This document shows, in pieces, positions 1 to 51,577 of a DNA stretch of 51,577 nucleotides. Both the position numbers and the translations under genes were made by a program. The notes beneath the pieces are model-generated. The model was given only the letters and a program-made list of their open reading frames with translations, searched no databases and was not told where the DNA came from. Positions within the stretch are counted from its first letter, which is position 1. Each line of letters starts with the position of its first letter. The stretch comes from a virus (taxonomy: Duplodnaviria > Heunggongvirae > Uroviricota > Caudoviricetes), in the IMG/VR virus record IMGVR_UViG_3300046692_000385, one strand, 5' to 3'.

Positions 1-860
1 CTGGTCTTCGAATTCGTCTCGGAAGTTTTCGAATTGGTTTCCGAAGTCTTCGAATTCGTCTCGCTGGTCTTCGAGGCGTTCTGGCTGGCAAGCGCCGCTG
101 CGGCGGAAGCCGCGGCATTCACTTCGCTCGTATGGGCGTTTGCGGCGGAAGTCGAGGCACCCGAGGCGCTTCCGGCGGCCGCCGACGCGCTGGCAGTCGC
201 ATTCACGGCCTGAGTCTGGGCGTCCTTGTCGTAGTCCTGCCAGCCGGTGCTGGTGTAGACGCGCAGCAACTGCTTGGTGGTGTCGAAATATTCCGCGCCC
301 AACTGAAGCGCCGCACCGCTGTTGTCGACCGTGGGCGCCGTCGCCTTGTTGCCCAGATAGAGGGCGTTCATGGTCGTCAGGATGCCCTGCACCGTCGCGC
401 GGTCAGCCGCGGCATTGCTTGCCGAGGTCGAGGCTGCGGTTGCCGAAGTTGCCGCGGCAGTGGCCGAAGCAGCCGCCGCACCCTTGCTGGTCGCGGCGTT
501 CGTCTCGGAGGTTTTCGAGTTCGTCTCGGAAGTCTTCGAGTTCGTTTCCGACGTCTTCGCGGCATTTTGCGAAGCGAGGGCGGCTGCGGCGGAAGCGGCC
601 GAATTCGTCTCGCTGGTCGCGGCTGCGGTCTTACTGGCAGCGGAGTTTGTCTCGCTGGTCTTGGAATTCGTCTCGCTAGTCTTCGCGGCATTTTGCGAAG
701 CCAGAGCGGCTGCGGCCGAGGCGGACGAATTCGTTTCCGAGGTCTTCGAATTGGTTTCGCTGGTCTTGGCGTTGGTCTCGCTCGTCTTCGCGGCGTTCTG
801 GCTGGCAAGTGCGGCCGTCTTGCTCGCACCGGCATTGGTCTCGCTGGTTGCAGCCGCCGT
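1..860 (-). repeat. Coding heptad repeats SKTSETN/AKTSETN and AAAALASQNA in tail fibre
   Basis: 21-nt units such as gtcttcgaattcgtctcg at about 1-110 and 470-860; synonymous positions vary. Confidence 0.85.
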
Positions 861-1292
861 CTGGGAAGCCGATGCAGCGTCACGCGCAGCCAGTGCCGCA
901 ACCAGGTCGGCGCGAATCTCGTCCACCGACGCAGCCAGGCCCGATGGGCTCACCGCCGACATCAGGTCCTGGATCTTATACATCGTGTTGGTCCAGATCG
1001 CGGCCGTGCCGACGTCGCCCTGGCTGATGAGCGGCAGATTGTCCGGCACCGTGAAGTCGGTCGCAAACACGCCGGTGGCAGCCACGTTCGCGGCACCCTG
1101 GTAGGCGCCCGTGAGCTTCACGACCGTGTTCACGCCGTCGAACGTGGCGTCTTGCGCGATCACATAGGGCACGAGGTCCGGCGTGACCATGAAAATGGCG
1201 TTCTTCTTGATGCGGTAGGCCACGTTGTTGCCCGTGACCGTAACCGTCTGGGAGCCATTCGTTACCGTGCAGACCTGCTTAAGTTGTGCCAT
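1..1292 (-). CDS. Tail fibre protein, 5' part only (runs off left edge; absent from ORF track)
   Basis: ATG at 1292, open to base 1: MAQLKQVCTVTNGSQTVTVTG...; two Ala/Ser-rich blocks of (S/A)KTSETN heptads as in lambda Stf-type fibres, separated by LYLGNKATAPTVDN...YFDTTKQLLRVYTSTGWQDY. Confidence 0.85.
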   Translation of the reverse strand, partial: MAQLKQVCTVTNGSQTVTVTGNNVAYRIKKNAIFMVTPDLVPYVIAQDATFDGVNTVVKLTGAYQGAANVAATGVFATDFTVPDNLPLISQGDVGTAAIWTNTMYKIQDLMSAVSPSGLAASVDEIRADLVAALAARDAASASQTAAATSETNAGASKTAALASQNAAKTSETNAKTSETNSKTSETNSSASAAAALASQNAAKTSETNSKTSETNSAASKTAAATSETNSAASAAAALASQNAAKTSETNSKTSETNSKTSETNAATSKGAAAASATAAATSATAASTSASNAAADRATVQGILTTMNALYLGNKATAPTVDNSGAALQLGAEYFDTTKQLLRVYTSTGWQDYDKDAQTQAVNATASASAAAGSASGASTSAANAHTSEVNAAASAAAALASQNASKTSETNSKTSETNSKTSETNSKT

Positions 1293-1325
1293 GCGTCGCG
1301 CTCTGGGAGTCGTCCAAGTGGACCG

Positions 1326-1355
1326 ATTATACAGTCAGACCTGACTGTTATTCAA
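1326..1355 (-). promoter_or_regulatory. sigma70-type promoter for tail fibre with palindromic operator filling the spacer
   Basis: TTGAAT-AACAGTCAGGTCTGACTG(18)-TATAAT on minus strand; core 1333-1346. Confidence 0.8.
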
Positions 1356-1539
1356 TCTTCGGAAAAGACTCCTTTACAGCGGTGCAGTGCTCGATCCAGG
1401 CAACCGTTTCGGCTGGCAGTTCGACGCCCGATTCCTTGAGCGCGGCGAACCCCTTCATGAGCGCGTCGAGCTGGTCGCCGAGACTCATATAAGCGGCTTG
1501 GCGCAGCGGCGTCGGGTCAACTTTGTGGTGGATCTTCAT
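1348..1539 (-). CDS. Small tail-associated protein (63 aa)
   Basis: Overlap-coupled ORF between tail tip genes and fibre. Confidence 0.6.
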   Translation of the reverse strand: MKIHHKVDPTPLRQAAYMSLGDQLDALMKGFAALKESGVELPAETVAWIEHCTAVKESFPKIE

Positions 1540-1919
1540 GCTTGCGTGACCTCAAAAGTGGCGTCGAGCATCGGCCAGGCATCGACCTTGACTGTGTAGG
1601 TGCCGGGGTGACTGAAGGAAAGCTCGACCGTTGCGTCGGTGCAGGCGTGATCGACCCCTTCAACCGTCACCATGCAAGGCGCCGGCACGTTCTTGAGCGT
1701 CATGCCTTCGAGCGTGGTGGGGTTGGCGGGGCGCGCTACGACTGCGCCCTCCTTCACGTAGTGGGTCTCGGGCGTGCCGACGCCCAGCACCAGGCTGCCA
1801 CCCTCGGGCGCCGCCTGATACGCGAACATGAAGGTCGGCACACTGCCGAAGAACAGGATGCGTCCTTCGGCGTCAGCGGCGACATAGTGCGTGGCAGAAC
1901 CGTCAGAAATGATTGTCAT
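1536..1919 (-). CDS. Tail-associated hypothetical protein (127 aa)
   Basis: ATGA overlap with J stop; beta-rich C-terminus. Confidence 0.6.
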   Translation of the reverse strand: MTIISDGSATHYVAADAEGRILFFGSVPTFMFAYQAAPEGGSLVLGVGTPETHYVKEGAVVARPANPTTLEGMTLKNVPAPCMVTVEGVDHACTDATVELSFSHPGTYTVKVDAWPMLDATFEVTQA

Positions 1920-4900
1920 CGCTTGGCCTCAAAAATTGCTGTCTGGACATTGGAGACGTTTGAGCCGCTCGCGCGAATGCTCACCGTGTAGGCGCCGTTC
2001 ATGCCAGTGATGCGCATGAAGGAACTCGCCCGATCGCCCCGGTCGTTACTGATCGCCAGGTATTGACCATTGACCGTCACCGTGGCAGAGCCCGCCTGGT
2101 TGGAACCGGTGGTCGAGTTATACATGCCGCAGTTCGCCGAGATGAACACCAGGACGTCGCCGCCCGAGGCGTAATAGGTCGGGTCGCCCGTGCCGCCCCA
2201 CGACGCCATTGTCGTCACGGCGTTGCCGGCGATACGCAGCGTGTCGATCTGGGCGGTGCCGATGTGGGCGGTCTGGATCTGTGCCGAGCCGATCTTCGCC
2301 GCCGTGATCTGCGCGTCACCGATCTTCGCGGTGTTGATCGCCGCGTCGCCGATGATGGCGCTGTTGATGATCACCTGCGGGTTGCCGTAGACCGCACCCA
2401 CCGTGAACGGCCGGATGCCCGGGTAGCCCGGAAGCTGGATCGAGAAGGTGTCCGCGCGCACGGCGAACTCGCTCACGATGCCCTGACCCACCGGATACGA
2501 GGCGAGACCGAAGCCCGACACGTAGCCATTGTTGTCGATCTTGACCGTGTATTGCGCGTTCAGGCCGCCGATCGAACTCCAGGCGCTCGAAATCGAGGCG
2601 GTGTTGGAGTCCACCTTCGAATTCACCTGCGTGGTGTAGTTCGCTTGCGCCGTGTCGCCCGCTGCGCGCGCGCTGATTTCGGTCTGCACGTTCGCATTGG
2701 TCGTGCCGAGCGACGCATTGACGCTATCGATGCGGGTCGAGAGCGCCCCGTCTGCGCTCGCGCGGGCGGTCTGCTCGGTGCTGATCGCGGCCATTGCCGG
2801 CTGCGTGATCGAGGCCGGGCGCCATTCGACGTCCGTGAAATACCAGCGGTTGGCGTCGTCGGTGCCCGTGATGTTGATGTTGATCCAGAGCTCCGCCTGC
2901 ACGTAGCCGGCGGGGATCGTCACGGAACCGGCGATGCGCGTCCAGGTCTTGGTCGCAGCGAGCGTGGCGGCCGGCATGAAGGCCGCGGTGCCGGAGCTGG
3001 TCAGCAGGCGCAGGCCAAGCGTGAGCGTGGCGGCCGCGACTGGGGTTGCGGCGTTGAGCTCCAGGTAGTGCTGCTGGCCCGGTGTCACGTCCACGATACG
3101 GCCGGTGAAAAGGCTGTCGCGCTGGTTCTGCTTGAAGACGTTCGCCGCCGGCGCCCCGGAAGGCACGTCGGAGAGCGTCTTGCTCATCACCGTGAGACCC
3201 GACCAGCCGGTCGTGCCGTTGCTGCCGACCGGGTTCGCGCAGAGGTTGGTCGGATCGACGCCGAAGCTTGCCGCGACGGTCGTGATCTGAGTCGCGAGTG
3301 CGCTGTCGGCCGCGGTCCGCGCGTCCGCTTCCACCTGCACCGCTGCCGTGTTGCTGCCGGTGTTGGCCGCTACCAGGTCAATGCGGGTCGAGAGCGCGCT
3401 GTCGGCGGAGGTGCGCGCGTTGGTCTCGGTCGTGATCAACGCGGTGTTGCCGCTCGTCTGCGAGGCGACCGTATCGATGCGGGTCGACAGTGCCCCGTCG
3501 GCCGTGGCGCGCGTCGTCTGCTCGCTCTGGATCAGCGCGGCGTTGCTGCCGGCGGAGGCCGAGACCGTCGCGATCTGGGAGGCGAGGCTGTCGGTCGCGC
3601 TCTGGCGAATCGTCTGCTCGGCGGTGATCGCGGTGGTCAGGTTGCTGGAGAGCAGCGTCTTGGCCGTGTTCACGCGCTCGTTGACCGAACCGATGATCGA
3701 GGCCGGTGCGTCCACCAGGTTGATACGCGTCTGGAGTGCCGGGATCAGTTGCGAGTCCTTGAGCACGCCAGCGGCGATCGCGTTCACGTCCATGTAGGGC
3801 GTGACGAAGTGAAACTCCTGCGACGGGATCGTCTCGTCCAGCCCGAACGCATCGTAGGGCACGATGTGGAAGTAATAGTCGGAGTTGAACATCAGGTTGG
3901 TGAGCAACACCGATGTATCCGGGCCGTCATAGGCCGGCACCGTCGACACTTCCAAATCGTTGATCCAGCGCAGGTAAATCTGGGCGCCCGCGTAGTCCGA
4001 ATCGTCCGTGTGGACGAAGTTGATCTGCACGCGATCGTAGGCGGGCGAGACCGTGACCGCGCTCACCTGCGGCGGCGGGTTGTAGGCATCGAGCACCGCG
4101 GGGCTGCCGATATGGTTGAAAATGTCGCGCGCGGCGATCTCGAACGTCAGGCGCCGGTGCGTGCCGTCGGCGACGTTCTTTTCAAACGTGTAGATGTAGG
4201 AATTGTCGGTCGTGTGCTCGGTGCGCAGGAGCTTGTGGCTCGAGTCGTAGACCCGGACCTCGTAGTCCTGGAAGTGCGGGTCGCGCGTGCCCGAGTCGGC
4301 GCCGTTCGCCTCACTGCCGAATTCGAAGGAGCTCGTGACCGAGTTGTAGTTCCAGTAAAGCTTGCAGTCGCGGCCTGCCCACACGAAGTCAGCGCCCGAG
4401 ACATCGGCGACGGCGATGTTGCCGACGTAGCCGATCACCGTGTAGCTCTGGGTCGGCGCGTTGTCGTATGCCGCGCGCTTGCCCCAGACGTCGTAGGCCA
4501 CGACCTTCACCGTGATCTTGTCACCGGCGGCGAGCCCCGAGATGACGCAGCTTGTCGCCGCAGCCACCGACCGGTAGAGCGAGTAGCCGGAGCCGTTGAC
4601 CGCCATATAGACGTCGGCGCCCGCATACGAGCCCACCTGCGGCGTGTCCCAGGCCGCGCGCACGTCCGAGAGGATCTGGGTGCCCGAGACGTAGGTTTCC
4701 TCATACACGGAGAGCGACAGCACCTCGCTGATCGCCGCAGCCTCTGCAGGCAGGGTCGGCGCGACCAGGGTGGAGGTCACATCGTCGTAGCTGGAGAGGT
4801 CATAGACCGCCTCGTTGTATTCGAGCGCGGTGATGTGGCGGTTCAGGCTCGAGGTCGCGAGCGTGATCGACTTCACACGGAAAGGCTTTTTGACCTTCGT

Positions 4901-7663
4901 CGCCTCGCCGAACATGTAGTTGGTGAACTGCTCGGGCGCGTAGGAGAGGCCGCTCTTGAGCGTGATCGTGTCGGTGGTGCCAGCGACCGTCATGACGTCC
5001 GCGTCCGTTACCACGTCCGTGTCGAAGAGTGTCGCCATCTGGCCCGCGGCGAACCCCGTCACGTCATCGACGTAGACCCCATCGGGCACCATCGAGAGAA
5101 TCGACGTCTCCTGACCGCCCGCGGCGCGGATGCGGTTCACGCGCACGGCCGAATTCACGCCACCGACGATCTGCACGAAGTTGCCGATCACCGACTGCAC
5201 GATCGGGGTTCCGCGCACGACGTAGTTCGTGAGCAAGAGCACCTTGTAGTTCTTGCCCGCGTCCATCGAGACGGGCTTGTCGAGCTTCAAGACGCTTGCG
5301 GTGGACCCGACTTCGAGTCGTCCCGACTGCGCCCAGTTCGGCATGTCGTGTTGCACCAGAATCACATCGCCCGGCGTGCAGGCGATTGCTTCGAGCGGCG
5401 CGTCGAACGAGACCGTCTGCGAGAGATAGCGATTCAGGTTCAACTGGAACGCGCCTTCCTTGTAGGCGGTCGTGATGTTGTCCACGCCATAGAGCGTGAT
5501 GGCCGAAGGGTTTTGCTTCTTGCCCGATTGCGCGAGCGTCGGGTCCACTACCTTGACGGTGTGGGCCTTGTTGTAGTCGTTCTTGTCGTAATAGGTAACA
5601 TCGATCTCGGTGGCGCGATCGTTCTGCCCAAGCCACGTCATCTTGAACGTGTCTTTGACGATGTTGCCCATGCCGAACATCATCACCGGCTCGGAGGGCG
5701 CTTCGGTTGCCACGTAAAAGCGCGTGCCGACCTGGATCACCTGGGCGTGACCCACGCGCAGGATGAGCGCGGAGGCGTCCCAGAAGGTCATCGTCTGGTC
5801 AAGCGGCCCGTTCCAGGTGAGCCCGGCGCTGGTGCAATAGCTCGCCCACGCATAGACCGAATCCATGTCGATGCGCGCGAGGTCGATGCCCGCGCCGTAG
5901 ATCGGGTTGGTTGCCGCGTCGAGCCAGATCCAGGCCGGATTGGTCGAGGGCAACTGCGAGGTGGTCTGCGAGCCATCGCTGCGCTGGTAGACCGTGATCA
6001 GCTTGCCGCCGTGCAGGAACGAGACAGTCGGCACGCCCGAGAGCTGGTCGTCCATCTGCACGCGGATCGCCAGCAGCGCCGTGTGGTTGTAGGCCACCTC
6101 GTCGAAGGTAATTTCGTTCAGGTCCGTCAGATACGTGTCCGACTGGGACGTGTCGCTCGTGTCGGTCGGAAACGACGTCAGCACGCCGTTGCCTGACGGG
6201 TCGTAGGTCTGAATCGAGTAGTTCACGTCGCGGCGGATACGGAACTCGTATTTGCCCATCGTGAGCTGCGGCGAGGTGAAGCTGCGCCGAACCGTCGAGC
6301 GCAGGTTGTCGGTGATGTGCAGATCGGACGAGGAGCCCGTCGTTTGCACCGTCATCGACACGCCTGCGGGGGTCGCGGCGATGGCGCTGCCCGGCCACGC
6401 GACGAGCGTGCGCCCGACGTAGCCGCCGTATTTGTTATAGGCGGCCGTCACCTGAGCAGCGGAGCCGTTCGCGCCGTCGCTCTGGAACACCGTGAGGCCG
6501 TCGATGGTCAGGAACTCGGCGTTCTCCGGCATCGTCTGGATCGTGAGACCGTTGACCGTCGGGTAGACGATCACGTTCGAGTAGCTGGTCTCCGTGTCCG
6601 AGCCCATCGGCACCCAGTCGCTCTCCTTGGTGCTGCCATACGGGCGGTATTGAACGTTGAGGGAGACCGAGTTCGATTCGAACGAACCGTTCTTCTTGTT
6701 GACCGAATACAGGCCCGAGGGGCAGTTGAAGTCCAGGCGCACCTGTTCGACTTCAGAGAGCGTCGAGGTCGAGATCCACGAGCCGTCCGAAGGCAGCATG
6801 ATCTGCTTGCTGACCGGGCTGATGACCTTGTTGAACCAGTCGATCGGCGCTTGCGTGCTGTAGCCCAGACGCGTCTGGGTGGTCACGTTGGCGAATTCGC
6901 TGATCGCGCGCCCATTCAACTGAATGTCGGAGATGCCGGCGATCGGCCCCTCCCCGGCATTGATCAGCATGTAGAGGAACTGGTTGTTGCCGTTGTTCGC
7001 CGCGTCCGAGCCGCTCGTATTCGCCTCGGTAAACATCCCGATGATGTTGCCGGCCGTGCGAAAGCCGTTGCCGTAGACGACGGGCACCGGAATGCCTTCG
7101 GAGCTGGTGTTTTTTGCGCCGTCCGCGCCGTAGCTTGCCGAGTTGCTGATGCTGGAGGCGCCCGAGGTGGAGGCAGCCGGCAGGAGCGCGTTCACGAGCA
7201 GCGAGCCCGCGATCGAGACCACCATCGAGGCGGCCATGCCGGCGACCATCATGCCGGTGGTCGTCACGCCCGCAGCCACACCCGTTGCCGCGCCGTAGGC
7301 GGCCATTGCGAGCCCGCCCGTGTAGACCGCAGCAATGGCAACCGCAATCATGCCGACGATACGGAAGATGCCCTTACCACCACCGCCACGCGGAATCGGG
7401 CACATCACCACGTAGTCGTCGGGCTGCGGGTAGGTCTTGGCAAGCACCGCGTGCGGGACGATGCCGCCATTCATCGAGATGACGTAATCCTCGGCGAACA
7501 CCTGCGGCAGATAGGCGGCCAGCGACTTGTTCTTCCGGTAGGGCCACTTGTCGACTTCGATGGCGCGAAACGGCTCAAACGGATTGGTAATCCGCTTGAC
7601 CGTGATGAACTTCTTTTCGCGCGCCTTAGTGGCTTTGCGGGGCTTGGCTGTCGCTGTATTCAT
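1916..7663 (-). CDS. Central tail fibre / host-specificity protein (lambda J-like) with N-terminal tail-assembly I-like segment
   Basis: About 1915 aa; hydrophobic GMIAVAIAAVYTGG segment, IPVPVVYG and EGPIAG motifs, FN3-like region, EQTARASADxALSTRIDTV repeats, YTVKIDNNGYVSGFGLA...FAVRADTF (DUF1983-like), AxIxxAKI pentapeptides; start chosen at MNTAT (7663), track start 7696. Confidence 0.88.
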   Translation of the reverse strand: MNTATAKPRKATKAREKKFITVKRITNPFEPFRAIEVDKWPYRKNKSLAAYLPQVFAEDYVISMNGGIVPHAVLAKTYPQPDDYVVMCPIPRGGGGKGIFRIVGMIAVAIAAVYTGGLAMAAYGAATGVAAGVTTTGMMVAGMAASMVVSIAGSLLVNALLPAASTSGASSISNSASYGADGAKNTSSEGIPVPVVYGNGFRTAGNIIGMFTEANTSGSDAANNGNNQFLYMLINAGEGPIAGISDIQLNGRAISEFANVTTQTRLGYSTQAPIDWFNKVISPVSKQIMLPSDGSWISTSTLSEVEQVRLDFNCPSGLYSVNKKNGSFESNSVSLNVQYRPYGSTKESDWVPMGSDTETSYSNVIVYPTVNGLTIQTMPENAEFLTIDGLTVFQSDGANGSAAQVTAAYNKYGGYVGRTLVAWPGSAIAATPAGVSMTVQTTGSSSDLHITDNLRSTVRRSFTSPQLTMGKYEFRIRRDVNYSIQTYDPSGNGVLTSFPTDTSDTSQSDTYLTDLNEITFDEVAYNHTALLAIRVQMDDQLSGVPTVSFLHGGKLITVYQRSDGSQTTSQLPSTNPAWIWLDAATNPIYGAGIDLARIDMDSVYAWASYCTSAGLTWNGPLDQTMTFWDASALILRVGHAQVIQVGTRFYVATEAPSEPVMMFGMGNIVKDTFKMTWLGQNDRATEIDVTYYDKNDYNKAHTVKVVDPTLAQSGKKQNPSAITLYGVDNITTAYKEGAFQLNLNRYLSQTVSFDAPLEAIACTPGDVILVQHDMPNWAQSGRLEVGSTASVLKLDKPVSMDAGKNYKVLLLTNYVVRGTPIVQSVIGNFVQIVGGVNSAVRVNRIRAAGGQETSILSMVPDGVYVDDVTGFAAGQMATLFDTDVVTDADVMTVAGTTDTITLKSGLSYAPEQFTNYMFGEATKVKKPFRVKSITLATSSLNRHITALEYNEAVYDLSSYDDVTSTLVAPTLPAEAAAISEVLSLSVYEETYVSGTQILSDVRAAWDTPQVGSYAGADVYMAVNGSGYSLYRSVAAATSCVISGLAAGDKITVKVVAYDVWGKRAAYDNAPTQSYTVIGYVGNIAVADVSGADFVWAGRDCKLYWNYNSVTSSFEFGSEANGADSGTRDPHFQDYEVRVYDSSHKLLRTEHTTDNSYIYTFEKNVADGTHRRLTFEIAARDIFNHIGSPAVLDAYNPPPQVSAVTVSPAYDRVQINFVHTDDSDYAGAQIYLRWINDLEVSTVPAYDGPDTSVLLTNLMFNSDYYFHIVPYDAFGLDETIPSQEFHFVTPYMDVNAIAAGVLKDSQLIPALQTRINLVDAPASIIGSVNERVNTAKTLLSSNLTTAITAEQTIRQSATDSLASQIATVSASAGSNAALIQSEQTTRATADGALSTRIDTVASQTSGNTALITTETNARTSADSALSTRIDLVAANTGSNTAAVQVEADARTAADSALATQITTVAASFGVDPTNLCANPVGSNGTTGWSGLTVMSKTLSDVPSGAPAANVFKQNQRDSLFTGRIVDVTPGQQHYLELNAATPVAAATLTLGLRLLTSSGTAAFMPAATLAATKTWTRIAGSVTIPAGYVQAELWININITGTDDANRWYFTDVEWRPASITQPAMAAISTEQTARASADGALSTRIDSVNASLGTTNANVQTEISARAAGDTAQANYTTQVNSKVDSNTASISSAWSSIGGLNAQYTVKIDNNGYVSGFGLASYPVGQGIVSEFAVRADTFSIQLPGYPGIRPFTVGAVYGNPQVIINSAIIGDAAINTAKIGDAQITAAKIGSAQIQTAHIGTAQIDTLRIAGNAVTTMASWGGTGDPTYYASGGDVLVFISANCGMYNSTTGSNQAGSATVTVNGQYLAISNDRGDRASSFMRITGMNGAYTVSIRASGSNVSNVQTAIFEAKR

Positions 7664-8021
7664 AAAATCCGACGATCCGTTGCTTCCAGTGGTCAAGGCG
7701 CTCTGTCACCACGCCCCCGGATTGCTCCCAGGTGTGGATAAAGCGAGAGTCAGTAATGACTATTCCGCAGTGCGCGATAAAGCGCCCTGTTTTGAACATG
7801 ACGAGCGCGCCGACCTTCGGGTGGTCCAGGCGCTTCCAGAATTCGCGCGAGCCCACCATCAGCGCGTGAATCATCCCCGCGTCCTCGGGTGCGCCGTAGT
7901 CAGGGACCGTGATGCCCTGATCGCGCTCGATGATGTAGCGGCACAGCCCGTAACAGTCGAACTTGTCCGGGCCGCGCGCACCACGCTCGAAGGGAATGCC
8001 TATCAGTTCCGCGTTCGTCAT
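7626..8021 (-). CDS. NlpC/P60 tail tip protein (lambda K-like)
   Basis: GPDKFDCYGL catalytic Cys motif, HCGIV and FIHTW His motifs. Confidence 0.88.
   Translation of the reverse strand: MTNAELIGIPFERGARGPDKFDCYGLCRYIIERDQGITVPDYGAPEDAGMIHALMVGSREFWKRLDHPKVGALVMFKTGRFIAHCGIVITDSRFIHTWEQSGGVVTERLDHWKQRIVGFYEYSDSQAPQSH
7748..7761. promoter_or_regulatory. Operator palindrome inside NlpC/P60 coding sequence
   Basis: AGTCAGTAATGACT, perfect core, about 85 nt upstream of the J start. Confidence 0.55.
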
Positions 8022-8025
8022 TTTG

Positions 8026-8052
8026 GATAGTCAGTATTGACTATCATTTTAG
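8026..8052 (-). promoter_or_regulatory. Operator and candidate -10 upstream of NlpC/P60
   Basis: TAAAAT followed by GATAGTCAATACTGACTATC (8-bp arms). Confidence 0.7.
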
Positions 8053-8684
8053 CGGTAAATCGAGCCCGAGGGAACCAATGAAGGCATGCCCCCGAAATTC
8101 ACCACGTTGCTGTGTGCGCGGCAGCCGAGCGTGCCATCGAGCGTGTGGTCGCAGGTGCCCAGCGAACCCGAGTAGCGGCAGGTGTTGACGTCCTTGTAGA
8201 CCCACGGGCAGAAGTCGCGGCGCTGCACGCGCTTCGGGAACTGCCGGGTGAGTGCGTTCTCCGCGCCGAGCGTGAAGGTGACTTCGTAGTTGGTGGCGCT
8301 CGCGGCGGTCACTTCGAAATACTCGGCCACTTCCGGGTCGCCGTTGAGGTTGTTCGAGGCATAGACCGAGATCCTCACGTTGAACCCCACCCCGCCCGAG
8401 TAGGCGTCCATCTTCGAGAGCACGGTCTGCGTGTAGTCGGCAAAGGAGAGCGAGATCGAGGGCGTTTCGCCGGAGGCGGCCGACAGCTCGATCGCGAACT
8501 GAATTGCCATGTAGGTCTGCCCACCTACCACCACGTCTTCGGTGTTGTTCACGTAACGCAGCGTTTCCAGCACCGCGCCTGTTACCGGGTCCGGCACCTC
8601 GATGTCCAGAAGCGCGAGGTAGGCCACATCGGAGGCGATGCGGTTTTTCTCGATAACGGACGCGACGGAGATCTTGTTTGCCAT
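8049..8684 (-). CDS. Minor tail protein (lambda L-like hub)
   Basis: C-terminal four-Cys pattern CPWVYKD..C..GTC......C; position between distal tail and NlpC genes. Confidence 0.8.
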   Translation of the reverse strand: MANKISVASVIEKNRIASDVAYLALLDIEVPDPVTGAVLETLRYVNNTEDVVVGGQTYMAIQFAIELSAASGETPSISLSFADYTQTVLSKMDAYSGGVGFNVRISVYASNNLNGDPEVAEYFEVTAASATNYEVTFTLGAENALTRQFPKRVQRRDFCPWVYKDVNTCRYSGSLGTCDHTLDGTLGCRAHSNVVNFGGMPSLVPSGSIYR

Positions 8685-8687
8685 GTC

Positions 8688-9053
8688 TTAGGCCTCTTGC
8701 ACTTTGAAGGAGACGTCGTAAAGGTTGGTGCCGCCGTAGCCCGAGTAGGAGAACTGGAGCTGCGTATCGGTCGTAAAGCGCACCGCCACCACCGTTTTGT
8801 CGGTGGGGTTGGTCCAGTTGAAGATCAGCGAGCCGCCGTAGCAGGAGTCGAAAAACGCCTGCAACGCGGTCTTTTGCGCTTCGTTGAGGGCGGTAAAGCC
8901 CGAGGTGAAGGTCTTGCGCGGTCGGCGCGTGTGACGCGGGCGCGTCGAGACGTAGCCGCCCTCCGCCGAGGTGGCGACCGCCGTGTTTTCCTGCTGAACC
9001 CCGTATTTGCTGGAGTCCTGCAGATCCATGAAAGGCATCGTTGCGTAGCTCAT
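8688..9053 (-). CDS. Distal tail protein (lambda M-like)
   Basis: 121 aa directly after tape measure; GGYVSTRPR, F+WTNP pattern. Confidence 0.72.
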   Translation of the reverse strand: MSYATMPFMDLQDSSKYGVQQENTAVATSAEGGYVSTRPRHTRRPRKTFTSGFTALNEAQKTALQAFFDSCYGGSLIFNWTNPTDKTVVAVRFTTDTQLQFSYSGYGGTNLYDVSFKVQEA

Positions 9054-9063
9054 GCGCGGTTCC

Positions 9064-12000
9064 TTACTTCATCGCTGATCGAAGCCCGTCGCGGAAGCTG
9101 CCGGGCGTTTGGGCGTTGGTGAGCACCACGTCGAGGATCATTTGCTTGCCATCGAAGCGCGGCTGACCCTGCTGCGCGCCCACCGACTGATTCGTCTGAT
9201 TGATGACGTTCACCGTCACCGAGGGAGCGGCGCCCGTGCTCGACTGACCGGAGCCCGAGCCGCCGTTGCCGCTGATCGTGACCGGGATGCTGCGACCGTC
9301 GGGCAGCGGCACGTAGGCTTCTGCCATCGAACCTTCGCCGTAGAGGGCGAGCTGCGGGCTGTCGGCCACGCCGCCGTTGGCGTATTTGCGAAGCTGTGCG
9401 ACGCCCTTGTTGGTCATGATCCCGCCATTGGCGAACGCGGCCGGCATCGTGAAGCCGTAGGTGTTTGCGCCCACGCCCGATGCGGCGGCCGAACCCGAGC
9501 CGCCCATGCCGAAGGCCGAGCCCATCGAGCCGAAAAGCCCGCCCAGACCGCTGCCGGTGCTGGAGCCGCTCATCGACGCGAGCGCTTGGGCCGCCACCAT
9601 CGCGGCGTTAGCAAGTGCGCCCATCGAGGTCGTAGCCGCCCCTTGCACGTTGCCGGCGGTGATCATCTCCGTGATCTGCTGCGTGGTGGCTTGCGTCGCC
9701 TGCTGCACGCCCTGCTGCGTGAATGCTTTCAGGCTCGTGGTTGCGGCATCGGTCGCTGCTACCTGGGCGGACGCACCGGCGCCGGCTGCGGCCGACGCAC
9801 CGAGCCCTGCCGCAGCGCTACCGGCGCCCGACGAGGCATTCGGGAAGACCAGTTGGTTGATCTTGCCCGTGAGCGCATCGAGACCCAGCTTCAGCGGCGT
9901 GGAGAAGGTCTCCTGCAGCTTGATCTTGAGCACGTCAAGCGCCATGCTTTCCGCGAGCTTGCCGAGGTGGAACTTGCCGGTCTGGACGAACTGCATGATC
10001 TCGTCGATCACGCTATTGGCCCACGAGGCTTCGGCCTGCTGCATCTGCTCGAAGGTGTCCTTCCAGGCGCGCACGAGCCCATCAAGCGGCGACTCAAGCA
10101 GGCGCGCGCGTTCAGCAGCGACCACCGCCAGGTGCTGGTTGAATTCCTGCTCAGCCTGGAGCTGAAGCGCCGTTGCCTTCTTGGTCAGGTCCGCGCGCTT
10201 GTCCGGGTCCGTCTCGGCTGCAATCTCGGCGTCGCTCGATGTCTTGAGCGCCTTCGAATTCAGGTTGTATTGGTCGAGGTCCTTCGAATTCTTCGCATCG
10301 AACTCGGCCGTCTTGCGCTGGCTGGTATACGGCAGCAGACCCATCATGGTCTTGTCGTCGCTCTCCTTGAAGCTGGAGGCGAAGTTCAGGAGGTCGGCGC
10401 CGGCGCGGTTTGCGAGCGCTTCGTTCTTGCGCTTGGTCCACTCTTCCCAGCCCTTGGTGCCCTTGCCGAGCCGTTCTTCGGCGCGCGCAAGTTCGCGCTC
10501 AAGCGCTCGCATCTCGCGAGTCTGCTTGGCCGCGCCGTTTTCGCTCGCGTTCTCTTGCGCCGCTTGCAGGTCGTTCTCGGTCGAGGCGAGGCGCTCGTTC
10601 ACGAAGACGAGGGCCTTCTTCTGCTCCTCGAGCTCCTTGTTCTTGGCGAGCTGCTCGACCGCATCCTTCACCTGCGCGTTGCCGGTGTTGAGCGAGCCGT
10701 CGGCGTTTTTCCACTGACGATTGCGCGGGTCGTGCGCCTTGTCGAAGTCGCCGCCCTTCCACTTCGCGGTGAATTCGGTCAGCGCGTCCGCACGCAGGGC
10801 GTCCATACCCTTCGGCTGGCGCGAGAGCAAGGCGCCCAGGTCCGAGCCAAGCACGTCGCCCTTCGCCTTCAACTGCTCCATGAACTTCGTGAAGGGGTCT
10901 TCGAACTCGCGTTTCTGGTGGCCGCCGGTCGTGATCGCGTTGGTGATCGCCGGATTGGCGTCTTCCAGGTCGATGCCGCCGTGCTTCTTCCCGGGCGCGG
11001 CCGGACGTTGCGGACCCACCTGATCCGCATTGCCCTTGACCGTGTAGCCGCCGTTAAAAAGGCGCTCGCGCTCGATGCGATCCGCCTCAGCCTTTGCCGA
11101 GACGGTAGCTTGTTGTGCTGCGCGCTGGTTCGGGCCGCCGTTCTCGTAGCCGTGAGCGCCCGTCGCCTGGCGTGAGACAAACTTCGTCGGCGCCGGTGCG
11201 TTAGGATCGGCCGGCTTGTCGTCGTCAAAGAGCTTCCACGACTTGATGTCCGCGAAAACGCCCTTCAGCTTTTTCCAGAACTCCGTGCTCTTGATGACGA
11301 GGCTGTCGAACCAGTGCGTGAACCAGTCGGAGACCTTGTGGCCGCCCACTTCCAGCCCGCCAATCAATTGCGTCAGATCCCAGGCGACCAGCAGCCACCC
11401 CACATACGGGATTGCGCGCATGAAGAGGCGCCCGGCCGTCGCGACAAACGCGCCGATGCTCGCAAGCCACGCCGTCATGCCAGCGCTTGCGGTGGTGGCG
11501 GCCGTAGCGGTAGCGGCCGCTGCTGCTCCTGCCTGGGTGCCGACCAGACCGAAGCTCGCGCTGACCGCCTTCAGGATGCCACCGACCGTGCCGGTGAGAC
11601 TCAGGAAGCCACGCAGCGCAAGCACCGCACCGGTTGCGGCGGTTGCGATGGTGGTCAGTTGCAGCCCGACCGGGTTGTCCGTGCCCCACTGCTTGAAGGC
11701 AATGAGAATGTCGCGCACATATTGCAGCACGCTCGCGAGCGCCGGCAGCACCGAGGAGCCCACTAGCACGGCGATGTCCGAGAGCGAGGCCTTCACCTGT
11801 TGCAGCGAGCCGTCGTAGGTCTTCTGGAGCTCGTCGTTGACCTGATTGACGCCCTTCGAGTTGTTGACGGTCTCGCGCTGCTCATTGATACGCTGCGCCG
11901 AGTGCGGGTCAGCGGCCTGAGCCATTGCGCCGGCGGCGGTCGTCTGGATGCCGAGGGCAGCGAGCAGTTTCGAGAAGGCGAGCAGTTGCGCGTGCTCGTC

Positions 12001-13821
12001 GTTGATGTCGGCGCCTTCGTAATACTTCGCCCGGTTCTGCTTCTTCTGGGTGAAGGAGAGCAGTTGGTCGTAGTGCTTCTGCAGCCAACCCACCGGGTCG
12101 CCCATCGCCAGATCGGTATCGATCAGGCCCGCGTGCTTCGCCTGGCGCTTGACGAGGCGCGGGTCGGCATTGGGGTCGATCGCGCCGGTGTTGAGCAGCC
12201 CCGAATCCAGGAAAATCTGCGTCGCCTGGTCAGTCAGTTGCTTGCCCTGCGCATACTGCTGGAACATCTTGAACGACGTGCCCACGCGCGAGACCCCGGC
12301 ACCGGACCCGCCCATGCCGCCGCCCATCGTCTTGCTCTGGTCGACGATCGACATCAGGTTGATGAGGCCGTCGTCGGTCAGGCGTGCCGCGCCCGAACTC
12401 ATCATCCGCAGCACGTTTTCCGCGTCCTGCATCGTGACCTTGCCACCGGTCGCGGTGCTGATCTTCTGCATCAGCTCCATCGTGCGCTTGGCACCCTGCG
12501 GGTCATAGACCTGCTGACGCGTTTCCACCACGCCGTAGAGGTTGCGGATCGTGTTTTGCGTGTCGCCGTGCGCGTAGCCGAGCGTGGCGAGGTTGTTCGC
12601 CGCCTTGACCGCTGTGTCGAGCGTGGCATCGATGATCATCTGGTTGTTGCTACCAACCGAGCCGATCGCAGCCAGGCGCGCCTTCACAGCGTCAAGCTGC
12701 GAGAGGAATTTGTTGGTGTTCGACAGATCGAAGGCCTTGTCGAAGAAGGCTTTGTCCTGACCTGCACCGAAGTTAAACGATCCTTCGGCCACCTGCAGGC
12801 GCTGCATCTCGGCCGCGTCGTTGACGCTCGCCTTGAGCCCCGCTTCGATCTTCATGCCCGCCCAGACGCCGGCCATCGCACGGAGCGACCCGGTAAGCGC
12901 ATCCGCTTGCCCGCGCACGTTCCCCATGCCGTTACCGGCCGCGCGGATCGCGCTGCTCTGGGAGTTGGTGGCGGTGGTGTTGGCAGTGGTCGCGCTCGTG
13001 AGCGAGTTGGTCGCCGTCGTATTCTTGTCGGTCGAGGCGGCGAGGTTGTTGTTCGCGCGCACGAGCTGCACCACGGTGCCCGCCAGCTTCGAGATGCCGG
13101 CTTCGAGCTTGGTGATGGCGTTCGCGAGTGCGGTGTTCGAGGTGTTGGCTTTTGCGCTCGCGTTGCCCGCAGCGGTCGTGCCTTGGGCGGCCTTGTTCGA
13201 GGCGCCCGCGAGTTGCTGGTTGGCGAGTGCCGCGCGCATGGCGGCGTTCGGTGCCGTGAGAAGTGCTGCGGCTGCCCGCTGTGAGGATGCGGCGACCGAG
13301 TTGTTGGCGCTGTTGACCTGACCGGCGGAGGTTGCGGCCGCCTGTCCGGCCTGCTGCAAGCCTTCACGCGCGCGCAGGAGCGCCGGGATCGACTTGTCGA
13401 AATTTTGTGCAAGCGTGCCGGCCGCGGCTGCCGCCTGATCGACGCTCTTGGCGACCGGAGCTGCCGCTTCGCCCACCGAGGCGATGTTCTTGCCCGCCTT
13501 CGCGGCAATGTCGGAGGCTTCCTTCAGGCCGCCGGCGAGCGACGACATCGAGCTTGCCACGGCTGCGACCGACTTCTGAACCGGACTGATCGAGGCGTCG
13601 GCGGCCTTAAAGCCCGAGGCGAACTCGCCGAGCTTCCCGGCGATGCTCTCCATCGTCTTCGCGGCGTTCGCGAGGGGCGTCTCCACCCCTTTCGCGGACT
13701 TGGCGAGATCCTGAAGCCCCTGGTCCAGAGCGTCAGACGTGCTCTTTGCCTGCTTGGTCTTCAGAGTGAAGCCATTGTCGTCCAGTGTCAGGACAACCTT
13801 GATCTCGCCACCAATTGCCAT
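9064..13821 (-). CDS. Tape measure protein (1585 aa)
   Basis: Long Ala-rich helical ORF after chaperones; N-terminal IKVVLTLDD; C-terminal FANGG...GEGSMAEAYVPLPDGRSIPV. Confidence 0.92.
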   Translation of the reverse strand: MAIGGEIKVVLTLDDNGFTLKTKQAKSTSDALDQGLQDLAKSAKGVETPLANAAKTMESIAGKLGEFASGFKAADASISPVQKSVAAVASSMSSLAGGLKEASDIAAKAGKNIASVGEAAAPVAKSVDQAAAAAGTLAQNFDKSIPALLRAREGLQQAGQAAATSAGQVNSANNSVAASSQRAAAALLTAPNAAMRAALANQQLAGASNKAAQGTTAAGNASAKANTSNTALANAITKLEAGISKLAGTVVQLVRANNNLAASTDKNTTATNSLTSATTANTTATNSQSSAIRAAGNGMGNVRGQADALTGSLRAMAGVWAGMKIEAGLKASVNDAAEMQRLQVAEGSFNFGAGQDKAFFDKAFDLSNTNKFLSQLDAVKARLAAIGSVGSNNQMIIDATLDTAVKAANNLATLGYAHGDTQNTIRNLYGVVETRQQVYDPQGAKRTMELMQKISTATGGKVTMQDAENVLRMMSSGAARLTDDGLINLMSIVDQSKTMGGGMGGSGAGVSRVGTSFKMFQQYAQGKQLTDQATQIFLDSGLLNTGAIDPNADPRLVKRQAKHAGLIDTDLAMGDPVGWLQKHYDQLLSFTQKKQNRAKYYEGADINDEHAQLLAFSKLLAALGIQTTAAGAMAQAADPHSAQRINEQRETVNNSKGVNQVNDELQKTYDGSLQQVKASLSDIAVLVGSSVLPALASVLQYVRDILIAFKQWGTDNPVGLQLTTIATAATGAVLALRGFLSLTGTVGGILKAVSASFGLVGTQAGAAAAATATAATTASAGMTAWLASIGAFVATAGRLFMRAIPYVGWLLVAWDLTQLIGGLEVGGHKVSDWFTHWFDSLVIKSTEFWKKLKGVFADIKSWKLFDDDKPADPNAPAPTKFVSRQATGAHGYENGGPNQRAAQQATVSAKAEADRIERERLFNGGYTVKGNADQVGPQRPAAPGKKHGGIDLEDANPAITNAITTGGHQKREFEDPFTKFMEQLKAKGDVLGSDLGALLSRQPKGMDALRADALTEFTAKWKGGDFDKAHDPRNRQWKNADGSLNTGNAQVKDAVEQLAKNKELEEQKKALVFVNERLASTENDLQAAQENASENGAAKQTREMRALERELARAEERLGKGTKGWEEWTKRKNEALANRAGADLLNFASSFKESDDKTMMGLLPYTSQRKTAEFDAKNSKDLDQYNLNSKALKTSSDAEIAAETDPDKRADLTKKATALQLQAEQEFNQHLAVVAAERARLLESPLDGLVRAWKDTFEQMQQAEASWANSVIDEIMQFVQTGKFHLGKLAESMALDVLKIKLQETFSTPLKLGLDALTGKINQLVFPNASSGAGSAAAGLGASAAAGAGASAQVAATDAATTSLKAFTQQGVQQATQATTQQITEMITAGNVQGAATTSMGALANAAMVAAQALASMSGSSTGSGLGGLFGSMGSAFGMGGSGSAAASGVGANTYGFTMPAAFANGGIMTNKGVAQLRKYANGGVADSPQLALYGEGSMAEAYVPLPDGRSIPVTISGNGGSGSGQSSTGAAPSVTVNVINQTNQSVGAQQGQPRFDGKQMILDVVLTNAQTPGSFRDGLRSAMK

Positions 13822-14528
13822 TTAAACCCTCGACCCTATCGTTTGTGTAGCCATCAATCCCAGTGCTGCGAAGCCCTCCTCGTCTCGCTGAGCGCTTTCC
13901 TGGACGGCTGCGGCCGAACTCATCTTGGCAATGTGGCCGACTTCGACAATGAGGCGCTGTCGGTAGTCAGAAGCCGCTTCCCCGCTTTGTGCGACAGACG
14001 AGACCGTGAGGGCGCGCATGTCTTTCTGGGCGGAGATCCGATCGACGCATTCGTGGAATAACCAGAAGCGCCGCATCGTCATGCCAAGGAGCTTGTCGTC
14101 GTCGTATCCGTAGAAGTGCGCGACCCGGCAAAAGAGGAACCCGAAGTCGAGCTCCTCCAGTGCCGGCTTGCTCAGTTTCCCGAGGGTTGCTCCGCGACTT
14201 GCGCCGCTTGTTGCTGTTCAATTGCCTGTTCGACCTTCTCGTCGTCCTCGCCCTTGATGAAGGCCGTGACGCGGTTGAGCGTCTCGACCGAGCAGCCCAT
14301 CAGGAGCTCCTTCGGTGCGCCCTTGATCGAGCGGCAGATCATGTCGACGGCTGCCTCGACGTGATCGGCGACGGTGGCGTCCTTCTTCGCGACGAGCTTC
14401 TGGGCGATGCGCGAGCTTTCGATGAAGTTGGCGACGGTCATCGCGGGAACCTTGTAGGTCTTCCCGCCGAGAACCAGTTCGCGTTGTTCCTGTTCGCCGA
14501 TGGCGTCCAGATTCAGAATCTTGGTCAT
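13822..14528 (-). CDS. Tail assembly chaperone G-T fusion made by -1 frameshift
   Basis: G GGA AAC before the G stop; the -1 frame reads GKLSKPALEELDFGFLFCRVAHFYG... into ORF 13822-14082 without a stop. Confidence 0.75.
14172..14528 (-). CDS. Tail assembly chaperone G (118 aa)
   Basis: Between tail tube and tape measure; RBS AGGAG. Confidence 0.82.
   Translation of the reverse strand: MTKILNLDAIGEQEQRELVLGGKTYKVPAMTVANFIESSRIAQKLVAKKDATVADHVEAAVDMICRSIKGAPKELLMGCSVETLNRVTAFIKGEDDEKVEQAIEQQQAAQVAEQPSGN
14175..14181 (-). other. Slippery heptamer GGGAAAC
   Basis: X XXY YYZ in the last two codons of chaperone G. Confidence 0.75.
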
Positions 14529-14581
14529 TGCAGTGCTCCTGTAGACAGCCCCGCTACTGAGAGCGGGGCTTGGTTTCGTGC

Positions 14582-14601
14582 AACAGTCAGATTTGACTGT
14601 T
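14582..14601. promoter_or_regulatory. Operator between tail tube and chaperone genes
   Basis: AACAGTCAGATTTGACTGTT; followed on the minus strand by TTGCAC and hairpin 14547-14570. Confidence 0.75.
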
Positions 14602-14608
14602 TATGCGT

Positions 14609-15127
14609 TTACGGCGCGACCGGGGCGGCGCCGACCTTGAACAGCTTCTTGGTGACCGGATCGGGGTAGCCCGTGAAGTCCACCGAGAAGATGCGTTCCT
14701 TCTCGACTTCGTAGGCGAAGTCCAACGCGCCTGCCGTTGCTGCCAGCGGGATCACGAAGTCTTCCGAGTAGTCGGTGGGCGCCTTCGCGATCGGGTGCAG
14801 ACGCAGCTCCTTCGCGATCGACAGCAAGTCGATGCCAATGCCCGAGTCCACTTCGACGCTCTGGTTCGCACCCGTGCCGACGAGCGTTGCGCCCGGCATG
14901 ATCTGCACCAGGTTTTCGATCGTCGTTTCAGCGAGCGGCACCTTCGCCGACACGTCACGCGACATGATCAGTTCGTTGACGGTCGTCTTGCCGAACTGGT
15001 CGATGTTCACTTTGTGGGTGTCGGTCTTCACCGTCACTTGCACGCCGCCCTGGGTGTAGCCGAGGTCCACGCCGTCGAAAAAGACGGTGCAGACGCCCAA
15101 CTTCACGTTCTTTGTATCGCTTGCCAT
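14609..15127 (-). CDS. Major tail tube protein (172 aa)
   Basis: NVKLGVCTVFFDGVDLGYTQGGV N-terminus; position; RBS AAGGAG. Confidence 0.85.
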   Translation of the reverse strand: MASDTKNVKLGVCTVFFDGVDLGYTQGGVQVTVKTDTHKVNIDQFGKTTVNELIMSRDVSAKVPLAETTIENLVQIMPGATLVGTGANQSVEVDSGIGIDLLSIAKELRLHPIAKAPTDYSEDFVIPLAATAGALDFAYEVEKERIFSVDFTGYPDPVTKKLFKVGAAPVAP

Positions 15128-15153
15128 TCAAACTCCTTTGCAAAGAGGTTTTA

Positions 15154-15187
15154 ACAGTCAGTTCTGACTGTCGCCGAATATACCACA
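15154..15187 (-). promoter_or_regulatory. Extended -10 promoter plus operator for tail tube gene
   Basis: TGTGG-TATATT, then 5 nt, then ACAGTCAGAACTGACTGT. Confidence 0.72.
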
Positions 15188-15201
15188 GGAGAACCCCGGA
15201 G

Positions 15202-15675
15202 TCACGCGATTGCGACCCGCACAGCGGCCGCTACGGCCGCCAGGAGCTCCTTCTCTGTGTCGTTGGAGGCGCGCGTGAGGTAGCCGCCTCCGACGACGTT
15301 GCGACCGCCGTCCTTCTGCTCGGATAGCGGGCCGCGCTTCATGGGGCCACCTGCTGGCTCCATGTGTTCATGCACTTCGTAGGCGTAATCAGCGACGGTC
15401 TTGCCGGGGCGCTCCGGCACCGGCATCTCGCCATCGACATAGATCTCGACGCTCTTTCGCGCGAACTGGCCGCCGGCGGTGCGCCCGCCTCCGGTGTCAC
15501 GCACCTTGATCGCCTTTTCCAGATTGCCGTGATCGAGCGGCGCATACTCGCGCGCCTTCTCAGCCACCTTCTCGGCTTCCGCTCGCATCGCGACGATCGC
15601 GCCCTTCACCGCCCGCTCACCCACCTGCTCGATCAGCAGCGACAGGTTTTCCAGACCAATGACTTCGACCGGCAT
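15202..15675 (-). CDS. HK97 gp10-like tail completion protein
   Basis: AREYAPLDHGNLEKAI motif; YAYEVHE; position. Confidence 0.72.
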   Translation of the reverse strand: MPVEVIGLENLSLLIEQVGERAVKGAIVAMRAEAEKVAEKAREYAPLDHGNLEKAIKVRDTGGGRTAGGQFARKSVEIYVDGEMPVPERPGKTVADYAYEVHEHMEPAGGPMKRGPLSEQKDGGRNVVGGGYLTRASNDTEKELLAAVAAAVRVAIA

Positions 15676-16061
15676 CAGCTTTCCTCCACGAAGCAGACTT
15701 CGAAATAGGCGTTGAATTCGATCAGGTTGCCCGTCGAGAGCGGGAACGCGACCGGCAGTGTCTCCGGCCGGCAGAAGTTGAAGGTCATGGTGTCGAGCAC
15801 GGTCCCGGCGGGGAGCGTCAGGGCGTCGACCGCCTGCTTCATGAGCTTTTCAGCCGCCTGGTAGTTCGGCCCGCGTGCGATCACCTGGATGCGCGTCTTG
15901 AAGTAGCCCGGCAGTTGGTGGTTGATGCGCGTGCCGGCGAGCTCATTCCTCACCATCACGGCCGAGGTCGCGGCCGCGGGCATCATGTAGGCGAAGATCG
16001 TCTTGCCCTGCGCGCCCACGCCCTGGTCTTCAAGGCGCTGCGTGAGCGGAAGGATGTTCAT
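15675..16061 (-). CDS. Tail terminator protein
   Basis: 128 aa; IQVIARG..YQAAE pattern; position. Confidence 0.7.
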   Translation of the reverse strand: MNILPLTQRLEDQGVGAQGKTIFAYMMPAAATSAVMVRNELAGTRINHQLPGYFKTRIQVIARGPNYQAAEKLMKQAVDALTLPAGTVLDTMTFNFCRPETLPVAFPLSTGNLIEFNAYFEVCFVEES

Positions 16062-16408
16062 TGCTCGCTCCAGTGGACGACCATCACCTCGTGGTGATCC
16101 AGGCGCCCGTTGAGGTCAAACTGCTGCGTGATGGCAACCAGGCGCACGCGCTGGCCGGCGACCGTTGCCACGTCGTCGATGCCGGCGGCGGTCGTGGGTG
16201 ACAGCAACAGCGTGCCGTCGGCTTCGATTTCGGTCGCGTTGCCGCGGGTGGCCGACGAGTCGGCGCGAATCGAGGTCTTCGCCGAGCGGCGCGTAAGCGA
16301 CACCACGCTGCAGCGCTCCTGCACCACGCGCGCCGCCGTCGGCTGCCCGAATACATCGGTCTCGCCCGAGGCCACTTCGATCGTGATGAGAAGGGTTGGA
16401 TTAAACAT
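16058..16408 (-). CDS. Head closure protein
   Basis: GETDVFGQP N-terminus, beta-rich, position. Confidence 0.68.
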   Translation of the reverse strand: MFNPTLLITIEVASGETDVFGQPTAARVVQERCSVVSLTRRSAKTSIRADSSATRGNATEIEADGTLLLSPTTAAGIDDVATVAGQRVRLVAITQQFDLNGRLDHHEVMVVHWSEQ

Positions 16409-17036
16409 GGACGACGAACGCCTCCGCGTGGGTGTTGGGATGAAAGATGCGGGCGCGCTCGGCCTCGAACTCGCGGACCTTGACCTTGCGCGCGAGCCCG
16501 TCGGGCGTCTTCACGAAGATCCAGGGCGAGCCCAGGCGCTCGGCTTCCTGCACCACCACGTCAACCGCCGACTGCACGGCGAACTGGCGGATCAGGGTTT
16601 TCACGAGCGTCTGGGCATTAAAGCGCCGCCCGAGCGAGTCGCTCGCCTTGAAGTCGATGCCGCCGACCTTCTGCTGCACGAGCTGGCCCATGCCGCCCGA
16701 GGCGCCCTTGAGCATTGATGCGATGCCGGTCTGCCCTGCTGCGATCTGACGGGTGAGCGTCTTGATGTTCTGCGCGAGCGTGACCTTGAGCGCGTCGAGC
16801 GCGTAACCGACCCGGGACGCGTCCGAACCGACTTCGCTCGCGTAGCTGAGCATGTCATGCTCGGCACGCTGCACGAACGCGTTTGCAAGTCGGTGCGCCT
16901 CGCGCGTGAGGTTACTGATGCTCGCGGGTGTGACGGCCGCACCCGGTGCGACTTGCGCCAGGTAGAGACCTCGAAGCGCAAAGAGCAGCGCCTCGTAGTC
17001 CGCCGTCACCCGGTTGGTGAGGTCGTCGTAGATCAT
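16401..17036 (-). CDS. Hypothetical head-completion region protein
   Basis: Start reassigned to MIYDDL at 17036 (ATGA overlap with upstream stop). Confidence 0.6.
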   Translation of the reverse strand: MIYDDLTNRVTADYEALLFALRGLYLAQVAPGAAVTPASISNLTREAHRLANAFVQRAEHDMLSYASEVGSDASRVGYALDALKVTLAQNIKTLTRQIAAGQTGIASMLKGASGGMGQLVQQKVGGIDFKASDSLGRRFNAQTLVKTLIRQFAVQSAVDVVVQEAERLGSPWIFVKTPDGLARKVKVREFEAERARIFHPNTHAEAFVVHV

Positions 17037-17893
17037 GTGCGGGCGAGCTTCTTGGAGGTCGACACGAAGTAGGAGACATACGACATCGCGCGCTTGCAGC
17101 ACGGCATCTCCAGCGGTTTCGTCGAGCGAAACGCCTGGCGGGTCTGCCCTACTTCGTCCATCGTGATGCCGGCCGCGCGTTTACTCGTGAGCGGGTCGCC
17201 GGTCAGGATGAAATCGGCCTCTGCGACCTGGGCCTTGCGAAGCGCGCCTTTGAAGCGCTCCGGCAGCGCGTTGAATTGCTCCGCGTTGAGCAGCTCCAAG
17301 TTGCCGTCGAACATGAACAGACCGTTAGTTGCAACATACTTGGACTGATACACGCCCTCGGGCACGAAGTTCAGGCTGTCCTGGCCGAAGTTGATGTTCG
17401 AGTTCAGCAGGTAGTAGCTGAGCTTCACCAGGTGCCAGCGCGCCTCGATCATCGCCGCGTAGCGCTCCTCGTCGGAGGCGGCATCCCACCCCGGCGTGCC
17501 CGGAATGTCGGCTGCCGCGAGTTGCGCCTGTGCGTAGGTCTGGAAGCTGTTGACGCCCGGCACGAGGACTGCGATCGGTTCCAGCCCGTAGGCGTAGGTG
17601 ATCGCGACCTGGTTGCCGTTCGTCAGCGTCAGAAAGAGCTCCACCACCCGGGCGCCGCGCGTCGGGATGGTGTGCTCGTCGGAGGTAGCACCGAGCGTGT
17701 TCAGACTCGCAGGAACGTCGACCACGGCTTCGGCCGCATGCGCGACAAAGCTTGCGAGGGCGGCGCGCGGGGCGAGCTCCTCATCGGTCTGATCCAGCAC
17801 CCGGTAGTCGATTGCCGTCACGTCGAGCGCCTGGCCGCGAACCACGAGCGGGATCACGCATTCAACGTCGGTTCCTGTGAGAAAGAAGTCCAT
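17033..17893 (-). CDS. Putative head-tail adaptor
   Basis: GVNSFQTYAQA and ALRKAQVAEADFIL segments typical of adaptors; position. Confidence 0.62.
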   Translation of the reverse strand: MDFFLTGTDVECVIPLVVRGQALDVTAIDYRVLDQTDEELAPRAALASFVAHAAEAVVDVPASLNTLGATSDEHTIPTRGARVVELFLTLTNGNQVAITYAYGLEPIAVLVPGVNSFQTYAQAQLAAADIPGTPGWDAASDEERYAAMIEARWHLVKLSYYLLNSNINFGQDSLNFVPEGVYQSKYVATNGLFMFDGNLELLNAEQFNALPERFKGALRKAQVAEADFILTGDPLTSKRAAGITMDEVGQTRQAFRSTKPLEMPCCKRAMSYVSYFVSTSKKLART

Positions 17894-17897
17894 GTGC

Positions 17898-18338
17898 TTA
17901 CTCGCCCGCCTCTTCGAACTTGCCGCCCGTTGCCTTCACGAGTGCGTCGATCAGGCCGCGAATCGAGTTGCCCTTGATGCCCATCGGCTCGGCGAGGTCG
18001 CGCAAGCCCTGAATCCCTTCCTTGTCGGCGATGGCGGCGAGCGTCGCCTCGTCATAGACCGTCTTCGTCGGGTCGATGACCGGGGCCGGAGCCGGGGCGG
18101 CCTCTTCTGCGACCTGGACGGTGGCCGACACCGAGACGGCTTCGCGGTGCATCTGGTCGAACAGGAACTGCGAGACGCTCGGGTTGGTGCCGTCCTCGTA
18201 TTCGCAGCGATAGACCGCGGCGATGCGGGTTGCGTCCTTGTGGGAGACGTCAGCGGTCGAGAGGCCGTCGACGAAAAAGACAGCGCCCATTTGCGCCGTG
18301 TAGTGCTGCATGCCGGGGTCGAGCAATCGGAGTTTCAT
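17898..18338 (-). CDS. Hypothetical protein with small C-terminal helical (HeH/LEM-like) domain
   Basis: Start reassigned to MKLRLLD at 18338 behind AAGGAA; GIQGLRDLAEPMGIKGNSIRGLIDAL. Confidence 0.6.
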   Translation of the reverse strand: MKLRLLDPGMQHYTAQMGAVFFVDGLSTADVSHKDATRIAAVYRCEYEDGTNPSVSQFLFDQMHREAVSVSATVQVAEEAAPAPAPVIDPTKTVYDEATLAAIADKEGIQGLRDLAEPMGIKGNSIRGLIDALVKATGGKFEEAGE

Positions 18339-18355
18339 TTCGCTTCCTTGATGTG

Positions 18356-18381
18356 AAAAAGGGCAGGCACATGGCCCGCCC
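18356..18381 (-). terminator. Intrinsic terminator after capsid gene
   Basis: GGGCGGGC-CATGT-GCCTGCCC-TTTTT. Confidence 0.75.
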
Positions 18382-18396
18382 TTCATCTTGGCATAG

Positions 18397-18427
18397 CTGA
18401 CTGGCTTTCGCCAGTCAGTTCTGACTG
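18397..18427. promoter_or_regulatory. Operator overlapped by a 9-bp hairpin just after the capsid stop
   Basis: CTGACTGGC-TTTC-GCCAGTCAG sharing its right arm with CAGTCAGTTCTGACTG. Confidence 0.65.
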
Positions 18428-18432
18428 TTGCT

Positions 18433-19344
18433 TTAGACGTTCGAAACGCCCTTCAGCCGTGCGATCGAACGCGTGGACTTCAGCGCCAGGCCCGTATACC
18501 ACTTCAGGCGGATGCGCGTTGCGTCCTTGTTCTGCACCGTGCCGATGTTCTCGACCACGATGCCAGCGTTGCCGCCACCGTAGATGCCGTGCAGGCCGTC
18601 GAGTTCGTTCAGGCGCAGCGCGTAGACCGAGCACAGGTTCGAGCCCGTGCCGACTGCTTCGTCAGCGCCGAGGAACTCGTTCATGATGATCGGCACGCCG
18701 TTGTGCGTGAGCATCGGGCGACCGAAGTTTTCCAACTGCTGCATCACAGCGTCGGTGCCGTAGGTTGCGCGCAGCAGGCCGCGGAATGCGCGGATCGTGC
18801 CACGACGCATCACCAGCACGTCGGCGCCGTTCGGCACTGCGTCGAGCAGTTCGTCCAGCATCGTGAGCGTGAGCGCGCCGCCGTTGGCACCCGCTGCGAT
18901 CGTCTGCGTGCCGCCGGCTTGCACAGCCAGTTGCGGCAGGCCGTCGAACGACTTCGCGTTCACCGACTGGTTGCCCGTTGCGAGCGTCTGGTGGAACACA
19001 CGTGCCACACCCTTCGCCTTCTTGGCGATCTGGATCGCCATCTGGTCGTTGGTGTCGCTTTCGGTCGACTGCAGGAACTTGTCGATGTCCACGTCGCCTG
19101 CGAGGATGCGCAGCTTCGTGACCACTTCTTCGACCGTCGATGCACTTTCGTTCACCGTGTCGTTCGGGTCGAGGAAGTCAGCGCCAGCCAGCGTGTCTTC
19201 GCGGTTGTAGACATACGCCTTGCCGTTCACGCCGACGAAGGGCAGGACCGAGAACAGATCGTCGCGGTCGATGATTTCGTCGATGACGCCTGCGACCAAC
19301 TGGTTGTTGCTCAGCAGGTCGGCCGTATCTTTCAAAAGAGGCAT
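18433..19344 (-). CDS. Major capsid protein (303 aa)
   Basis: MPLL...LSNNQL..GVIDEIIDRDDLF..LPF...KAYVYNRE...LRILAGDVDIDKFL; recalled as close to SSU5/pHCM2-type capsid proteins; follows scaffold. Confidence 0.9.
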   Translation of the reverse strand: MPLLKDTADLLSNNQLVAGVIDEIIDRDDLFSVLPFVGVNGKAYVYNREDTLAGADFLDPNDTVNESASTVEEVVTKLRILAGDVDIDKFLQSTESDTNDQMAIQIAKKAKGVARVFHQTLATGNQSVNAKSFDGLPQLAVQAGGTQTIAAGANGGALTLTMLDELLDAVPNGADVLVMRRGTIRAFRGLLRATYGTDAVMQQLENFGRPMLTHNGVPIIMNEFLGADEAVGTGSNLCSVYALRLNELDGLHGIYGGGNAGIVVENIGTVQNKDATRIRLKWYTGLALKSTRSIARLKGVSNV

Positions 19345-19418
19345 TGCTATTCCTTTGTCAAAAAGATGGAAACAGTTTCGTTTCGGGCCTAGGTCGCTTT
19401 AGTCACCGATAGGACGCC

Positions 19419-19462
19419 ACAATACCACAAAATGGCTCCTTTGAACAGTCAGTTTTGACCGC
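19419..19462 (-). promoter_or_regulatory. Capsid promoter (extended -10) with operator over the -35 region
   Basis: TGTGG-TATTGT; operator AGTCAGTTTTGACC at 19447-19460. Confidence 0.62.
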
Positions 19463-19494
19463 TATCGGCGACACAACTTCGGCCCGAAACCGGA

Positions 19495-20421
19495 TCAGTT
19501 GAGCTTGATGTTCAAGCCCGCGAGACCCGATGCAATGCGCGAGACGCCGCTCTTTTCCTGGGGCTGAGCGCTCGCGACATGCGCGGTTTTGCCTGCCGGA
19601 ATCGGCGAGGCGGAGCCTGCACCCACCTTCACCTTGCTTTTCAGCAGGAAGTCCTTTTCCGGGTCCGCCTCGATGATCTTCTTGAAGGCTTCATCGAACG
19701 ACAGCGGCGTGCCCGATGCGTCCACGATCGGCGTGCGTGCGGCGGCCGAGCGCGGCTTGTCGTATGCCACCACCTTGCCGTCGACCAGCTCGAAGTGGTC
19801 GCCGTAGATCACGCGGGCCTTCGCCGGCGGCAGCGCCAGTTCGCTCGTGATGAACTGCGAGGAGGTGAACTGCGCGCCAATCGTCAGTTCGTTGATCACG
19901 CCGTCGCGCTTGGCGAGATCCGCCTTGAGTGCGTCGACCTGGCCCTGCAGCGTCGTCTTCTCGGTCGCGTGCTCGGTTGCCATGCGCTCCTTCAAACGGC
20001 CCCACTCGCCCTTCGCTTCGAGCGCGGCGTCTTCGGCAGTCTTCTTTTCCGCCAGCAGCGCGCGCACCGCTTCCGGGTCGATGCCTTCGAACTTCTTCAG
20101 TTGTTCCTGGGCGGCGGCGAGTGCGGTGTTCGCCTCGTCGAGCTTGCCCTTTTTCTGCATCACTTCCTTGAGCAGCTTCGCTTCTTCGTCGGTGGGCTTG
20201 CGCTCGCCGGTTTCCGTGCCGCCCTTCTTGGCAGCTTCGGCAGCAGCGGCCGCGGCTTCGGCGTCAGCAGCGTCGGCAGCGGCCTTGGCGGCGTCGACCC
20301 TGGCTTGCTCGGCAGCCAGGCCGGCAGCGATGGCGGCTGCACCGCCCGACTTCGAACCTTCTTCACCCGCGGCGTCCATGTAGCGTTGGGCGATCATCAT
20401 CTTGCGCAGAAGTGCGTGCAT
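19495..20421 (-). CDS. Capsid scaffolding protein
   Basis: Coiled-coil, charged, KFEGIDPE motif; between portal and capsid. Confidence 0.78.
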   Translation of the reverse strand: MHALLRKMMIAQRYMDAAGEEGSKSGGAAAIAAGLAAEQARVDAAKAAADAADAEAAAAAAEAAKKGGTETGERKPTDEEAKLLKEVMQKKGKLDEANTALAAAQEQLKKFEGIDPEAVRALLAEKKTAEDAALEAKGEWGRLKERMATEHATEKTTLQGQVDALKADLAKRDGVINELTIGAQFTSSQFITSELALPPAKARVIYGDHFELVDGKVVAYDKPRSAAARTPIVDASGTPLSFDEAFKKIIEADPEKDFLLKSKVKVGAGSASPIPAGKTAHVASAQPQEKSGVSRIASGLAGLNIKLN

Positions 20422-20466
20422 GTTTCGTCGTTCCTTGTGACCAGTCTCTAGGTCGTGTGAGTCATG

Positions 20467-20494
20467 AAAAATGCCGGCGCATCACTTGGCCGGC
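20467..20494 (-). terminator. Possible terminator after portal
   Basis: GCCGGC-N10-GCCGGC-ATTTTT. Confidence 0.45.
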
Positions 20495-20505
20495 GGGGTT
20501 TGGGT

Positions 20506-22134
20506 TCAGCCTTCGGAAACGGTCTTGAGCGACGCGGAGGCGACGTTCTTGTCCGATGCCTTCTTCGTTGCCTGAGCGGTGGTGTTCGCCGGGTCAAGCA
20601 GCGGGTCGATCGGCGGCCAGTCCTTCAGATCGGCGAGCATCTTGGATTTGAGATCCTTGCCGAGCTGCGGGAAGAGTTTGTCGATGATGGCCTTCATCTG
20701 TTCCTGGCGAAGCGAATCCGGCGCCTCGATCAGCATCAGACGAGCGGCGATGTCGAATTCGTCGTAGAGGCCGCGCGTGTCGAAGTTGTCCGGGTAGGTC
20801 ACAAGCGCCTCGCTTCCGACCGGCACCGTTTCGCCATTCCAGAGGGCGACCAGGCGCGCGATCTTGTTCTCGATCACTTGCAACGAGTCAGCCTTGGCTG
20901 CCAACAGAGCGTTCACTCGCTCGAAGTCGTAGGCCTTGGCAACTCCCGAACTGTTGTCGATCCCGAGCGAGTTGTCCTGTTTGGTGCGCTCGCCCGCGAG
21001 ACCGCAGGTGTGATAAATCTCGTTGATGATCTTGTGGATCACCGCGAGGATCATTTGGGCCTGTTTGGGGTCCGGGGAAATGTATTTCGGTTCACCGCCC
21101 TCGCCGTCGTAGAGGAACACGCGCTTGGTGCCCATCTCCAGCAGCTTGGTGTAGTTGTCCTCGCCGGGCATGAGGCCTTGGGCCGGCATTGCCAGTTGCG
21201 AGAACGTCTGGTCCTGAATGATTGCGTCCAGGTTCGAGAGGTAGTTCGCCACCGCCCGATCCAGATAGGCGATGTCGTCGATCATCGACGGCGCCACATA
21301 CAGCTCGTCGGTGATCACGTGGTCAGCGAGAATCACCGGCACTTCGCCCAGGTCATGCGCGCCGTTGCCGATCTCGACCACCTTCTGCTTCTTGCCCTTG
21401 CCCTGCAGCTCGAACAGACGCCACTCGGTCTTCGTCCACAGACGAAAACGCGGCGTGATCTCGCCGGTGGACGTGAGCGGGTCCGCGTCGTCGCGCGCCG
21501 CTTCCTGCAGCAGTGCCCAGTTCAGGCCGCCGGCGTCGTCATAGCTGTAGTCGAGGAGCTGATCGGGGCCAACCAGATACGCGTAGGTCTGCACCCCGAG
21601 CGCCTTCTCTTCGGCCTTGGTGGCGGGTGCGGCGGTGGCCGGATTGTCGACCACCACGGCGATGCGGCCCGAGCGAGACGAGCGGGAGGCCACCTGGCGC
21701 GCGAGATCCTGGATGCCGAGGCCGTTGCGAGTCGCGCGCAGCCAGAACGCCTTGACCGATTCCGGTGCGTCGTCGAGGTTGCGGGTAATCGCCTGCTTGA
21801 ACAGATACTTGTTCAGGAGGTCGACGACTTCCTTCGTGTGATTGAAGCGGTAGGCGCGCGCCTGGCGGTCGCTGTATTCCTTGTCGCCTTCCTTGATGTA
21901 GCGAAAGACGTTGGTCTCGAACCACTCCCGGCCGCCCTCGTAGGTGGCTTCCAGGAATTGCCAGTGGTTCAGGCTTTTCTTGTATTCCGGGTGACGACGC
22001 TCGATCAGCGCGCGCAGCTTCTTCTGCTCGTCGTCCATCGGCGTGAGCCCCATTGCGGTCGCGCTATCGACCTCCTTGGGGTCGAGAACCGCCTGCTCGC
22101 CGGTCGTGAATGTGGTCGTATTGATTCGTGGCAT
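20506..22134 (-). CDS. Portal protein (542 aa)
   Basis: Follows terminase; RHPEY..W, SGVAKAYDF, size. Confidence 0.85.
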   Translation of the reverse strand: MPRINTTTFTTGEQAVLDPKEVDSATAMGLTPMDDEQKKLRALIERRHPEYKKSLNHWQFLEATYEGGREWFETNVFRYIKEGDKEYSDRQARAYRFNHTKEVVDLLNKYLFKQAITRNLDDAPESVKAFWLRATRNGLGIQDLARQVASRSSRSGRIAVVVDNPATAAPATKAEEKALGVQTYAYLVGPDQLLDYSYDDAGGLNWALLQEAARDDADPLTSTGEITPRFRLWTKTEWRLFELQGKGKKQKVVEIGNGAHDLGEVPVILADHVITDELYVAPSMIDDIAYLDRAVANYLSNLDAIIQDQTFSQLAMPAQGLMPGEDNYTKLLEMGTKRVFLYDGEGGEPKYISPDPKQAQMILAVIHKIINEIYHTCGLAGERTKQDNSLGIDNSSGVAKAYDFERVNALLAAKADSLQVIENKIARLVALWNGETVPVGSEALVTYPDNFDTRGLYDEFDIAARLMLIEAPDSLRQEQMKAIIDKLFPQLGKDLKSKMLADLKDWPPIDPLLDPANTTAQATKKASDKNVASASLKTVSEG

Positions 22135-22141
22135 GGTCTGA

Positions 22142-22170
22142 ATTATTAGTCAGTTCTGACTGTTGTGCAA
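22142..22170 (-). promoter_or_regulatory. Portal promoter with operator in spacer
   Basis: TTGCAC-AACAGTCAGAACTGACT(17)-AATAAT. Confidence 0.68.
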
Positions 22171-22171
22171 G

Positions 22172-23440
22172 TTAAATAGACAGGCCGCCCAATTCCAGAC
22201 GGCGAACCGGGAATTCGAGGTCGATGCAATAGCCCGCGGCGTCCGCGGAGTGTTCGGTGCCGCCCGTCTTATCCACATCCCGGCTGCCCGGCTTGTAGAT
22301 CGTCTGCTCAAGCGACTTGATGAAATGCTTGCAGGACTCGTCAATACGCATGCGCACCGCTCCATCGGCTGAGCGCAGCATGCGGTTCACCGCGTTCACC
22401 CGGTCGGCAACCATCGGCGCTTTGCGGCGCGCCTTGATGCGCTTGAAGCCCTTCTCGCGCAGGATGTCGAGGTCGGTCTCGCCGCGCGCGTGCTGACGCT
22501 GGCCGCCGGCCGGGTCCGGGTAGATCACCATCTGCTTCTGGTAGCGCCAGTATTTCTTCTCCAGCGCGTCGGCCGTCTCTTCGGTATTCGAGCCAAACTG
22601 CACGATCTCGTCGACCGCCCACAGCTCGCCGCTCTCCTGGAGCTGGAAAATGACGGTCGACATCGGGTCGATGTTGAAGTCCATCCCCACCCAGATCGGC
22701 AGCTTCGGGTTGAAGGCGTGCTTGCCTACATGGATCGTGCGATCGAACGGGTAGTAGACGCGCCCGCTCATGGTCTCGAAGGAAGCTTCGAATTCTTGCA
22801 GGTAGGACTTCGCGTCCATGTCGCGCTTGGCGGCTTCGAGCTCCTGCGCCGGGATGAAGGGCGAGGTCGAGGTCGGGAACTGCCAGGAGGCCCATTCGTT
22901 CTTGCGCAGGCGCCCGTTCGGGTCGAGATACTCCTCACCGCGCTGCCCCATCATGTAGACGGTGTGCAGGTAGTTGTAGGCCTTGGGCGTGCCGATGAAC
23001 ATCGCATGTCCGCCCGTGTCCGCGAGCGTCGGCCGGAGCACCTTGGTCCAGGTCTCCTCGTGCATGTCCTGGAACTCATCGAGCACCAGGAAGTGGATAC
23101 CCACCCCGCGCAGCGAGTCGGCCTTGTCGGCGCCCTTCAGCTCGATGCGGCTGCCGTTGCGCAGGTAGATGCAGAGCGAGGTCTCATTGACCTTCTTCAC
23201 CCACTTCTTCGGGATCGCCTCGAGCAGATCGGTCCACATGATCTGCTTCGCCATCTTGTAGGTCGGCGCGACATACCAGATTTTGCGGCGCTTGATCTGG
23301 GCGAATTTGATCAGCAAGACCTTCGACAATTGACTTTTGCCCCAACGTCGCCCCGCGACGACAACCCGGAAGCGCCGCTTGTCCTGAAACACCATCATCT
23401 GCTTCGGATGCAGCGAGAGGGTCGAGGTCTTGGCCGCCAT
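22172..23440 (-). CDS. terL: Terminase large subunit
   Basis: VVAGRRWGKS Walker A, LVLDEFQD Walker B, FIGTP, GMDFN and DPAG nuclease motifs, HSADA. Confidence 0.95.
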   Translation of the reverse strand: MAAKTSTLSLHPKQMMVFQDKRRFRVVVAGRRWGKSQLSKVLLIKFAQIKRRKIWYVAPTYKMAKQIMWTDLLEAIPKKWVKKVNETSLCIYLRNGSRIELKGADKADSLRGVGIHFLVLDEFQDMHEETWTKVLRPTLADTGGHAMFIGTPKAYNYLHTVYMMGQRGEEYLDPNGRLRKNEWASWQFPTSTSPFIPAQELEAAKRDMDAKSYLQEFEASFETMSGRVYYPFDRTIHVGKHAFNPKLPIWVGMDFNIDPMSTVIFQLQESGELWAVDEIVQFGSNTEETADALEKKYWRYQKQMVIYPDPAGGQRQHARGETDLDILREKGFKRIKARRKAPMVADRVNAVNRMLRSADGAVRMRIDESCKHFIKSLEQTIYKPGSRDVDKTGGTEHSADAAGYCIDLEFPVRRLELGGLSI

Positions 23441-24087
23441 CAGTCGCCTTCCTCGATGATGTCGTCGTCATCCAGCCCCTCGAGCTCCTCGTCGAGCGTG
23501 GTGTCGCTCTCAGGGATGCGCAGGTCGTCGTCCTCGTCGCGCGAGCGCAGCGCCTCGATCTGGTCAGCCGTCAGTTCGCTGATCACCAGGTCCGGCAGGC
23601 CGTCTTCGTCCATCGCGTCGTCGCGGTCGAGCCCCAGCACCGCCCAGCGTTCTTCGCGCGCCTTCTTGAGCACCGACATCGCCGCGTCGAGCGCCTTCAG
23701 GTTGTTCAGCGCCGTCGCAACCGGCCGGCCCTCTTGCTTCGCTGTCAGGATCTCGTTCCAGGAGAGCTTGGCGAGCCCCGAGGCCATCTTGTAGTGCTCT
23801 TCCTTGGTCTCCCGGATGCGCGCGGCGAGAATCGTTGCGTCGTCGATCGCCGCGGTGGTGACGGCTTCCTTCACAGCGGCCGCGTGCTCGGCTTTCTTCG
23901 CCCCGCGCTTGATGCCCTTCGCGGTGAAGTGCTTGTGAAAGGCGGTGCGGTGCTTGCCGAACCGGGCGGCGAGATCCTCGAGGGTGACTTCGCCGGACTC
24001 CCAAAGCGCTTCAGCCTCGGCCCATTGCTTGGGCGTGAGGCGCGCGTGCTTGGTCTTCGGTGCCGCTACTGCTGTTGCCTTCGTCAC
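23440..24087 (-). CDS. terS: Terminase small subunit (putative)
   Basis: N-terminal HTH (WAEAEALWESGEVTLEDLAARFG), directly upstream of terL. Confidence 0.75.
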   Translation of the reverse strand: MTKATAVAAPKTKHARLTPKQWAEAEALWESGEVTLEDLAARFGKHRTAFHKHFTAKGIKRGAKKAEHAAAVKEAVTTAAIDDATILAARIRETKEEHYKMASGLAKLSWNEILTAKQEGRPVATALNNLKALDAAMSVLKKAREERWAVLGLDRDDAMDEDGLPDLVISELTADQIEALRSRDEDDDLRIPESDTTLDEELEGLDDDDIIEEGD

Positions 24088-24114
24088 TACCTATCCTTCT
24101 CGTTTCAAATCTTC

Positions 24115-24143
24115 AAAAAAAAAGGGCGCAGAGGTGAGCGCCC
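24115..24143 (-). terminator. Intrinsic terminator between terS promoter and terS
   Basis: GGGCGC-N8-GCGCCC followed by 9 T. Confidence 0.75.
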
Positions 24144-24178
24144 ATTTCGGAGAGAGAAAACGAAAAAATCTGGGCTCC

Positions 24179-24225
24179 ACTGTAGCGACCGCCTTGGCCT
24201 TTGTCAACAGTCAGTTTTGACTATT
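24179..24225 (-). promoter_or_regulatory. sigma70 promoter for terminase operon with operator abutting -35
   Basis: TTGACA(24207-24202)-17-TACAGT(24184-24179); core 24209-24222. Confidence 0.8.
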
Positions 24226-24616
24226 TCTCCCCGCATACGACAATGTAGAGCGCGAGTGCGAGCGCAGATGCTTCGTCGGGCTGCGCAAACGTCGCTAGAC
24301 GCTCGCCATTTAGCTCGAACGAGCAAACCCACCCGCCCGTGTCACCGGGGAGCACTGAGACCGGGATTTCGCGTTTCGCGAGTGCTTCGAGGCAGAGTGC
24401 TTCCCGCCCCGCGAAGTCGAGCCCCGGAAACCAGTTGGTCTCGTCGGGGATGCCCAGCGCCCGGTCCCAGCACTTCACGATGCCGTCCTGGATCTCGACG
24501 ATGAAGGAGAGCGCGGCCGCCATCGCCGCGTTGATGTGGGTTGGGCTGATCGTGCCCGTGCCGACGACCCGAGGCGCCGCCGAGCATTGATCAGAGTGTT
24601 CTTCTACTTCATTCAT
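24221..24616 (-). CDS. Hypothetical protein
   Basis: ORF in operon orientation; start uncertain. Confidence 0.55.
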   Translation of the reverse strand: MNEVEEHSDQCSAAPRVVGTGTISPTHINAAMAAALSFIVEIQDGIVKCWDRALGIPDETNWFPGLDFAGREALCLEALAKREIPVSVLPGDTGGWVCSFELNGERLATFAQPDEASALALALYIVVCGEK

Positions 24617-24690
24617 TACATAGTCTTTAGTTGTTATGTTTTATATACGGGAGAGACTTGGGAGCCCAAGTGAGAGGCTGCGGACCCAAG

Positions 24691-25002
24691 TCATACCGGC
24701 TCGTAGATTTCGTCAGCTTCAGATACGACATACACCGGACCCGAGGGCTTCTTCACCGCCACATAGGGCGCACCCGTCGCGGTAATGGAAATCAGCACCC
24801 GCTGCCGGCCCCGGCGCTTCTCCTTGCCCGTCTTCTCGATCAACCCGTGCTTCACCAACGCGCGGATCGAAAACTGGATCGACGCCTTGGTGGTTTCGTA
24901 GTTGATGCGCTCGATGACTTGATCCAGGTCGCACACGGACCCGTCGGGGTTGCCGGCGTTGATCACGGAGAGCAGTTCGATCTGCTTGGTCGTCAGGTGC
25001 AT
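24691..25002 (-). CDS. Winged-helix DNA-binding protein
   Basis: LTTKQIELLSVI...SIQFSIRALVKHGLIEK...RQRVLISIT, LexA-N/MarR-like pattern. Confidence 0.72.
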   Translation of the reverse strand: MHLTTKQIELLSVINAGNPDGSVCDLDQVIERINYETTKASIQFSIRALVKHGLIEKTGKEKRRGRQRVLISITATGAPYVAVKKPSGPVYVVSEADEIYEPV

Positions 25003-25922
25003 GAGAGCGCTCCCGAGAGGGCTGAGAGGTCAAGCGGCGCGTCCACCGGCTGGTTGTCGAAGGCAAGGAGCGGAATGCGTGCGGGAAGCTCACGCGCGGC
25101 GCCCTGGTCGACGTCGTAGTCGGGGTTCAGATAGACGCCATAGAGGGGGCTCGCGAACACCAACTGCTGGATCTGCTTCAAAAGCCAGCCTGGCGCCATC
25201 GCTTCAATCCGCTCCTTCGCGTCAAAGCGCTTGTTGCCCGACTTTTCACGGCTCGAATTACGGTAGTAGAAGGCGCGCATCTCGATCATGCACTTCTCGC
25301 GCACGGCCGCCGGCATCGCCTCGAGCTCCTCCATCACGCCCACGTAGTCAGACGGGATGGAATCGAACCAGCGTCGGAAGAAGGCGAGCCCCGTCTCGTA
25401 TTTCTGGGAGGGTCGCGGCTTCACGAACTGCACGCCGGCTTTCGCCGCGAACGGGTTGAACTTCGACATCGAGGACTGGAACTCCACGATGCGCGTGCCG
25501 CTCATGCGCATCATGAGGTTCTGCATCCGGTAGGCAACGCCCGCGCCGCGATACATGGTGTCGAGCACCAGGCGCGAGTTCGTGCAGGCGTTGTCGTTGA
25601 TCCAGTTCAGCCGATACTTGTTGATGAGCTTGGTGTCGGTGCCGCCGCGGTTGGGCCGCAGGTGCGTGAACACCTCATTGCGGCCGCTCGAGATCGCCGA
25701 GGAGACCGTCATCACGCCCACCCCGATCGTCTGCCCACGCAGCACGCACCGGTAGAACTTCGGCCCGAACGGCAGGTTCTCGGCCTTGTAGTGGAGCTCG
25801 TGCAAGAGATCCCAGTCCGCCTTGGTGCCGCGCTCGACGTAAATCTCGGGCAGAAGCGAGAGCCCCACCCCACCCGGCGCCTGGCGATCGACCAGAAGAT
25901 CCTGGTTGTCGACGACGATCAT
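24993..25922 (-). CDS. GNAT-family acetyltransferase-like protein
   Basis: SRLVLDTMYRGAGVAYR acetyl-CoA motif A; LHELHY N-terminal motif; MSKFNPFAAKAG. Confidence 0.75.
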   Translation of the reverse strand: MIVVDNQDLLVDRQAPGGVGLSLLPEIYVERGTKADWDLLHELHYKAENLPFGPKFYRCVLRGQTIGVGVMTVSSAISSGRNEVFTHLRPNRGGTDTKLINKYRLNWINDNACTNSRLVLDTMYRGAGVAYRMQNLMMRMSGTRIVEFQSSMSKFNPFAAKAGVQFVKPRPSQKYETGLAFFRRWFDSIPSDYVGVMEELEAMPAAVREKCMIEMRAFYYRNSSREKSGNKRFDAKERIEAMAPGWLLKQIQQLVFASPLYGVYLNPDYDVDQGAARELPARIPLLAFDNQPVDAPLDLSALSGALSCT

Positions 25923-26293
25923 TCGCCCACCCTCGCGGCCGCGGAGAGCGAAGACATCGCGGCGTCTGCCGAATTGGTTGCAGCGTTCGCCGTGTTCGTG
26001 CAGACGGTCATGACTGTCGGGTCGTAGAGGCCCATCGGCCCGCTGAGCGAGATGCCTGCCGGCGGAGTGTGGTGAAAACCGCCTCGCGCAACACCGTCCG
26101 AGGCGCCACCCACGAGACCACGAAAGGGGCTCAGGTCAGGCGTCTTCGGCACGTCAGAACGCGGCTGCACCTTTGCGGGCGCAGCGCCAACGTAGGCAAG
26201 CTTGTCGCGCAGCAGATCCTTCAGGTCGAGATCCATGTCGGCGTTGCCGTCCAGGTAGCCGGCAAGCCAGATGCAGAAGTGTTCGTGGGTCAT
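25919..26293 (-). CDS. Hypothetical protein
   Basis: Overlap-coupled; FCIWLAGYLD N-terminus. Confidence 0.6.
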   Translation of the reverse strand: MTHEHFCIWLAGYLDGNADMDLDLKDLLRDKLAYVGAAPAKVQPRSDVPKTPDLSPFRGLVGGASDGVARGGFHHTPPAGISLSGPMGLYDPTVMTVCTNTANAATNSADAAMSSLSAAARVGE

Positions 26294-26424
26294 GCGGGCG
26301 CTCCCGGCGGCAGGTCGTCGTCATCGAAGGGCTCGCGGCTGCGCTTGATCTTCACCGACAGGGCCACCGCCCCGAAGACGATGATCAGCATCAGCGGCAG
26401 CGCGAGAACGGTCTGCAGGCTCAT
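26290..26424 (-). CDS. Small membrane protein (44 aa)
   Basis: MSLQTVLALPLMLIIVFGAVALSVKIKR; start reassigned to 26424. Confidence 0.55.
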   Translation of the reverse strand: MSLQTVLALPLMLIIVFGAVALSVKIKRSREPFDDDDLPPGAPA

Positions 26425-26425
26425 G

Positions 26426-26776
26426 TCAGAACTCCAGCTTGAGCGGCGACTGGCCGAGACCCAGGTCGAGGAAGAACGCGCGCAGCGCCGCATCCGTGCG
26501 ATCTCCCTGGAAGCGTCCACGCGGCACACCGGCCTCGATCACGATCACCGTCGGCACCGCGCGCACGCCAAAGAGCGAAGCCAGGTCCGGCTGGTCGCCG
26601 GCGTCAACCATCGCGAGCGTGAAGCCCCACTCGTTCGCAATCTCGGCGAGCTTCGGCTTCAACGTCTTGCAGGGACCGCACCAGGGCGCGGTGAAAGCGA
26701 CCACGACCGGTTCTTCGTGGCTTTTGTCGGTCACGCTCATGTCGAACGTGTGGTGGGTCGGGTTAATGACCGGCAT
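26426..26776 (-). CDS. trxA: Thioredoxin
   Basis: FTAPWCGPC active site, VRAVPT cis-Pro motif. Confidence 0.92.
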   Translation of the reverse strand: MPVINPTHHTFDMSVTDKSHEEPVVVAFTAPWCGPCKTLKPKLAEIANEWGFTLAMVDAGDQPDLASLFGVRAVPTVIVIEAGVPRGRFQGDRTDAALRAFFLDLGLGQSPLKLEF

Positions 26777-27425
26777 CTTTGAATCCTTCAGGGGTGTAGG
26801 CGATCTCGATCTTTTCGCGATACCGCTTTTCGATGAAAAGGCTGGGCGCGAGGTCCGCGCGCAGGTCCGTGTGAGTGGTTGCCACCATCAGCGTCGCGCC
26901 GAGCGAGCGGGCAACTTTCTGCATGTTGTAGGCGATCACCCGGGCCGTATCCCGGTCGACCACCGCGAGGAATTCGTCCGCGAGCCACACCTTCGCGCCC
27001 GCCTCGATCAGCTTGGCGAGCCGGAATCGATACCGCTGGCCGTCGGAGAGCTCCTGGGGCTTGCGAATGAAGAGGTAGGCGTCGTTCAGGCCCGCGATCG
27101 ACAGCAGGCGCAGCGCGTCGTTGGTGTCGGTGCCGATCTGGTCGATGAGCGGGCAGTCCTGGAACTGGATCTCGTCGATGTCGCAGAGGCTCATGCCGGC
27201 CGCGCGCATCTGGGCTTTCAGCTCGCGCAGGACCGTCGACTTGCCGGAGCCCGACTGGCCCGTCACGTAGACGACATCGCCCTGCATGATTTCGAGCTCC
27301 TGGTTGTCGAAGACGACGAACTCCTTGTCGTCCAGACCCAGACCGAACGCTTCGGCGACCTCCAGCACCCGGTCGGTGCGGTCAACGGTCGCCGTGAAGC
27401 GCTTGTTGATGATGTGTTTCGCCAT
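26763..27425 (-). CDS. Stand-alone ABC-family ATPase
   Basis: GQSGSGKST, LSDGQ signature, WLADEF Walker B, ATTH H-loop; no permease nearby; start reassigned to MAKHII. Confidence 0.9.
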   Translation of the reverse strand: MAKHIINKRFTATVDRTDRVLEVAEAFGLGLDDKEFVVFDNQELEIMQGDVVYVTGQSGSGKSTVLRELKAQMRAAGMSLCDIDEIQFQDCPLIDQIGTDTNDALRLLSIAGLNDAYLFIRKPQELSDGQRYRFRLAKLIEAGAKVWLADEFLAVVDRDTARVIAYNMQKVARSLGATLMVATTHTDLRADLAPSLFIEKRYREKIEIAYTPEGFKDAGH

Positions 27426-27781
27426 CACGCCGCTCGCTGGTTGATCGACACCCACCAGGCCATCGCTTGGGGGTTGTCCTGCCAGAGCTGACACAGGCCG
27501 TGCGCGCCCATCGTGGTGAAGTCCTCTTCGTCCTTGTCGTCGCCGAGCAGGCCGAAGTGGAAGTGAATCGCGTGCAGCACTTCGTGGATGAAGGTGTCGG
27601 CGAGGTTCTGCGCGTTCTGGTCCGGCGCCATGCGAATCATCTGATTGACGGGGTTCATGTGGCCGAACGAACTCGACGCGTTCGCATCCCCCGCGTCCTG
27701 AAGCTCGACGGCGAACCGGAAGTTGCCGATCTTCAGCGACCGCGGCATGCCCAGATACGGGTTGAAGGGCTTGGCCTTCAC
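27425..27781 (-). CDS. Small HEXXH zinc metallopeptidase-like protein
   Basis: DTFIHEVLHAI; GTG start overlapping upstream TGA. Confidence 0.68.
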   Translation of the reverse strand: MKAKPFNPYLGMPRSLKIGNFRFAVELQDAGDANASSSFGHMNPVNQMIRMAPDQNAQNLADTFIHEVLHAIHFHFGLLGDDKDEEDFTTMGAHGLCQLWQDNPQAMAWWVSINQRAA

Positions 27782-27924
27782 TCCCCGTCGAGCAGCGCGA
27801 GCAGGAACAGCACGGCGAGCAGGTCGTCCGCGTTCAGCTCCGTGCGGCTCGACGATTTCGAGAGCCACAACATCGCTATCGCCACCAGCAACAGCAGCCC
27901 CGCCACGACGAGAATGGTTGTCAT
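27778..27924 (-). CDS. Small membrane protein (48 aa; not in track)
   Basis: MTTILVVAGLLLLVAIAMLWLSK...LLAVLFLLALLDGE. Confidence 0.6.
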   Translation of the reverse strand: MTTILVVAGLLLLVAIAMLWLSKSSSRTELNADDLLAVLFLLALLDGE

Positions 27925-27929
27925 TTTGC

Positions 27930-27954
27930 ATAGTCAGTTTTGATTGTTGGTCAA
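27930..27954 (-). promoter_or_regulatory. Operator with upstream TTGACC
   Basis: TTGACC-AACAATCAAAACTGACTAT; -10 weak. Confidence 0.6.
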
Positions 27955-27955
27955 A

Positions 27956-28609
27956 TTACGCGGAAACCACGTCTTTCGCGTGCGCGACAAAGGCGTCGGC
28001 ACCCGTCAACCCGGTCTGTTCTTCGATCAGCGCCATGAAGCGCGCGAGGTGCTTTTCATCCCGGCCCGCGACCGCCTTGAAGCCCAGGGCCTTCTCCAGC
28101 TTCACGTCGCGCGCATCGGTCGCCTCGAGCTTCTTGGCGGTCTCTGCAGCCTGTTCTCGCACCTCCTCGTCCAAGTCTTCAACGAACGGAGCGACGTTCA
28201 CGTCACTCAGGTCCGCCGTCATGAAGTCGAGCTCCTTGGCGTCGAAGATCCCTTCGAGGTCGAATTCGAGCGAGGCGAGTTCTTCCTGCAGGATGCGTGC
28301 GTCGATCTCCGAGAGCGCAACCCGGTTGTCGGCGAGACGCAGCGCCCGGGCTTCGTCTTTCGAGAGGTCATCGCGGACCACGACCGGAACGTGGGTCTGA
28401 CCCAGGGAGATGGCCGCCAGCCGCCGGCCGTGACCCGCGATGATCGTGCCGTCGGCTTCAACGACGATGGCGGTGTTCCAGCCGAACTGCTCGATCGACG
28501 CGGCGATCTTCTTGACCTGCGCGTCGTCGTGCGTCTTGGCGTTCAGCTCGTAGGGCTTGAGCCAGTCGACCGGCTTCAGGGTCGGTTTGAATTCGTTCAT
28601 CATTTCCAT
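27956..28609 (-). CDS. ParB/Srx N-terminal domain protein 1
   Basis: LKPYELNAKTH...IAASIEQFGW..IVV...IIAGHGRRLAA; no evident HTH or methylase fusion. Confidence 0.85.
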   Translation of the reverse strand: MEMMNEFKPTLKPVDWLKPYELNAKTHDDAQVKKIAASIEQFGWNTAIVVEADGTIIAGHGRRLAAISLGQTHVPVVVRDDLSKDEARALRLADNRVALSEIDARILQEELASLEFDLEGIFDAKELDFMTADLSDVNVAPFVEDLDEEVREQAAETAKKLEATDARDVKLEKALGFKAVAGRDEKHLARFMALIEEQTGLTGADAFVAHAKDVVSA

Positions 28610-28758
28610 CCAAGCTTGCGAAGCGCCTCTTTGAACGCTTCAAGTTCTTCGGGCGTCGGGCCGGTCGGCTCCAGTCCGCGGCGGGTCATCTCGCAGGGAC
28701 AGTAGGGGTCGCCCTTCTGTGGCCCCATACAGGCGCAGGCGTTGAAGGGCAGATTCAC
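28600..28758 (-). CDS. Small Cys-rich protein
   Basis: GTG start; CACMGPQKGDPYCPCEM. Confidence 0.55.
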   Translation of the reverse strand: MNLPFNACACMGPQKGDPYCPCEMTRRGLEPTGPTPEELEAFKEALRKLGWK

Positions 28759-28946
28759 GCAGCCTCCAGCCAGATCGGTTCGCGTTCTTCTTCCTCGCCC
28801 TTGTCGAGCGCCTGGAGCGCCCGCAGGTCTTCGTCGTAGCCGTCGTCCTCGCCGTTGTGCTCGTATGCCGAACCCTCGTCGCAGGTGCGGCACGCGAACG
28901 GGTCGTATTCGAGGTTCAGGCAGGTGCGGCAAAAAGCGAATTTCAT
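28755..28946 (-). CDS. Small zinc-ribbon acidic protein
   Basis: CRTC...CRTC. Confidence 0.6.
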   Translation of the reverse strand: MKFAFCRTCLNLEYDPFACRTCDEGSAYEHNGEDDGYDEDLRALQALDKGEEEEREPIWLEAA

Positions 28947-28947
28947 G

Positions 28948-29415
28948 TCAGACGGTCACCCAGTCGTCGGCCAGCATGTCGGTTTGCGACGCAAGCCAGG
29001 GCACGAACTTGTTGTCGGCCGTTTTCATACCGATCCACGGCAGCTCCGGATAGGCGTCGCCGTTGTCCATGACCTGCATAGTGCCCTCGGGCCTGAACAG
29101 GTCCAGGAACATCCCCTTGCCGTTCCAGCCCACGCGCGCGACCTGCAGACCGCTTTTGAGCGCTTCGATCGCCATGCCGAAGCTCAGCCCTACCGCTGCG
29201 CGATAGGAGCGATCGAAGACGTCCTTGGGGCTCCACGAGATGTAACCCACGTGGTTGACGTGGTTCGACGCACCGCCGTCCGCGTATTCGACGAGATACC
29301 CGGCTTCGAGTGGGTCTTCGTTTGCAGGGATCGTCCAGCCCCGATAGTCGTTGTAGGCGCCGCGCGTCATGGGTTCAGCGAACACCACCTTGGTGCCGAT
29401 GTAGCGTGTGGTCAT
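28948..29415 (-). CDS. Two-domain protein with C-terminal DUF2829/Tad2-like domain
   Basis: LSFGMAIEALKSG..VARVGWNGKGMF...PWLASQTDMLADDW. Confidence 0.8.
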   Translation of the reverse strand: MTTRYIGTKVVFAEPMTRGAYNDYRGWTIPANEDPLEAGYLVEYADGGASNHVNHVGYISWSPKDVFDRSYRAAVGLSFGMAIEALKSGLQVARVGWNGKGMFLDLFRPEGTMQVMDNGDAYPELPWIGMKTADNKFVPWLASQTDMLADDWVTV

Positions 29416-29417
29416 GG

Positions 29418-30065
29418 TTATTTCGTGAGAAGGTGAACAAGAGCGGCACCGGCATTGCTCAACGAGTCGTCCTCGGTGAAACGCTGGGCCTTCATGGTGG
29501 CTTCGATGAGTTCCGTGATGGTGCCGACGTCTTCCACGGGCACCTTGAAACGCATGATCTGGTGGGTCTGAACGACCGCTTCCTTGGGGAGTTGGGGCGG
29601 GGCCGCGTCGTCGTCAGGTATATCTAAATCATCCAACGCTATATTCACTGAAGAGAAGATCGAAGCGAAATCAGCGTCGGTGTAAGGCAGGAACTTCGCG
29701 AGGTCATCGGGGCTGCCCATGCCGTCGAGGAGCTCAGCGAGGCGCAGGGTGTCGTCGTTGCCGTAACGAGCGTTGTCGACCAGACCAATCTCTTTGGCCG
29801 TCTGATCATCGATACGCCCGACGTTGGTGACGGGCACCGAGTCGAGACCCATGCGGATCGCGGCGTCCCGTCGGTGTGCGCCGCCGAGGATCTCGTAGCT
29901 GCCGTCGGCAAGCTCACGCACGATGATCGGCTTGAACATGCCCAGACGCGAGATCGAAGCCTCGATCTTGGCCTCGTCATCGGGGGCGACGACGTTGGTG
30001 TTCCAGGGATTGGGCTTGAGCAGCTTCGGGGCAACTTCGAGAGATTGGATTTGGGGTTTGCCCAT
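29418..30065 (-). CDS. ParB/Srx N-terminal domain protein 2
   Basis: LKPNPWNTN...FKPIIVRE..YEILGGAHRRDAA. Confidence 0.85.
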   Translation of the reverse strand: MGKPQIQSLEVAPKLLKPNPWNTNVVAPDDEAKIEASISRLGMFKPIIVRELADGSYEILGGAHRRDAAIRMGLDSVPVTNVGRIDDQTAKEIGLVDNARYGNDDTLRLAELLDGMGSPDDLAKFLPYTDADFASIFSSVNIALDDLDIPDDDAAPPQLPKEAVVQTHQIMRFKVPVEDVGTITELIEATMKAQRFTEDDSLSNAGAALVHLLTK

Positions 30066-30081
30066 TTTTGTGGCTTCGAGG

Positions 30082-30128
30082 AACAGTCAGTATTGACTTA
30101 TACTACGCCAACTAAACCAGGATGGCAA
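30082..30128. promoter_or_regulatory. Divergent promoters sharing one operator
   Basis: Minus: TTGCCA-17-TAGTAT then operator; plus: operator 30085-30098 then TATACT (30099-30104). Confidence 0.72.
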
Positions 30129-30135
30129 ATCGGAT

Positions 30136-31692
30136 ATGGCAACCTTTACCCTCGCCTATAACGCGACCACCGCAAAGCTCGTGGAGACCGAGCGCGCCTT
30201 GAAGCTGGAGGTCCAGAAGATCGTCTCCTACAAGACGAGCGGCGGCGAGATGACGATGGCGTTCAAGACCGGCGCCTGGGACGGCCGCAGCTCCTTCTTC
30301 GACTTCAGGAAGGGCACCTTCCCGGCGGGCTTCGTGCAATACGTGGCCGGACACCTGCGCCGCGCTGGGCACACGGTGCGCTTCGCTGCGAAACCGGCAC
30401 CCGAGCCGCTGGGCCCGGAGAACCCGAAGGTCGACAGCTTCCCCGATGACCCGCGCTACGACTATCAGCCGGAGGTGGTGAGCCGGCTTGTGAAGCACCG
30501 CCAGATCATCGCCCAGGTGGCAACCGGCGGGGGTAAGAGCCGAATCGCGCGCCTCGCCTTCGCCCGCATCCGGCGCCCCACTCTCTTTCTCACCACCCGC
30601 TCGATCCTCATGTATCAGATGAAGGATGCGTTCGAAGAGATGGGCGTGAAGTGCTCGGTGCTTGGCGACGGTCAGTTCGGGACGGTCACAGTCGACGCCG
30701 ACGGTCAAGAACGTCACTCGGTGAAGATGATGAGCGTTGGCATGGTTCAGACGCTCGTTGCGCGTCTTGCCGAACCGTGCCCGGACGATGACGTCGAGAA
30801 GCAGAACGCGCAGATTCGGGTGCGCAACAAGACGATCGCGCTGCTGGAGAAGTTCGAGTTCGTGATCGGCGAGGAGGCGCACGAGGCGTCGGGCAACAGC
30901 TACTACGACATCCTCAAGCACTGCAAGAACGCTCACTACCGGCTCGCGCTCACCGCGACGCCCTTCATGAAGGATGACGAGGAGTCGAACATGCGCCTGA
31001 TGGCCGCGTTCGGTCCGATCGGCATCAAGGTCAGCGAGAAGATGCTGATCGACCGCGGCATCCTGGCAAAACCGCACTTCAAATACGTCCAGCTCCAGCA
31101 CAAGCCCGCGAAGCTCTTTCGGGGCACTACCTGGCAGGCCGCCTACCGGATCGGCATCGTCGACAACGTGGAGAGGAACGCCAAGATCGTGTTCGAGGCG
31201 CGCCGCGGTGTCGCACTGGGCCTGCCCGTCATGATCCTCGTGCAGCAGACCCGGCATGGTGAGCTTTTACGGGAGATGCTGGCGTCTCACGGCGTCACGT
31301 GCGAGTTCCTGCAGGGCGAGAACAAGCCGAAGGAGCGCAAGGCCGCATTGAAACGCCTCGCTTCCGGTGAGACGAAGGTGCTGATCGGCACCACCATTCT
31401 CGACGTCGGTGTGGATGTGCCGGCGGTGGGTGTCGTGATCCTCGCGGGCGGTGGAAAAGCGGAAGTGGCGCTTCGCCAGCGCGTGGGCCGCGGGCTTCGG
31501 GCGAAGAAGAAAGGTCCGAATTGCGCGCTGGTGGTCGATTTTGACGATCCGTGGAACAGCCACACGAAAGAGCACGCTCAGCAGCGCCGTTCGATCATCG
31601 AGGGCACGCCCGGGTTCGCGGAAAACATCCTGCCGGCAGGCCGCGACTTCGACTTCGTGGCACTCGGCTTGGCGACGCGCAAGGCGGCGTGA
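30136..31692 (+). CDS. Superfamily 2 helicase
   Basis: ATGGGKS, GEEAH (DEAH variant), LTATP, DVGVDVP, QRVGRGLR. Confidence 0.92.
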   Translation: MATFTLAYNATTAKLVETERALKLEVQKIVSYKTSGGEMTMAFKTGAWDGRSSFFDFRKGTFPAGFVQYVAGHLRRAGHTVRFAAKPAPEPLGPENPKVDSFPDDPRYDYQPEVVSRLVKHRQIIAQVATGGGKSRIARLAFARIRRPTLFLTTRSILMYQMKDAFEEMGVKCSVLGDGQFGTVTVDADGQERHSVKMMSVGMVQTLVARLAEPCPDDDVEKQNAQIRVRNKTIALLEKFEFVIGEEAHEASGNSYYDILKHCKNAHYRLALTATPFMKDDEESNMRLMAAFGPIGIKVSEKMLIDRGILAKPHFKYVQLQHKPAKLFRGTTWQAAYRIGIVDNVERNAKIVFEARRGVALGLPVMILVQQTRHGELLREMLASHGVTCEFLQGENKPKERKAALKRLASGETKVLIGTTILDVGVDVPAVGVVILAGGGKAEVALRQRVGRGLRAKKKGPNCALVVDFDDPWNSHTKEHAQQRRSIIEGTPGFAENILPAGRDFDFVALGLATRKAA

Positions 31693-31696
31693 AACA

Positions 31697-31723
31697 TGGT
31701 ATTTTCACAGTCACCACTGACTA
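31697..31723 (+). promoter_or_regulatory. Extended -10 plus operator before small membrane gene
   Basis: TGG-TATTTT-C-ACAGTCACCACTGACTA-AGGAG. Confidence 0.65.
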
Positions 31724-31733
31724 AGGAGCGACC

Positions 31734-31922
31734 ATGAAGCAAGCCTTGATTCTGAACCTGTGCATTGCCGCTTGCGTGATCGCGGCGATGCTCATTACCG
31801 GACGCGCCGAGCCGCTTTTCGGGCTGTTCCTGCTCCGGGAGATGCCGTTCGGGCTCCTGGTCGGTCAGGCAGAAGAGGTCGAGGGCGACGATCCGTCGAT
31901 CGGCTTTACGGCAAAAGTCTGA
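31734..31922 (+). CDS. Small membrane protein
   Basis: RBS AAGGAG; hydrophobic N-terminus. Confidence 0.65.
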   Translation: MKQALILNLCIAACVIAAMLITGRAEPLFGLFLLREMPFGLLVGQAEEVEGDDPSIGFTAKV

Positions 31923-31969
31923 AACAAACGCTCACATCGAGCACAAAAGTCGAGCCTTCAAAATCCCTT

Positions 31970-31996
31970 AAAATGCCCTACGCGGGCATTTTTTTT
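31970..31996 (+). terminator. Intrinsic terminator
   Basis: AAAATGCCC-TACGC-GGGCATTTT-TTTT. Confidence 0.82.
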
Positions 31997-32069
31997 CGTG
32001 TCTGAAGTTCTCGCGACACTATAATTACGTGCAACCTACTTTCGCACGTTTACCCCACAGATAAATAAC

Positions 32070-32363
32070 ATGTCACAAGCTAATACACCAAACGCGCCTG
32101 ACGATACCAAGCGCTACTCGGTCATCATCAATACGGCCGCGCAAAAGCGCCTGGGCTCGATCGCCAAGCAGTTCAAGATCAGCCAGGGCGCGGTGCTGGA
32201 GGTGCTGATCGACAAGGCTGATTTGGATGCGCTCACGCCGGAGCTGGAAGCGCGTCGAGAAGCGAAGACCAGCACCCGTTCGAGCAAGGCGGCGCTGATG
32301 GAAAAGCTCGCGACGCTCACGCCCGAGCAGCTCGCCTTCCTGGAAAAGCTCGGCAAGCAGTAA
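32070..32363 (+). CDS. Ribbon-helix-helix-like DNA-binding protein
   Basis: RYSVII strand then AQKRLGSIAKQFKISQGAVLEVLI helices; TATAAT at 32020-32025. Confidence 0.55.
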   Translation: MSQANTPNAPDDTKRYSVIINTAAQKRLGSIAKQFKISQGAVLEVLIDKADLDALTPELEARREAKTSTRSSKAALMEKLATLTPEQLAFLEKLGKQ

Positions 32364-32384
32364 AGCATGAGCGAGGCAGACTCC

Positions 32385-32408
32385 AAGGCACCTTCGGGTG
32401 CCTTTTTT
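32385..32408 (+). terminator. Intrinsic terminator
   Basis: AAGGCACC-TTCG-GGTGCCTT-TTTT. Confidence 0.85.
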
Positions 32409-32409
32409 G

Positions 32410-32862
32410 TTACATGCGCTCGTTGACGAACTTCCGGTAGAGGTTCTGCGCCCCGCCCACCTTGAGCGCGCACTCGTCGTAATTGGGGCCAGCCGTGCCG
32501 TCGCGGTTATACATGCCCCCGCAAATCCCCGAGAGCCGGATCACGGTCTTCGCCCCCGAGGGCTCACGCGTCGCACGGAAGCTCGGCATGCCGTATTGCA
32601 TCGGCGGGAAGGTGTCGATGAGCACCTCGTCGGAGAGGCGAACCGCCATCCCGCTACTCTGCATCACGTAGGTCTTGGTGATTGCCCAGGCCTTGTCACA
32701 GTTCACGGGCCCGACGCACTCCACCCAGGCGCGACTCTCGGCTTCCTGCAGCTTCACCTCCACTGCTTCATACCCGGCACGGTTGCGCGCTTCCTGCTCA
32801 GCGGTCATGCAGCCACAGAGTGCGAGCGCAGCGAGCCCGCCGGCGACGATGGTCTTGATCAT
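32410..32862 (-). CDS. Lipoprotein
   Basis: MIKTIVAGGLAALALCG|C lipobox; TATAAT at 32899-32894. Confidence 0.75.
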   Translation of the reverse strand: MIKTIVAGGLAALALCGCMTAEQEARNRAGYEAVEVKLQEAESRAWVECVGPVNCDKAWAITKTYVMQSSGMAVRLSDEVLIDTFPPMQYGMPSFRATREPSGAKTVIRLSGICGGMYNRDGTAGPNYDECALKVGGAQNLYRKFVNERM

Positions 32863-33172
32863 TTTTTGGTCTCCCTCGGTCAATTCGAGCGAGATTATAG
32901 ACAGCGCGCAAGCGCCGCGGCACGAGAACTATAAGGTTCCACCCACCACTCACCCATCTACCCAAGAACCCAGTGTGTTCTGTGCCATGTGGCGTGTGTT
33001 CGGGCGCGGATTGGACTGCGGGAGGTGCTGCGGGGATGCGGCTGTATAAGGAAGCGCGGACCTGGGCGGCCTGGCTCTATAAGGAAGCGTGTTTGGGGGT
33101 CTGAGGCGAGGAAGGGAGGGCCACCTGCACCGCTGAGATTTCCTAAGACTTCGGTCTCTGCGGTTCGCGCGG

Positions 33173-33343
33173 TTACTGCGTCGCGCGCTCTACACAAATT
33201 CGCGTTGCGTTGTCGCTCGCGCGTTGAATCTCGCGCAGACGTTTCGCGTAGTGTCGTTCTGTGCTTTCGATCAGATACGCGAGCGCACCGAATGCGAGAA
33301 CAGCAGAGATGATAGCGAAGAGTGAGAACGGTTCGAAGTGCAT
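33173..33343 (-). CDS. Small membrane protein (56 aa; not in track)
   Basis: MHFEPFSLFAIISAVLAFGALAYLIESTERHYAKRLREIQRASDNATRICVERATQ; own promoter. Confidence 0.65.
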   Translation of the reverse strand: MHFEPFSLFAIISAVLAFGALAYLIESTERHYAKRLREIQRASDNATRICVERATQ

Positions 33344-33375
33344 GCTTGTGTGTCCGTTTGAGTGAGTGTGTAGAG

Positions 33376-33419
33376 ATTCTAGCGTGCGTTACACAATACG
33401 TGCAATGTCTTTTTGCACG
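33376..33419 (-). promoter_or_regulatory. sigma70 promoter with CGTGCAA-N7-TTGCACG inverted repeat
   Basis: TTGCAC-18-TAGAAT; 24-bp element shared with 34475-34498. Confidence 0.72.
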
Positions 33420-33585
33420 AAAACATAGAACGACTTTTCGAACGTAAAACCTTGACCGTGAAACGTGCGAGTAACGATAACGAACATAGCGATTAAACCG
33501 GTTTAGAGACGTTTTGAGCGGTTCGCAGCACATGCAGCTACTCTGCGTTGTCTGACTGCTGCGAACCGGTTAGAGCGCTTCTGAG

Positions 33586-33601
33586 TGTTTCACGTGAAAC
33601 A
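33586..33601. promoter_or_regulatory. parS: Chromosomal-type parS site within a 26-bp perfect palindrome (33581-33606)
   Basis: TGTTTCACGTGAAACA, exact match to the widespread bacterial parS consensus. Confidence 0.82.
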
Positions 33602-33614
33602 CTCAGTTCTGACT
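33601..33614. promoter_or_regulatory. One-mismatch operator overlapping the parS palindrome arm
   Basis: ACTCAGTTCTGACT. Confidence 0.55.
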
Positions 33615-33623
33615 AACCGCTAA

Positions 33624-34373
33624 TTACGCGGTAAACATCGCTTGCACTTTTTTTGCTGCTGCTGCGTCAGTCAGTGTGATCGAGTCATCTTTGCGCGACT
33701 TAATGACGTTGCACACATTCAGAAAGCGCAACATTTGACGCGTGCTAGATGCTTGCGTGCTTGCGGTTGACGGTTCGCACATCTTGAACGAGCGGACCGC
33801 TTGAGTCTGCATATCTTCGCTAAACACGACTTTGTTAGAGAGCGACATTTGCGAACCGCGATTCGACAGCGACTCAAGCTTAATGAGATTTTTGAGAATC
33901 GCTTGCGTATAACCGTCGAAAACCGAAGTCATACCGCACGCAAGTGCAAAAATCGCTTTGCGGATTTTCTGTGCTGCGTAAATCGCAATGTAATCGTGCG
34001 CAGTCTTATCCGTGACAGCGTAGCAGCGCGACAGCGTAACAAAATCGACGTCGAGCGCTTGACACTTTTCGATAGCGAGCAACGCATTGCGACCGCTCAA
34101 TTGCGACAGTTCTGCGCGCATGTTCTTTGCGAAATTGTCGTTCGGTGCGTGCTTGATACGCGTTTCAATTGCTGCGAGCAAAAGCGCTTGCGCTGCTTCT
34201 GCTTTCTCTGCTGCGCTCACTTCTGCGACTTCTGCGACGACTTCAACCGCGAGCGCTTCAACCGCTTGCGCTTCGTCATTCGTGAGCGCTTGCACTTCTG
34301 CGACCGGTTGCGCTTTTTTGCTGCGTGCGCGCTTCGTTGCTTGTGCGTTCGTTGCGTTAGCTGCGTTCGTCAT
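33624..34373 (-). CDS. Hypothetical protein (249 aa) in GG-free island; possible DNA-binding protein
   Basis: Strong promoter; Ala/Glu-rich N-terminus; C-terminal STASTQASSTRQML motif. Confidence 0.8.
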   Translation of the reverse strand: MTNAANATNAQATKRARSKKAQPVAEVQALTNDEAQAVEALAVEVVAEVAEVSAAEKAEAAQALLLAAIETRIKHAPNDNFAKNMRAELSQLSGRNALLAIEKCQALDVDFVTLSRCYAVTDKTAHDYIAIYAAQKIRKAIFALACGMTSVFDGYTQAILKNLIKLESLSNRGSQMSLSNKVVFSEDMQTQAVRSFKMCEPSTASTQASSTRQMLRFLNVCNVIKSRKDDSITLTDAAAAKKVQAMFTA

Positions 34374-34403
34374 TTTCTTTCTCGCTAGTGTGTGTTGTGT
34401 GTG

Positions 34404-34498
34404 TAGTCAGATTTGACTATCTGTCGTCGCAGCAACGTTGCTGCGACTGAGATGAATTATGAAGCATCGAAACGATACGTGCAAACTCTTTTTGCACG
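34404..34498 (-). promoter_or_regulatory. Promoter, leader palindrome and operator of ORF 33624-34373
   Basis: TTGCAC(34484-34479)-17-CATAAT(34461-34456); 22-bp palindrome GTCGCAGCAACGTTGCTGCGAC 34426-34447; operator 34405-34418. Confidence 0.8.
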
Positions 34499-34613
34499 TT
34501 TTTCATGTGCGTGCATTTTCGCAACAAAAGCACGTTAGAGCACGTGCTCTATTGACGGGGCTTTTTGGTCTGCGTAGACGCGACGTCAATGCGGGTGATT
34601 CTCATTGGCGGAG

Positions 34614-34723
34614 GTGGATGAGGACGAATCTCGTTGGCTCGGGTGGATGAGGATGCTCCTTGTCCTTGGGAGTGGATGAGGACGATTCGCATTTAGGCCC
34701 GTGGATGAGGACGCTCCTCATCC
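34614..34723 (+). repeat. Four GTGGATGAGGAY repeats at exact 29-bp period
   Basis: Starts 34614, 34643, 34672, 34701; last copy closes hairpin GGATGAGGA-CGC-TCCTCATCC. Confidence 0.9.
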
Positions 34724-34788
34724 TGCGCGGCCAAGGGCGCGACGACCGCATGGGCAACGCCCTAGCACTCCCCGAGGGTCACCGCCTT

Positions 34789-34968
34789 AAACTCCCAATC
34801 AGTGTCGGCGACGGCTCCCGTCCTTGGGCCGCTCCCGAGGGCACGCCAAGGCACACCACCACGGCGCAACCCCAAGGCCACCCCTCACCGCCCCTCGGCG
34901 TTCTCCCTAGAGGAAAGGCCTTGGGCCCGCCCATAAACCCCAGTAGGGTGTCGGCGGCAGCTCCCGTT
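34789..34968 (+). repeat. 34-bp dispersed motif, copies 1 and 2
   Basis: AAACTCCCAATCAGTGTCGGCGACGGCTCCCGTC (34789-34822); AAACCCCAGTAGGGTGTCGGCGGCAGCTCCCGTT (34935-34968). Confidence 0.8.
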
Positions 34969-34989
34969 TCGACACCCTCAACCTCACCC

Positions 34990-35178
34990 TCAGTAGAGCT
35001 CCATCACCCCGACGCGCCCGTTGGTGCGGATCTGGCGGCGCAGGTGACGGATCTCAGCCTCCTCCTGCTGCTCCTCCATCCAGTCAGCGAGGGCAAAGGT
35101 GCTCATGCCCTTGAAGGGGGTCGGCTCGGCTTCAGCAGCTTGGGTGGACGGTTCGAAGGCGCGGATCGTGGTGTTCAT
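34990..35178 (-). CDS. Hypothetical protein (62 aa)
   Basis: Follows operator 35211. Confidence 0.6.
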   Translation of the reverse strand: MNTTIRAFEPSTQAAEAEPTPFKGMSTFALADWMEEQQEEAEIRHLRRQIRTNGRVGVMELY

Positions 35179-35207
35179 GGTGTTTCTCTCGGTTCAGGTG
35201 GTTGAGT

Positions 35208-35238
35208 GACAGTCAGCTTTGACTGTCGTTAAGCTTAC
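35208..35238 (-). promoter_or_regulatory. Operator with candidate -10 TAAGCT 5 nt upstream
   Basis: GACAGTCAGCTTTGACTGTC (35208-35227). Confidence 0.72.
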
Positions 35239-35399
35239 GCGTTAGCACGCGGCGGTGTGGTGGGCTTCGACTTGGCCCGGCGCGGCTTCGTCACCCAGAG
35301 GATGAGATCGAGGAACTTCATCCACCCGTAGGTGACGGCAGCCCCGATGAGGACGAGGCCCAGGATCGCGAAGATCCATTCGGCGTAGTCCTGGCTCAC
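35235..35399 (-). CDS. Small membrane protein
   Basis: GTG start; WIFAILGLVLIGAAVTYGWMKF. Confidence 0.55.
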   Translation of the reverse strand: MSQDYAEWIFAILGLVLIGAAVTYGWMKFLDLILWVTKPRRAKSKPTTPPRANA

Positions 35400-35755
35400 A
35401 GGCGCACCCCGAAGATGAGCTTGCATTGCTCCTTGACGTGATCGATCTCCTGCGAGGCGAGGTAGACGACGGCTTGCTCAGGGTGATCGTGGCGCACCTC
35501 ATGGCCGCCTACGAAAAGCCTCACCTGGCCGGCATCCTTCCTCACGGCCTGGATGTCCAGGCTCGTATGCCAGGCGGTGCAGGCAGCAGCCTGCGGGAGC
35601 TTGGTGAGGTGCTTCTGGTCGGCCCGGACGTAGACGGTGGCAGCGAGGTCAGCCTGGCGGGCACGGGTTTGGCGGCTCAGGGCGTGGTCAGCGGGCACGT
35701 CGTAGGGTTTCGTCATGGCAAGGTAGCTCTTGATCAGGGAGAGAAGGCGTTTCAT
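35396..35755 (-). CDS. Hypothetical protein (119 aa)
   Basis: Shared AC-rich leader; hairpin 35774-35803 upstream. Confidence 0.62.
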   Translation of the reverse strand: MKRLLSLIKSYLAMTKPYDVPADHALSRQTRARQADLAATVYVRADQKHLTKLPQAAACTAWHTSLDIQAVRKDAGQVRLFVGGHEVRHDHPEQAVVYLASQEIDHVKEQCKLIFGVRL

Positions 35756-35823
35756 GGCGGTCTCGCGTTGTTGTGTGAGCAGTCATTGTCTCGACTGCTC
35801 ACAGGGGTGTCTGCGGCTATCGG

Positions 35824-36183
35824 TCAGGCAGCGAGGATCATCGGCAGGCTGGTCGAGCACTCCGGGTCGCTTGCGAGGACGAAGGCATCAGCGAGGGCGC
35901 GATCCGCGTGGGCGAAGGCGTCGAGCGTGGCGATCACGGACTCTTCCAGGTGACGCACGTCGGAGAAGCACACCGTGAGGGTCTTCACCGCGCGGGTGGA
36001 GACGACGCGTCCGTTCAGCGCAACGAGCGCGACGGGCATGGTCGAACCGTCAGGCATCTCACGACGCACGGACAGCAGGTGCTCACCGTTGGCACGTTGG
36101 CGCACGTGGTGCAGGCGCATGTGGTGGCTGTTGCGGTAGGCGTGGGCGGCGGCTGTGCGTTGCTCGGGGGTCAGATTCTTCAT
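35824..36183 (-). CDS. Hypothetical protein (119 aa)
   Basis: Start reassigned to MKNLTPEQR behind shared leader. Confidence 0.62.
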   Translation of the reverse strand: MKNLTPEQRTAAAHAYRNSHHMRLHHVRQRANGEHLLSVRREMPDGSTMPVALVALNGRVVSTRAVKTLTVCFSDVRHLEESVIATLDAFAHADRALADAFVLASDPECSTSLPMILAA

Positions 36184-36262
36184 GATGCGTTGCTCGCGTT
36201 GTGTTTGTGAGTTTGTATTTTCTCGACCCGCAGCAGGACTTACTGCGGGTATCGGCATGGGA

Positions 36263-36514
36263 TCAGAAGCGGCAGAGCGAGGCGGTGAACTCGCGATCGG
36301 CGACGATGCGGGCCTGCTCGGCTTCCCCGCACTTCCAACGGATGCCAAACCCACCGTCTTCGATGGTGGCGGGGTGGACGTTGTAGAGCTGCCCTTCGAG
36401 CATCGCGAAGGTGTTCCCGTCGACATCACGGTAGGTCCAGTCCGGGGCGGCGCGGTTAATGGCACCGAGCGGGTAAGAGCGGGAGGCGCAGATGGCGGGA
36501 TGATTGATCAGCAT
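36263..36514 (-). CDS. Hypothetical protein (83 aa)
   Basis: Start reassigned to MLINHP behind shared leader. Confidence 0.58.
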   Translation of the reverse strand: MLINHPAICASRSYPLGAINRAAPDWTYRDVDGNTFAMLEGQLYNVHPATIEDGGFGIRWKCGEAEQARIVADREFTASLCRF

Positions 36515-36651
36515 GTCGCGGGTCTCGCGTTGTTTGTGAGCTTTCAGTGTCTCAACCCGTGTGAGGAACAACTGCGGGTATCGGCGAGGGGGTGTGTGGG
36601 GCGGCCTAGGGCTTGTGCTTACAGAACCGCGCAGGGGCGGCTCGTTGGTGC

Positions 36652-36888
36652 TTACATGATCATCGTGTCGAGAATGTTCGGCATCGCGTTGATCCGCTTC
36701 GTCCACTCCGCCCGCTCCTTCAGTTCGATATGGACGAGCATTTCGTCCGACTCGATCATGTCGGCGACGTCGAGCCCGTATTCGTGAATCGTCTCCAGCG
36801 AGACTTGAATGTCGGAAGGCGTCATCAACGCGTTGGCTTCACGGGAGAGCAGCGCACGATACTGGGAGGCGGTCAGTTTCGAAGTCAT
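36652..36888 (-). CDS. Hypothetical protein (78 aa)
   Basis: Behind repeated intergenic module. Confidence 0.62.
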   Translation of the reverse strand: MTSKLTASQYRALLSREANALMTPSDIQVSLETIHEYGLDVADMIESDEMLVHIELKERAEWTKRINAMPNILDTMIM

Positions 36889-36975
36889 CTTCGGGGTCCG
36901 GTTGTCGCTGCACGTCGCAGCAGATTCAATTATTCACTTCTGACTAAGGCTTTACTGCGGGTATCGGCATGGGCG

Positions 36976-37263
36976 TCAGTCGTCGATTTCGGTCGTGCTT
37001 CCGACGATGTAGGACGGGTCCGCAACGATCCTCGCCCACTGATCCGCGTCGTCGAAGAACTGAGTCGTCACGTCGATCATGTCCTCCGTGAACGTCTCGA
37101 TCACGCGCAACGTTCCTTGCCCGAGAAAGCCCGCGTCGCTCAGCGACAGGACGCGCGTCGCAATGTGCGACTCGTTGGAGGGCGGGTAGGCGTTGTGGAA
37201 CTCGATGAGGAAGAGTTGCTCGCTCAGGCTGTAGTCGGTGATCCGTGCGCAGATATAAGACAT
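36976..37263 (-). CDS. Hypothetical acidic protein (95 aa)
   Basis: Behind repeated intergenic module. Confidence 0.62.
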   Translation of the reverse strand: MSYICARITDYSLSEQLFLIEFHNAYPPSNESHIATRVLSLSDAGFLGQGTLRVIETFTEDMIDVTTQFFDDADQWARIVADPSYIVGSTTEIDD

Positions 37264-37370
37264 GATCGGTTCTCGGGTGTCGCTGCACGTCGCAGCAACT
37301 ACATTATTCAGTTTTGAGTGTGGCTTTACTGCGGGTATCGGCTTGGCGAAACGCCTCTCCCCTCCCCGCC

Positions 37371-37456
37371 GGCCTAGGCCTTATACCAAGGCCGATCCCC
37401 GCCTTATAGGGCGAGGCCTTGGCCTTATAGGGCGCGCCCGAGGCCTTATACCAAGG
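37371..37456 (+). repeat. Four GCCTTATA repeats spaced 23/21/21 bp
   Basis: 37378, 37401, 37422, 37443; alternating AGGCCTTATACCAAGG and GCCTTATAGGGCG. Confidence 0.82.
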
Positions 37457-37503
37457 AGAAAGCCCGAGGGGTTCGCCCTAACGAGGCCGAGGGCAAAACC
37501 CTC

Positions 37504-37611
37504 AAATCTCCAATGGGTGTCGGCCGCGGCTCCCGTTCCCGAGGGGTAAGCCCTATACGTAGGGAAGAGGCCTGGTGAAACTTCCAATCAGTGTCGGGTT
37601 CGGCTCCCGTT
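37504..37611 (+). repeat. 34-bp dispersed motif, copies 3 and 4
   Basis: 37504-37537 and 37578-37611. Confidence 0.8.
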
Positions 37612-37938
37612 CTCCATGTGGAGCTTGGGTCTCGCGCGCACACGCGCCTAGGCTTTCTATAGCTACAATTCGACTAATGTAGGGGTTGGGGTGAACGCTC
37701 ACGGAGAGGTGTATAGAGCATGGAATCATCGTCAGCTAGGCATTTAACTCCGGTAGCCCCACACCGTCTCCAGGCTTGCGCCCGTCACCCCTGTCTCGCT
37801 GAGTTTGTGCGGGATGGCCTTCCCACCCCGCACCTGGCCCCCTACCGCGCCAGTCCATTCTCATGCCGCTTTTCTTCCCGACGACCACAGCAAGGGTCTC
37901 ATAGTCTTAGGGCGGGGAGTGCCCTTGGTGCTGTGAGT

Positions 37939-37967
37939 ATTATAGTCAGGAATGACTGTTGGCGGAA
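37939..37967 (-). promoter_or_regulatory. Promoter with perfect -10 and operator in spacer, facing an ORF-free region
   Basis: TTCCGC-CAACAGTCATTCCTGAC(17)-TATAAT. Confidence 0.7.
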
Positions 37968-38071
37968 GTGGGAGATGTGTAAGGTTTCGGCGGCGCGGGA
38001 CATTTTTCGTCGGTCCATAGCCACCACACGCTTTCTGAGCTCCTTTCTCAAGCCCCCGCTGACCTCTCCCT

Positions 38072-38311
38072 CTACCACGCATCTCCATACCCTTCCGGGC
38101 GTCTCTCAGGCGGACCTGTCCTGTAGCCCTTGAACACACCGGGGAAGGAGTCGTATTCGATCCACTCCCGTATCTGTGGTCTCCTGCCGAGCTTCTCCCA
38201 TAGGAACTCGCCCGGTATGTGCCAGGTGGTGTCATTGATGCCTCCTCTGCCGACGAGATAGCGATCTGTGTCCACGTCGAACTTGAGGATGATCACGGTA
38301 ATCATGCTCAT
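38072..38311 (-). CDS. Hypothetical protein (79 aa)
   Basis: Third of three closely spaced ORFs. Confidence 0.6.
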   Translation of the reverse strand: MSMITVIILKFDVDTDRYLVGRGGINDTTWHIPGEFLWEKLGRRPQIREWIEYDSFPGVFKGYRTGPPERRPEGYGDAW

Positions 38312-38314
38312 GGC

Positions 38315-38521
38315 CTACCAGCTCCCATACTCCTTACGCTCCTCGCTCTGGTTGATGTCCATCCAGTAGCTCATGTCCCTACGCGGTTCGTGGAAGCTGT
38401 GGTTTCTGCAGGCCTGTCTGGTGAAGGTGACGGGTATCCAGCCGATCGTGTCCTCGTATCCGCCGTGAGCGTGCGTCTCTGTGATTTCGTGGAAGCGCAC
38501 GGTTTGCATGTTTGTGTCCAT
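38315..38521 (-). CDS. Hypothetical protein (68 aa)
   Basis: Closely spaced operon ORF. Confidence 0.55.
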   Translation of the reverse strand: MDTNMQTVRFHEITETHAHGGYEDTIGWIPVTFTRQACRNHSFHEPRRDMSYWMDINQSEERKEYGSW

Positions 38522-38743
38522 CTACCAGACCTCCCCGTAGCCTTCCGCATGGTCCTTCCCGATGCTCAACGCCATCTTGAGCCAGTCGGTGTCGAAGCTC
38601 TTGAGCACCTGGCCTGCCTGGATCGGTGCCGGGTATTTGCTCTGGAGCCAGGTCGCCGGCATGGTGTAGTCCTCGAGCCTGTCGCGGAGATGCACGACGA
38701 TCCAGGTGTCGTTCTGCTCCATTACATCTGCGTCGATTCGCAT
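38522..38743 (-). CDS. Hypothetical protein (73 aa)
   Basis: Closely spaced operon ORF. Confidence 0.55.
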   Translation of the reverse strand: MRIDADVMEQNDTWIVVHLRDRLEDYTMPATWLQSKYPAPIQAGQVLKSFDTDWLKMALSIGKDHAEGYGEVW

Positions 38744-39123
38744 TGGATTCTCTGTGCGTGTTGCGATTCTCGATTCTCTCGTCTTATACGTGGAGTTGCT
38801 GCGGGAATCGTGTGTTGGATCTGAGCGCTTTAGAAACGTTTTGAGCGGTCGGGCTGCTCGTTGCTGTCTGCGTGCGTCGAGCGGTAGGAGGGGCGCTTGT
38901 AGCGCGTTTTGATGCGTTCCTGACCGGTCCGCTTGCGCTTGTTTCTCTGCTGCGGTTCTTACACTTCAGGCCGAGAGTTCTCTTATAGTTCTGTCGCTTT
39001 GTGGCCTGCCCTATAAGAGTCTAAAAAGCCTTTTAAATCAATGGCTTACCTAGGCTCTGTGTGAGGTGCATCCAAGGCCGGCAGTTTCTACGGAAAAGGG
39101 GTCGTTTCGAGCCCCTTTCTGGC

Positions 39124-39360
39124 CTACCACGAGCCCTGTCCGGCGTAGGCTTCTGACGCGTTTGGGTCGACCAGGGCGTATTGCCAGGCATCAGGGCAGT
39201 TCCGGTTCCACCCATCGATAAGAGCCTGCGCTGCTCGTGAGGTCAGACTGGCGGCGTCGAAGCAGCCGGCCTCGCTGGCGTTGGACTCAGTGAAGTCGCA
39301 CACCTCGTCGTGCCCCTCGAATTCGCCGAAGCCGATGCGCCTGAACTTGAGCGTGGTCAT
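39124..39360 (-). CDS. Hypothetical protein (78 aa)
   Basis: Start reassigned to MTTLKF, adjacent to upstream stop. Confidence 0.58.
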   Translation of the reverse strand: MTTLKFRRIGFGEFEGHDEVCDFTESNASEAGCFDAASLTSRAAQALIDGWNRNCPDAWQYALVDPNASEAYAGQGSW

Positions 39361-39361
39361 C

Positions 39362-39628
39362 TCAGGCCTCGTCCGGCAGCCACACCCACGCCTGAACCCA
39401 GGTGCCGCCGTCGGCCTGCGAAGAGAGCGCGCCGTCATCCACCTCGATGTCGTCGTCGCTTCCGAGCGCGTATTGGTCGCGGGCGCGCTCGATCTCCTCG
39501 TCACTGGCGAAGGTCATGTCCGCGCGTGCCCGCTTGAGCTCCTCGAAGGCTTTACGGCAATCCTCCACCGAGCCGCCGTGATACTCCCGCATGTAGGCGT
39601 CGAGCGCCTCAATGACTCTCAGTGCCAT
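39362..39628 (-). CDS. Hypothetical protein (88 aa)
   Basis: DDDIEVDDGALSS..GTWVQAWVWL; RBS GAGG. Confidence 0.68.
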   Translation of the reverse strand: MALRVIEALDAYMREYHGGSVEDCRKAFEELKRARADMTFASDEEIERARDQYALGSDDDIEVDDGALSSQADGGTWVQAWVWLPDEA

Positions 39629-39912
39629 CAGTTCCTCTCGTCGCCGAAGTCCACGTTGAAAATGCTCTCGTCGCTCTCCGCGATGCTGGATTCGACCAGG
39701 GACAGGCCGGGAGGCGATTCGCCCGGGTCCAAAACCATCTGCACGCAGGCGCCGACGTCGATGAGGCCGTTCGGGCGCAGCAGATCCAAAGCCGCCTCCT
39801 GCGTGAACGCTGGTCCGTCGATCGCCTGTGTCGCCACGAACAGCGCGTTGTCGAACAGCGTCTCCTCGTCATCCACTTCGACGTCCATCGTGAACGTGTA
39901 AAGCTTTGCCAT
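39628..39912 (-). CDS. Hypothetical acidic protein (94 aa)
   Basis: RBS AGGAGG. Confidence 0.68.
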   Translation of the reverse strand: MAKLYTFTMDVEVDDEETLFDNALFVATQAIDGPAFTQEAALDLLRPNGLIDVGACVQMVLDPGESPPGLSLVESSIAESDESIFNVDFGDERN

Positions 39913-40125
39913 TCTTTCCTCCTGGTTGAGATTCTCAAGATTGGCGCCTCCGCTATCCCCCGATTCGCGTCCGGCCGATTAAGGGCAACTCCGCCGACCA
40001 GGAGTTGGACACCGCCACCACAGCGGTCTGCCCTTATTGAGGCGCCAAGCTTGAGAACCCACCTACCGGTAGGTCAGTGTTGGCAAGAAGTTGCACGGTT
40101 TTGGCAACTTCTTGCACGGTGTCGA

Positions 40126-40590
40126 TCAGTGAGCGGCGGGCGGCCGGCGGAACACGCCCTGCAGCATCTCCGCGACCTGCGCCTGGATCTCTTCGGGGCT
40201 GCCCTTCAGCACGAACACGCCGGGCGGCAGGCGCACGGGCTCGTCGGACATCGCCTTCAGGTCAGCCACACCCGCTTCGTCGCGCGGATCGCTCCAGGAG
40301 CGCACGAATTCGTCCTTCGTCATCGACGGCTGTGCGGCCGCGACCTCTGCCGGCGTCGGGGCGGGGTTGACCTCCGCGCGATCAGCCTCGAACACGAGGG
40401 CCTGCTTGGCGAGTTCGTTGATCTGGTCCACGCCCGCGAACAGCATCATGGCGTCGTCGATGGAGAGCGTGGCCTTGCCCGTCTTGATGGCCTCGATGGC
40501 GAAACTGCCCGCGAGGTCTTTGAGCAGGCTGGTGCCCTCCGACAGTTGGGCCAGCTCGGCTGTGTTGGTGCGTGCGATCGGTTGGTTCAT
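40126..40590 (-). CDS. Hypothetical protein (154 aa)
   Basis: Start reassigned to MNQPIART behind GAGGAG. Confidence 0.65.
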   Translation of the reverse strand: MNQPIARTNTAELAQLSEGTSLLKDLAGSFAIEAIKTGKATLSIDDAMMLFAGVDQINELAKQALVFEADRAEVNPAPTPAEVAAAQPSMTKDEFVRSWSDPRDEAGVADLKAMSDEPVRLPPGVFVLKGSPEEIQAQVAEMLQGVFRRPPAAH

Positions 40591-40709
40591 GTGTGGTTTA
40601 CTCCTCGTGTTGTGCGCTTTGCGCGTGTTGTTTCGATGAATGAATTGTCGCAACCGGTGCGTGGGGTTTGTGCGCGCCCGGTGCGATACCCGGTTAGTTG
40701 CCCAGAGGC

Positions 40710-40901
40710 CTAATCGCTGCCCCACTTCCTGTCTTCCTCGTCAAAGTCGGGCAGGTGTTCAAAAGCGAGATCGACCTTCGCCTCGCGACGCCGACGGCGG
40801 TTGCGCAGGATCATGCGCAGCGTGTTCTTGGCGTGCTCCTCCGTCATTTCACCAACGGCAAGGCGCCGGCCGTCTTGGCACACCCAGATTTCGTCGTCCA
40901 C
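40710..40901 (-). CDS. Hypothetical protein (63 aa)
   Basis: W...DGRRLAVGEMTEEHAKNTLRMI pattern; GAGGAG upstream. Confidence 0.65.
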   Translation of the reverse strand: MDDEIWVCQDGRRLAVGEMTEEHAKNTLRMILRNRRRRREAKVDLAFEHLPDFDEEDRKWGSD

Positions 40902-40904
40902 GCC

Positions 40905-41165
40905 CTACTCCTCGTCTTCCTCGCCCTCGTCCGGCTCCTCGCGCGCCTCGCATTCGCTCTTCGGCCACTCGCCACCATCCTCATCCACGACGATCAGTTC
41001 GTCGTTCTCGTCGGTGACGAGGTGCTGGTAGTCCCACTGCATGTCCGAGCCGCCGGCGTAGACGGGCTCGCCCTGTTCATCCCAACCCGAAATTGCGGCC
41101 ACGCAGGGCACGCTTTCTTTCGTGCCGGTGATCTTCAGGCCATTGGGCGCGTAAAGCTGTTTCAT
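40905..41165 (-). CDS. Hypothetical acidic protein (86 aa)
   Basis: Start reassigned to MKQLYAP behind AAGGAG. Confidence 0.62.
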   Translation of the reverse strand: MKQLYAPNGLKITGTKESVPCVAAISGWDEQGEPVYAGGSDMQWDYQHLVTDENDELIVVDEDGGEWPKSECEAREEPDEGEEDEE

Positions 41166-41175
41166 GCGTCTCTCC

Positions 41176-41448
41176 TTACCAGTCGTAGGTTTGAAGGCCT
41201 TCCACCACGTCGCCATCGCAGTCGAGGCGAACCCACTCGGCGCCCTGCTCGCGCGCCCAGGCGAAGATGGCCTTGAGGCTCTCGGGCGCGTCCGCCTCCG
41301 GCTCGCTCTGCGCGTAGAGGAAGAAACCCTCCAGGTAGGACGCGCAAGAGGTCCAGGGGTTGTTGTCGCCCAGCTCCTCGAGCTGCTTGGCGACCGCTGC
41401 GGACAGGTGGCCGGTGGAGATCACCGGCACTTTGTCGATTCGGGGCAT
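41176..41448 (-). CDS. DUF5983-like hypothetical protein
   Basis: ISTGHLS...WVRLDCDG....YDW pattern recalled for this family. Confidence 0.55.
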   Translation of the reverse strand: MPRIDKVPVISTGHLSAAVAKQLEELGDNNPWTSCASYLEGFFLYAQSEPEADAPESLKAIFAWAREQGAEWVRLDCDGDVVEGLQTYDW

Positions 41449-41459
41449 TTCTCTTCTCC

Positions 41460-41699
41460 TTAGATCAGGGCGAGCACGCGGCTCTTGAACTCGGTGTAGG
41501 CTTTCTCGTATTCCTTGAACCCGACGCCGAACCCGGTGGTGTCGACGGCGATCGGCTCGGCGTCCCGGTCGGCCCAGTTGCGGGTGACGGTCGTGACGGC
41601 GTAGGACTGCAACTCGTCATCAAGGAAATTCGCCTGCAATTGGACAGTCACGGCTTGCCCGCAGGTGCTTTGGAACTGCTTCATCAGGTGCGCGGCCAT
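41460..41699 (-). CDS. Hypothetical protein (79 aa)
   Basis: First gene after promoter 41769-41797. Confidence 0.62.
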   Translation of the reverse strand: MAAHLMKQFQSTCGQAVTVQLQANFLDDELQSYAVTTVTRNWADRDAEPIAVDTTGFGVGFKEYEKAYTEFKSRVLALI

Positions 41700-41768
41700 A
41701 TTTGCTCGCTTTTCTCTGTTGTTTCGACAGAGAAATTCTCTCGTAACGATGCAGGAATGTATGCGGCT

Positions 41769-41797
41769 ATCGTAATCAGTTTTGACTGTTACCGCAA
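41769..41797 (-). promoter_or_regulatory. sigma70 promoter with operator in spacer
   Basis: TTGCGG-TAACAGTCAAAACTGAT(17)-TACGAT. Confidence 0.75.
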
Positions 41798-41986
41798 GGC
41801 CTATTTTGCATCGTTGTTCGCGCGAAACACGCTGCTTTTGGCCGGATTAGGTGACAGATTTAGAGCGCTGGTGTGCGGTAGGTATTGTCGCGTGCATATC
41901 TCAGCACTGACTGATCGACCGAGCGCACACCAAGCTCGCGGCCTAGGCGTCGAAGGCGTGCGCCAAACCGCCCGAAGGCGGCACCC

Positions 41987-42193
41987 TTAGAAATTGCGTT
42001 CGTGATAGCAGGCGGACTTCCAGGCGTCTTCCTCAGAGTCGCTCACGTCACCGTCCTGAAAGTCTGCATCCTCGCCCTTGCCCTTGAACCAGCGAAACGA
42101 GCCCGACCACCAACCCGGACCCCACTCCTTGTCCATATCCTCAATCCAGTAACCCTTTGCGGTCAGTTCGGCTTTGCGTTCGGCGGCGATCAT
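41987..42193 (-). CDS. Hypothetical Trp-rich protein (68 aa)
   Basis: ORF in operon orientation. Confidence 0.55.
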   Translation of the reverse strand: MIAAERKAELTAKGYWIEDMDKEWGPGWWSGSFRWFKGKGEDADFQDGDVSDSEEDAWKSACYHERNF

Positions 42194-42312
42194 GGCTTTT
42201 GTTCCGGTTCGTTGCTGCGTTTCTCGCAGTGATTCAATTCTCGCAACCGGTGGTAGGGCTTGCTGTGGCTATCTGCGTGCCCCAAGCCTCTTGCCTAGGC
42301 CTTGCCCGAACG

Positions 42313-42345
42313 AAAAAGGGGGCGCCACCTGGGCGCCCCTAAAAA
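42313..42345 (-). terminator. Intrinsic terminator
   Basis: GGGGCGCC-CAGGT-GGCGCCCC-CTTTTT. Confidence 0.75.
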
Positions 42346-42370
42346 CCACACACACTTCAGAGATAAACTT

Positions 42371-42730
42371 TTACCAGGAGGCGCCCTTCGCCACCGTGTT
42401 CGGCCGGTCTGAGCCCTTCGGTGCGACCGGTGCCGCAGCCGGCGCCGCAGCCGGCGTCAGGAGGCTTGGCGACACACGCCAGGTCATCAGCAGGCGGCGC
42501 CCGCTCGCATCCACTTCCGTGACGTTCGCGGTCTTGACGTTGATCTTGTCCACGATCGCCGTCACCAACCGGCCCTTGCCCTTGAATGTCACCTTCTGCC
42601 CGACCCGCAGCCGATTACCGGCCTCGAACTGCGCCTGTGTCGCGCGCTGGCGCAGCAGGCTGCAAATGTGGTGATTCATGTCGCGCAGGGTCTCGGTGCT
42701 CAATGCATTCAGTTTGCTCAAATCCATCAT
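42371..42730 (-). CDS. Hypothetical protein, SH3-like beta domain
   Basis: Start reassigned to MMDLSK behind GAGG; LRVGQKVTF..IVDKINVKTANV. Confidence 0.62.
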   Translation of the reverse strand: MMDLSKLNALSTETLRDMNHHICSLLRQRATQAQFEAGNRLRVGQKVTFKGKGRLVTAIVDKINVKTANVTEVDASGRRLLMTWRVSPSLLTPAAAPAAAPVAPKGSDRPNTVAKGASW

Positions 42731-42819
42731 GTCCTCGTTGATGAAGGTGGGTTCAATGTGAAAGCGCACGCGTCGCATGCGCTTGCAAATTGGAGGGGCG
42801 CTGAGCCCCTCTCCCCTGA

Positions 42820-43689
42820 TTACAGGCCGAGTTCGGTCTTCGCCTTCAAGAGAATCGCCGAGTCCTCGTTCGCAACCATGCGACCCTTCTCCTTGACCGT
42901 GATCTTCAAGGCGGGGAACAGCATGAAGCACTGGTTGGCTTGCGAGGCGGCGGTGCCGGCCGAGTAAGGCTTCGCGAGCAGGTTGGTCTGGAGGTTGCCC
43001 TTCGCGCCCGACGTCAACTCCCCGTCGGTCAAGAGGACCGTGAAGGCGCGCTTCAGCACTTCGTTGAGCGCCCCACCGTTCTTCAACCACCCGAACAGCA
43101 TCGTCGCCTTCTCCCCGACCTTCTTCGCGAGCCCGTCGATCTCAGCGAGCGCTGCTTCCTGCTTCGCTTTGAGCGCTTCCTCGTCCAGCTCCGCGTCCGC
43201 GAGTTCGAGAATCAGGAACTCGCTCGCCTTCTCACCGAGCTTGGCGACGACTTTCTGCGACTTCGACAGCGGCGGACCCTGGCGCACTGCAGCGCGGGGC
43301 TTGCCCTTACCCTTCGGTGCGTCGGCTTCGGCTTCGACCGCGGCTGCGCCCTCTTCCGTCTCGTCGCTCGGGGTGTCCGCTGCGCTCGTGGCAGCGTCCG
43401 CGCTCGCTTCGGCGTAGGCAGCTTGCGTCGCTTCGTGCAGCTCGGCAGCGGCAGCGACTTCATCCAGCACCGCGTCGTCGTGCACGGCGTCGGCTTCGAC
43501 CGCAGCGTCATCGGCAGCGGGAGCAGCGGCTTCGACTTCGGGCTCGACGGCAGCGGCGTCGAGCGGCTCCTCGATGATTTCGTCGGGCGCAGCACCCGCT
43601 TCCGCACCGCCCAGTTCCAGCAGCAGATCGTTCAGCACTGCGTTCTCGTCCACGTTGTTGCCCGATTCGATCGCGTTGAGGTTTTCCAT
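42820..43689 (-). CDS. Hypothetical protein (289 aa), acidic N-terminal linker, C-terminal PYSAGTAASQANQ motif
   Basis: Start reassigned to MENLNA behind GGAG; candidate promoter CAGACA-17-TAATAT with operator half-site near 43833-43861. Confidence 0.75.
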   Translation of the reverse strand: MENLNAIESGNNVDENAVLNDLLLELGGAEAGAAPDEIIEEPLDAAAVEPEVEAAAPAADDAAVEADAVHDDAVLDEVAAAAELHEATQAAYAEASADAATSAADTPSDETEEGAAAVEAEADAPKGKGKPRAAVRQGPPLSKSQKVVAKLGEKASEFLILELADAELDEEALKAKQEAALAEIDGLAKKVGEKATMLFGWLKNGGALNEVLKRAFTVLLTDGELTSGAKGNLQTNLLAKPYSAGTAASQANQCFMLFPALKITVKEKGRMVANEDSAILLKAKTELGL

Positions 43690-43984
43690 GTTTGCTTCTC
43701 CGAAAAGTTGAGTTTGTGTGTATCGCAGCAAGTGTTATCTTGCATCGCGATTCGAGGACTTTGAACAGCTATTGCTGAATCCCCCGAACCGCTCTGTTTT
43801 CTGCTGTTTCGCGTTGTTTGCTGCGATGTATGAATATTAAAGACTGACTGTTGGAGTGTCTGCGGGAACCGGCGCGGGAGACCAGGCGGTTTTCGCTGAT
43901 TACGTATGCACGTGGCGCGCGTGCGAATAGCACGTGGCGCGAGGGATGTGGTGAGGCAGAATGGGGATTTTTCAGGAGAAGCCG

Positions 43985-44257
43985 ATGGCTGAAATGATCT
44001 ACCGCTACACATTCTTTGTGGACGTCGCGGAGGGGCAGGAGCCGCGCGAGGAAGAGGACGACATCCTCACCCAGATCACCCGCACCGGCCCAATCCCCTT
44101 GCATGAGGGCGACTTCGTGGAGCTTGGGCCCGACTCCAAGGACAACCAGCTTTACATGGTGCAGGCGGTGTTCGCGCGGCTGTTCGACGACATGGGCGAT
44201 GAGGTGGACTATTGGGTGTCGCTGCTGGAGATGAAGGACGAGGAGGAAGAGGCCTAG
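43985..44257 (+). CDS. Acidic hypothetical protein, lone rightward early gene
   Basis: RBS AGGAG before MAEMIY. Confidence 0.6.
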   Translation: MAEMIYRYTFFVDVAEGQEPREEEDDILTQITRTGPIPLHEGDFVELGPDSKDNQLYMVQAVFARLFDDMGDEVDYWVSLLEMKDEEEEA

Positions 44258-44364
44258 GCCTTTGGCTCAGGCAGTGGCGAGGATGTGGCGCGGGACTGGC
44301 GAGGGGTGTGGCATGGCCGCGCGCCGTGGCGCAACGCCATAGAGAAAAACGCCCGCACATGTGA

Positions 44365-44398
44365 AAACTTCCAACATGTGTCGGGCGCCGCTCCCGTT
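44365..44398 (+). repeat. 34-bp dispersed motif, copy 5
   Basis: AAACTTCCAACATGTGTCGGGCGCCGCTCCCGTT, abutting the stop at 44399. Confidence 0.8.
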
Positions 44399-44572
44399 TC
44401 AGAGAGGCGGAATGAGTTTCAGCATTGCAACCATCCGAGCGGCGATCTTAAGCGCCTCAGTGCGCGTCATCTCGGGGTAGTCCGCCTGGAGATCGTTAGC
44501 CATGCGCGCCTCTTCCTGAATGCGCTCGTCGCGCTCTCGATCGAGGCGATTGGAGAAGGCGTCCTGGCTCAT
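44399..44572 (-). CDS. Hypothetical protein (57 aa)
   Basis: MSQDAFSNRLDRERD; TGATG overlap with upstream gene. Confidence 0.55.
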   Translation of the reverse strand: MSQDAFSNRLDRERDERIQEEARMANDLQADYPEMTRTEALKIAARMVAMLKLIPPL

Positions 44573-45024
44573 CACCACGCTCCAATATCGTCGTCGATCA
44601 TGGTCGTGGGCCGGTTCGGATCGGGCGGCGCCTCCGGCACGAGGGTGTTGCCCTCCTCGACCAACTCCATCTCGCCGGTCGTGCCGTTCTCGACCACGTG
44701 GCTCTCGGTCCAGCGCGTGAGGAACTCGGTGTAGGTCTTGAGCGCCGTCGCTTCGTCGCCGAAGGTCTTGCCGTCCTCGATCGGGTCCGCACGCAGCACA
44801 CCGTCGCTGCCGTAGTTGCCGACGTTGAGCACGAACAACGGCCACATGTCCTGGAAGCTGTTGGCGGCGTCCTTCACCCGACCCGTCCATTCGAGCGTCA
44901 CGCGCACGGTGCCGTTGTCGTAAGCCTTCAGTTGCCGATACGACTCGTCGGCCTGCTTTTCTTTCCACGCCGCGAGGCTGATCTTCTCGCCCTCGCGGTC
45001 GTAATAACTGGTCACTGCCATCAT
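44572..45024 (-). CDS. Hypothetical protein (150 aa)
   Basis: RBS AAGGAG. Confidence 0.7.
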   Translation of the reverse strand: MMAVTSYYDREGEKISLAAWKEKQADESYRQLKAYDNGTVRVTLEWTGRVKDAANSFQDMWPLFVLNVGNYGSDGVLRADPIEDGKTFGDEATALKTYTEFLTRWTESHVVENGTTGEMELVEEGNTLVPEAPPDPNRPTTMIDDDIGAW

Positions 45025-45320
45025 TGCTCCTTTGCTTCGTAAGCGGCGAGTTTGGCTTGGAGCTCGCCGATGAGGTGGTAGGCCTTCACCCGCTCGGCCG
45101 GCAGGTCCGGTCGCTCGATCAGAATCCTGGCCCGCTCAACCTGGCCTGCGTGGTTGGCCTTCCAGTGAGTAGCTTCGGCCTTGAGGCGCTGGATCTCGGC
45201 CTCGAGGCGCTGGATCTCGTCAAGCGCCGTCGAGAGCAGCCGACGGTTCGTGCCATCGATGTAGTCGCGACCGACCCATCGGCTGATTGAGGCCTTAATG
45301 TCTTCGGACGTCACTGCCAT
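45021..45320 (-). CDS. Hypothetical coiled-coil protein (99 aa)
   Basis: Start reassigned to MAVTSED behind GAGGAG. Confidence 0.62.
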   Translation of the reverse strand: MAVTSEDIKASISRWVGRDYIDGTNRRLLSTALDEIQRLEAEIQRLKAEATHWKANHAGQVERARILIERPDLPAERVKAYHLIGELQAKLAAYEAKEQ

Positions 45321-45658
45321 TACTTTTTCTCCTCGAAGCCCGTCGGGTATCGCTCGACGAGCCATTGGTTGTATTCCTGGTGCTCCTTCCAGCCAAGCCA
45401 ACCTGGCCGGTAGCCCTTCTCCTCGCACCAGTCGCGCATCGTGTGGGCGTTCCAGGCGAGAAAGCCTGAGAGCGGCGCGGCCGGGTGCTTCTTGCGGTCC
45501 CGCGCGAGCATGTCGGCCGGCGTAGTCGCGCCGTGCGCGACGCAGTAGGCGACATAGCGCGGCTGGTGGTGGCGCCAGGGGTTTGCCTTGCCGCCCACCT
45601 GCACCTTTGGCTTGACCGAAGTTGCAGGCGTGGGCCGGTGCAGGTAGAGGTTCGTCAC
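45320..45658 (-). CDS. Hypothetical protein (112 aa)
   Basis: GTG start, GGAGG upstream. Confidence 0.62.
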   Translation of the reverse strand: MTNLYLHRPTPATSVKPKVQVGGKANPWRHHQPRYVAYCVAHGATTPADMLARDRKKHPAAPLSGFLAWNAHTMRDWCEEKGYRPGWLGWKEHQEYNQWLVERYPTGFEEKK

Positions 45659-45903
45659 GCCTGTGCCTCCTCCGGTCGGGTGCGCTCGATCACGGTCACG
45701 CGCAGGGTTTGGCGGTAGTAGCCAAGCGGCAGCTTCCCGATCAGGTCTTCCACCTGCTCGATGGGTGCGGTCTGGGCGGCCTCGAGGACCGGGTTCATGA
45801 TCGAGTCCATGCGCGCGTAGATCGACGGCTGCGCGGCCGCTTCAGCGGCAAGCGTTGACTCGGTGAGCGTGTGGATCTGGTCAAGCAGCGAGGGGCTGAG
45901 CAT
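45655..45903 (-). CDS. Hypothetical protein (82 aa)
   Basis: Coupled ORF, AAGGAG upstream. Confidence 0.62.
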   Translation of the reverse strand: MLSPSLLDQIHTLTESTLAAEAAAQPSIYARMDSIMNPVLEAAQTAPIEQVEDLIGKLPLGYYRQTLRVTVIERTRPEEAQA

Positions 45904-46123
45904 CGATGGTCTCCTTCATGCGTCGGATGGCCTCGTCAAACGAGGATGCTTCTGTCTTGTGCGGCCCAAGCGTCACCTCGAAGGTGCGGCCCTTGCACAC
46001 GTGTCTGATCTGGCGCTCCTCCACCGCGTCCGCATACCAGCGCCAGAGTTCGGCGTCGGCCTTGTTGGCGTTCGCGCGGGCGGTGAGGCGAATTGTGTCG
46101 AGGCAGGTGGCGTTCACCAGCAC
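45881..46123 (-). CDS. Hypothetical protein (80 aa)
   Basis: Coupled ORF. Confidence 0.55.
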   Translation of the reverse strand: MLVNATCLDTIRLTARANANKADAELWRWYADAVEERQIRHVCKGRTFEVTLGPHKTEASSFDEAIRRMKETIDAQPLAA

Positions 46124-46353
46124 ACCTCGACTGCGGCGACGTGGCGCTCGTCGACGAAAACGCTGCGCTGCGTGGCGTGGTGGAAGTCGCCGCTCTTTTT
46201 CTCCCAGAGCTCCATGAAGGCCACGCCGTCATCGAAGCGCATGACAGCGCCGTGCAGCTCCTCACCCGACGCGAGGCGGATATGCAGCGTGTAGCCGTTG
46301 CCGTGATGCTTTCTGTCGTCGGCGTGCGCGATGGCTTGTGCGAGTGCGCTCAT
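46114..46353 (-). CDS. Hypothetical protein (79 aa), Sm-like beta fold possible
   Basis: GGAGGAG RBS; IRLASGEELHGAV. Confidence 0.62.
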   Translation of the reverse strand: MSALAQAIAHADDRKHHGNGYTLHIRLASGEELHGAVMRFDDGVAFMELWEKKSGDFHHATQRSVFVDERHVAAVEVCW

Positions 46354-46378
46354 TTACTCCTCCGTTGTGTGTTGCGAT

Positions 46379-46395
46379 TAGTCAATTGTGACTGT
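46379..46395. promoter_or_regulatory. Operator
   Basis: TAGTCAATTGTGACTGT. Confidence 0.72.
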
Positions 46396-46421
46396 CGATC
46401 GCAGGGAACGTGTTGGGTGTT

Positions 46422-47048
46422 TCAGTGGCGGTTGCGCAGCCAGCGGGCTTGCACGATGGCGTCGCGGGTCTTCACGTCGGCAAGCGGGTCCGAGATCACC
46501 AGCGTATCGTCGGTGGGCCGCACCATCAGGTTCGCCGAGTGCAGGTCCAGCCCCCACCCCTCCTCGACGTTGCTCGCGAACTGATGCAGTTCGGCGAAGG
46601 CCTCCTGCACGGATTCGGGCAGTGACTCGTCCATCGAGAGCTCCTGGATGGCGAGCGTGAGCCCCTCTCGTTTTCTGTGGAATCGCAGGTGTGAGGTGGC
46701 GTGCGTGGTGGCCTGGCGGCAGACGCGGCGCGCCAGGGCGCGAAGCGGCCCGCTCTTTGGCAGTTTCTCCAGCTTCTCGCACTCGAAGAGGTAGAGCGGG
46801 TGTCCGTCCACCTCACCGATTTCGCCGTGATTGAACAAAACCTGGGTGAAGTGTCGGCTGGAGCAGCCGATTACCTGGTCGGTGCTGAGCATGTAGGCGT
46901 ATTGGTCGAGCGTGAGCTTGTGGACCGTGTTGCCGGTGTCGAACACGGCGGAGAACGAACCGCGCGCCAGAACCTTTTTACCGATGATCGCCTCGTGACA
47001 GCGGGCCGCTTTCACCCCTGCGTCGCTCAAATTGAGAGCCTTGAACAT
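46422..47048 (-). CDS. Protein kinase-like fold protein
   Basis: LARGSFSAVF Gly loop, VHKL, DLHSANLM catalytic loop, VISDP metal-binding motif; start MFKAL behind GGAGG. Confidence 0.75.
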   Translation of the reverse strand: MFKALNLSDAGVKAARCHEAIIGKKVLARGSFSAVFDTGNTVHKLTLDQYAYMLSTDQVIGCSSRHFTQVLFNHGEIGEVDGHPLYLFECEKLEKLPKSGPLRALARRVCRQATTHATSHLRFHRKREGLTLAIQELSMDESLPESVQEAFAELHQFASNVEEGWGLDLHSANLMVRPTDDTLVISDPLADVKTRDAIVQARWLRNRH

Positions 47049-47073
47049 TGCACCTCCAGAACGTCTGTTTTCG

Positions 47074-47131
47074 ATAGTCAATTATGACTAACTGAGCGTG
47101 GATAATACAGTCAGTGATGACTGTTTTACAA
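47074..47131 (-). promoter_or_regulatory. Promoter with two tandem operators
   Basis: TTGTAA-AACAGTCATCACTGACTG(18)-TATTAT; second operator 47076-47089. Confidence 0.8.
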
Positions 47132-47259
47132 GGGTAGTTTTGTTGCGTTTTAACGACCGTTTACGCGTGCCATTAGATTCGCGTGAGCACCGCTAGCGCT
47201 GAGACCTGTGGACCGAAGTGATAGCTTGGTAGCTTGATACCAAGATAGCTCGACAAACG

Positions 47260-47286
47260 AAAAAAGCAGCGCAAATGCGCTGCTTT
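47260..47286 (-). terminator. Intrinsic terminator closing the right-hand block
   Basis: AAAGCAGCGCA-TT-TGCGCTGCTTT-TTT. Confidence 0.85.
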
Positions 47287-47288
47287 GG

Positions 47289-47510
47289 TTAGTGGTTACT
47301 TGACTGCGGAAGGCACACCGCGTGAACGACAGGCTTGGTGCGATACTCGGGCACGCTCGCGAATATCTGCCGACGCGTGGTGTCGGCCGCCTCCGCACAA
47401 GCTCGAAAGTCTGCGAACGGCATGGTGGTCATGTTGGCAGCAGTTCCACTGCTTGTGCCTCCTGTGCCAATGAGGTAGACGATGGTGACGAGCAGGATGT
47501 AGCCGTTCAA
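47289..47510 (-). CDS. Small secreted or membrane protein
   Basis: TTG start behind AAGGAG; YILLVTIVYLIG; C...C pair. Confidence 0.58.
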   Translation of the reverse strand: MNGYILLVTIVYLIGTGGTSSGTAANMTTMPFADFRACAEAADTTRRQIFASVPEYRTKPVVHAVCLPQSSNH

Positions 47511-48622
47511 GTGCGCTCCTTCACTGCCTGCTCGATGGCGCGGCGCATACGCTCTGCAAGCGTGATTCCTTGCGGAGCATCCAACCAAGTTTCAAGCGCC
47601 CTCACGACATCCGCATCCGTCAGCGCACGCGGCTCGGCACGCTCATCAGGCGGCTCCTTGTCAGCGGCTAGGATTGCGCGGGCGAAGTTCACTGTGTTCA
47701 TGTTGAGTGGAAAGCCAAACTTCTCCGCGACCAGTATGATTGTCTTGTCCGTCAGCGCCGCATCCTTCCCGGCGTCCGCACGCTCATGACTCGCGCCTGC
47801 TGCGAAAGCGGCACACCAACCACGGTGCGCGATGCTTTTGTCAATGGGCCTGTCGGCTTGAATGCGCGCACGTTCCATATCCCACCACTTCTCGAACGAG
47901 TCGGAATTCACCCCCGCTGTGTCGGCGTCCGCACGCTCAGGCGTAGGGGCTGCGAGAAGCTCTTCGAATTCGTCCATCAATATGCTGCGCAATGCGTGAC
48001 GATTTCCGCCGTCCGGCCGCTCGTGGTATGTGTCAACCGCCGCCATAACGCGCTTCGCTCGCTCGACTGCATCCTTCGTGATATAGCCGCGTCCTTTGCG
48101 CTCGGCGTGCGACGTGATCAGACGAGATTCGCCTAGAGTCAATCCACACGAAATGCACGCGATTTCTGAGTCGTCTTCCTTCTCGATATTCACCGGCTGC
48201 ACCTCACGCGCGGCGGTGTAGAGCACGTTGCGATAATCGGCCTGCCAGTTGACCCAAACCGGCTCACTCACAATCTGCCAAAACCGACCTTCGCTGCTTA
48301 CCAGATAGATCGGCTGCGCCTCACGCGGTGCGCACTCGGCTTGACACTGTTGATGCCAAGCGCACTCAGCAGGGTCGTCGTCACATTTACCGCAGCCTTT
48401 CATTCCTTTAGGTTTCTCTTCAGCGTAGAGATTCCACCGATTCTCATCCAACACGGTTTGGAACGGTTCGCCTAATGCCTCTTGCTTTGGTGGCGGTGCG
48501 CACTCGGCTTGCGGGGCCTTCGTACCAAAGATCCTCGCGTATCCCTCGTCATACTCCTTCGAGGGACCTCGGGTTCTCAGGGTATCCATGGTGATGTCGT
48601 TCTTGGATGAACCGTTACTCAC
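47507..48622 (-). CDS. Mosaic hypothetical protein (371 aa)
   Basis: GTG start behind GAGGA; repeated QAECAP and ERAD segments. Confidence 0.6.
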   Translation of the reverse strand: MSNGSSKNDITMDTLRTRGPSKEYDEGYARIFGTKAPQAECAPPPKQEALGEPFQTVLDENRWNLYAEEKPKGMKGCGKCDDDPAECAWHQQCQAECAPREAQPIYLVSSEGRFWQIVSEPVWVNWQADYRNVLYTAAREVQPVNIEKEDDSEIACISCGLTLGESRLITSHAERKGRGYITKDAVERAKRVMAAVDTYHERPDGGNRHALRSILMDEFEELLAAPTPERADADTAGVNSDSFEKWWDMERARIQADRPIDKSIAHRGWCAAFAAGASHERADAGKDAALTDKTIILVAEKFGFPLNMNTVNFARAILAADKEPPDERAEPRALTDADVVRALETWLDAPQGITLAERMRRAIEQAVKERT

Positions 48623-48834
48623 ACTTCCTCCTGCACTGGGTTGCGAAGACTGGTAACCCACCAGCCCTCGGAGTTCTTTGCCATCCCTTTGGTCACCATC
48701 TCGGAGACCTTCAGGCACCTACGGGGATCATGAGGGACCCCATACTCACCCACGCGGTGCTTCTGGAAGGCTGCGGTACTGTTGAAGTACTCGTGGCACT
48801 GAGGGCATTGGTTGTGGTCGCCTCGGAGTTTCAC
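48619..48834 (-). CDS. Zinc-finger protein
   Basis: CPQC..F...AFQKHR...C. Confidence 0.65.
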   Translation of the reverse strand: MKLRGDHNQCPQCHEYFNSTAAFQKHRVGEYGVPHDPRRCLKVSEMVTKGMAKNSEGWWVTSLRNPVQEEV

Positions 48835-49007
48835 TGAAGGTTCCCTTGTTTGGTAGCTTCACGGTAGAGTCCGTGGGCGTAACTGTAGCCATCCCAGTTG
48901 TCGACACCAGCCATACGGAGGCACTCAAGGAACAGTGCGTTCTCTTTAAGTTCTTCCAGGGTCTCCACCTCAACCAGCAGGTGTGTCTTGATTTCGTTGT
49001 CTTTCAT
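48831..49007 (-). CDS. T7 gp1.7-like small protein (58 aa; not in track)
   Basis: FLECLRMAGVDNWDGYSYA, motif recalled from the T7 gp1.7 C-terminus. Confidence 0.62.
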   Translation of the reverse strand: MKDNEIKTHLLVEVETLEELKENALFLECLRMAGVDNWDGYSYAHGLYREATKQGNLQ

Positions 49008-49144
49008 TAGCAGCCTGCAAAGTTAGGGATGATGTTCCCTTGGTTATGGTGATCACACGCCATCTGCCAGTAGTCGACATAGGTAGGCGAGGGGACACAG
49101 AACCAGAAGGGAAGGGACCACCATAGGTAGGCGGTCTGGAACAT
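49007..49144 (-). CDS. Small hypothetical protein (45 aa)
   Basis: Fills gap with TAATG couplings at both ends. Confidence 0.45.
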   Translation of the reverse strand: MFQTAYLWWSLPFWFCVPSPTYVDYWQMACDHHNQGNIIPNFAGC

Positions 49145-49455
49145 TAGCGGTCGTCGCCGGACCCTGAGATAACCCCACGGGCACTACGACTCTGCAGCTT
49201 CTCAATGTTCCCCTCAGCGATGGAACCCAGGCTCAGACCAGCATCTGCAGCGATAGCCGCAACGAACCACAGGATGTCACCAAGTTCCTTCTTGATTACC
49301 TTGGGATCCAGCGGGTAATCGTCGCGGATACTCTTCGCGATGTAGCCACACACTTCGCCCACTTCAGCAGGGAGGCCCAAGAGGGCGTATTCCGTGGTTG
49401 CCGAAGGAAGGCGGAACGACATAGCGTCTTCCTGGTATAGATTGAATCCGTTCAT
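49144..49455 (-). CDS. MazG-like nucleotide pyrophosphohydrolase
   Basis: LGLPAEVGEV...KKELGDILWFV...NIEKLQSR..RGVISGSGDDR. Confidence 0.88.
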   Translation of the reverse strand: MNGFNLYQEDAMSFRLPSATTEYALLGLPAEVGEVCGYIAKSIRDDYPLDPKVIKKELGDILWFVAAIAADAGLSLGSIAEGNIEKLQSRSARGVISGSGDDR

Positions 49456-49548
49456 TTCATCTCTCTCTTTACAAAGTGTTTGTCTTTGGGATTGCAGCAC
49501 TGGGTCCCGAGGGGAATCACCCGGGAACACCACCAGCAGCGATAGGTC

Positions 49549-49995
49549 CTAGCCTTTGGATGAAGATTTGTATCGGTCATCGAGGTCAGGACGGTTCTTG
49601 ATCATCCAGCTTGCGAACATCAGGCAGCAGGACGCGTGATACAGATGGCCCTTGCCAGACTCAGGGTCCAGGTCCTCACCGTCATTGAAGGCTGCTTGGT
49701 GACGTGCTGCAGCATCCATCAGGCGGGACACAGAGATACCCTTGCGCCAGTTGTTGGCTGCGTACTTCTTCTCACCGAACGTAAGGACCTCAGCGACCCC
49801 GAGGAGCCACGAGGTATCCAAGAGGGACATACGGGCCTTGCCTTGGTCGTGCTTGGTTCCTTCGATGACAACCGGGTCCGCTTTGTACGGGAGGTTGTAG
49901 ATATCCTGGTAGGCCTTCAGGTCTTCGGGGTGAAGGACCGCAGGCATCGGGCCGTACGGGTGGCCCATGGCGGGGCTATTCATATGTGTTTCCAT
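49549..49995 (-). CDS. dATP/dGTP diphosphohydrolase domain protein (DUF5664-like)
   Basis: GTKHDQGK.RMSLL...FGEKKY..NNWRKG...RH...D.ESG..HL.H. Confidence 0.85.
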   Translation of the reverse strand: METHMNSPAMGHPYGPMPAVLHPEDLKAYQDIYNLPYKADPVVIEGTKHDQGKARMSLLDTSWLLGVAEVLTFGEKKYAANNWRKGISVSRLMDAAARHQAAFNDGEDLDPESGKGHLYHASCCLMFASWMIKNRPDLDDRYKSSSKG

Positions 49996-50405
49996 GTCTT
50001 TCGATTGATGACGTTGCTCACCTGCGCTTGGTGTACTCCATACTTCTTCGCTAGTGCTCGGGAGCCGTGTTCTTTGGAACGAGGGATGTACTCAGCACGC
50101 ATGGCTAACACAGCCGCCTCGGTCAACTTGGAGGCAGGGCGGTGCTCACCTACGGATGCGCGGCCCCGACTATCCCGGTCTGCATTGTTATCGGCAGCCG
50201 TTCCTAGCTCAAGGTGGAGAGGGTTCACGCACGCGGGGTTGTCACACTTGTGGCGGACCAACAAACCTTTGATGTCCTTGTGGGAAAGGTTGTTAGCGAT
50301 ACAGTAGGCAACTCGATTGGCGCGGCGGGTACGCCCTTCGTGGTACTTAAAGCCGTACCCATCCTTATCTAGTGTTCCTTCGTGAGTTATGCAGGGGGTG
50401 TCCAA
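49980..50405 (-). CDS. HNH endonuclease with C-terminal HTH
   Basis: DKDGYG, VRHKCDNPACVNPLHLELGT..DN. Confidence 0.9.
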   Translation of the reverse strand: MDTPCITHEGTLDKDGYGFKYHEGRTRRANRVAYCIANNLSHKDIKGLLVRHKCDNPACVNPLHLELGTAADNNADRDSRGRASVGEHRPASKLTEAAVLAMRAEYIPRSKEHGSRALAKKYGVHQAQVSNVINRKTWKHI

Positions 50406-51121
50406 AGGCGAACCTCTTGTTTCTCTTCGTCCCAGTTCTCGACACGAAGGATGTAAGCCATGCGGGCATTCATAATGGCGTCCTCTTCAGTGAGACCAGC
50501 CTTGAGGTACGCTTGGCGCACGGTTTCCCATTTGTACCCATTCTTTTCCAAGAGCTTCGTAGCGCCTACAGGGCCCATACCCGGACATCCTGCAAAGCCG
50601 TCAACCGAGTCGCCCATCAAGGCTTGCTTGAGGAACTGGCGGTTGCCATCTTCTTCGGTCGAGGTGACCCACTTACCGCTAAGGTCCGGAGACAGGTGCC
50701 ACATACGGCCTGCAATGGTCTTGAGGTCCTTGTCGAGAGTGACAATGACAGTCTTGCCCGGGAACTTGGTAGCCAAGATGCCAAGGCAGTCGTCAGCTTC
50801 AATCCCGGGTTTCTCGAAGGACGGATAGGTAGCCTGCGCCCACTCTTTAAGGGCACCGTAGCCCACAGGCTTGCGGGACTTACGGTTGCTCTTGTAGTTA
50901 GGGTTCAGGACCTTGCGGAAGTTGGTGCGGGAGGAGAAACACAGTTTGAAGTCTTCGTAGCCCGTGTCATCTTGGAACTTCTTCAGGTACTTCTTGAAGA
51001 GTTCCTTGGCTTCCCCCAGGTCCGTATAGACCGACCAAACGTCATCCTCCCACTCGATCTCCTGTTCGCATACCGTAGTCGCACGATACGCAGGGATGTC
51101 GGCGTCTATCAGGAGGAGCAT
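50387..51121 (-). CDS. 5'-3' exonuclease, T7 gp6-like
   Basis: LLIDAD, YKSNR, EADD, DKDL, GDSVDGFAGCPGMG. Confidence 0.9.
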   Translation of the reverse strand: MLLLIDADIPAYRATTVCEQEIEWEDDVWSVYTDLGEAKELFKKYLKKFQDDTGYEDFKLCFSSRTNFRKVLNPNYKSNRKSRKPVGYGALKEWAQATYPSFEKPGIEADDCLGILATKFPGKTVIVTLDKDLKTIAGRMWHLSPDLSGKWVTSTEEDGNRQFLKQALMGDSVDGFAGCPGMGPVGATKLLEKNGYKWETVRQAYLKAGLTEEDAIMNARMAYILRVENWDEEKQEVRLWTPPA

Positions 51122-51495
51122 TAGGCTTCCTCGATCTTCAGGACAGCCTTGTACGACCCATGGCTCACGATCTCGATGATCTCTACTTCGTCACCACCCA
51201 TAGCTACAGCACGCCAGCCAGCCAAGGCATCCTCGAAGGTTGCAAAAGGGGCCGTGGAAATCGCTGCGTCACTACGGCGGAAGAATCGGAATTCCTTGGG
51301 TACCGGGGTTGCCTCTACGTGCTTCACTCGGCAGGCGTAGCAGGTCACGCTTGCGCCGTTGTCCATATCAACGGAGACAAATTCATCATCTGCCCAGGCC
51401 ACCGTGCCTTGATCTCCACGCTTTGCGAGACTGCTCGAGTAGTTCTCAACGAACTCAACGCGATCCCCAACTTGAAACTCAGTGTTGTTGCTCAT
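51121..51495 (-). CDS. Hypothetical protein with N-terminal SH3-like domain
   Basis: Start reassigned to MSNNTEFQVGDRV behind AGGAG. Confidence 0.65.
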   Translation of the reverse strand: MSNNTEFQVGDRVEFVENYSSSLAKRGDQGTVAWADDEFVSVDMDNGASVTCYACRVKHVEATPVPKEFRFFRRSDAAISTAPFATFEDALAGWRAVAMGGDEVEIIEIVSHGSYKAVLKIEEA

Positions 51496-51577
51496 CTTCA
51501 AACTCCTGTTCATCAGCCCCGAGGGCATCATTGATTTGTCGTGTGCCATCTTCAAGGGCGAAGATCAGCGTCAGTGC
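51479..51577 (-). CDS. 3' end of a gene entering from the right edge
   Basis: Open frame ALTLIFALEDG...EQQH-stop. Confidence 0.45.
   Translation of the reverse strand, partial: ALTLIFALEDGTRQINDALGADEQEFEDEQQH

What the first reader, a model, noticed from the sequence alone, without database searches (positions are those of the whole stretch)
1333..47122. One palindrome, AGTCA-N4-TGACT, marks almost every early and late transcription unit
SEEN: 16 perfect cores (1333, 7748, 8029, 14585, 15156, 18413, 22148, 24209, 30085, 31709, 34405, 35211, 37944, 46380, 47076, 47109) and 5 one-mismatch cores (19447, 27932, 33601, 36932, 41774). About 0.05 perfect copies are expected by chance at uniform composition. 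Nearly all are intergenic or at gene boundaries, often with arms extended to AACAGTCA. INFERENCE: a single master regulator controls many dispersed promoters, unlike the lambda cascade and closer in logic to P1 C1. The binder is not identified; candidates are ORF 33624 (operator in its own leader), wHTH 24691 and RHH-like 32070, or a gene outside the window.
Basis: partly seen in the sequence, partly recalled or inferred. Interest (0 to 1): 0.75.

Follow-up and report, generated by a model that had tools for sequence, protein, structure and literature searches.

The report
Scattered repressor operators of a phage-plasmid
A 14-bp two-fold symmetric DNA site sits on or beside most promoters in this half of a ~110-kb plasmid-like temperate phage. 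It is most likely the docking site of one phage-encoded repressor that keeps the whole lytic programme silent, a known kind of circuit that I found no paper describing for this widespread phage group.

Summary
There are 16 perfect AGTCA-N4-TGACT sites (0.02 expected) and the five named one-mismatch sites. A sixth one-mismatch site, inside the portal gene, is probably chance. Fifteen of the 16 perfect sites lie in the 12% of non-coding DNA.

The window is the structural and early half of an SSU5-supergroup phage-plasmid from a Paraburkholderia-like host. Relatives with 41-68% GC keep the site at the same gene junctions. In a 78%-identical relative the arms are 96-99% conserved, the centre 53% and the flanks about 80%. 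In three host genomes the motif, or its local variant, is almost confined to the element.

Sites overlap sigma-70-like promoters in three different registers, which fits occlusion by a repressor rather than activation.

The best binder candidate lies outside the window. It is a ~140-aa XRE/HTH_3 protein found in every complete motif-bearing relative, with operators clustered at its own promoter. It is modelled as a dimer and is orthologous to the "putative repressor" expressed in the E. coli LF82 Cyrano lysogen. It is missing from virulent SSU5 and from the lytic phage nickie.

ORF 33624, which has a winged-helix C-terminus, survives as a weaker rival.

Earlier notes of this scan reported the same motif on the other half of this genome and on a relative. 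This is a new member of a known kind (P1 C1, L5, phiC31). No binding or transcript data exist.

The parts
1333..1346 (.). perfect site between ORF 1348-1539 and ORF 3-1292 (both on the - strand), inside the spacer of a - strand promoter, TTGAAT-18-TATAAT (1355-1326)
   Evidence: same aligned position in G001 (3227)
7748..7761 (.). perfect site inside ORF 7626-8021 (-), 50-85 bp upstream of the 1.9-kaa tail-fibre gene; no promoter recognised
   Evidence: conserved in G001 (9604)
8029..8042 (.). perfect site in the 27-bp gap between tail genes 8049-8684 and 7626-8021; lies just downstream of a -10-like TAAAAT
   Evidence: G001 9886
14585..14598 (.). perfect site between the stop of ORF 14609-15127 and a GC-rich hairpin; no promoter recognised
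   Evidence: G001 16515
15156..15169 (.). perfect site 8 nt downstream of the -10 of GTGACT-17-TATATT (15205-15177, - strand), that is, near +1
   Evidence: G001 17095
18413..18426 (.). perfect site between the major capsid gene stop (18433) and the next gene start (18386); no promoter recognised
   Evidence: G001 20353; same junction in the A. baumannii plasmid
19447..19460 (.). one-mismatch site abutting the weak -35 of the major-capsid promoter (TGTTCA-17-TATTGT)
   Evidence: perfect site at the same place in G001 (21389)
22148..22161 (.). perfect site between the large-terminase stop (22172) and the portal start (22134), in the spacer of a promoter-like match at 22169-22142
   Evidence: G001 24077
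24209..24222 (.). perfect site immediately upstream of the -35 of the strongest promoter in the window (TTGACA-17-TACAGT, 24207-24179, - strand), which heads the terminase operon
   Evidence: G001 26146
24115..24143 (-). intrinsic terminator (GC stem plus a run of nine T) in the leader between that promoter and the small-terminase-like gene (start 24087)
   Evidence: the layout is kept in about 15 relatives
27932..27945 (.). one-mismatch site between ParB-like ORF 27956-28609 and ORF 27425-27931, in the spacer of TTGACC-16-TATGCA
   Evidence: one-mismatch site at the same place in G001 (29878)
30085..30098 (.). perfect site in the divergent gap between ParB-like 29418-30065 (-) and the helicase 30136-31692 (+); overlaps promoter-like matches on both strands
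   Evidence: G001 32042
31709..31722 (.). perfect site between the helicase stop (31692) and ORF 31734-31922, directly before its ribosome-binding site
   Evidence: one-mismatch site in G001 (33676)
33601..33614 (.). one-mismatch site just past the stop of ORF 33624; the same mismatch (ACTCA) is kept in G001
34405..34418 (.). perfect site 32 bp upstream of the ATG of ORF 33624-34373 (-)
   Evidence: no alignment to G001 spans it
35211..35224 (.). perfect site between small ORFs 34990-35178 and 35235-35426
36932..36945 (.). one-mismatch site between small ORFs; the weakest case
   Evidence: no alignment to G001
37944..37957 (.). perfect site in the spacer of TTCCGC-17-TATAAT (- strand)
41774..41787 (.). 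one-mismatch site in the spacer of TTGCGG-17-TACGAT (- strand); the same mismatch (AATCA) is kept in G001
46380..46393 (.). perfect site 27 bp upstream of ORF 46114-46353 (-)
   Evidence: G001 48804
47076..47089 (.). perfect site, the downstream one of a pair; lies about 13 nt after the -10 of the 47131-47102 promoter and 28 nt before the ATG at 47048
   Evidence: G001 49519 (one mismatch)
47109..47122 (.). perfect site, the upstream one of the pair, in the spacer of TTGTAA-18-TATTAT (47131-47102, - strand)
   Evidence: G001 49552

Best explanation
The palindromes are operators: double-stranded DNA sites for one phage-encoded dimeric repressor. The element is a ~110-kb SSU5-supergroup phage-plasmid, and this window holds its tail, head, packaging, ParB/ABC/helicase and small early genes. 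Each site lies on or next to a sigma-70-type promoter: against the -35, in the -35/-10 spacer, or at the start site. A bound dimer would therefore keep RNA polymerase off. A minority of sites without a recognisable promoter may act as roadblocks or sit on promoters I cannot see. The most likely binder is a ~140-aa XRE/HTH_3 protein encoded outside this window, in the immunity region of the other half of the genome. It has an N-terminal helix-turn-helix and a C-terminal dimerisation domain. While it is made (plasmid or prophage state) nearly all lytic units are shut directly; when it is removed they open together. The sites, their placement, their conservation and their confinement to the element are shown. 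The promoters, the repression and the identity of the binder are inferred.
For: (1) Excess and placement: 16 sites against 0.02 expected, and 15 of 16 lie in the 12% of non-coding DNA, P = 3e-13.
(2) Promoter link: 7 of the 11 strict promoter-like matches in the window touch a site, P about 6e-8. Across 220 non-redundant sites from relatives, good promoters appear only in the direction of transcription. They fall in three registers: the -35 starting at site position 14, the -10 right after the site, or the site just after the -10.
(3) The register differs between relatives at the same promoter. At the capsid promoter the gap from site to -10 is 17, 21 or 22 nt, or the site lies downstream of the -10. 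There is a 2-bp shift at the terminase promoter. This is expected for occlusion, not for activation from a fixed face.
(4) Footprint: against G001 (about 78% nucleotide identity) 17 of 21 sites align to a site. Arms are 96-99% identical, the centre 53% and the flanks 76-83%. Weak sites keep the same mismatch.
(5) Phage-borne, not host: full relatives carry 10-34 sites and an A. baumannii plasmid carries 23. In host genomes 34 of 39 (Paraburkholderia MAG) and 18 of 19 (Massilia) sites lie in the element. For the AGTAA variant, 21 of 28 lie in a 100-kb Halomonas prophage.
(6) Binder: the XRE protein is found in all 13 complete motif-bearing virus records searched and in the A. baumannii plasmid. 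Operators lie within about 0.1-0.7 kb upstream of its gene in 19 of 19 genomes, and the one nearest the gene is usually imperfect.
(7) Dimer model: score 0.63 against a best control of 0.00, a mark reached by 21 of 30 proteins solved as pairs of one chain and 0 of 23 solved as single chains. The runs agree in at least 95% of contacts and pLDDT is at least 82. The interface is in the C-terminal half. HTH_3 dimers are solved, so this pass may reflect likeness.
(8) Its ortholog in E. coli LF82 phage-plasmid Cyrano (hhalign probability 99.9%) is CYRAN_45, 'putative repressor', expressed 10-fold above local background in the lysogen (PMC9928086).
(9) Lytic phage nickie has neither the sites nor the gene. 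SSU5, called virulent in PMC5427195, keeps 8 variant palindromes but lacks the gene, because that stretch is replaced.
(10) The residue before the [P/A/Q]-N that starts the recognition helix is K, R, T or S in AGTCA genomes and N in the AGTAA (Halomonas) and TAAGTA (SSU5-type) genomes.
Against: No binding, footprint, transcription-start or expression data exist for this element, and no RNA reads could be laid. The XRE gene was seen only in relatives; the window's own genome is not held. Nine of 21 sites have no recognisable promoter. Two of these, 14585 and 18413, sit just after the stop of a structural gene (18413 after the major capsid gene), and at 14585 the site lies between the stop codon and a hairpin, which is an odd place for a promoter. 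The helix-versus-motif correlation rests on two or three independent switches and is not clean: L069 has S-Q-N with AGTCA, and RHEph10 has Q-S-N with yet another motif. One MAG element (G006) has 7 variant sites and an ORF 33624 homolog but no detectable XRE ortholog. The ORF 33624 family shows the same presence and absence pattern as XRE among AGTCA genomes. The central 4 nt are biased with the direction of transcription, which a purely symmetric dimer does not explain.
Confidence: 0.65

Rival explanations
1. The sites are operators with the same logic, but the binder is the in-window ORF 33624 family (249 aa, C-terminal winged helix), alone or as the specificity subunit.
For: The family is present in 14 of 14 complete AGTCA-type records and in the A. 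baumannii plasmid, and absent from nickie and SSU5. The model (pLDDT 83) has a C-terminal winged helix resembling MarR/ArsR/PadR regulators, Z 8.0-8.6, rmsd about 2.6 A over about 80 residues. The putative recognition helix is among the best conserved stretches and differs in G006, whose sites are the AGTAA variant. There is a perfect site 32 bp before its ATG and a weak one after its stop.
Against: No homolog was found in the Halomonas prophage, which has 21 AGTAA-type sites, or in the SSU5-type plasmids and Cyrano. Those elements have dispersed palindromes and the XRE gene. Its own leader carries a perfect operator, like any repressed lytic gene. The densest operator cluster is at the XRE gene, not here. 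Z values of 8 are middling for a small helical domain.
Confidence: 0.12
2. The palindrome is a positive promoter element. A phage activator bound there, for example at -41.5 as a class II activator, switches lytic promoters on.
For: In about 30% of sites from relatives the last T of the site is the first T of the -35 hexamer, which puts the site centre at -41.5. The capsid promoter has a poor -35.
Against: Spacing is not fixed. The same orthologous promoters have the site 17, 21, 22 or 24 nt from the -10, or downstream of it. Many sites lie in the spacer or at +1, where a bound protein must block polymerase. The terminase promoter is already near consensus (TTGACA-17-TACAGT). Lytic relatives such as nickie run the same genes without the site.
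Confidence: 0.08
3. The element works in RNA: a short hairpin in polycistronic transcripts used for processing, stability or translational control.
For: With the extended arms the RNA hairpins are stable, -5.7 to -8.4 kcal/mol. Sites sit between cistrons, sometimes a few nucleotides before a start codon. Variant motifs change both arms together.
Against: At the terminase promoter, and on the + strand at the helicase promoter, the site lies upstream of the predicted start and so is not in that transcript. Stem sequence rather than pairing is conserved (arms 96-99%). Conserved weak sites break the stem without compensation (33601, 41774). One site serves divergent genes (30085). There is no T-run.
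Confidence: 0.05
4. The site is a target for a host factor or for a non-transcriptional process such as methylation, packaging or partition (for example the two ParB-like proteins).
For: Two ParB-like genes lie in the window, and ParB/Noc proteins bind scattered palindromes (established knowledge).
Against: Host chromosomes hold only background numbers of sites. The same site is kept in hosts of two proteobacterial classes and from 41 to 68% GC. The ParB-like genes are also in nickie and RHEph10, which lack the motif. The strong intergenic and promoter bias argues against a methylation or packaging signal.
Confidence: 0.03

Closest known systems
Phage-plasmid P1: C1 repressor and its dispersed operators
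   Same: It is a plasmid prophage in which one immunity repressor acts directly at many operators spread over a ~100-kb genome, rather than at a single switch region.
   Different: From my own knowledge, not tested here: P1 operators are asymmetric 17-bp sites read by a C1 protein that is not of the HTH_3 type, and P1 late genes are reached indirectly through the Lpa activator. Here the site is a 14-bp palindrome, the candidate binder is a small XRE dimer, and head and tail promoters carry the operator themselves.
Mycobacteriophage L5 / Cluster A repressor gp71 with operators and 'stoperators'
   Same: There are tens of copies of one short site in short intergenic gaps of both early and late operons, including places without a promoter.
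   Different: From my own knowledge: stoperators are asymmetric 13-bp sites, act in one orientation and block elongation. Here the site is two-fold symmetric and more than half of the copies overlap promoter-like elements.
Streptomyces phage phiC31 repressor and its conserved inverted repeats
   Same: A palindromic operator is repeated at many intergenic loci of a temperate phage and read by the immunity repressor.
   Different: From my own knowledge: those are 17-bp repeats read by several isoforms of a large repressor in an integrating actinophage. No sequence relationship was tested.
Lambdoid CI/Cro (434, P22, lambda) operators
   Same: An HTH_3-type dimer reads 14-18-bp palindromic operators that overlap the -35/-10, and the repressor gene has operators at its own promoter.
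   Different: Lambdoid operators are confined to two switch regions and late genes depend on a cascade. Here about 45 copies are spread over the genome. The XRE protein has no S24 peptidase part (142 aa), and the divergent neighbour is not an HTH protein.
CYRAN_45, 'putative repressor' of E. coli LF82 phage-plasmid Cyrano (PMC9928086)
   Same: It is orthologous to the XRE family found here and is expressed in the lysogen.
   Different: The paper names no operator. SSU5-type elements carry a different palindrome, TAAGT-N4-ACTTA. Binding was not tested there either.

Membership tests
Dispersed-operator immunity regulon of a temperate phage (P1 C1 / L5 gp71 / phiC31 type) | Many copies of one short site spread over the phage genome, far above chance | tested here: met
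   16 perfect sites against 0.02 expected; relatives carry 10-34 per genome
Dispersed-operator immunity regulon of a temperate phage (P1 C1 / L5 gp71 / phiC31 type) | Sites lie at promoters or in intergenic gaps of lytic operons | tested here: met
   15 of 16 are intergenic; 7 of 11 strict promoter matches touch a site
Dispersed-operator immunity regulon of a temperate phage (P1 C1 / L5 gp71 / phiC31 type) | Sites are bound by the phage's own immunity repressor and repress transcription | not testable with these tools
   There is only indirect support: co-occurrence, clustering at the candidate's own promoter, and loss of the gene in a virulent relative
Cro/CI-type (XRE, Pfam HTH_3) repressor with palindromic operators | The candidate binder has an HTH_3 domain | tested here: met
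   PF01381 is over its cut-off in G001 and G002 and below it in G003 and G005. The family is named XRE by NCBI. This was seen in relatives, not in the window's own genome
Cro/CI-type (XRE, Pfam HTH_3) repressor with palindromic operators | The protein is a dimer, matching a two-fold symmetric site | tested here: met
   Model score 0.63 against a best control of 0.00. The mark was reached by 21 of 30 solved one-chain pairs and 0 of 23 single chains. Runs agree in at least 95% of contacts and pLDDT is at least 82. This is a model only and may reflect likeness to solved HTH dimers
Cro/CI-type (XRE, Pfam HTH_3) repressor with palindromic operators | Operators lie at the repressor gene's own promoter | tested here: met
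   True in 19 of 19 AGTCA-type genomes; five sites lie within 520 bp in G001
Cro/CI-type (XRE, Pfam HTH_3) repressor with palindromic operators | The gene is present in this element itself | not tested
   No genome is held for the window. An earlier scan note places an XRE gene about 28 kb before the window start; I did not check this
L5-type stoperators | Asymmetric site that works in one orientation inside transcribed regions | tested here: not met
   The arms are a perfect inverted repeat. Only the 4-nt centre and the flanks are orientation-biased
Class II activator site | Fixed spacing (centre at -41.5) at each regulated promoter | tested here: not met
   Three registers are seen, and spacing varies at orthologous promoters
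Intrinsic terminator / REP-like RNA hairpin | GC-rich stem followed by a T-run, or spread through the host genome | tested here: not met
   There is no T-run at the sites and the host chromosome is at background
Lambda PR'-tR' type late control (for the terminase leader only) | A strong promoter followed closely by a terminator ahead of the late genes | tested here: met
   Promoter 24207-24179 and terminator 24143-24124; the layout is kept in about 15 relatives
Lambda PR'-tR' type late control (for the terminase leader only) | A Q-like antiterminator acting at that promoter | not tested
   No candidate was searched for

The most novel reading that the evidence does not exclude
The lytic programme of this large phage-plasmid clade is wired flat, with two further layers. 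One small XRE dimer sits directly on about 45 promoters, head and tail promoters included. The same palindrome is also read by a second, unrelated winged-helix protein (the ORF 33624 family), which acts as the lytic-phase counterpart (a Cro analogue) in the AGTCA branch. The terminase operon adds a conserved promoter-proximal terminator as a second lock. Specificity would have drifted in step along the supergroup, from AGTCA to AGTAA to TAAGTA with K/R changing to N in the recognition helix.
Probability: 0.15. Interest if true: 0.65.

Novelty: new member of a known kind. Interest (0 to 1): 0.5.

Why it matters
Phage-plasmids of the SSU5 supergroup are common in Enterobacteriaceae, Acinetobacter baumannii and soil Burkholderiales. 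I found no paper in the held library that names their lysis-lysogeny control beyond one 'putative repressor' annotation. A defined operator, a candidate repressor and a genome-wide list of controlled promoters would make that switch directly testable by gel shift, reporters and start-site mapping. They would also give a simple sequence signature for telling temperate members (motif plus XRE gene) from lytic or virulent ones (nickie, SSU5), and a natural series of operator and recognition-helix variants for studying how immunity specificities diverge. As a mechanism it is an expected kind of circuit, not a new principle.

Tried and rejected
- Megablast of 20 kb against phage records found no close relative.
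- No whole genome is held for the window, so the other half and its XRE gene could not be read.
- My first two automatic gene calls picked antisense frames, for example for the portal gene. I replaced them with a GC1>GC2/GC3 list completed by hand.
- Widening the helix-versus-motif test did not work. Four more distant XRE-family members lie in other kinds of elements or in regions without repeated palindromes (P0015, P0027, P0101, P0052), so they gave no test. The TCTTG-N5-CAAGA repeats in L167 are coding repeats.
- RNA evidence: no RNA holder is listed for the window, which is found only in rhizosphere and soil metagenome DNA runs. RNA runs found with the Acinetobacter-type XRE gene held only a small share of its words. 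Four runs laid on 20 kb of G004 gave zero reads, which is no test.
- Literature: no paper in the held library contains the site strings. Searches on phage-plasmid, repressor, operator and Acinetobacter found no description of this motif.
- wHTH 24691 is rejected as the specificity determinant. Its recognition helix is nearly invariant across AGTCA-type, AGTAA-type, SSU5-type and motif-less relatives.
- RHH-like 32070 is rejected. It is absent from G004, G011 and the A. baumannii plasmid, which carry 1-24 or more sites.
- The ParB-like proteins are rejected because they are present in nickie, which has no sites.
- Foldseek against the PDB gave no hit at E <= 0.001 for ORF 33624.

Full report
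**Observation.** Allowing one mismatch gives 22 sites against 1.18 expected. On a hand-curated gene list, 15 of 16 perfect sites lie in the 12.3% of 1-47200 that is non-coding (P = 3e-13). The exception, 7748, is inside ORF 7626-8021 but just upstream of the large tail-fibre gene. The extension to ACAGTCA/TGACTGT is present in about half of the copies.

**What the DNA is.** The window has 62% GC, and most genes lie on the minus strand. PHROG hits name the following genes:
- large terminase, 22172-23440
- portal, 20506-22134
- major head protein, 18433-19344
- two ParB-like proteins and two ABC-type ATPases
- a helicase on the plus strand, 30136-31692

The terminase is 75% identical to that of ~107-kb Acinetobacter baumannii plasmids. 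It is about 60% identical to those of Salmonella phage SSU5, Rhizobium phage RHEph10 and Pseudomonas phage nickie. The capsid protein is 94% identical to one in a Paraburkholderia MAG. DNA runs holding the window are rhizosphere and soil metagenomes. Earlier notes of this scan describe the other half of the same genome as a phage-plasmid with about 28 more copies of the motif. I treated those notes as leads.

**Conservation.** Among 100 loci around capsid-gene relatives, the exact motif recurs at the same junctions (before and after the capsid gene, after the terminase, and so on). This holds in relatives down to about 72% capsid identity and from 41 to 68% GC. Complete relatives carry 10-34 copies and an A. 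baumannii plasmid carries 23.

I aligned the window with G001, a complete relative about 78% identical in nucleotides. Seventeen of 21 sites have a site at exactly the aligned position. Arms are 96-99% identical, the central 4 nt 53% and the flanks 76-83%. Weak sites keep the same mismatch, at 33601 and 41774.

In whole host genomes the motif is confined to the element: 34 of 39 sites in the Paraburkholderia MAG and 18 of 19 in a Massilia genome. So the reader of the site travels with the phage.

**Variants.** More distant members carry related palindromes:
- AGTAA-N4-TTACT in a Halomonas prophage, with 21 of that genome's 28 copies inside 100 kb, and in a betaproteobacterial MAG element, with 7 copies all on the phage contig
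- TAAGT-N4-ACTTA in SSU5 and SSU5-like plasmids

Lytic phage nickie has none.

**Relation to promoters.** I oriented 220 non-redundant sites from relatives with the direction of the structural genes. Good sigma-70-type promoters then appear only in the forward direction, in three registers:
- The -35 hexamer starts at the last T of the site (site centre -41.5); 30% of sites.
- The -10 lies directly after the site, so the site is in the spacer; about 21%.
- The site lies just after the -10, around the start; about 25%.

In the window, recognisable promoters of these kinds accompany 1333, 8029, 15156, 19447, 22148, 24209, 27932, 30085 (both strands), 37944, 41774 and 47109, with 47076 just downstream. 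The tool's stricter independent scan finds 11 promoter-like matches in the whole window, no more than in shuffles. But 7 of them touch a site (P about 6e-8).

The register is not fixed at orthologous promoters. At the capsid promoter the gap from the site to the -10 is 17, 21 or 22 nt, or the site lies downstream of the -10. At the terminase promoter there is a 2-bp shift between close relatives. Variable placement anywhere within the polymerase footprint is what a repressor tolerates and an activator does not. The terminase promoter is near consensus on its own. I therefore read the sites as repressing operators.

Nine sites have no promoter I can recognise: 7748, 14585, 18413, 31709, 33601, 34405, 35211, 36932 and 46380. 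They may be roadblocks in the manner of L5 stoperators, or promoters of a kind the scan misses. This is open.

**Who binds.** G001 has five sites within 520 bp, directly upstream of an HTH_3 gene. The protein is about 142 aa. The evidence for it is as follows.
- Orthologs (30-42% identity) are present in all 13 complete motif-bearing virus records searched and in the A. baumannii plasmid.
- In 19 of 19 AGTCA-type genomes operators lie within about 0.1-0.7 kb upstream of the gene. The operator nearest the gene is usually imperfect, as expected for a repressor gene that must stay on.
- A two-copy model passes the control test. The score is 0.63 against a best control of 0.00, a mark reached by 21 of 30 proteins solved as one-chain pairs and by 0 of 23 solved as single chains. 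Runs agree in at least 95% of contacts and pLDDT is at least 82. The contacts are in the C-terminal half, leaving the HTH free. Because HTH_3 dimers are solved, this shows likeness rather than proof.
- The family is essentially restricted to ~100-116-kb elements of Acinetobacter, Salmonella, Klebsiella, E. coli, Cronobacter and Halomonas.
- Its ortholog in the LF82 phage-plasmid Cyrano is the 'putative repressor' CYRAN_45, transcribed 10-fold above local background in the lysogen (PMC9928086).
- SSU5, called virulent in PMC5427195, keeps its palindromes but lacks the gene. The stretch that holds the gene in a Yersinia pestis plasmid is replaced in SSU5.
- Nickie lacks both the gene and the sites.
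- The residue preceding the [P/A/Q]-N at the start of the recognition helix is K, R, T or S in AGTCA genomes and N in the AGTAA and TAAGTA types. This fits the usual Lys/Arg-guanine and Asn-adenine preferences. It rests on only two or three independent switches and is not clean (L069, RHEph10).

- wHTH 24691 is conserved from AGTCA-type to SSU5-type and motif-less relatives with an almost unchanged recognition helix. It cannot set the specificity.
- RHH-like 32070 is missing from G004, G011 and the A. baumannii plasmid.
- ORF 33624 is a real rival. It co-occurs with the AGTCA motif exactly as XRE does. Its model has a C-terminal winged helix. Its helix differs in the one AGTAA-type element that has it and in which I could not find XRE. 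But it is absent from the Halomonas and SSU5-type elements, which have XRE and dispersed palindromes. It also carries a perfect operator in its own leader, like any repressed gene. I put XRE at about two in three and ORF 33624 at about one in eight.

**Other rivals.**
- An RNA hairpin is energetically possible. It does not fit sites that lie upstream of the predicted start, a site shared by divergent genes, uncompensated conserved mismatches, or conservation of sequence rather than pairing.
- Host factors and the ParB-like proteins are unlikely for the reasons given under confinement and nickie.

**A qualification of "unlike lambda".** The operon that starts with the small-terminase-like gene has a conserved layout. 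In order it has the operator, a near-consensus promoter (24207-24179), a 30-50-nt leader with a C/T-rich block, a strong intrinsic terminator (24143-24124 plus a run of nine T), and then the gene. This layout is kept in about 15 relatives, including ones with variant operators. It looks like lambda PR'-tR', so an antitermination step may lie on top of direct repression. I did not look for the antiterminator.

**Comparison and novelty.** The logic matches P1 C1, L5 gp71 and the phiC31 repressor: one immunity protein and tens of operators. The molecular parts (small HTH_3 dimer, 14-bp palindrome) resemble lambdoid repressors. It is not an L5-type stoperator, because the site is symmetric, and not a class II activator site, because the spacing is not fixed. 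I found no paper describing the motif. The same scan had already noted it on the other half of this genome and on G001. I class it as a new member of a known kind, of moderate interest. All functional statements remain inference until binding and start-site data exist.

Noticed in passing
window 24087-24222: The small-terminase/terminase operon is headed by the operator, a near-consensus promoter (TTGACA-17-TACAGT), a short leader with a C/T-rich block and a strong intrinsic terminator (24143-24124 plus nine T). The layout is kept in about 15 relatives of 41-68% GC, including ones with variant operators. It resembles lambda PR'-tR' and suggests an antitermination layer.
   Followed up: partly
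window 33624-34373 (-): ORF 33624 belongs to an uncharacterised phage family (phrog_4202). It has a disordered A/E-rich N-terminus and a well-modelled C-terminal winged helix. It co-occurs with the AGTCA motif across relatives. It could be a second regulator of the same circuit.
   Followed up: partly
window 34426-34447: A 22-bp perfect palindrome lies directly upstream of operator 34405, ahead of ORF 33624. Relatives have a palindrome of different sequence at the same place, which hints at a structure-conserved element.
   Followed up: no
window 1-47122, all sites: The 4-nt centre is not symmetric. On the + strand position 6 is G in 13 of 16 sites, so read with the mostly minus-strand genes the centre is about AAAC. 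In the Paraburkholderia MAG relative most of the sites on the element (C3:309-411 kb) read as one identical 14-mer, and it flips where the gene direction flips. Between relatives the centre is only 53% conserved. This within-genome uniformity of a supposedly uncontacted spacer is unexplained.
   Followed up: partly
L140 (Salmonella phage SSU5), L115/L133/L134 (SSU5-like plasmids), L145 (Cyrano): SSU5 carries 8 copies of TAAGT-N4-ACTTA between late genes but lacks the XRE repressor gene that its plasmid relatives and Cyrano have. The stretch is replaced, consistent with SSU5 being a virulent derivative.
   Followed up: partly
G007 (Halomonas/Vreelandella sulfidaeris genome) 1.864-1.964 Mb: An integrated ~100-kb relative carries 21 copies of the variant AGTAA-N4-TTACT, two of them at its XRE gene, against 7 in the other 4.4 Mb.
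   Followed up: partly
window 47200-51577: The right end has lower GC (0.56-0.60) and no sites. A 403-aa ORF (47507-48718, -) has no PHROG hit. This end was not analysed and may be cargo or a module boundary.
   Followed up: no
window 32000-34600: A low-GC island (0.557 in the 32001-34000 bin) holds several CACGTG-centred palindromes and terminator-like hairpins around ORF 33624. In two close relatives a GTTTCACGTGAAAC core follows the ORF as well.
   Followed up: no
It is consistent with the roughly one chance match expected.
   Followed up: yes

Follow-up and report, generated by a model that had tools for sequence, protein, structure and literature searches.

One early operon of a phage-plasmid lineage is kept almost free of GG and CC dinucleotides

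The first-step-transfer DNA of phage T5 lacks restriction sites, as the classic EcoRI result established. The GG/CC dinucleotide serves as the PAM of type I-F (CC) and of many type II (NGG) CRISPR systems. Motifs of similar length are read by Nt.CviPII and M.CviPII of chlorella viruses, which recognize CCD, and by DpdA-type enzymes, which insert 7-deazaguanine into phage DNA at GA or GGC. At the scale of entire genomes, CC is reported to be depleted in Pseudomonas aeruginosa phages that are targeted by type I-F systems (PMC12174588; PMC4246573). No described bacterial or phage system was found that explains the loss of GG and CC from a whole operon, and an earlier reading of the DNA discussed here, made from its letters alone (hereafter the sequence-only reading), knew of no description of the pattern; none was found in the literature.

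The locus is a 1413-bp island (33144..34556, no strand) in a 51.6-kb window, the whole stretch of DNA that was analysed. The island contains 31 GG or CC dinucleotides against 177.8 ± 10.4 expected from mononucleotide shuffles, the lowest of which gave 144, while the next-lowest stretch of the same size elsewhere in the window contains 147. Thirty of the 31 survivors lie in CGGW/WCCG contexts (26 CGGT/ACCG and 4 CGGA/TCCG), the single exception being an ACCT at 33450. The remaining 13 NGGN contexts do not occur in the island at all, although the window outside it has between 205 and 1179 of each; CGGT, by comparison, is present at or above its genome-wide frequency (26 against ~17 at the genome rate). 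The island ends abruptly, between a last flanking CC at 33142-33143 and a first flanking GG at 34557-34558, with edges only a few bases wide and GG/CC-rich DNA immediately beyond. Depletion is confined to this one island, and the rest of the window has ordinary GG/CC levels. GC content is also lower in the island (50% versus 61.6% in the window), but CG (rho* 1.76) and GC (rho* 1.70) are over-represented, so that the purge is not general GC or restriction-site avoidance.

The loss reaches every frame and non-coding DNA as well. All four Gly codons are GGT, all three Pro codons are CCG, and there is neither a Trp codon nor a GCC. At codon junctions, 8 GG/CC remain where 40 are expected, showing that codon choice and junctions have both been shaped, in all frames, and the purge continues through the intergenic DNA and, ahead of the start site predicted for P1, for about 100 bp. 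GGT/ACC is a tolerated context, and the putative activity behind the loss would be strictest on GGA, GGC and GGG. Most of this had been anticipated in the sequence-only reading. Its count of 31 GG/CC in about 1.4 kb, with about 170 expected, agrees with the shuffles (31 versus 178 ± 10); its description of survivors as 30 CGGW and one ACCT is correct save that the ACCT had been placed at 33449; and its statements on codons (Gly as GGT, Pro as CCG, no Trp, no GCC), on sharp edges and on the absence of general restriction-site avoidance are matched by the codon counts, the listing of GG/CC positions and the CG/GC values, respectively. The sliding counts and the comparison with relatives that it had proposed have been run, and they give one island in the window and a purge that recurs in relatives.

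By its structural genes, the genome belongs to the SSU5/nickie/RHEph10 group of phage-plasmids; its size is about 115 kb. The DNA of the window was found in rhizosphere metagenome contigs only. For its host, the nearest lead is a Paraburkholderia MAG, and BLAST of the island DNA and of its 249-aa gene against the phage collection returned no DNA or protein match. The purge itself recurs in relatives whose protein identity ranges from 76% to as little as about 26%. Among them are about 25 metagenomic relatives (L001-L007, L012-L022, L026, L028, L031-L034), the Paraburkholderia MAG, and Rhizobium phage RHEph10, where 7 GG/CC are found against 159 expected in the sole such island of 115 kb. Pseudomonas phage nickie has 0 GG/CC across ~1.1 kb. 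The gene is carried by 126 sequenced Acinetobacter phage-plasmids, among them pA52-1 of Acinetobacter baumannii, which has 3 against 54 expected. The trait spans phages of four bacterial orders, cultured phages included. Across seven pooled islands, CGGT accounts for 131 of 229 survivors, with the remainder mostly AGGT or TGGT. Relaxed lineages are also present, in several clades (L008, L023, L024/25, L027, L029, L030), with O/E values of 0.97 in L023, 0.79 in L024 and 0.60 in L008. As a side effect, the absence of GG/CC leaves shadow ORFs uninterrupted on the other strand, and this has led to a wrong-strand annotation in RHEph10.

The island coincides exactly with a two-promoter early operon comprising a 249-aa winged-helix DNA-binding protein, a putative 56-aa membrane peptide and regulatory DNA. 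The 249-aa protein (33624..34373, minus strand) has an acidic disordered N-terminus, a helical domain and a C-terminal winged helix; it matches phrog_4202 and phrog_9272, and no Pfam family at E<=0.01. In its AlphaFold model (pLDDT 83, core above 90), a helix at residues 201-217 precedes strands 221-224 and 231-234, which form a beta-wing. This helix, within which lies an invariant TASTQASSTR motif, is predicted to be the recognition helix. Foldseek matches the model to HlyU, SqrR, PagR and MarR (probability 0.93-0.98), and matches over the whole protein are to uncharacterised proteins only. Like the MarR and ArsR-SmtB regulators, the modelled protein appears to combine a recognition helix and a beta-wing in a winged helix-turn-helix fold; unlike them, it has no Pfam membership and carries an additional N-terminal helical domain and an acidic tail. 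The second gene, a 56-aa ORF (33173..33343, minus strand), has a hydrophobic N-terminal stretch, read from its translation, and is predicted to encode a small membrane peptide; CD225 is matched only below threshold.

Promoter P1 (34456..34484, minus strand; TTGCAC-N17-CATAAT) is recovered by a consensus scan, and its -35 element sits within an inverted repeat, GTGCAA-N9-TTGCAC. P2 (33376..33405, minus strand; TTGCAC-N18-TAGAAT) is predicted to drive the 56-aa ORF. The two share a 27-nt element (D10), whose copies are 89% identical. Between P1 and the start codon lies a copy of an operator spread throughout the genome, AGTCA-N4-TGACT (34405..34418, no strand), which occurs 22 times in the window versus 1.2 expected and has a second copy within the island, with one mismatch, at 33601-33614. 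A perfect 16-bp parS of the chromosomal type, TGTTTCACGTGAAACA (33586..33601, no strand), is found 23 bp past the stop codon of the 249-aa gene, inside a 26-bp palindrome. Upstream of P1, and still within purged DNA, is a CACGTG-centred palindrome, TAGAGCACGTGCTCTA (34536..34551, no strand). Repeat families flank the island on both sides. Four units with 29-bp spacing and the core GTGGATGAGGA (34589..34713, plus strand) begin just beyond one edge, in an array whose copy number differs between strains (a 58-bp deletion with its joint at 34642->34701), and two copies of GGCT(G/C)TATAAGGAAGCG (33040..33089, plus strand) lie at the opposite edge, where the DNA is GG-rich. No matches came from Rfam or tRNA scans of the window.

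Strand symmetry and dinucleotide content were tallied on the pooled coding strands of 19 islands. GG is found 269 times against ~1186 expected and CC 271 times against ~1320, while CG and GC are raised 1.4-1.6 fold and the pairs CT/AG (0.91 against 0.96) and TC/GA (1.04 against 1.20) are not enriched. Variation among strains follows the same rule. None of 12 strain-level SNPs in the island creates a GG/CC, with 3.8 expected (P=0.004), whereas 6 of 28 do so in the flanks; two strain-level insertions in the island also comply, and where a segment has been replaced in strain variants, the single 30-nt end that is visible has no GG/CC. The symmetry, the compensation by CG and GC, and the SNP test together argue for selection on duplex DNA and not for a mutational footprint. 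The purge is conserved, strand-symmetric and under present-day selection at the DNA level. The island proteins are depleted of Gly, Pro and Trp, and a dinucleotide loss that costs proteins these residues implies selection that is both very strong and specific.

The purge implies a putative activity that reads the GG/CC step on DNA. The explanation favored here, to which about an even chance is given, is that the operon is kept free of the targets of such an activity on double-stranded DNA, and this avoidance probably matters because of the time at which the operon is expressed. A conserved early operon, with a sigma-70 host-type promoter pair, a winged-helix protein and a small membrane peptide, would carry no targets of the putative activity anywhere in its functional unit, a span that takes in about 100 bp of promoter DNA that is not transcribed. 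GG-containing DNA, that is, the host chromosome and the remaining phage genome, would meanwhile be cut, nicked, modified or occupied. The operon, having no targets, would remain intact and expressible throughout. If any cut in the genome is lethal, a target-free stretch of 1.4 kb gives no protection, so an extra assumption is needed: either the operon would act while the remainder of the genome is still unexposed, or expression would be blocked by the activity but the genome not killed.

Because the trait spans four bacterial orders, there is a slight lean toward a reader that is encoded by the phage lineage or is a component found in every cell, rather than a host defence peculiar to certain strains. 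The repeated independent relaxations indicate that the pressure is not universal, and their presence in several clades is as expected for a variable external pressure. When ORFs within ±10 kb were clustered all against all for 25 loci, no family separated purged from relaxed islands. To our knowledge, no bacterial or phage enzyme has a two- to three-base GG (or GGV) specificity, and none is known from these hosts. A more specific proposal, held tentatively and at somewhat less than even chance, is that a widespread lineage of large phages and phage-plasmids, with Rhizobium, Pseudomonas, Burkholderia-type and Acinetobacter hosts, meets an undescribed duplex-DNA activity at a target of two to three bases, GG-not-T, and that one early operon alone, its proteins included, has been rewritten to be invisible to it. 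The activity could be a nuclease, a nickase, a base modifier or a DNA-coating protein, encoded by phage or host.

A particular version of target avoidance, also raised in the sequence-only reading as first-entering DNA, would place the island in or beside a long terminal repeat, so that it enters the cell first and is expressed during the activity of a nuclease, either one of the host or the enzyme with which the phage degrades host DNA; this would also explain why a local purge suffices. The group includes a phage with long direct terminal repeats, Nickievirus Nican01, which PhageTerm assigns to 'DTR (long)', the T5 class (PMC11256456 Table 2). Early entry would be in keeping with the small early genes of the island and their strong host promoters of consensus type, as it would with the island's position beside ORF-poor, repeat-rich DNA with arrays, which resembles the pre-early region and injection-stop signal of T5. 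Of 18 long metagenomic contigs, eight have an end no more than 8 kb upstream of the gene for the 249-aa protein, but contig ends map to different places and share no common site. The Nican01 record has been re-originated to begin at terL, the supplements of PMC11256456 are without repeat coordinates, and no repeated ends are seen in the nickie record. The island encodes no recognizable nuclease or inhibitor, and in temperate members the operon carries the lysogeny operator, as do ~20 other units. T5 itself, with its first-step-transfer region annotated as in NC_005859, has no dinucleotide purge there (lowest O/E 0.43 or higher), and it was rejected as an instance of a shared mechanism. Its pre-early proteins (A1, A2, Dmp) show no Pfam or PHROG link to the island proteins, and a fold search with the 249-aa protein gave only winged-helix regulators and uncharacterised proteins. 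First entry is a possible but rather unlikely version of target avoidance.

Avoidance of CRISPR PAMs is improbable. On this account a PAM-free operon would be neither targeted nor sampled for spacers, and loss of GG/CC from both strands is exactly the expectation for a two-base PAM. The patchy distribution of CRISPR would fit the patchy relaxations, and Acinetobacter commonly has type I-F. The purge is, however, total in phages of P. syringae and Rhizobium, hosts in which CRISPR is uncommon. A CC PAM does not account for the tolerance of GGT/ACC either, shielding 1% of a genome from targeting has no obvious benefit, and the remainder of each genome, in the window as in RHEph10, has ordinary GG/CC.

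Slightly less probable still is the mechanism that the sequence-only reading had put forward, in which virion DNA is modified at GG by a terminase-linked cassette (ParB_N, ABC and 'GNAT' genes, at 25-30 kb) and the operon stays unmodified for the use of host proteins. The cassette is conserved beside the terminase genes, and modifications of G at short motifs exist in phages, DpdA being an example. Whether the island tracks the cassette was examined, and the two do not co-vary: ParB_N x2, ABC243, p309 and wHTH103 are present in relatives across O/E 0.00 to 0.97, the cassette core occurs in the unpurged L023 (0.97) and L024 (0.79), and SSU5 and Stenotrophomonas phage BUCTxx99 have it with no clear island. 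Since the cassette is found at every purge level, its role as the modifier is unsupported. Its Pfam matches are limited to thioredoxin, ABC/AAA, ParB_N, Tad2-like and HTH, with no family for p309, and deazaguanine, transglycosylase, methyltransferase or Mom-like genes were found neither in the window (Pfam) nor in the RHEph10 annotation. The ~20 other sigma-70-type, operator-controlled units lie in GG-rich DNA and need the same polymerase, which weakens the suggestion that only the island has to stay readable for host RNA polymerase.

Access for ParB, the second reason offered, does not serve as a general cause. The parS occurs at the same place in seven relatives (including L013-L017 and L034), all of the window's own clade, and the purged islands of other clades have none. 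It is therefore an add-on, and parS/ParB was rejected as the cause of the purge; the site is a perfect 16-bp match to that of a chromosomal ParABS centromere but, unlike it, is restricted to one clade. What stands of the proposal is a footprint, maintained by selection, of something that reads GG/CC on DNA; the cassette as modifier is not supported. Two further candidates were rejected: guanine ADP-ribosylation of the DarT1 type, for which no GG-specific motif is reported (PMC11543638), and the nick-associated motifs of Pseudomonas phages (PMC11780129), which belong to an unrelated phage group and are 9 bp long.

An effect at the level of RNA, whereby transcripts free of GG/CC escape a ribonuclease, an RNA-modifying toxin or pairing of the SD/anti-SD kind, is very unlikely. 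The Shine-Dalgarno regions of the island genes are themselves without GG, which speaks for it. Yet the coding strand has lost GG and CC to the same extent (269 against 271), the tolerated contexts CGGT and ACCG are reverse complements of each other, and purged DNA includes the inter-operon DNA and the ~100 bp that precede the predicted transcription start. The chances are slimmer again that the winged-helix protein binds GG-containing DNA and keeps its own gene free of sites, even though the recognition helix hardly varies within the entire A1 family and GG-rich repeat arrays abut the island. The 249-aa protein was rejected as the GG reader because the helix is identical in the relaxed lineages L023 (0.97), L024 (0.79) and L008 (0.60); moreover, the helices of nickie and RHEph10 differ while their purge is even stricter, and the element shared by P1 and P2, the likeliest autoregulatory site, contains no GG/CC.

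Finally, repeated hypermutation or deamination of CC/GG in the manner of APOBEC or RIP is scarcely credible, as is a physico-chemical cause, for instance the avoidance of oxidation at GG, the most easily oxidised step. The sharp edges and lower GC do resemble RIP-type footprints and the flanks are GG-rich (which may just reflect non-coding DNA), but the tally and the SNPs largely refute a mutational origin: the dinucleotide compensation is wrong, with CG and GC raised and the transition products CT/AG and TC/GA not, the genes have stayed intact and conserved, saturation of synonymous divergence has not erased the purge, and new variants that create GG/CC are absent from the population.

If target avoidance is correct, finding the GG reader would bring to light a new class of very-short-motif DNA recognition in the conflict between phage and host. 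It would turn out to be a defence or takeover activity of a new kind, with a recognition motif of unusual shortness, or else would point to a new principle by which phages shield the genes that act first. As the trait is present in the growable phages nickie and RHEph10 and in pA52-1, the question is directly testable.

Among known systems, Nt.CviPII and DpdA demonstrate that such short recognition exists, and a GGV/BCC reader would be of the same kind, although neither has a homologue in the window or in RHEph10. The analogy with T5 would be that a short, early, host-transcribed stretch is free of a nuclease target while the remaining genome is not. T5, however, avoids the 6-bp site of a known enzyme, in a region whose entry as the first DNA is established, whereas the island avoids a dinucleotide, the reader of which is putative, and its first entry is hypothetical. 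With the published depletion of PAMs and restriction sites (PMC12174588; PMC4246573) the island shares the same dinucleotides, CC/GG, and the same logic of escape from recognition. That depletion is modest and genome-wide; the loss described here is near total (O/E 0.0-0.3), is confined to one operon of ~1-2 kb, and comes with a changed protein composition and an exemption for GGT/ACC.

The window (51,577 bp, GC 61.6%) holds 53-108 GG+CC per 500-bp window throughout, but 7-14 at 33.25-34.5 kb, within the island, an operon in which GG and CC are nearly absent from both strands. A listing of every occurrence from the CC at 33142 to the GG at 34557 gives 31 GG/CC, namely 26 CGGT/ACCG, four CGGA/TCCG and one ACCT. 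The remaining thirteen NGGN contexts do not occur in the island at all, although the window outside it has 205-1179 of each. Shuffles of the island bases yield 177.8 ± 10.4 GG/CC (minimum 144), and every other stretch of the same size in the window contains at least 147. The sequence-only reading described the island correctly on every point checked; its lone exception, ACCT, is real and is the only occurrence outside CGGW, though it lies at 33450, one base from the 33449 first reported. Within the island, CG and GC show strong enrichment (rho* of 1.76 and 1.70, vs 1.23 and 1.12 elsewhere), therefore neither G+C nor GC-rich sites are generally avoided, in support of the earlier view that this is not general restriction-site avoidance.

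The island coincides exactly with a single functional unit on the minus strand. It comprises a CACGTG palindrome (34536-34551), a predicted minus-strand promoter P1 (TTGCAC-N17-CATAAT, 34456-34484), a copy (34405-34418) of the operator AGTCA-N4-TGACT, which occurs 22 times in the window against 1.2 expected, a 249-aa ORF (33624-34373, minus strand), a perfect chromosomal-type parS (33586-33601), a second predicted minus-strand promoter P2 (33376-33405) with the same 27-nt element as P1, and a 56-aa hydrophobic ORF (33173-33343, minus strand). The purge extends from ~100 bp upstream of where P1 transcription is predicted to start to 30 bp past the last stop codon, and repeat arrays adjoin both edges directly outside. 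The surrounding DNA is part of a siphovirus-type genome encoding a terminase, portal, major head protein, tape measure and J-like tail protein, together with two ParB_N proteins, two ABC-type ATPases, a thioredoxin, a Tad2-like protein and a UvsW/DEAD helicase. Its structural and cassette (25-30 kb) proteins share 44-54% identity with their counterparts in Rhizobium phage RHEph10, Pseudomonas phage nickie, Salmonella phage-plasmid SSU5 and relatives of these, and the island gene's own protein is located on a 115.6-kb contig.

The 249-aa protein belongs to no Pfam family and matches two PHROGs, both of unknown function; 42 homologues were found in a large protein collection. Their alignment (n=29) displays a variable acidic N-terminus followed by a conserved core of ~190 aa with an invariant TASTQASSTR. 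The AlphaFold model (pLDDT 83, core >90) is helical, its C-terminal part forming a winged helix in which helix 201-217, holding TASTQASSTR, is likely the recognition helix. Foldseek relates the winged-helix domain to HlyU, SqrR, PagR and MarR-type repressors (probability 0.93-0.98), while whole-protein matches are to uncharacterised proteins only. The protein is best described as a putative DNA-binding regulator, for which the natural candidate site is the 27-nt element common to P1 and P2.

The purge is shared across the gene's family. The same island is present in three IMG/VR relatives (69-76% identity), remoter relatives (41-55% identity, one a Paraburkholderia MAG) are purged as well, and a profile search added 22 further viral loci. 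The in-gene observed/expected ratio (O/E) of GG+CC is 0.00 in one locus (L033) and 0.13-0.35 in most, with six relaxed lineages (L030, L027, L029, L008, L024/25 and L023), spread over several clades, at 0.45-0.97. Carriers in culture are known as well. RHEph10 (L009) has 7 GG/CC against 159 expected in the sole such island of its 115 kb. Its real gene is a 204-aa plus-strand ORF (L009:15234-15848); the annotated gp097 (L009:15258-15938, minus strand; NC_034248), whose translation is Cys/Arg-rich nonsense, is a shadow ORF on the opposite strand. DNA free of GG/CC leaves long opposite-strand ORFs open and therefore misleads gene callers. A similar shadow ORF lies in the window at 33801-34388 (plus strand). 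Nickie (L038) carries zero GG or CC across ~1.1 kb, a stretch that spans a TTGCAC-N17-TAGAAT promoter and two ORFs, gp019 (184 aa) and one of 107 aa, neither of which encodes any Gly, Pro or Trp. Homologues of the island gene also occur in 126 Acinetobacter plasmids, among them A. baumannii pA52-1, with 3 GG/CC in the gene vs 54 expected. The syntenic gene of SSU5 exhibits a weak dip only (O/E 0.57), and Stenotrophomonas phage BUCTxx99 has no dip within 9 kb of the helicase.

Among surviving GG/CC in seven pooled islands, 131/229 are CGGT, and AGGT and TGGT survive too in more distant clades, which makes GGT/ACC the tolerated core. GGA, GGC and GGG (TCC, GCC and CCC) are removed, and nickie, RHEph10 and L033 have lost (almost) all GGT as well.

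The purge is selection on duplex DNA. Coding strands of 19 islands contain 269 GG (~1186 expected) and 271 CC (~1320 expected), the tolerated contexts are mutual reverse complements, and promoter DNA upstream of the predicted transcription start is purged as well. The constraint shapes codon choice and codon junctions in every frame: codon counts confirm the earlier statement that Gly is GGT, Pro is CCG and GCC is absent, and GG/CC at codon junctions number 8 vs 40 expected. In relaxed L008, GCC is used 15 times. Near-identical strains from four other rhizosphere metagenomes were compared: 0/12 listed island SNPs create GG/CC (3.8 expected, P=0.004), against 6/28 in the flanks, and two strain insertions (9 and 15 nt) follow the rule, their sole CC being ACCG. 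Since these SNPs and insertions obey the rule, the constraint acts at present. One strain has exchanged 33529-33581, an inverted repeat beside parS, for 384 other bases, whose visible 30-nt end is without GG/CC.

The 29-bp array beside the island (34589-34713), whose core GTGGATGAG matches the DnaA box TGTGGATAA at 7/9 positions, is possibly an origin or protein-loading array; the corresponding edge in nickie (L038 ~5120-5220) has three copies of a different C-rich repeat, CCCCTTACACAACCA. Three other metagenomes lack 58 bp (34642-34701), exactly two array units, so copy number varies among near-identical strains. A ~50-nt motif ending GTGTCGG-N6-GCTCCCGT (repeat family D1) occurs in four copies of single orientation (34772-34967 and 37487-37610) in ORF-poor DNA next to the island, with several more repeat families at 35.7-37.5 kb. 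Across 18 loci, the 400 bp on either side of the islands (for example, 34557-34956 and 32744-33143) consistently exceed the locus median for GG/CC, on average ~1.25-fold (Wilcoxon p ~1e-5), which may be a trivial effect of non-coding DNA or part of the design. Further away, at 47-51.5 kb, GC is lower, CG/GC is low and GG/CC is high, and few ORFs pass a GC3 filter; a 148-aa protein encoded there (49549-49995, minus strand) matches the dATP/dGTP diphosphohydrolase N-terminal domain (PF18909, E 1e-31).

The best-supported reading of the purge is target avoidance, whereby an early operon is kept free of the target of a reader, an activity that recognises GG/CC on duplex DNA; we give this reading an even chance. 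The target-free operon would remain intact and expressible, and a 1.4-kb patch would be useful only if the operon acts before other parts of the genome are exposed, in a T5-type manner, or if the reader blocks expression and leaves the genome undestroyed. Judging by the host range (Hyphomicrobiales, Burkholderiales, Pseudomonadales and Moraxellales), the reader either travels with the phage lineage or is found in all these cells, and the repeated relaxations suggest that the pressure can be lost. The version in which the island enters the cell first appears unlikely: one point favours it, the typing of a Nickievirus as 'DTR (long)' (PMC11256456), but contig ends near the island fall at different places and first-step-transfer DNA of T5 shows no dinucleotide purge. 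As for modification of GG by the cassette, proposed in the sequence-only reading, the cassette core accompanies every level of purge, also in SSU5 and BUCTxx99, and does not co-vary with the island in relatives; no base-modifying enzyme was found in the cassette by Pfam or in the RHEph10 annotation. Purged and relaxed loci are not told apart by any gene within ±10 kb. Near the island gene, relaxed L008 encodes a toxin-antitoxin pair, MazE/PemK, as well as a pentapeptide-repeat protein (L008:4125-4757 and L008:9114-9872), both absent from its purged close relative L004/L034, a single case from which no inference is drawn. Beside the helicase, phage Nican01 (L040 13107-13674) has five tRNA genes, including tRNA-Gly and tRNA-Trp, and nickie has Met and Asn only at the same place. 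Self-binding by the 249-aa protein is rejected, its recognition helix being unchanged in relaxed lineages, as is parS, which is restricted to the window's clade. Cytosine deamination predicts CT/AG or TC/GA as replacements, but CG and GC take the place of the lost dinucleotides, 1.4-1.6 fold up.

Literature searches turned up no account of a comparable purge, local and near-total, of a dinucleotide. New here are the GGT/ACC rule as it holds across clades, the test for selection among strains, the T5 comparison and the explicit rejection of cassette, parS, self-binding and deamination, as well as two new carriers, nickie and the Acinetobacter phage-plasmid pA52-1, beside the isolated RHEph10. 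Among known systems, DarT1 is set aside, a GG motif being absent from its published account (PMC11543638), and published PAM depletion is modest and genome-wide (PMC12174588, PMC4246573). In T5, the first-step-transfer DNA (L041 1-9140) is not purged of any dinucleotide, but the tetranucleotide AGAG/CTCT is under-represented there, about five-fold (13 vs ~66-69 expected).

Follow-up and report, generated by a model that had tools for sequence, protein, structure and literature searches.

Chromosomal Par systems share the 16-bp site TGTTTCACGTGAAACA, and chromosome 1 of B. cenocepacia carries the same 16-mer, known as parSc1 (PMC5450999). ParBc1 tolerates changes in this site only at positions 1/16, and a transition at positions 5/12; the core mutation A7T/T10A abolishes its binding (PMC5450999). 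An extra parSc1 on a plasmid delays the growth of B. cenocepacia (PMC5450999). Secondary replicons of the Burkholderiales use a Bsr-type parS, a palindrome of 16 bp that begins with a T-rich 5′ end and has a central CG within its 6-bp core (PMC5450999). On phages, host-type parS sites are documented, as far as we found, only for Bacillus phage phi29, which has five such sites; Spo0J binds them and helps to trap the genome in the forespore (as summarized in PMC2731898). A search of the literature for a natural host-type parS in temperate phages of Gram-negative bacteria found none, and returned mostly engineered parS used as a fluorescent label.

Here, we describe a host-type parS in a 51.6-kb stretch of viral DNA (the window, meaning the whole stretch that was analyzed), which belongs to an SSU5/nickie-like phage or phage-plasmid of Burkholderiales with a genome of ~115 kb. 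By its portal protein, it falls into a group of ~100–120-kb siphophages and phage-plasmids with SSU5, Pseudomonas phage nickie and Rhizobium phage RHEph10 among its members. Named homologues of the window proteins come from Paraburkholderia, Ralstonia and Undibacterium, and the host is therefore a member of the Burkholderiales, by kinship only. The window sequence was also found in public rhizosphere DNA runs; among the matching runs listed, there was no RNA run.

A chromosomal-type parS in a low-GC island

An earlier note on this DNA had placed a perfect copy of TGTTTCACGTGAAACA inside a 26-bp perfect palindrome. The sequence search confirmed the site, which matches the chromosomal-type parS at 16/16 positions, and the palindrome around it is indeed perfect (Table 1). 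The 16-mer is present as a single copy in the window, even when up to three mismatches are allowed. By arithmetic from the window composition (GC 0.616), ~3e-6 exact copies would be expected by chance, and shuffled sequence gave 0.19 matches at ≤3 mismatches.

The motif was compared with a Paraburkholderia assembly of ~8 Mb that carries a related prophage (L004, with a 55% identical gene 1). This assembly has exactly three sites within one mismatch of TGTTTCACGTGAAACA. Two of them are perfect copies, 1.5 kb apart and 2–4 kb from the best ParB match (193 bits, in a 301-aa frame), and the third is the prophage's own copy. The proposal that the 16-mer is a parS of the host-chromosome type is thus borne out by the same sequence occurring twice beside the chromosomal parB of a prophage-bearing Paraburkholderia, as well as on B. 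cenocepacia chromosome 1.

Two further elements pointed out in the note are also real. The 12-bp inverted repeat at 33519–33530 and 33557–33568 folds as a 12-bp stem, and the resulting hairpin sits in a ~200-bp spacer that is common only to the window and its closest relative, L001. The second CACGTG-centered palindrome, TAGAGCACGTGCTCTA, is present as described. It was rejected as a parS of the chromosome 1 type, since it differs at positions 2–5, where ParBc1 tolerates almost nothing (PMC5450999), and also as a Bsr-type site, because the CACGTG core is there but the 5′ end reads TAGAG and the palindrome is not kept in the relatives.

Table 1. Positions of the features in and around the parS locus (window coordinates; a dot marks features given without a strand).
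Feature	Position	Strand	Remarks
ParB N-domain-only protein, phrog_930	27956–28609	−	acidic C-terminal half
ParB N-domain-only protein, phrog_723	29418–30065	−	
Low-GC island (~49% vs 62%), few GG/CC	33145–34560	.	holds parS, genes 1 and 2, both promoters
Gene 2, 56-aa protein, one hydrophobic helix (predicted membrane protein)	33173–33343	−	
Promoter-like P2, TTGCAC-17-TAGAAT, within inverted repeat CGTGCAA-N7-TTGCACG	33376–33419	−	putative; read from consensus
Second hairpin, 12-bp stem and 26-nt loop	33519–33568	−	repeat search, fold
Perfect 26-bp palindrome enclosing parS	33581–33606	−	repeat search and RNA fold
Exact 16-bp chromosomal-type parS TGTTTCACGTGAAACA	33586–33601	.	identical to parSc1 (PMC5450999)
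Dispersed 14-bp operator copy ACTCAGTTCTGACT, one mismatch to AGTCAGNNCTGACT	33601–33614	.	one base common with parS
Gene 1, 249-aa protein P0001	33624–34373	−	phrog_4202/9272
Operator copy in gene-1 leader	34404–34419	.	motif search
22-bp perfect palindrome at predicted transcript 5′ end	34426–34447	−	co-varies among relatives
Promoter-like P1, TTTGCA-18-CATAAT, sigma-70-like; inverted repeat around −35	34456–34498	−	conserved in relatives
CACGTG-centered palindrome TAGAGCACGTGCTCTA	34536–34551	.	one of a set of ACGTGC boxes

The site lies in an island of 1.4 kb that is set off from the rest of the window by sharp edges on both sides, and in which GG/CC occurs ~5 times per 200 bp compared to ~25 expected, or about five-fold less often. 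Read along the minus strand, the order is promoter P1, the 22-bp palindrome, an operator, gene 1, another operator, the parS palindrome, the second hairpin, P2 and gene 2. The 26-bp palindrome starts 18 nt past the stop codon of gene 1, and parS 22 nt past the same stop. In most relatives, the start codon of gene 2 is found 23–25 nt past parS. An open reading frame at 32958–33533, which overlaps this region, reads as non-coding.

The gene 1 product, P0001, has a predicted helical domain followed by a C-terminal winged-helix-like domain with an invariant TASTQASSTR helix, as judged from the alignment and a model with a pLDDT of 78. A fold search with this model returned no solved structure at E ≤ 0.001. 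In the AlphaFold DB it matched only unnamed or uncharacterized proteins (best E 8.3e-8), and in the Atlas weak winged-helix look-alikes. Neither a DNA search with 32900–34700 nor a protein search with the gene-1 protein found a match in the phage collection; the gene-1 relatives used below were drawn from metagenome proteins.

Around the −35 element of both island promoters (33396–33419 and 34475–34498) there is an inverted repeat, ACGTGCAA-N7-TTGCACGT, that is kept across the clade (L001–L012). ACGTGC/GCACGT boxes are 4–20 times denser inside the island than outside it. The inverted repeats are probably the site of a second regulator, which is perhaps the island's own winged-helix-like protein. 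The 22-bp palindrome at the predicted 5′ end of the transcript is present at the same place in L001–L010 and shows compensated swaps (GTCGCAGC...GCTGCGAC in the window and CTCGCTGC...GCAGCGAG in L009); it is probably a stem-loop at the 5′ end of the mRNA.

Several other features were noted in and near the island. Gene-1 homologues are GG/CC-poor in most relatives, and not in some distant ones (L018–L020, with 70–80 GG/CC per 550 bp). MazE/PemK-type toxin-antitoxin pairs are found 3–4 kb upstream of the island in two relatives (L003 1–348 and L006 125–757), and may bear on the idea that a GG/CC-poor transcript avoids a sequence-specific RNase. At 34589–34713, the window has four direct repeats with a 29-bp spacing, each containing GTGGATGAGGACG, and similar TCCTCATCC or GAGGA-N-TCCTC units occur upstream of the island in relatives; these may represent iterons or an array of protein-binding sites. 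The non-coding, GG/CC-rich DNA that separates the island from the next gene (32883–32410) contains CGCTTCCTTATA(G/C)AGCC twice, at 33040–33100 on the minus strand.

Conservation of the site, the operator and the hairpin slot

The site was compared in nine distinct lineages, including the window, whose gene-1 proteins are 51–91% identical to each other. A parS occupies the slot after the gene-1 stop codon in eight of the nine. It is exact in five (the window, L005/L011, L009, L010 and L012), which together hold seven exact copies, because L005 and L012 have a second exact parS just before the small gene. Two lineages have a single change (A16G in L003/L008 and T5C in L004), and one has a decayed site that matches at 13/16 positions (L006), in which the hairpin is still kept. 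The site is thus conserved in relatives, although parS is absent from the closest relative, L001/L007, at 77%. A16G and T5C fall at the only positions where ParBc1 tolerates change (PMC5450999). Four-fold synonymous sites are only 32–66% identical between the same lineages, which is near saturation; with 16 bases unchanged in five lineages, the conservation of parS is therefore not neutral. The loss in L001/L007 and the decay in L006 show that the site is dispensable.

The note had also called for further copies of parS to be sought in the rest of the element. Three complete relatives (110–113 kb) have one or two copies, all in the island and none outside it. In ten named phages of the wider group, from Rhizobium, Pseudomonas, Xanthomonas, Stenotrophomonas, Salmonella, Klebsiella and Escherichia, no parS was found within one mismatch. 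The Rhizobium, Pseudomonas, Xanthomonas and Stenotrophomonas hosts are taken to have ParABS. A scan of IMG/VR for the exact 16-mer gave at least 119 contigs, which shows that a perfect parS is not rare in viral contigs; among the matches listed, none belonged to the phage family of the window. When parS flanked by operator half-sites was sought in the genome collection, 33 matches were found in unrelated bacteria, none of them with a gene-1 homologue; about as many would be expected by chance from the flanks of chromosomal parS sites.

The carriers of the site differ in lifestyle. The L008 provirus (15/16 parS) and L010 (16/16 parS) are of the integrase type, L004 (15/16) is embedded in a 450-kb contig, and L011 and L012, with two exact copies each, are of the ParA type and have no integrase. 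A division in which perfect sites go with ParA and imperfect sites with an integrase was considered and rejected, as L010 combines an integrase with a perfect site. Since parS is found in both integrase-type and ParA-type relatives, plasmid partition alone cannot be the reason for the site.

The right arm of the palindrome had been described as overlapping a one-mismatch operator, and this was confirmed, with one base pair shared between the operator and parS. The operator is of the type AGTCA-N4-TGACT. At ≤2 mismatches, the AGTCAGNNCTGACT motif has 23 copies in the window compared to 2.07 expected, nearly always in intergenic positions, and the copy at parS meets the motif with one mismatch and begins 9 nt past the gene-1 stop codon. 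The association is constant: each of the 10 parS copies, from eight lineages, shares one base with an operator. Copies that follow gene 1 have the operator upstream (left) of parS, and the second copies, ahead of the small gene, have it downstream (right). The closest relative without parS (L001) still has the operator. From this constant fusion in two mirror arrangements we argue that the occupancy of both sites is coupled, and the simplest physical expectation is that repressor and ParB would exclude each other. The suggestion that the operator-binding protein may gate the site fits with the operator abutting all of the copies.

A parS-like element also occurs at the other end of gene 1. In the gene-1 leader of L003, L004, L006, L009 and L010, the promoter operator is followed by an imperfect parS of 16–18 nt (TGTTTGACCGTGAAACA in L009, for example), in which the right half is perfect and the left half near-perfect, usually with one extra base between them. 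These five relatives thereby have an operator and parS-like module at both ends of gene 1; the leader of the window is without it.

The locus also shows signs of rearrangement. L005 (4832–5668) and L012 (3724–4419) have an extra gene between their two exact parS copies, with an operator outside each copy, an arrangement that resembles the insertion of a cassette at the palindrome. The contigs of four rhizosphere DNA runs were compared with the window, with partial cover and with the differences near the ends of pieces listed only in part. Two of the runs (X2 and X3) have a ~97% identical contig in which 384 other letters replace 33530–33580 (51 bp); its match to the window resumes precisely where the palindrome begins, at 33581. 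The differences listed nearby are at 33613 and 33617, and the C>G change at 33613 turns the operator into the perfect palindrome ACTCAGTTCTGAGT, built of two non-consensus half-sites. Together, the join in this variant strain and the gene between the parS copies in L005 and L012 suggest that the palindrome is also a boundary for cassette exchange.

The palindrome also fills a conserved slot for an intercistronic RNA hairpin, which the earlier note had missed. In the minus-strand transcript, the palindrome is predicted to form a stem of 11 bp closed by an ACGU loop (fold z −5.4). A terminator scan had no entry for it, and it was rejected as an intrinsic (rho-independent) terminator: the stem is present, but the tail that follows it in the window, AAGCGCUC, has no U-tract. 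In some relatives, the tails are U-rich. In distant gene-1 homologues (26–49% identity over the best aligned segment), the stop codon is immediately followed by a stem-loop of another sequence, which in some cases is a classical terminator. In the alignment of the ten parS copies, 82% of the cells in the stem are paired, compared to 33–42% with slid partners. Compensated changes occur at two of the outer pairs, one of which reads C-G/A-U/G-C and the other G-C/C-G. The six pairs that come from the 16-mer (positions 1–6 with 16–11) show no compensated change; their only deviations are two U-G wobbles and three cells without pairing.

A stem-loop in the same slot of homologous operons, with compensated changes, is what identifies a conserved intercistronic RNA hairpin. 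Co-variation of the outer arms, together with the unrelated hairpins in distant relatives, therefore points to the slot being an old intercistronic RNA hairpin whose stem became parS, with the inner stem frozen as a specific sequence on top of it. Template switching in palindromes can yield double changes without selection, and the co-variation was given little weight because it can be mimicked in this way. Since the hairpin is found in all relatives, part of the conservation may be structural.

Possible readers and function of the site

The window encodes two ParB-like proteins, both of which had been described as showing only the N-terminal domain. Profile and structure comparison agreed with this description, and the C-terminal halves are acidic. 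Both proteins match ParB over the N-terminal NTP-binding domain only. A model of one of them aligns to solved ParBs over ~140 residues, beyond which there are short, low-confidence acidic helices and a disordered stretch. Past residue 100, one protein has 8 K+R and 22 D+E and the other 13 and 29. A search of the rest of the element for a parB of its own, which the note had proposed, was carried out in the three complete relatives and gave no phage ParB carrying an HTH: there was no match to HTH_ParB (PF17762), and TIGR00180 matched over positions 8–107 of 186 only, corresponding to the N domain. The parS is therefore an orphan site. Between the two ParB N-domain genes lies a gene for a protein with a Tad2-like (Thoeris anti-defence 2) domain (28948–29415, minus strand), and the same leftward cluster, upstream of the terminase, encodes a thioredoxin, an ABC-type ATPase and a winged-helix protein.

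The phrog_723 protein is a conserved core gene product, 60–89% identical in lineages that have no parS, and is unlikely to be the reader of the site. Likewise, the TASTQASSTR helix of the gene-1 protein is unchanged where the palindrome in the slot is entirely different. From the N-domain-only ParB-like proteins, their retention without parS and the invariance of the gene-1 helix, we infer that host ParB is the only plausible specific reader.

On balance, we consider it somewhat probable that parS is a selected, repressor-gated loading site for host ParB that was laid into the hairpin slot. The palindrome would then have two jobs, as an intercistronic RNA hairpin and, in the Burkholderiales branch, as a host parS, in a slot that separates the two genes of an early operon, the second of which encodes the small membrane protein. 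On accessible DNA, the host's chromosomal ParB (of the ParBc1 type) would load as a CTP-dependent clamp. Because one base pair belongs to both the operator and parS, repressor and ParB would be unable to occupy the DNA together. In a lysogen, parS would be masked, avoiding competition with the chromosome's own centromere; the growth delay that an extra parSc1 causes in B. cenocepacia (PMC5450999) provides a reason for masking an exposed site. Without repressor, either right after injection or after induction, the site would be exposed, and it probably acts when the repressor is absent. The most likely pay-off would be that host ParB and ParA position or distribute the de-repressed phage genome before integration or before its own plasmid partition takes over, with a local effect on read-through into gene 2 as a second choice. 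The idea that the element borrows host ParB for segregation or positioning therefore survives in part: a conserved site of the host type and a phage without an HTH-bearing ParB argue for it, while plain plasmid segregation is insufficient to explain the site.

A more specific form of this proposal can be offered tentatively, and as rather less than probable: a repressor-gated, borrowed centromere through which host ParB, ParA and perhaps SMC would handle the genome from injection to establishment, or after induction, and which would be masked in the lysogen. If true, this would be a new viral way of controlling when a segregation signal of the host is active. It would also account for the finding that parS is retained in both integrating and plasmid-type relatives, and would spare the lysogen a centromere incompatibility with chromosome 1.

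The other explanations weigh less. That the palindrome is an RNA hairpin only, serving as an attenuator, 3′-end stabilizer or processing signal between genes 1 and 2, with incidental ParB binding and an accidental identity to parS that persists because stems evolve slowly, we regard as unlikely. The strong fold of the stem, the compensated outer pairs, the unrelated hairpins or classical terminators at the same spot in distant gene-1 homologues, the retention of the hairpin in L006 in spite of its decayed parS, and the co-variation of the operon's 5′ hairpin would all agree with such a role. However, even given a 16-bp palindrome, the chance of it spelling parS is 4^-8, or ~1.5e-5 (by arithmetic). 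In addition, compensated changes are never seen in the inner pairs, whereas they occur in the outer pairs as well as in the operon's 5′ hairpin; the uncompensated variants fall exactly at the positions where ParB tolerates them (PMC5450999); and the stem in the window lacks a U-tract. A chromosomal-type parS could instead act against the host, as a sink in which, once repressor is lost, hundreds of exposed copies during phage replication draw off ParB and upset segregation, SMC loading or division timing, to the advantage of the phage. The growth delay caused by plasmid-borne parSc1 (PMC5450999), an abutting operator that would hide the site in lysogens, and the presence of parS in integrating and plasmid-type relatives are compatible with this, but with one or two sites per genome the sink would stay weak for most of replication, L001 and L006 show that the site is easily lost, and a benefit to the phage from blocked segregation within a single lytic cycle is unsupported. 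We therefore consider a sink improbable.

Least credible of all, in our estimate, is a site for a phage protein, be it the island's winged-helix-like protein, a ParB N-domain protein or whatever factor reads the ACGTGC boxes. In favor of it, ACGTGC/GCACGT boxes with the same CACGT core are frequent in the island, gene 1 has the predicted winged-helix-like domain with its invariant helix, and the two ParB-like proteins are encoded only 4–6 kb away. Against this, the putative recognition helix of gene 1 stays the same where the slot palindrome is entirely different, and the ParB-like proteins have no HTH, are acidic beyond the N domain and are still 60–89% identical in lineages without parS. A phage reader would also leave the 16/16 identity with the host site unexplained.

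Relation to known systems

As in phi29, which in this way exploits the segregation machinery of its host, a host-type parS is found here on a phage without a ParB of its own. While phi29 is small and virulent and infects a Gram-positive spore-former, the window belongs to a temperate phage or phage-plasmid of ~115 kb that has one or two sites and a coupling to the lysogeny operator. Burkholderiales do not sporulate, and with one or two copies of the site, forespore trapping of the phi29 type does not apply. The phage also resembles the phage-plasmids, such as P1 with its parABS, N15 with its sop system and the SSU5 group (PMC7969092), in that these are large temperate phages for which life as a plasmid is possible and segregation is needed. 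P1, N15 and the SSU5-group phage-plasmids, however, encode their own ParA and ParB together with a centromere, whereas the parS described here matches the system of the host and is present in integrating relatives as well.

The 16-bp sequence is identical to parSc1 of B. cenocepacia chromosome 1, and the variants in the relatives, at position 16 and T5C, are of the kind that ParBc1 tolerates (PMC5450999). A single perfect site should suffice for ParB loading. Compared to a chromosomal parS, the phage site is an orphan with no cognate parAB, occurs in one or two copies rather than in an origin-proximal cluster, and lies inside a transcribed intercistronic hairpin, with one base pair in common with a repressor operator. 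ParB sites in control regions have been described before. In P. aeruginosa, ParB represses promoters next to parS3 and parS4 (PMC5521831), and, by analogy with KorB-OB of RK2 (PDB 8qa8/8qa9), a bound or sliding clamp could affect the neighboring genes. Unlike in these cases, the site described here is located between cistrons and not at a promoter.

The operator itself has parallels in the stoperators of Cluster A mycobacteriophages and the C1 operators of P1, in that a 14-bp site occurs ~20–30 times per genome, also inside transcribed DNA, here just past a stop codon. What sets the present locus apart is that one copy is fused to a site for a host factor. We know of no such fusion for stoperators or P1 C1 operators.

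The locus extends the known occurrence of host-type parS from phi29 to large temperate phages and phage-plasmids that form a widespread lineage in soil Burkholderiales, and provides a natural system for competition between a ParB loading site and a transcription factor. If host ParB does load at the site, this would be a simple, testable case of a virus that uses the chromosome-segregation machinery under its own regulatory control, with bearing on the positioning and inheritance of incoming or induced phage genomes and on the tolerance of an extra centromere in multi-replicon bacteria. Compared to the systems described above, two features are new: an RNA hairpin contains the parS within its stem, and the parS is physically joined to a lysogeny operator of the phage.
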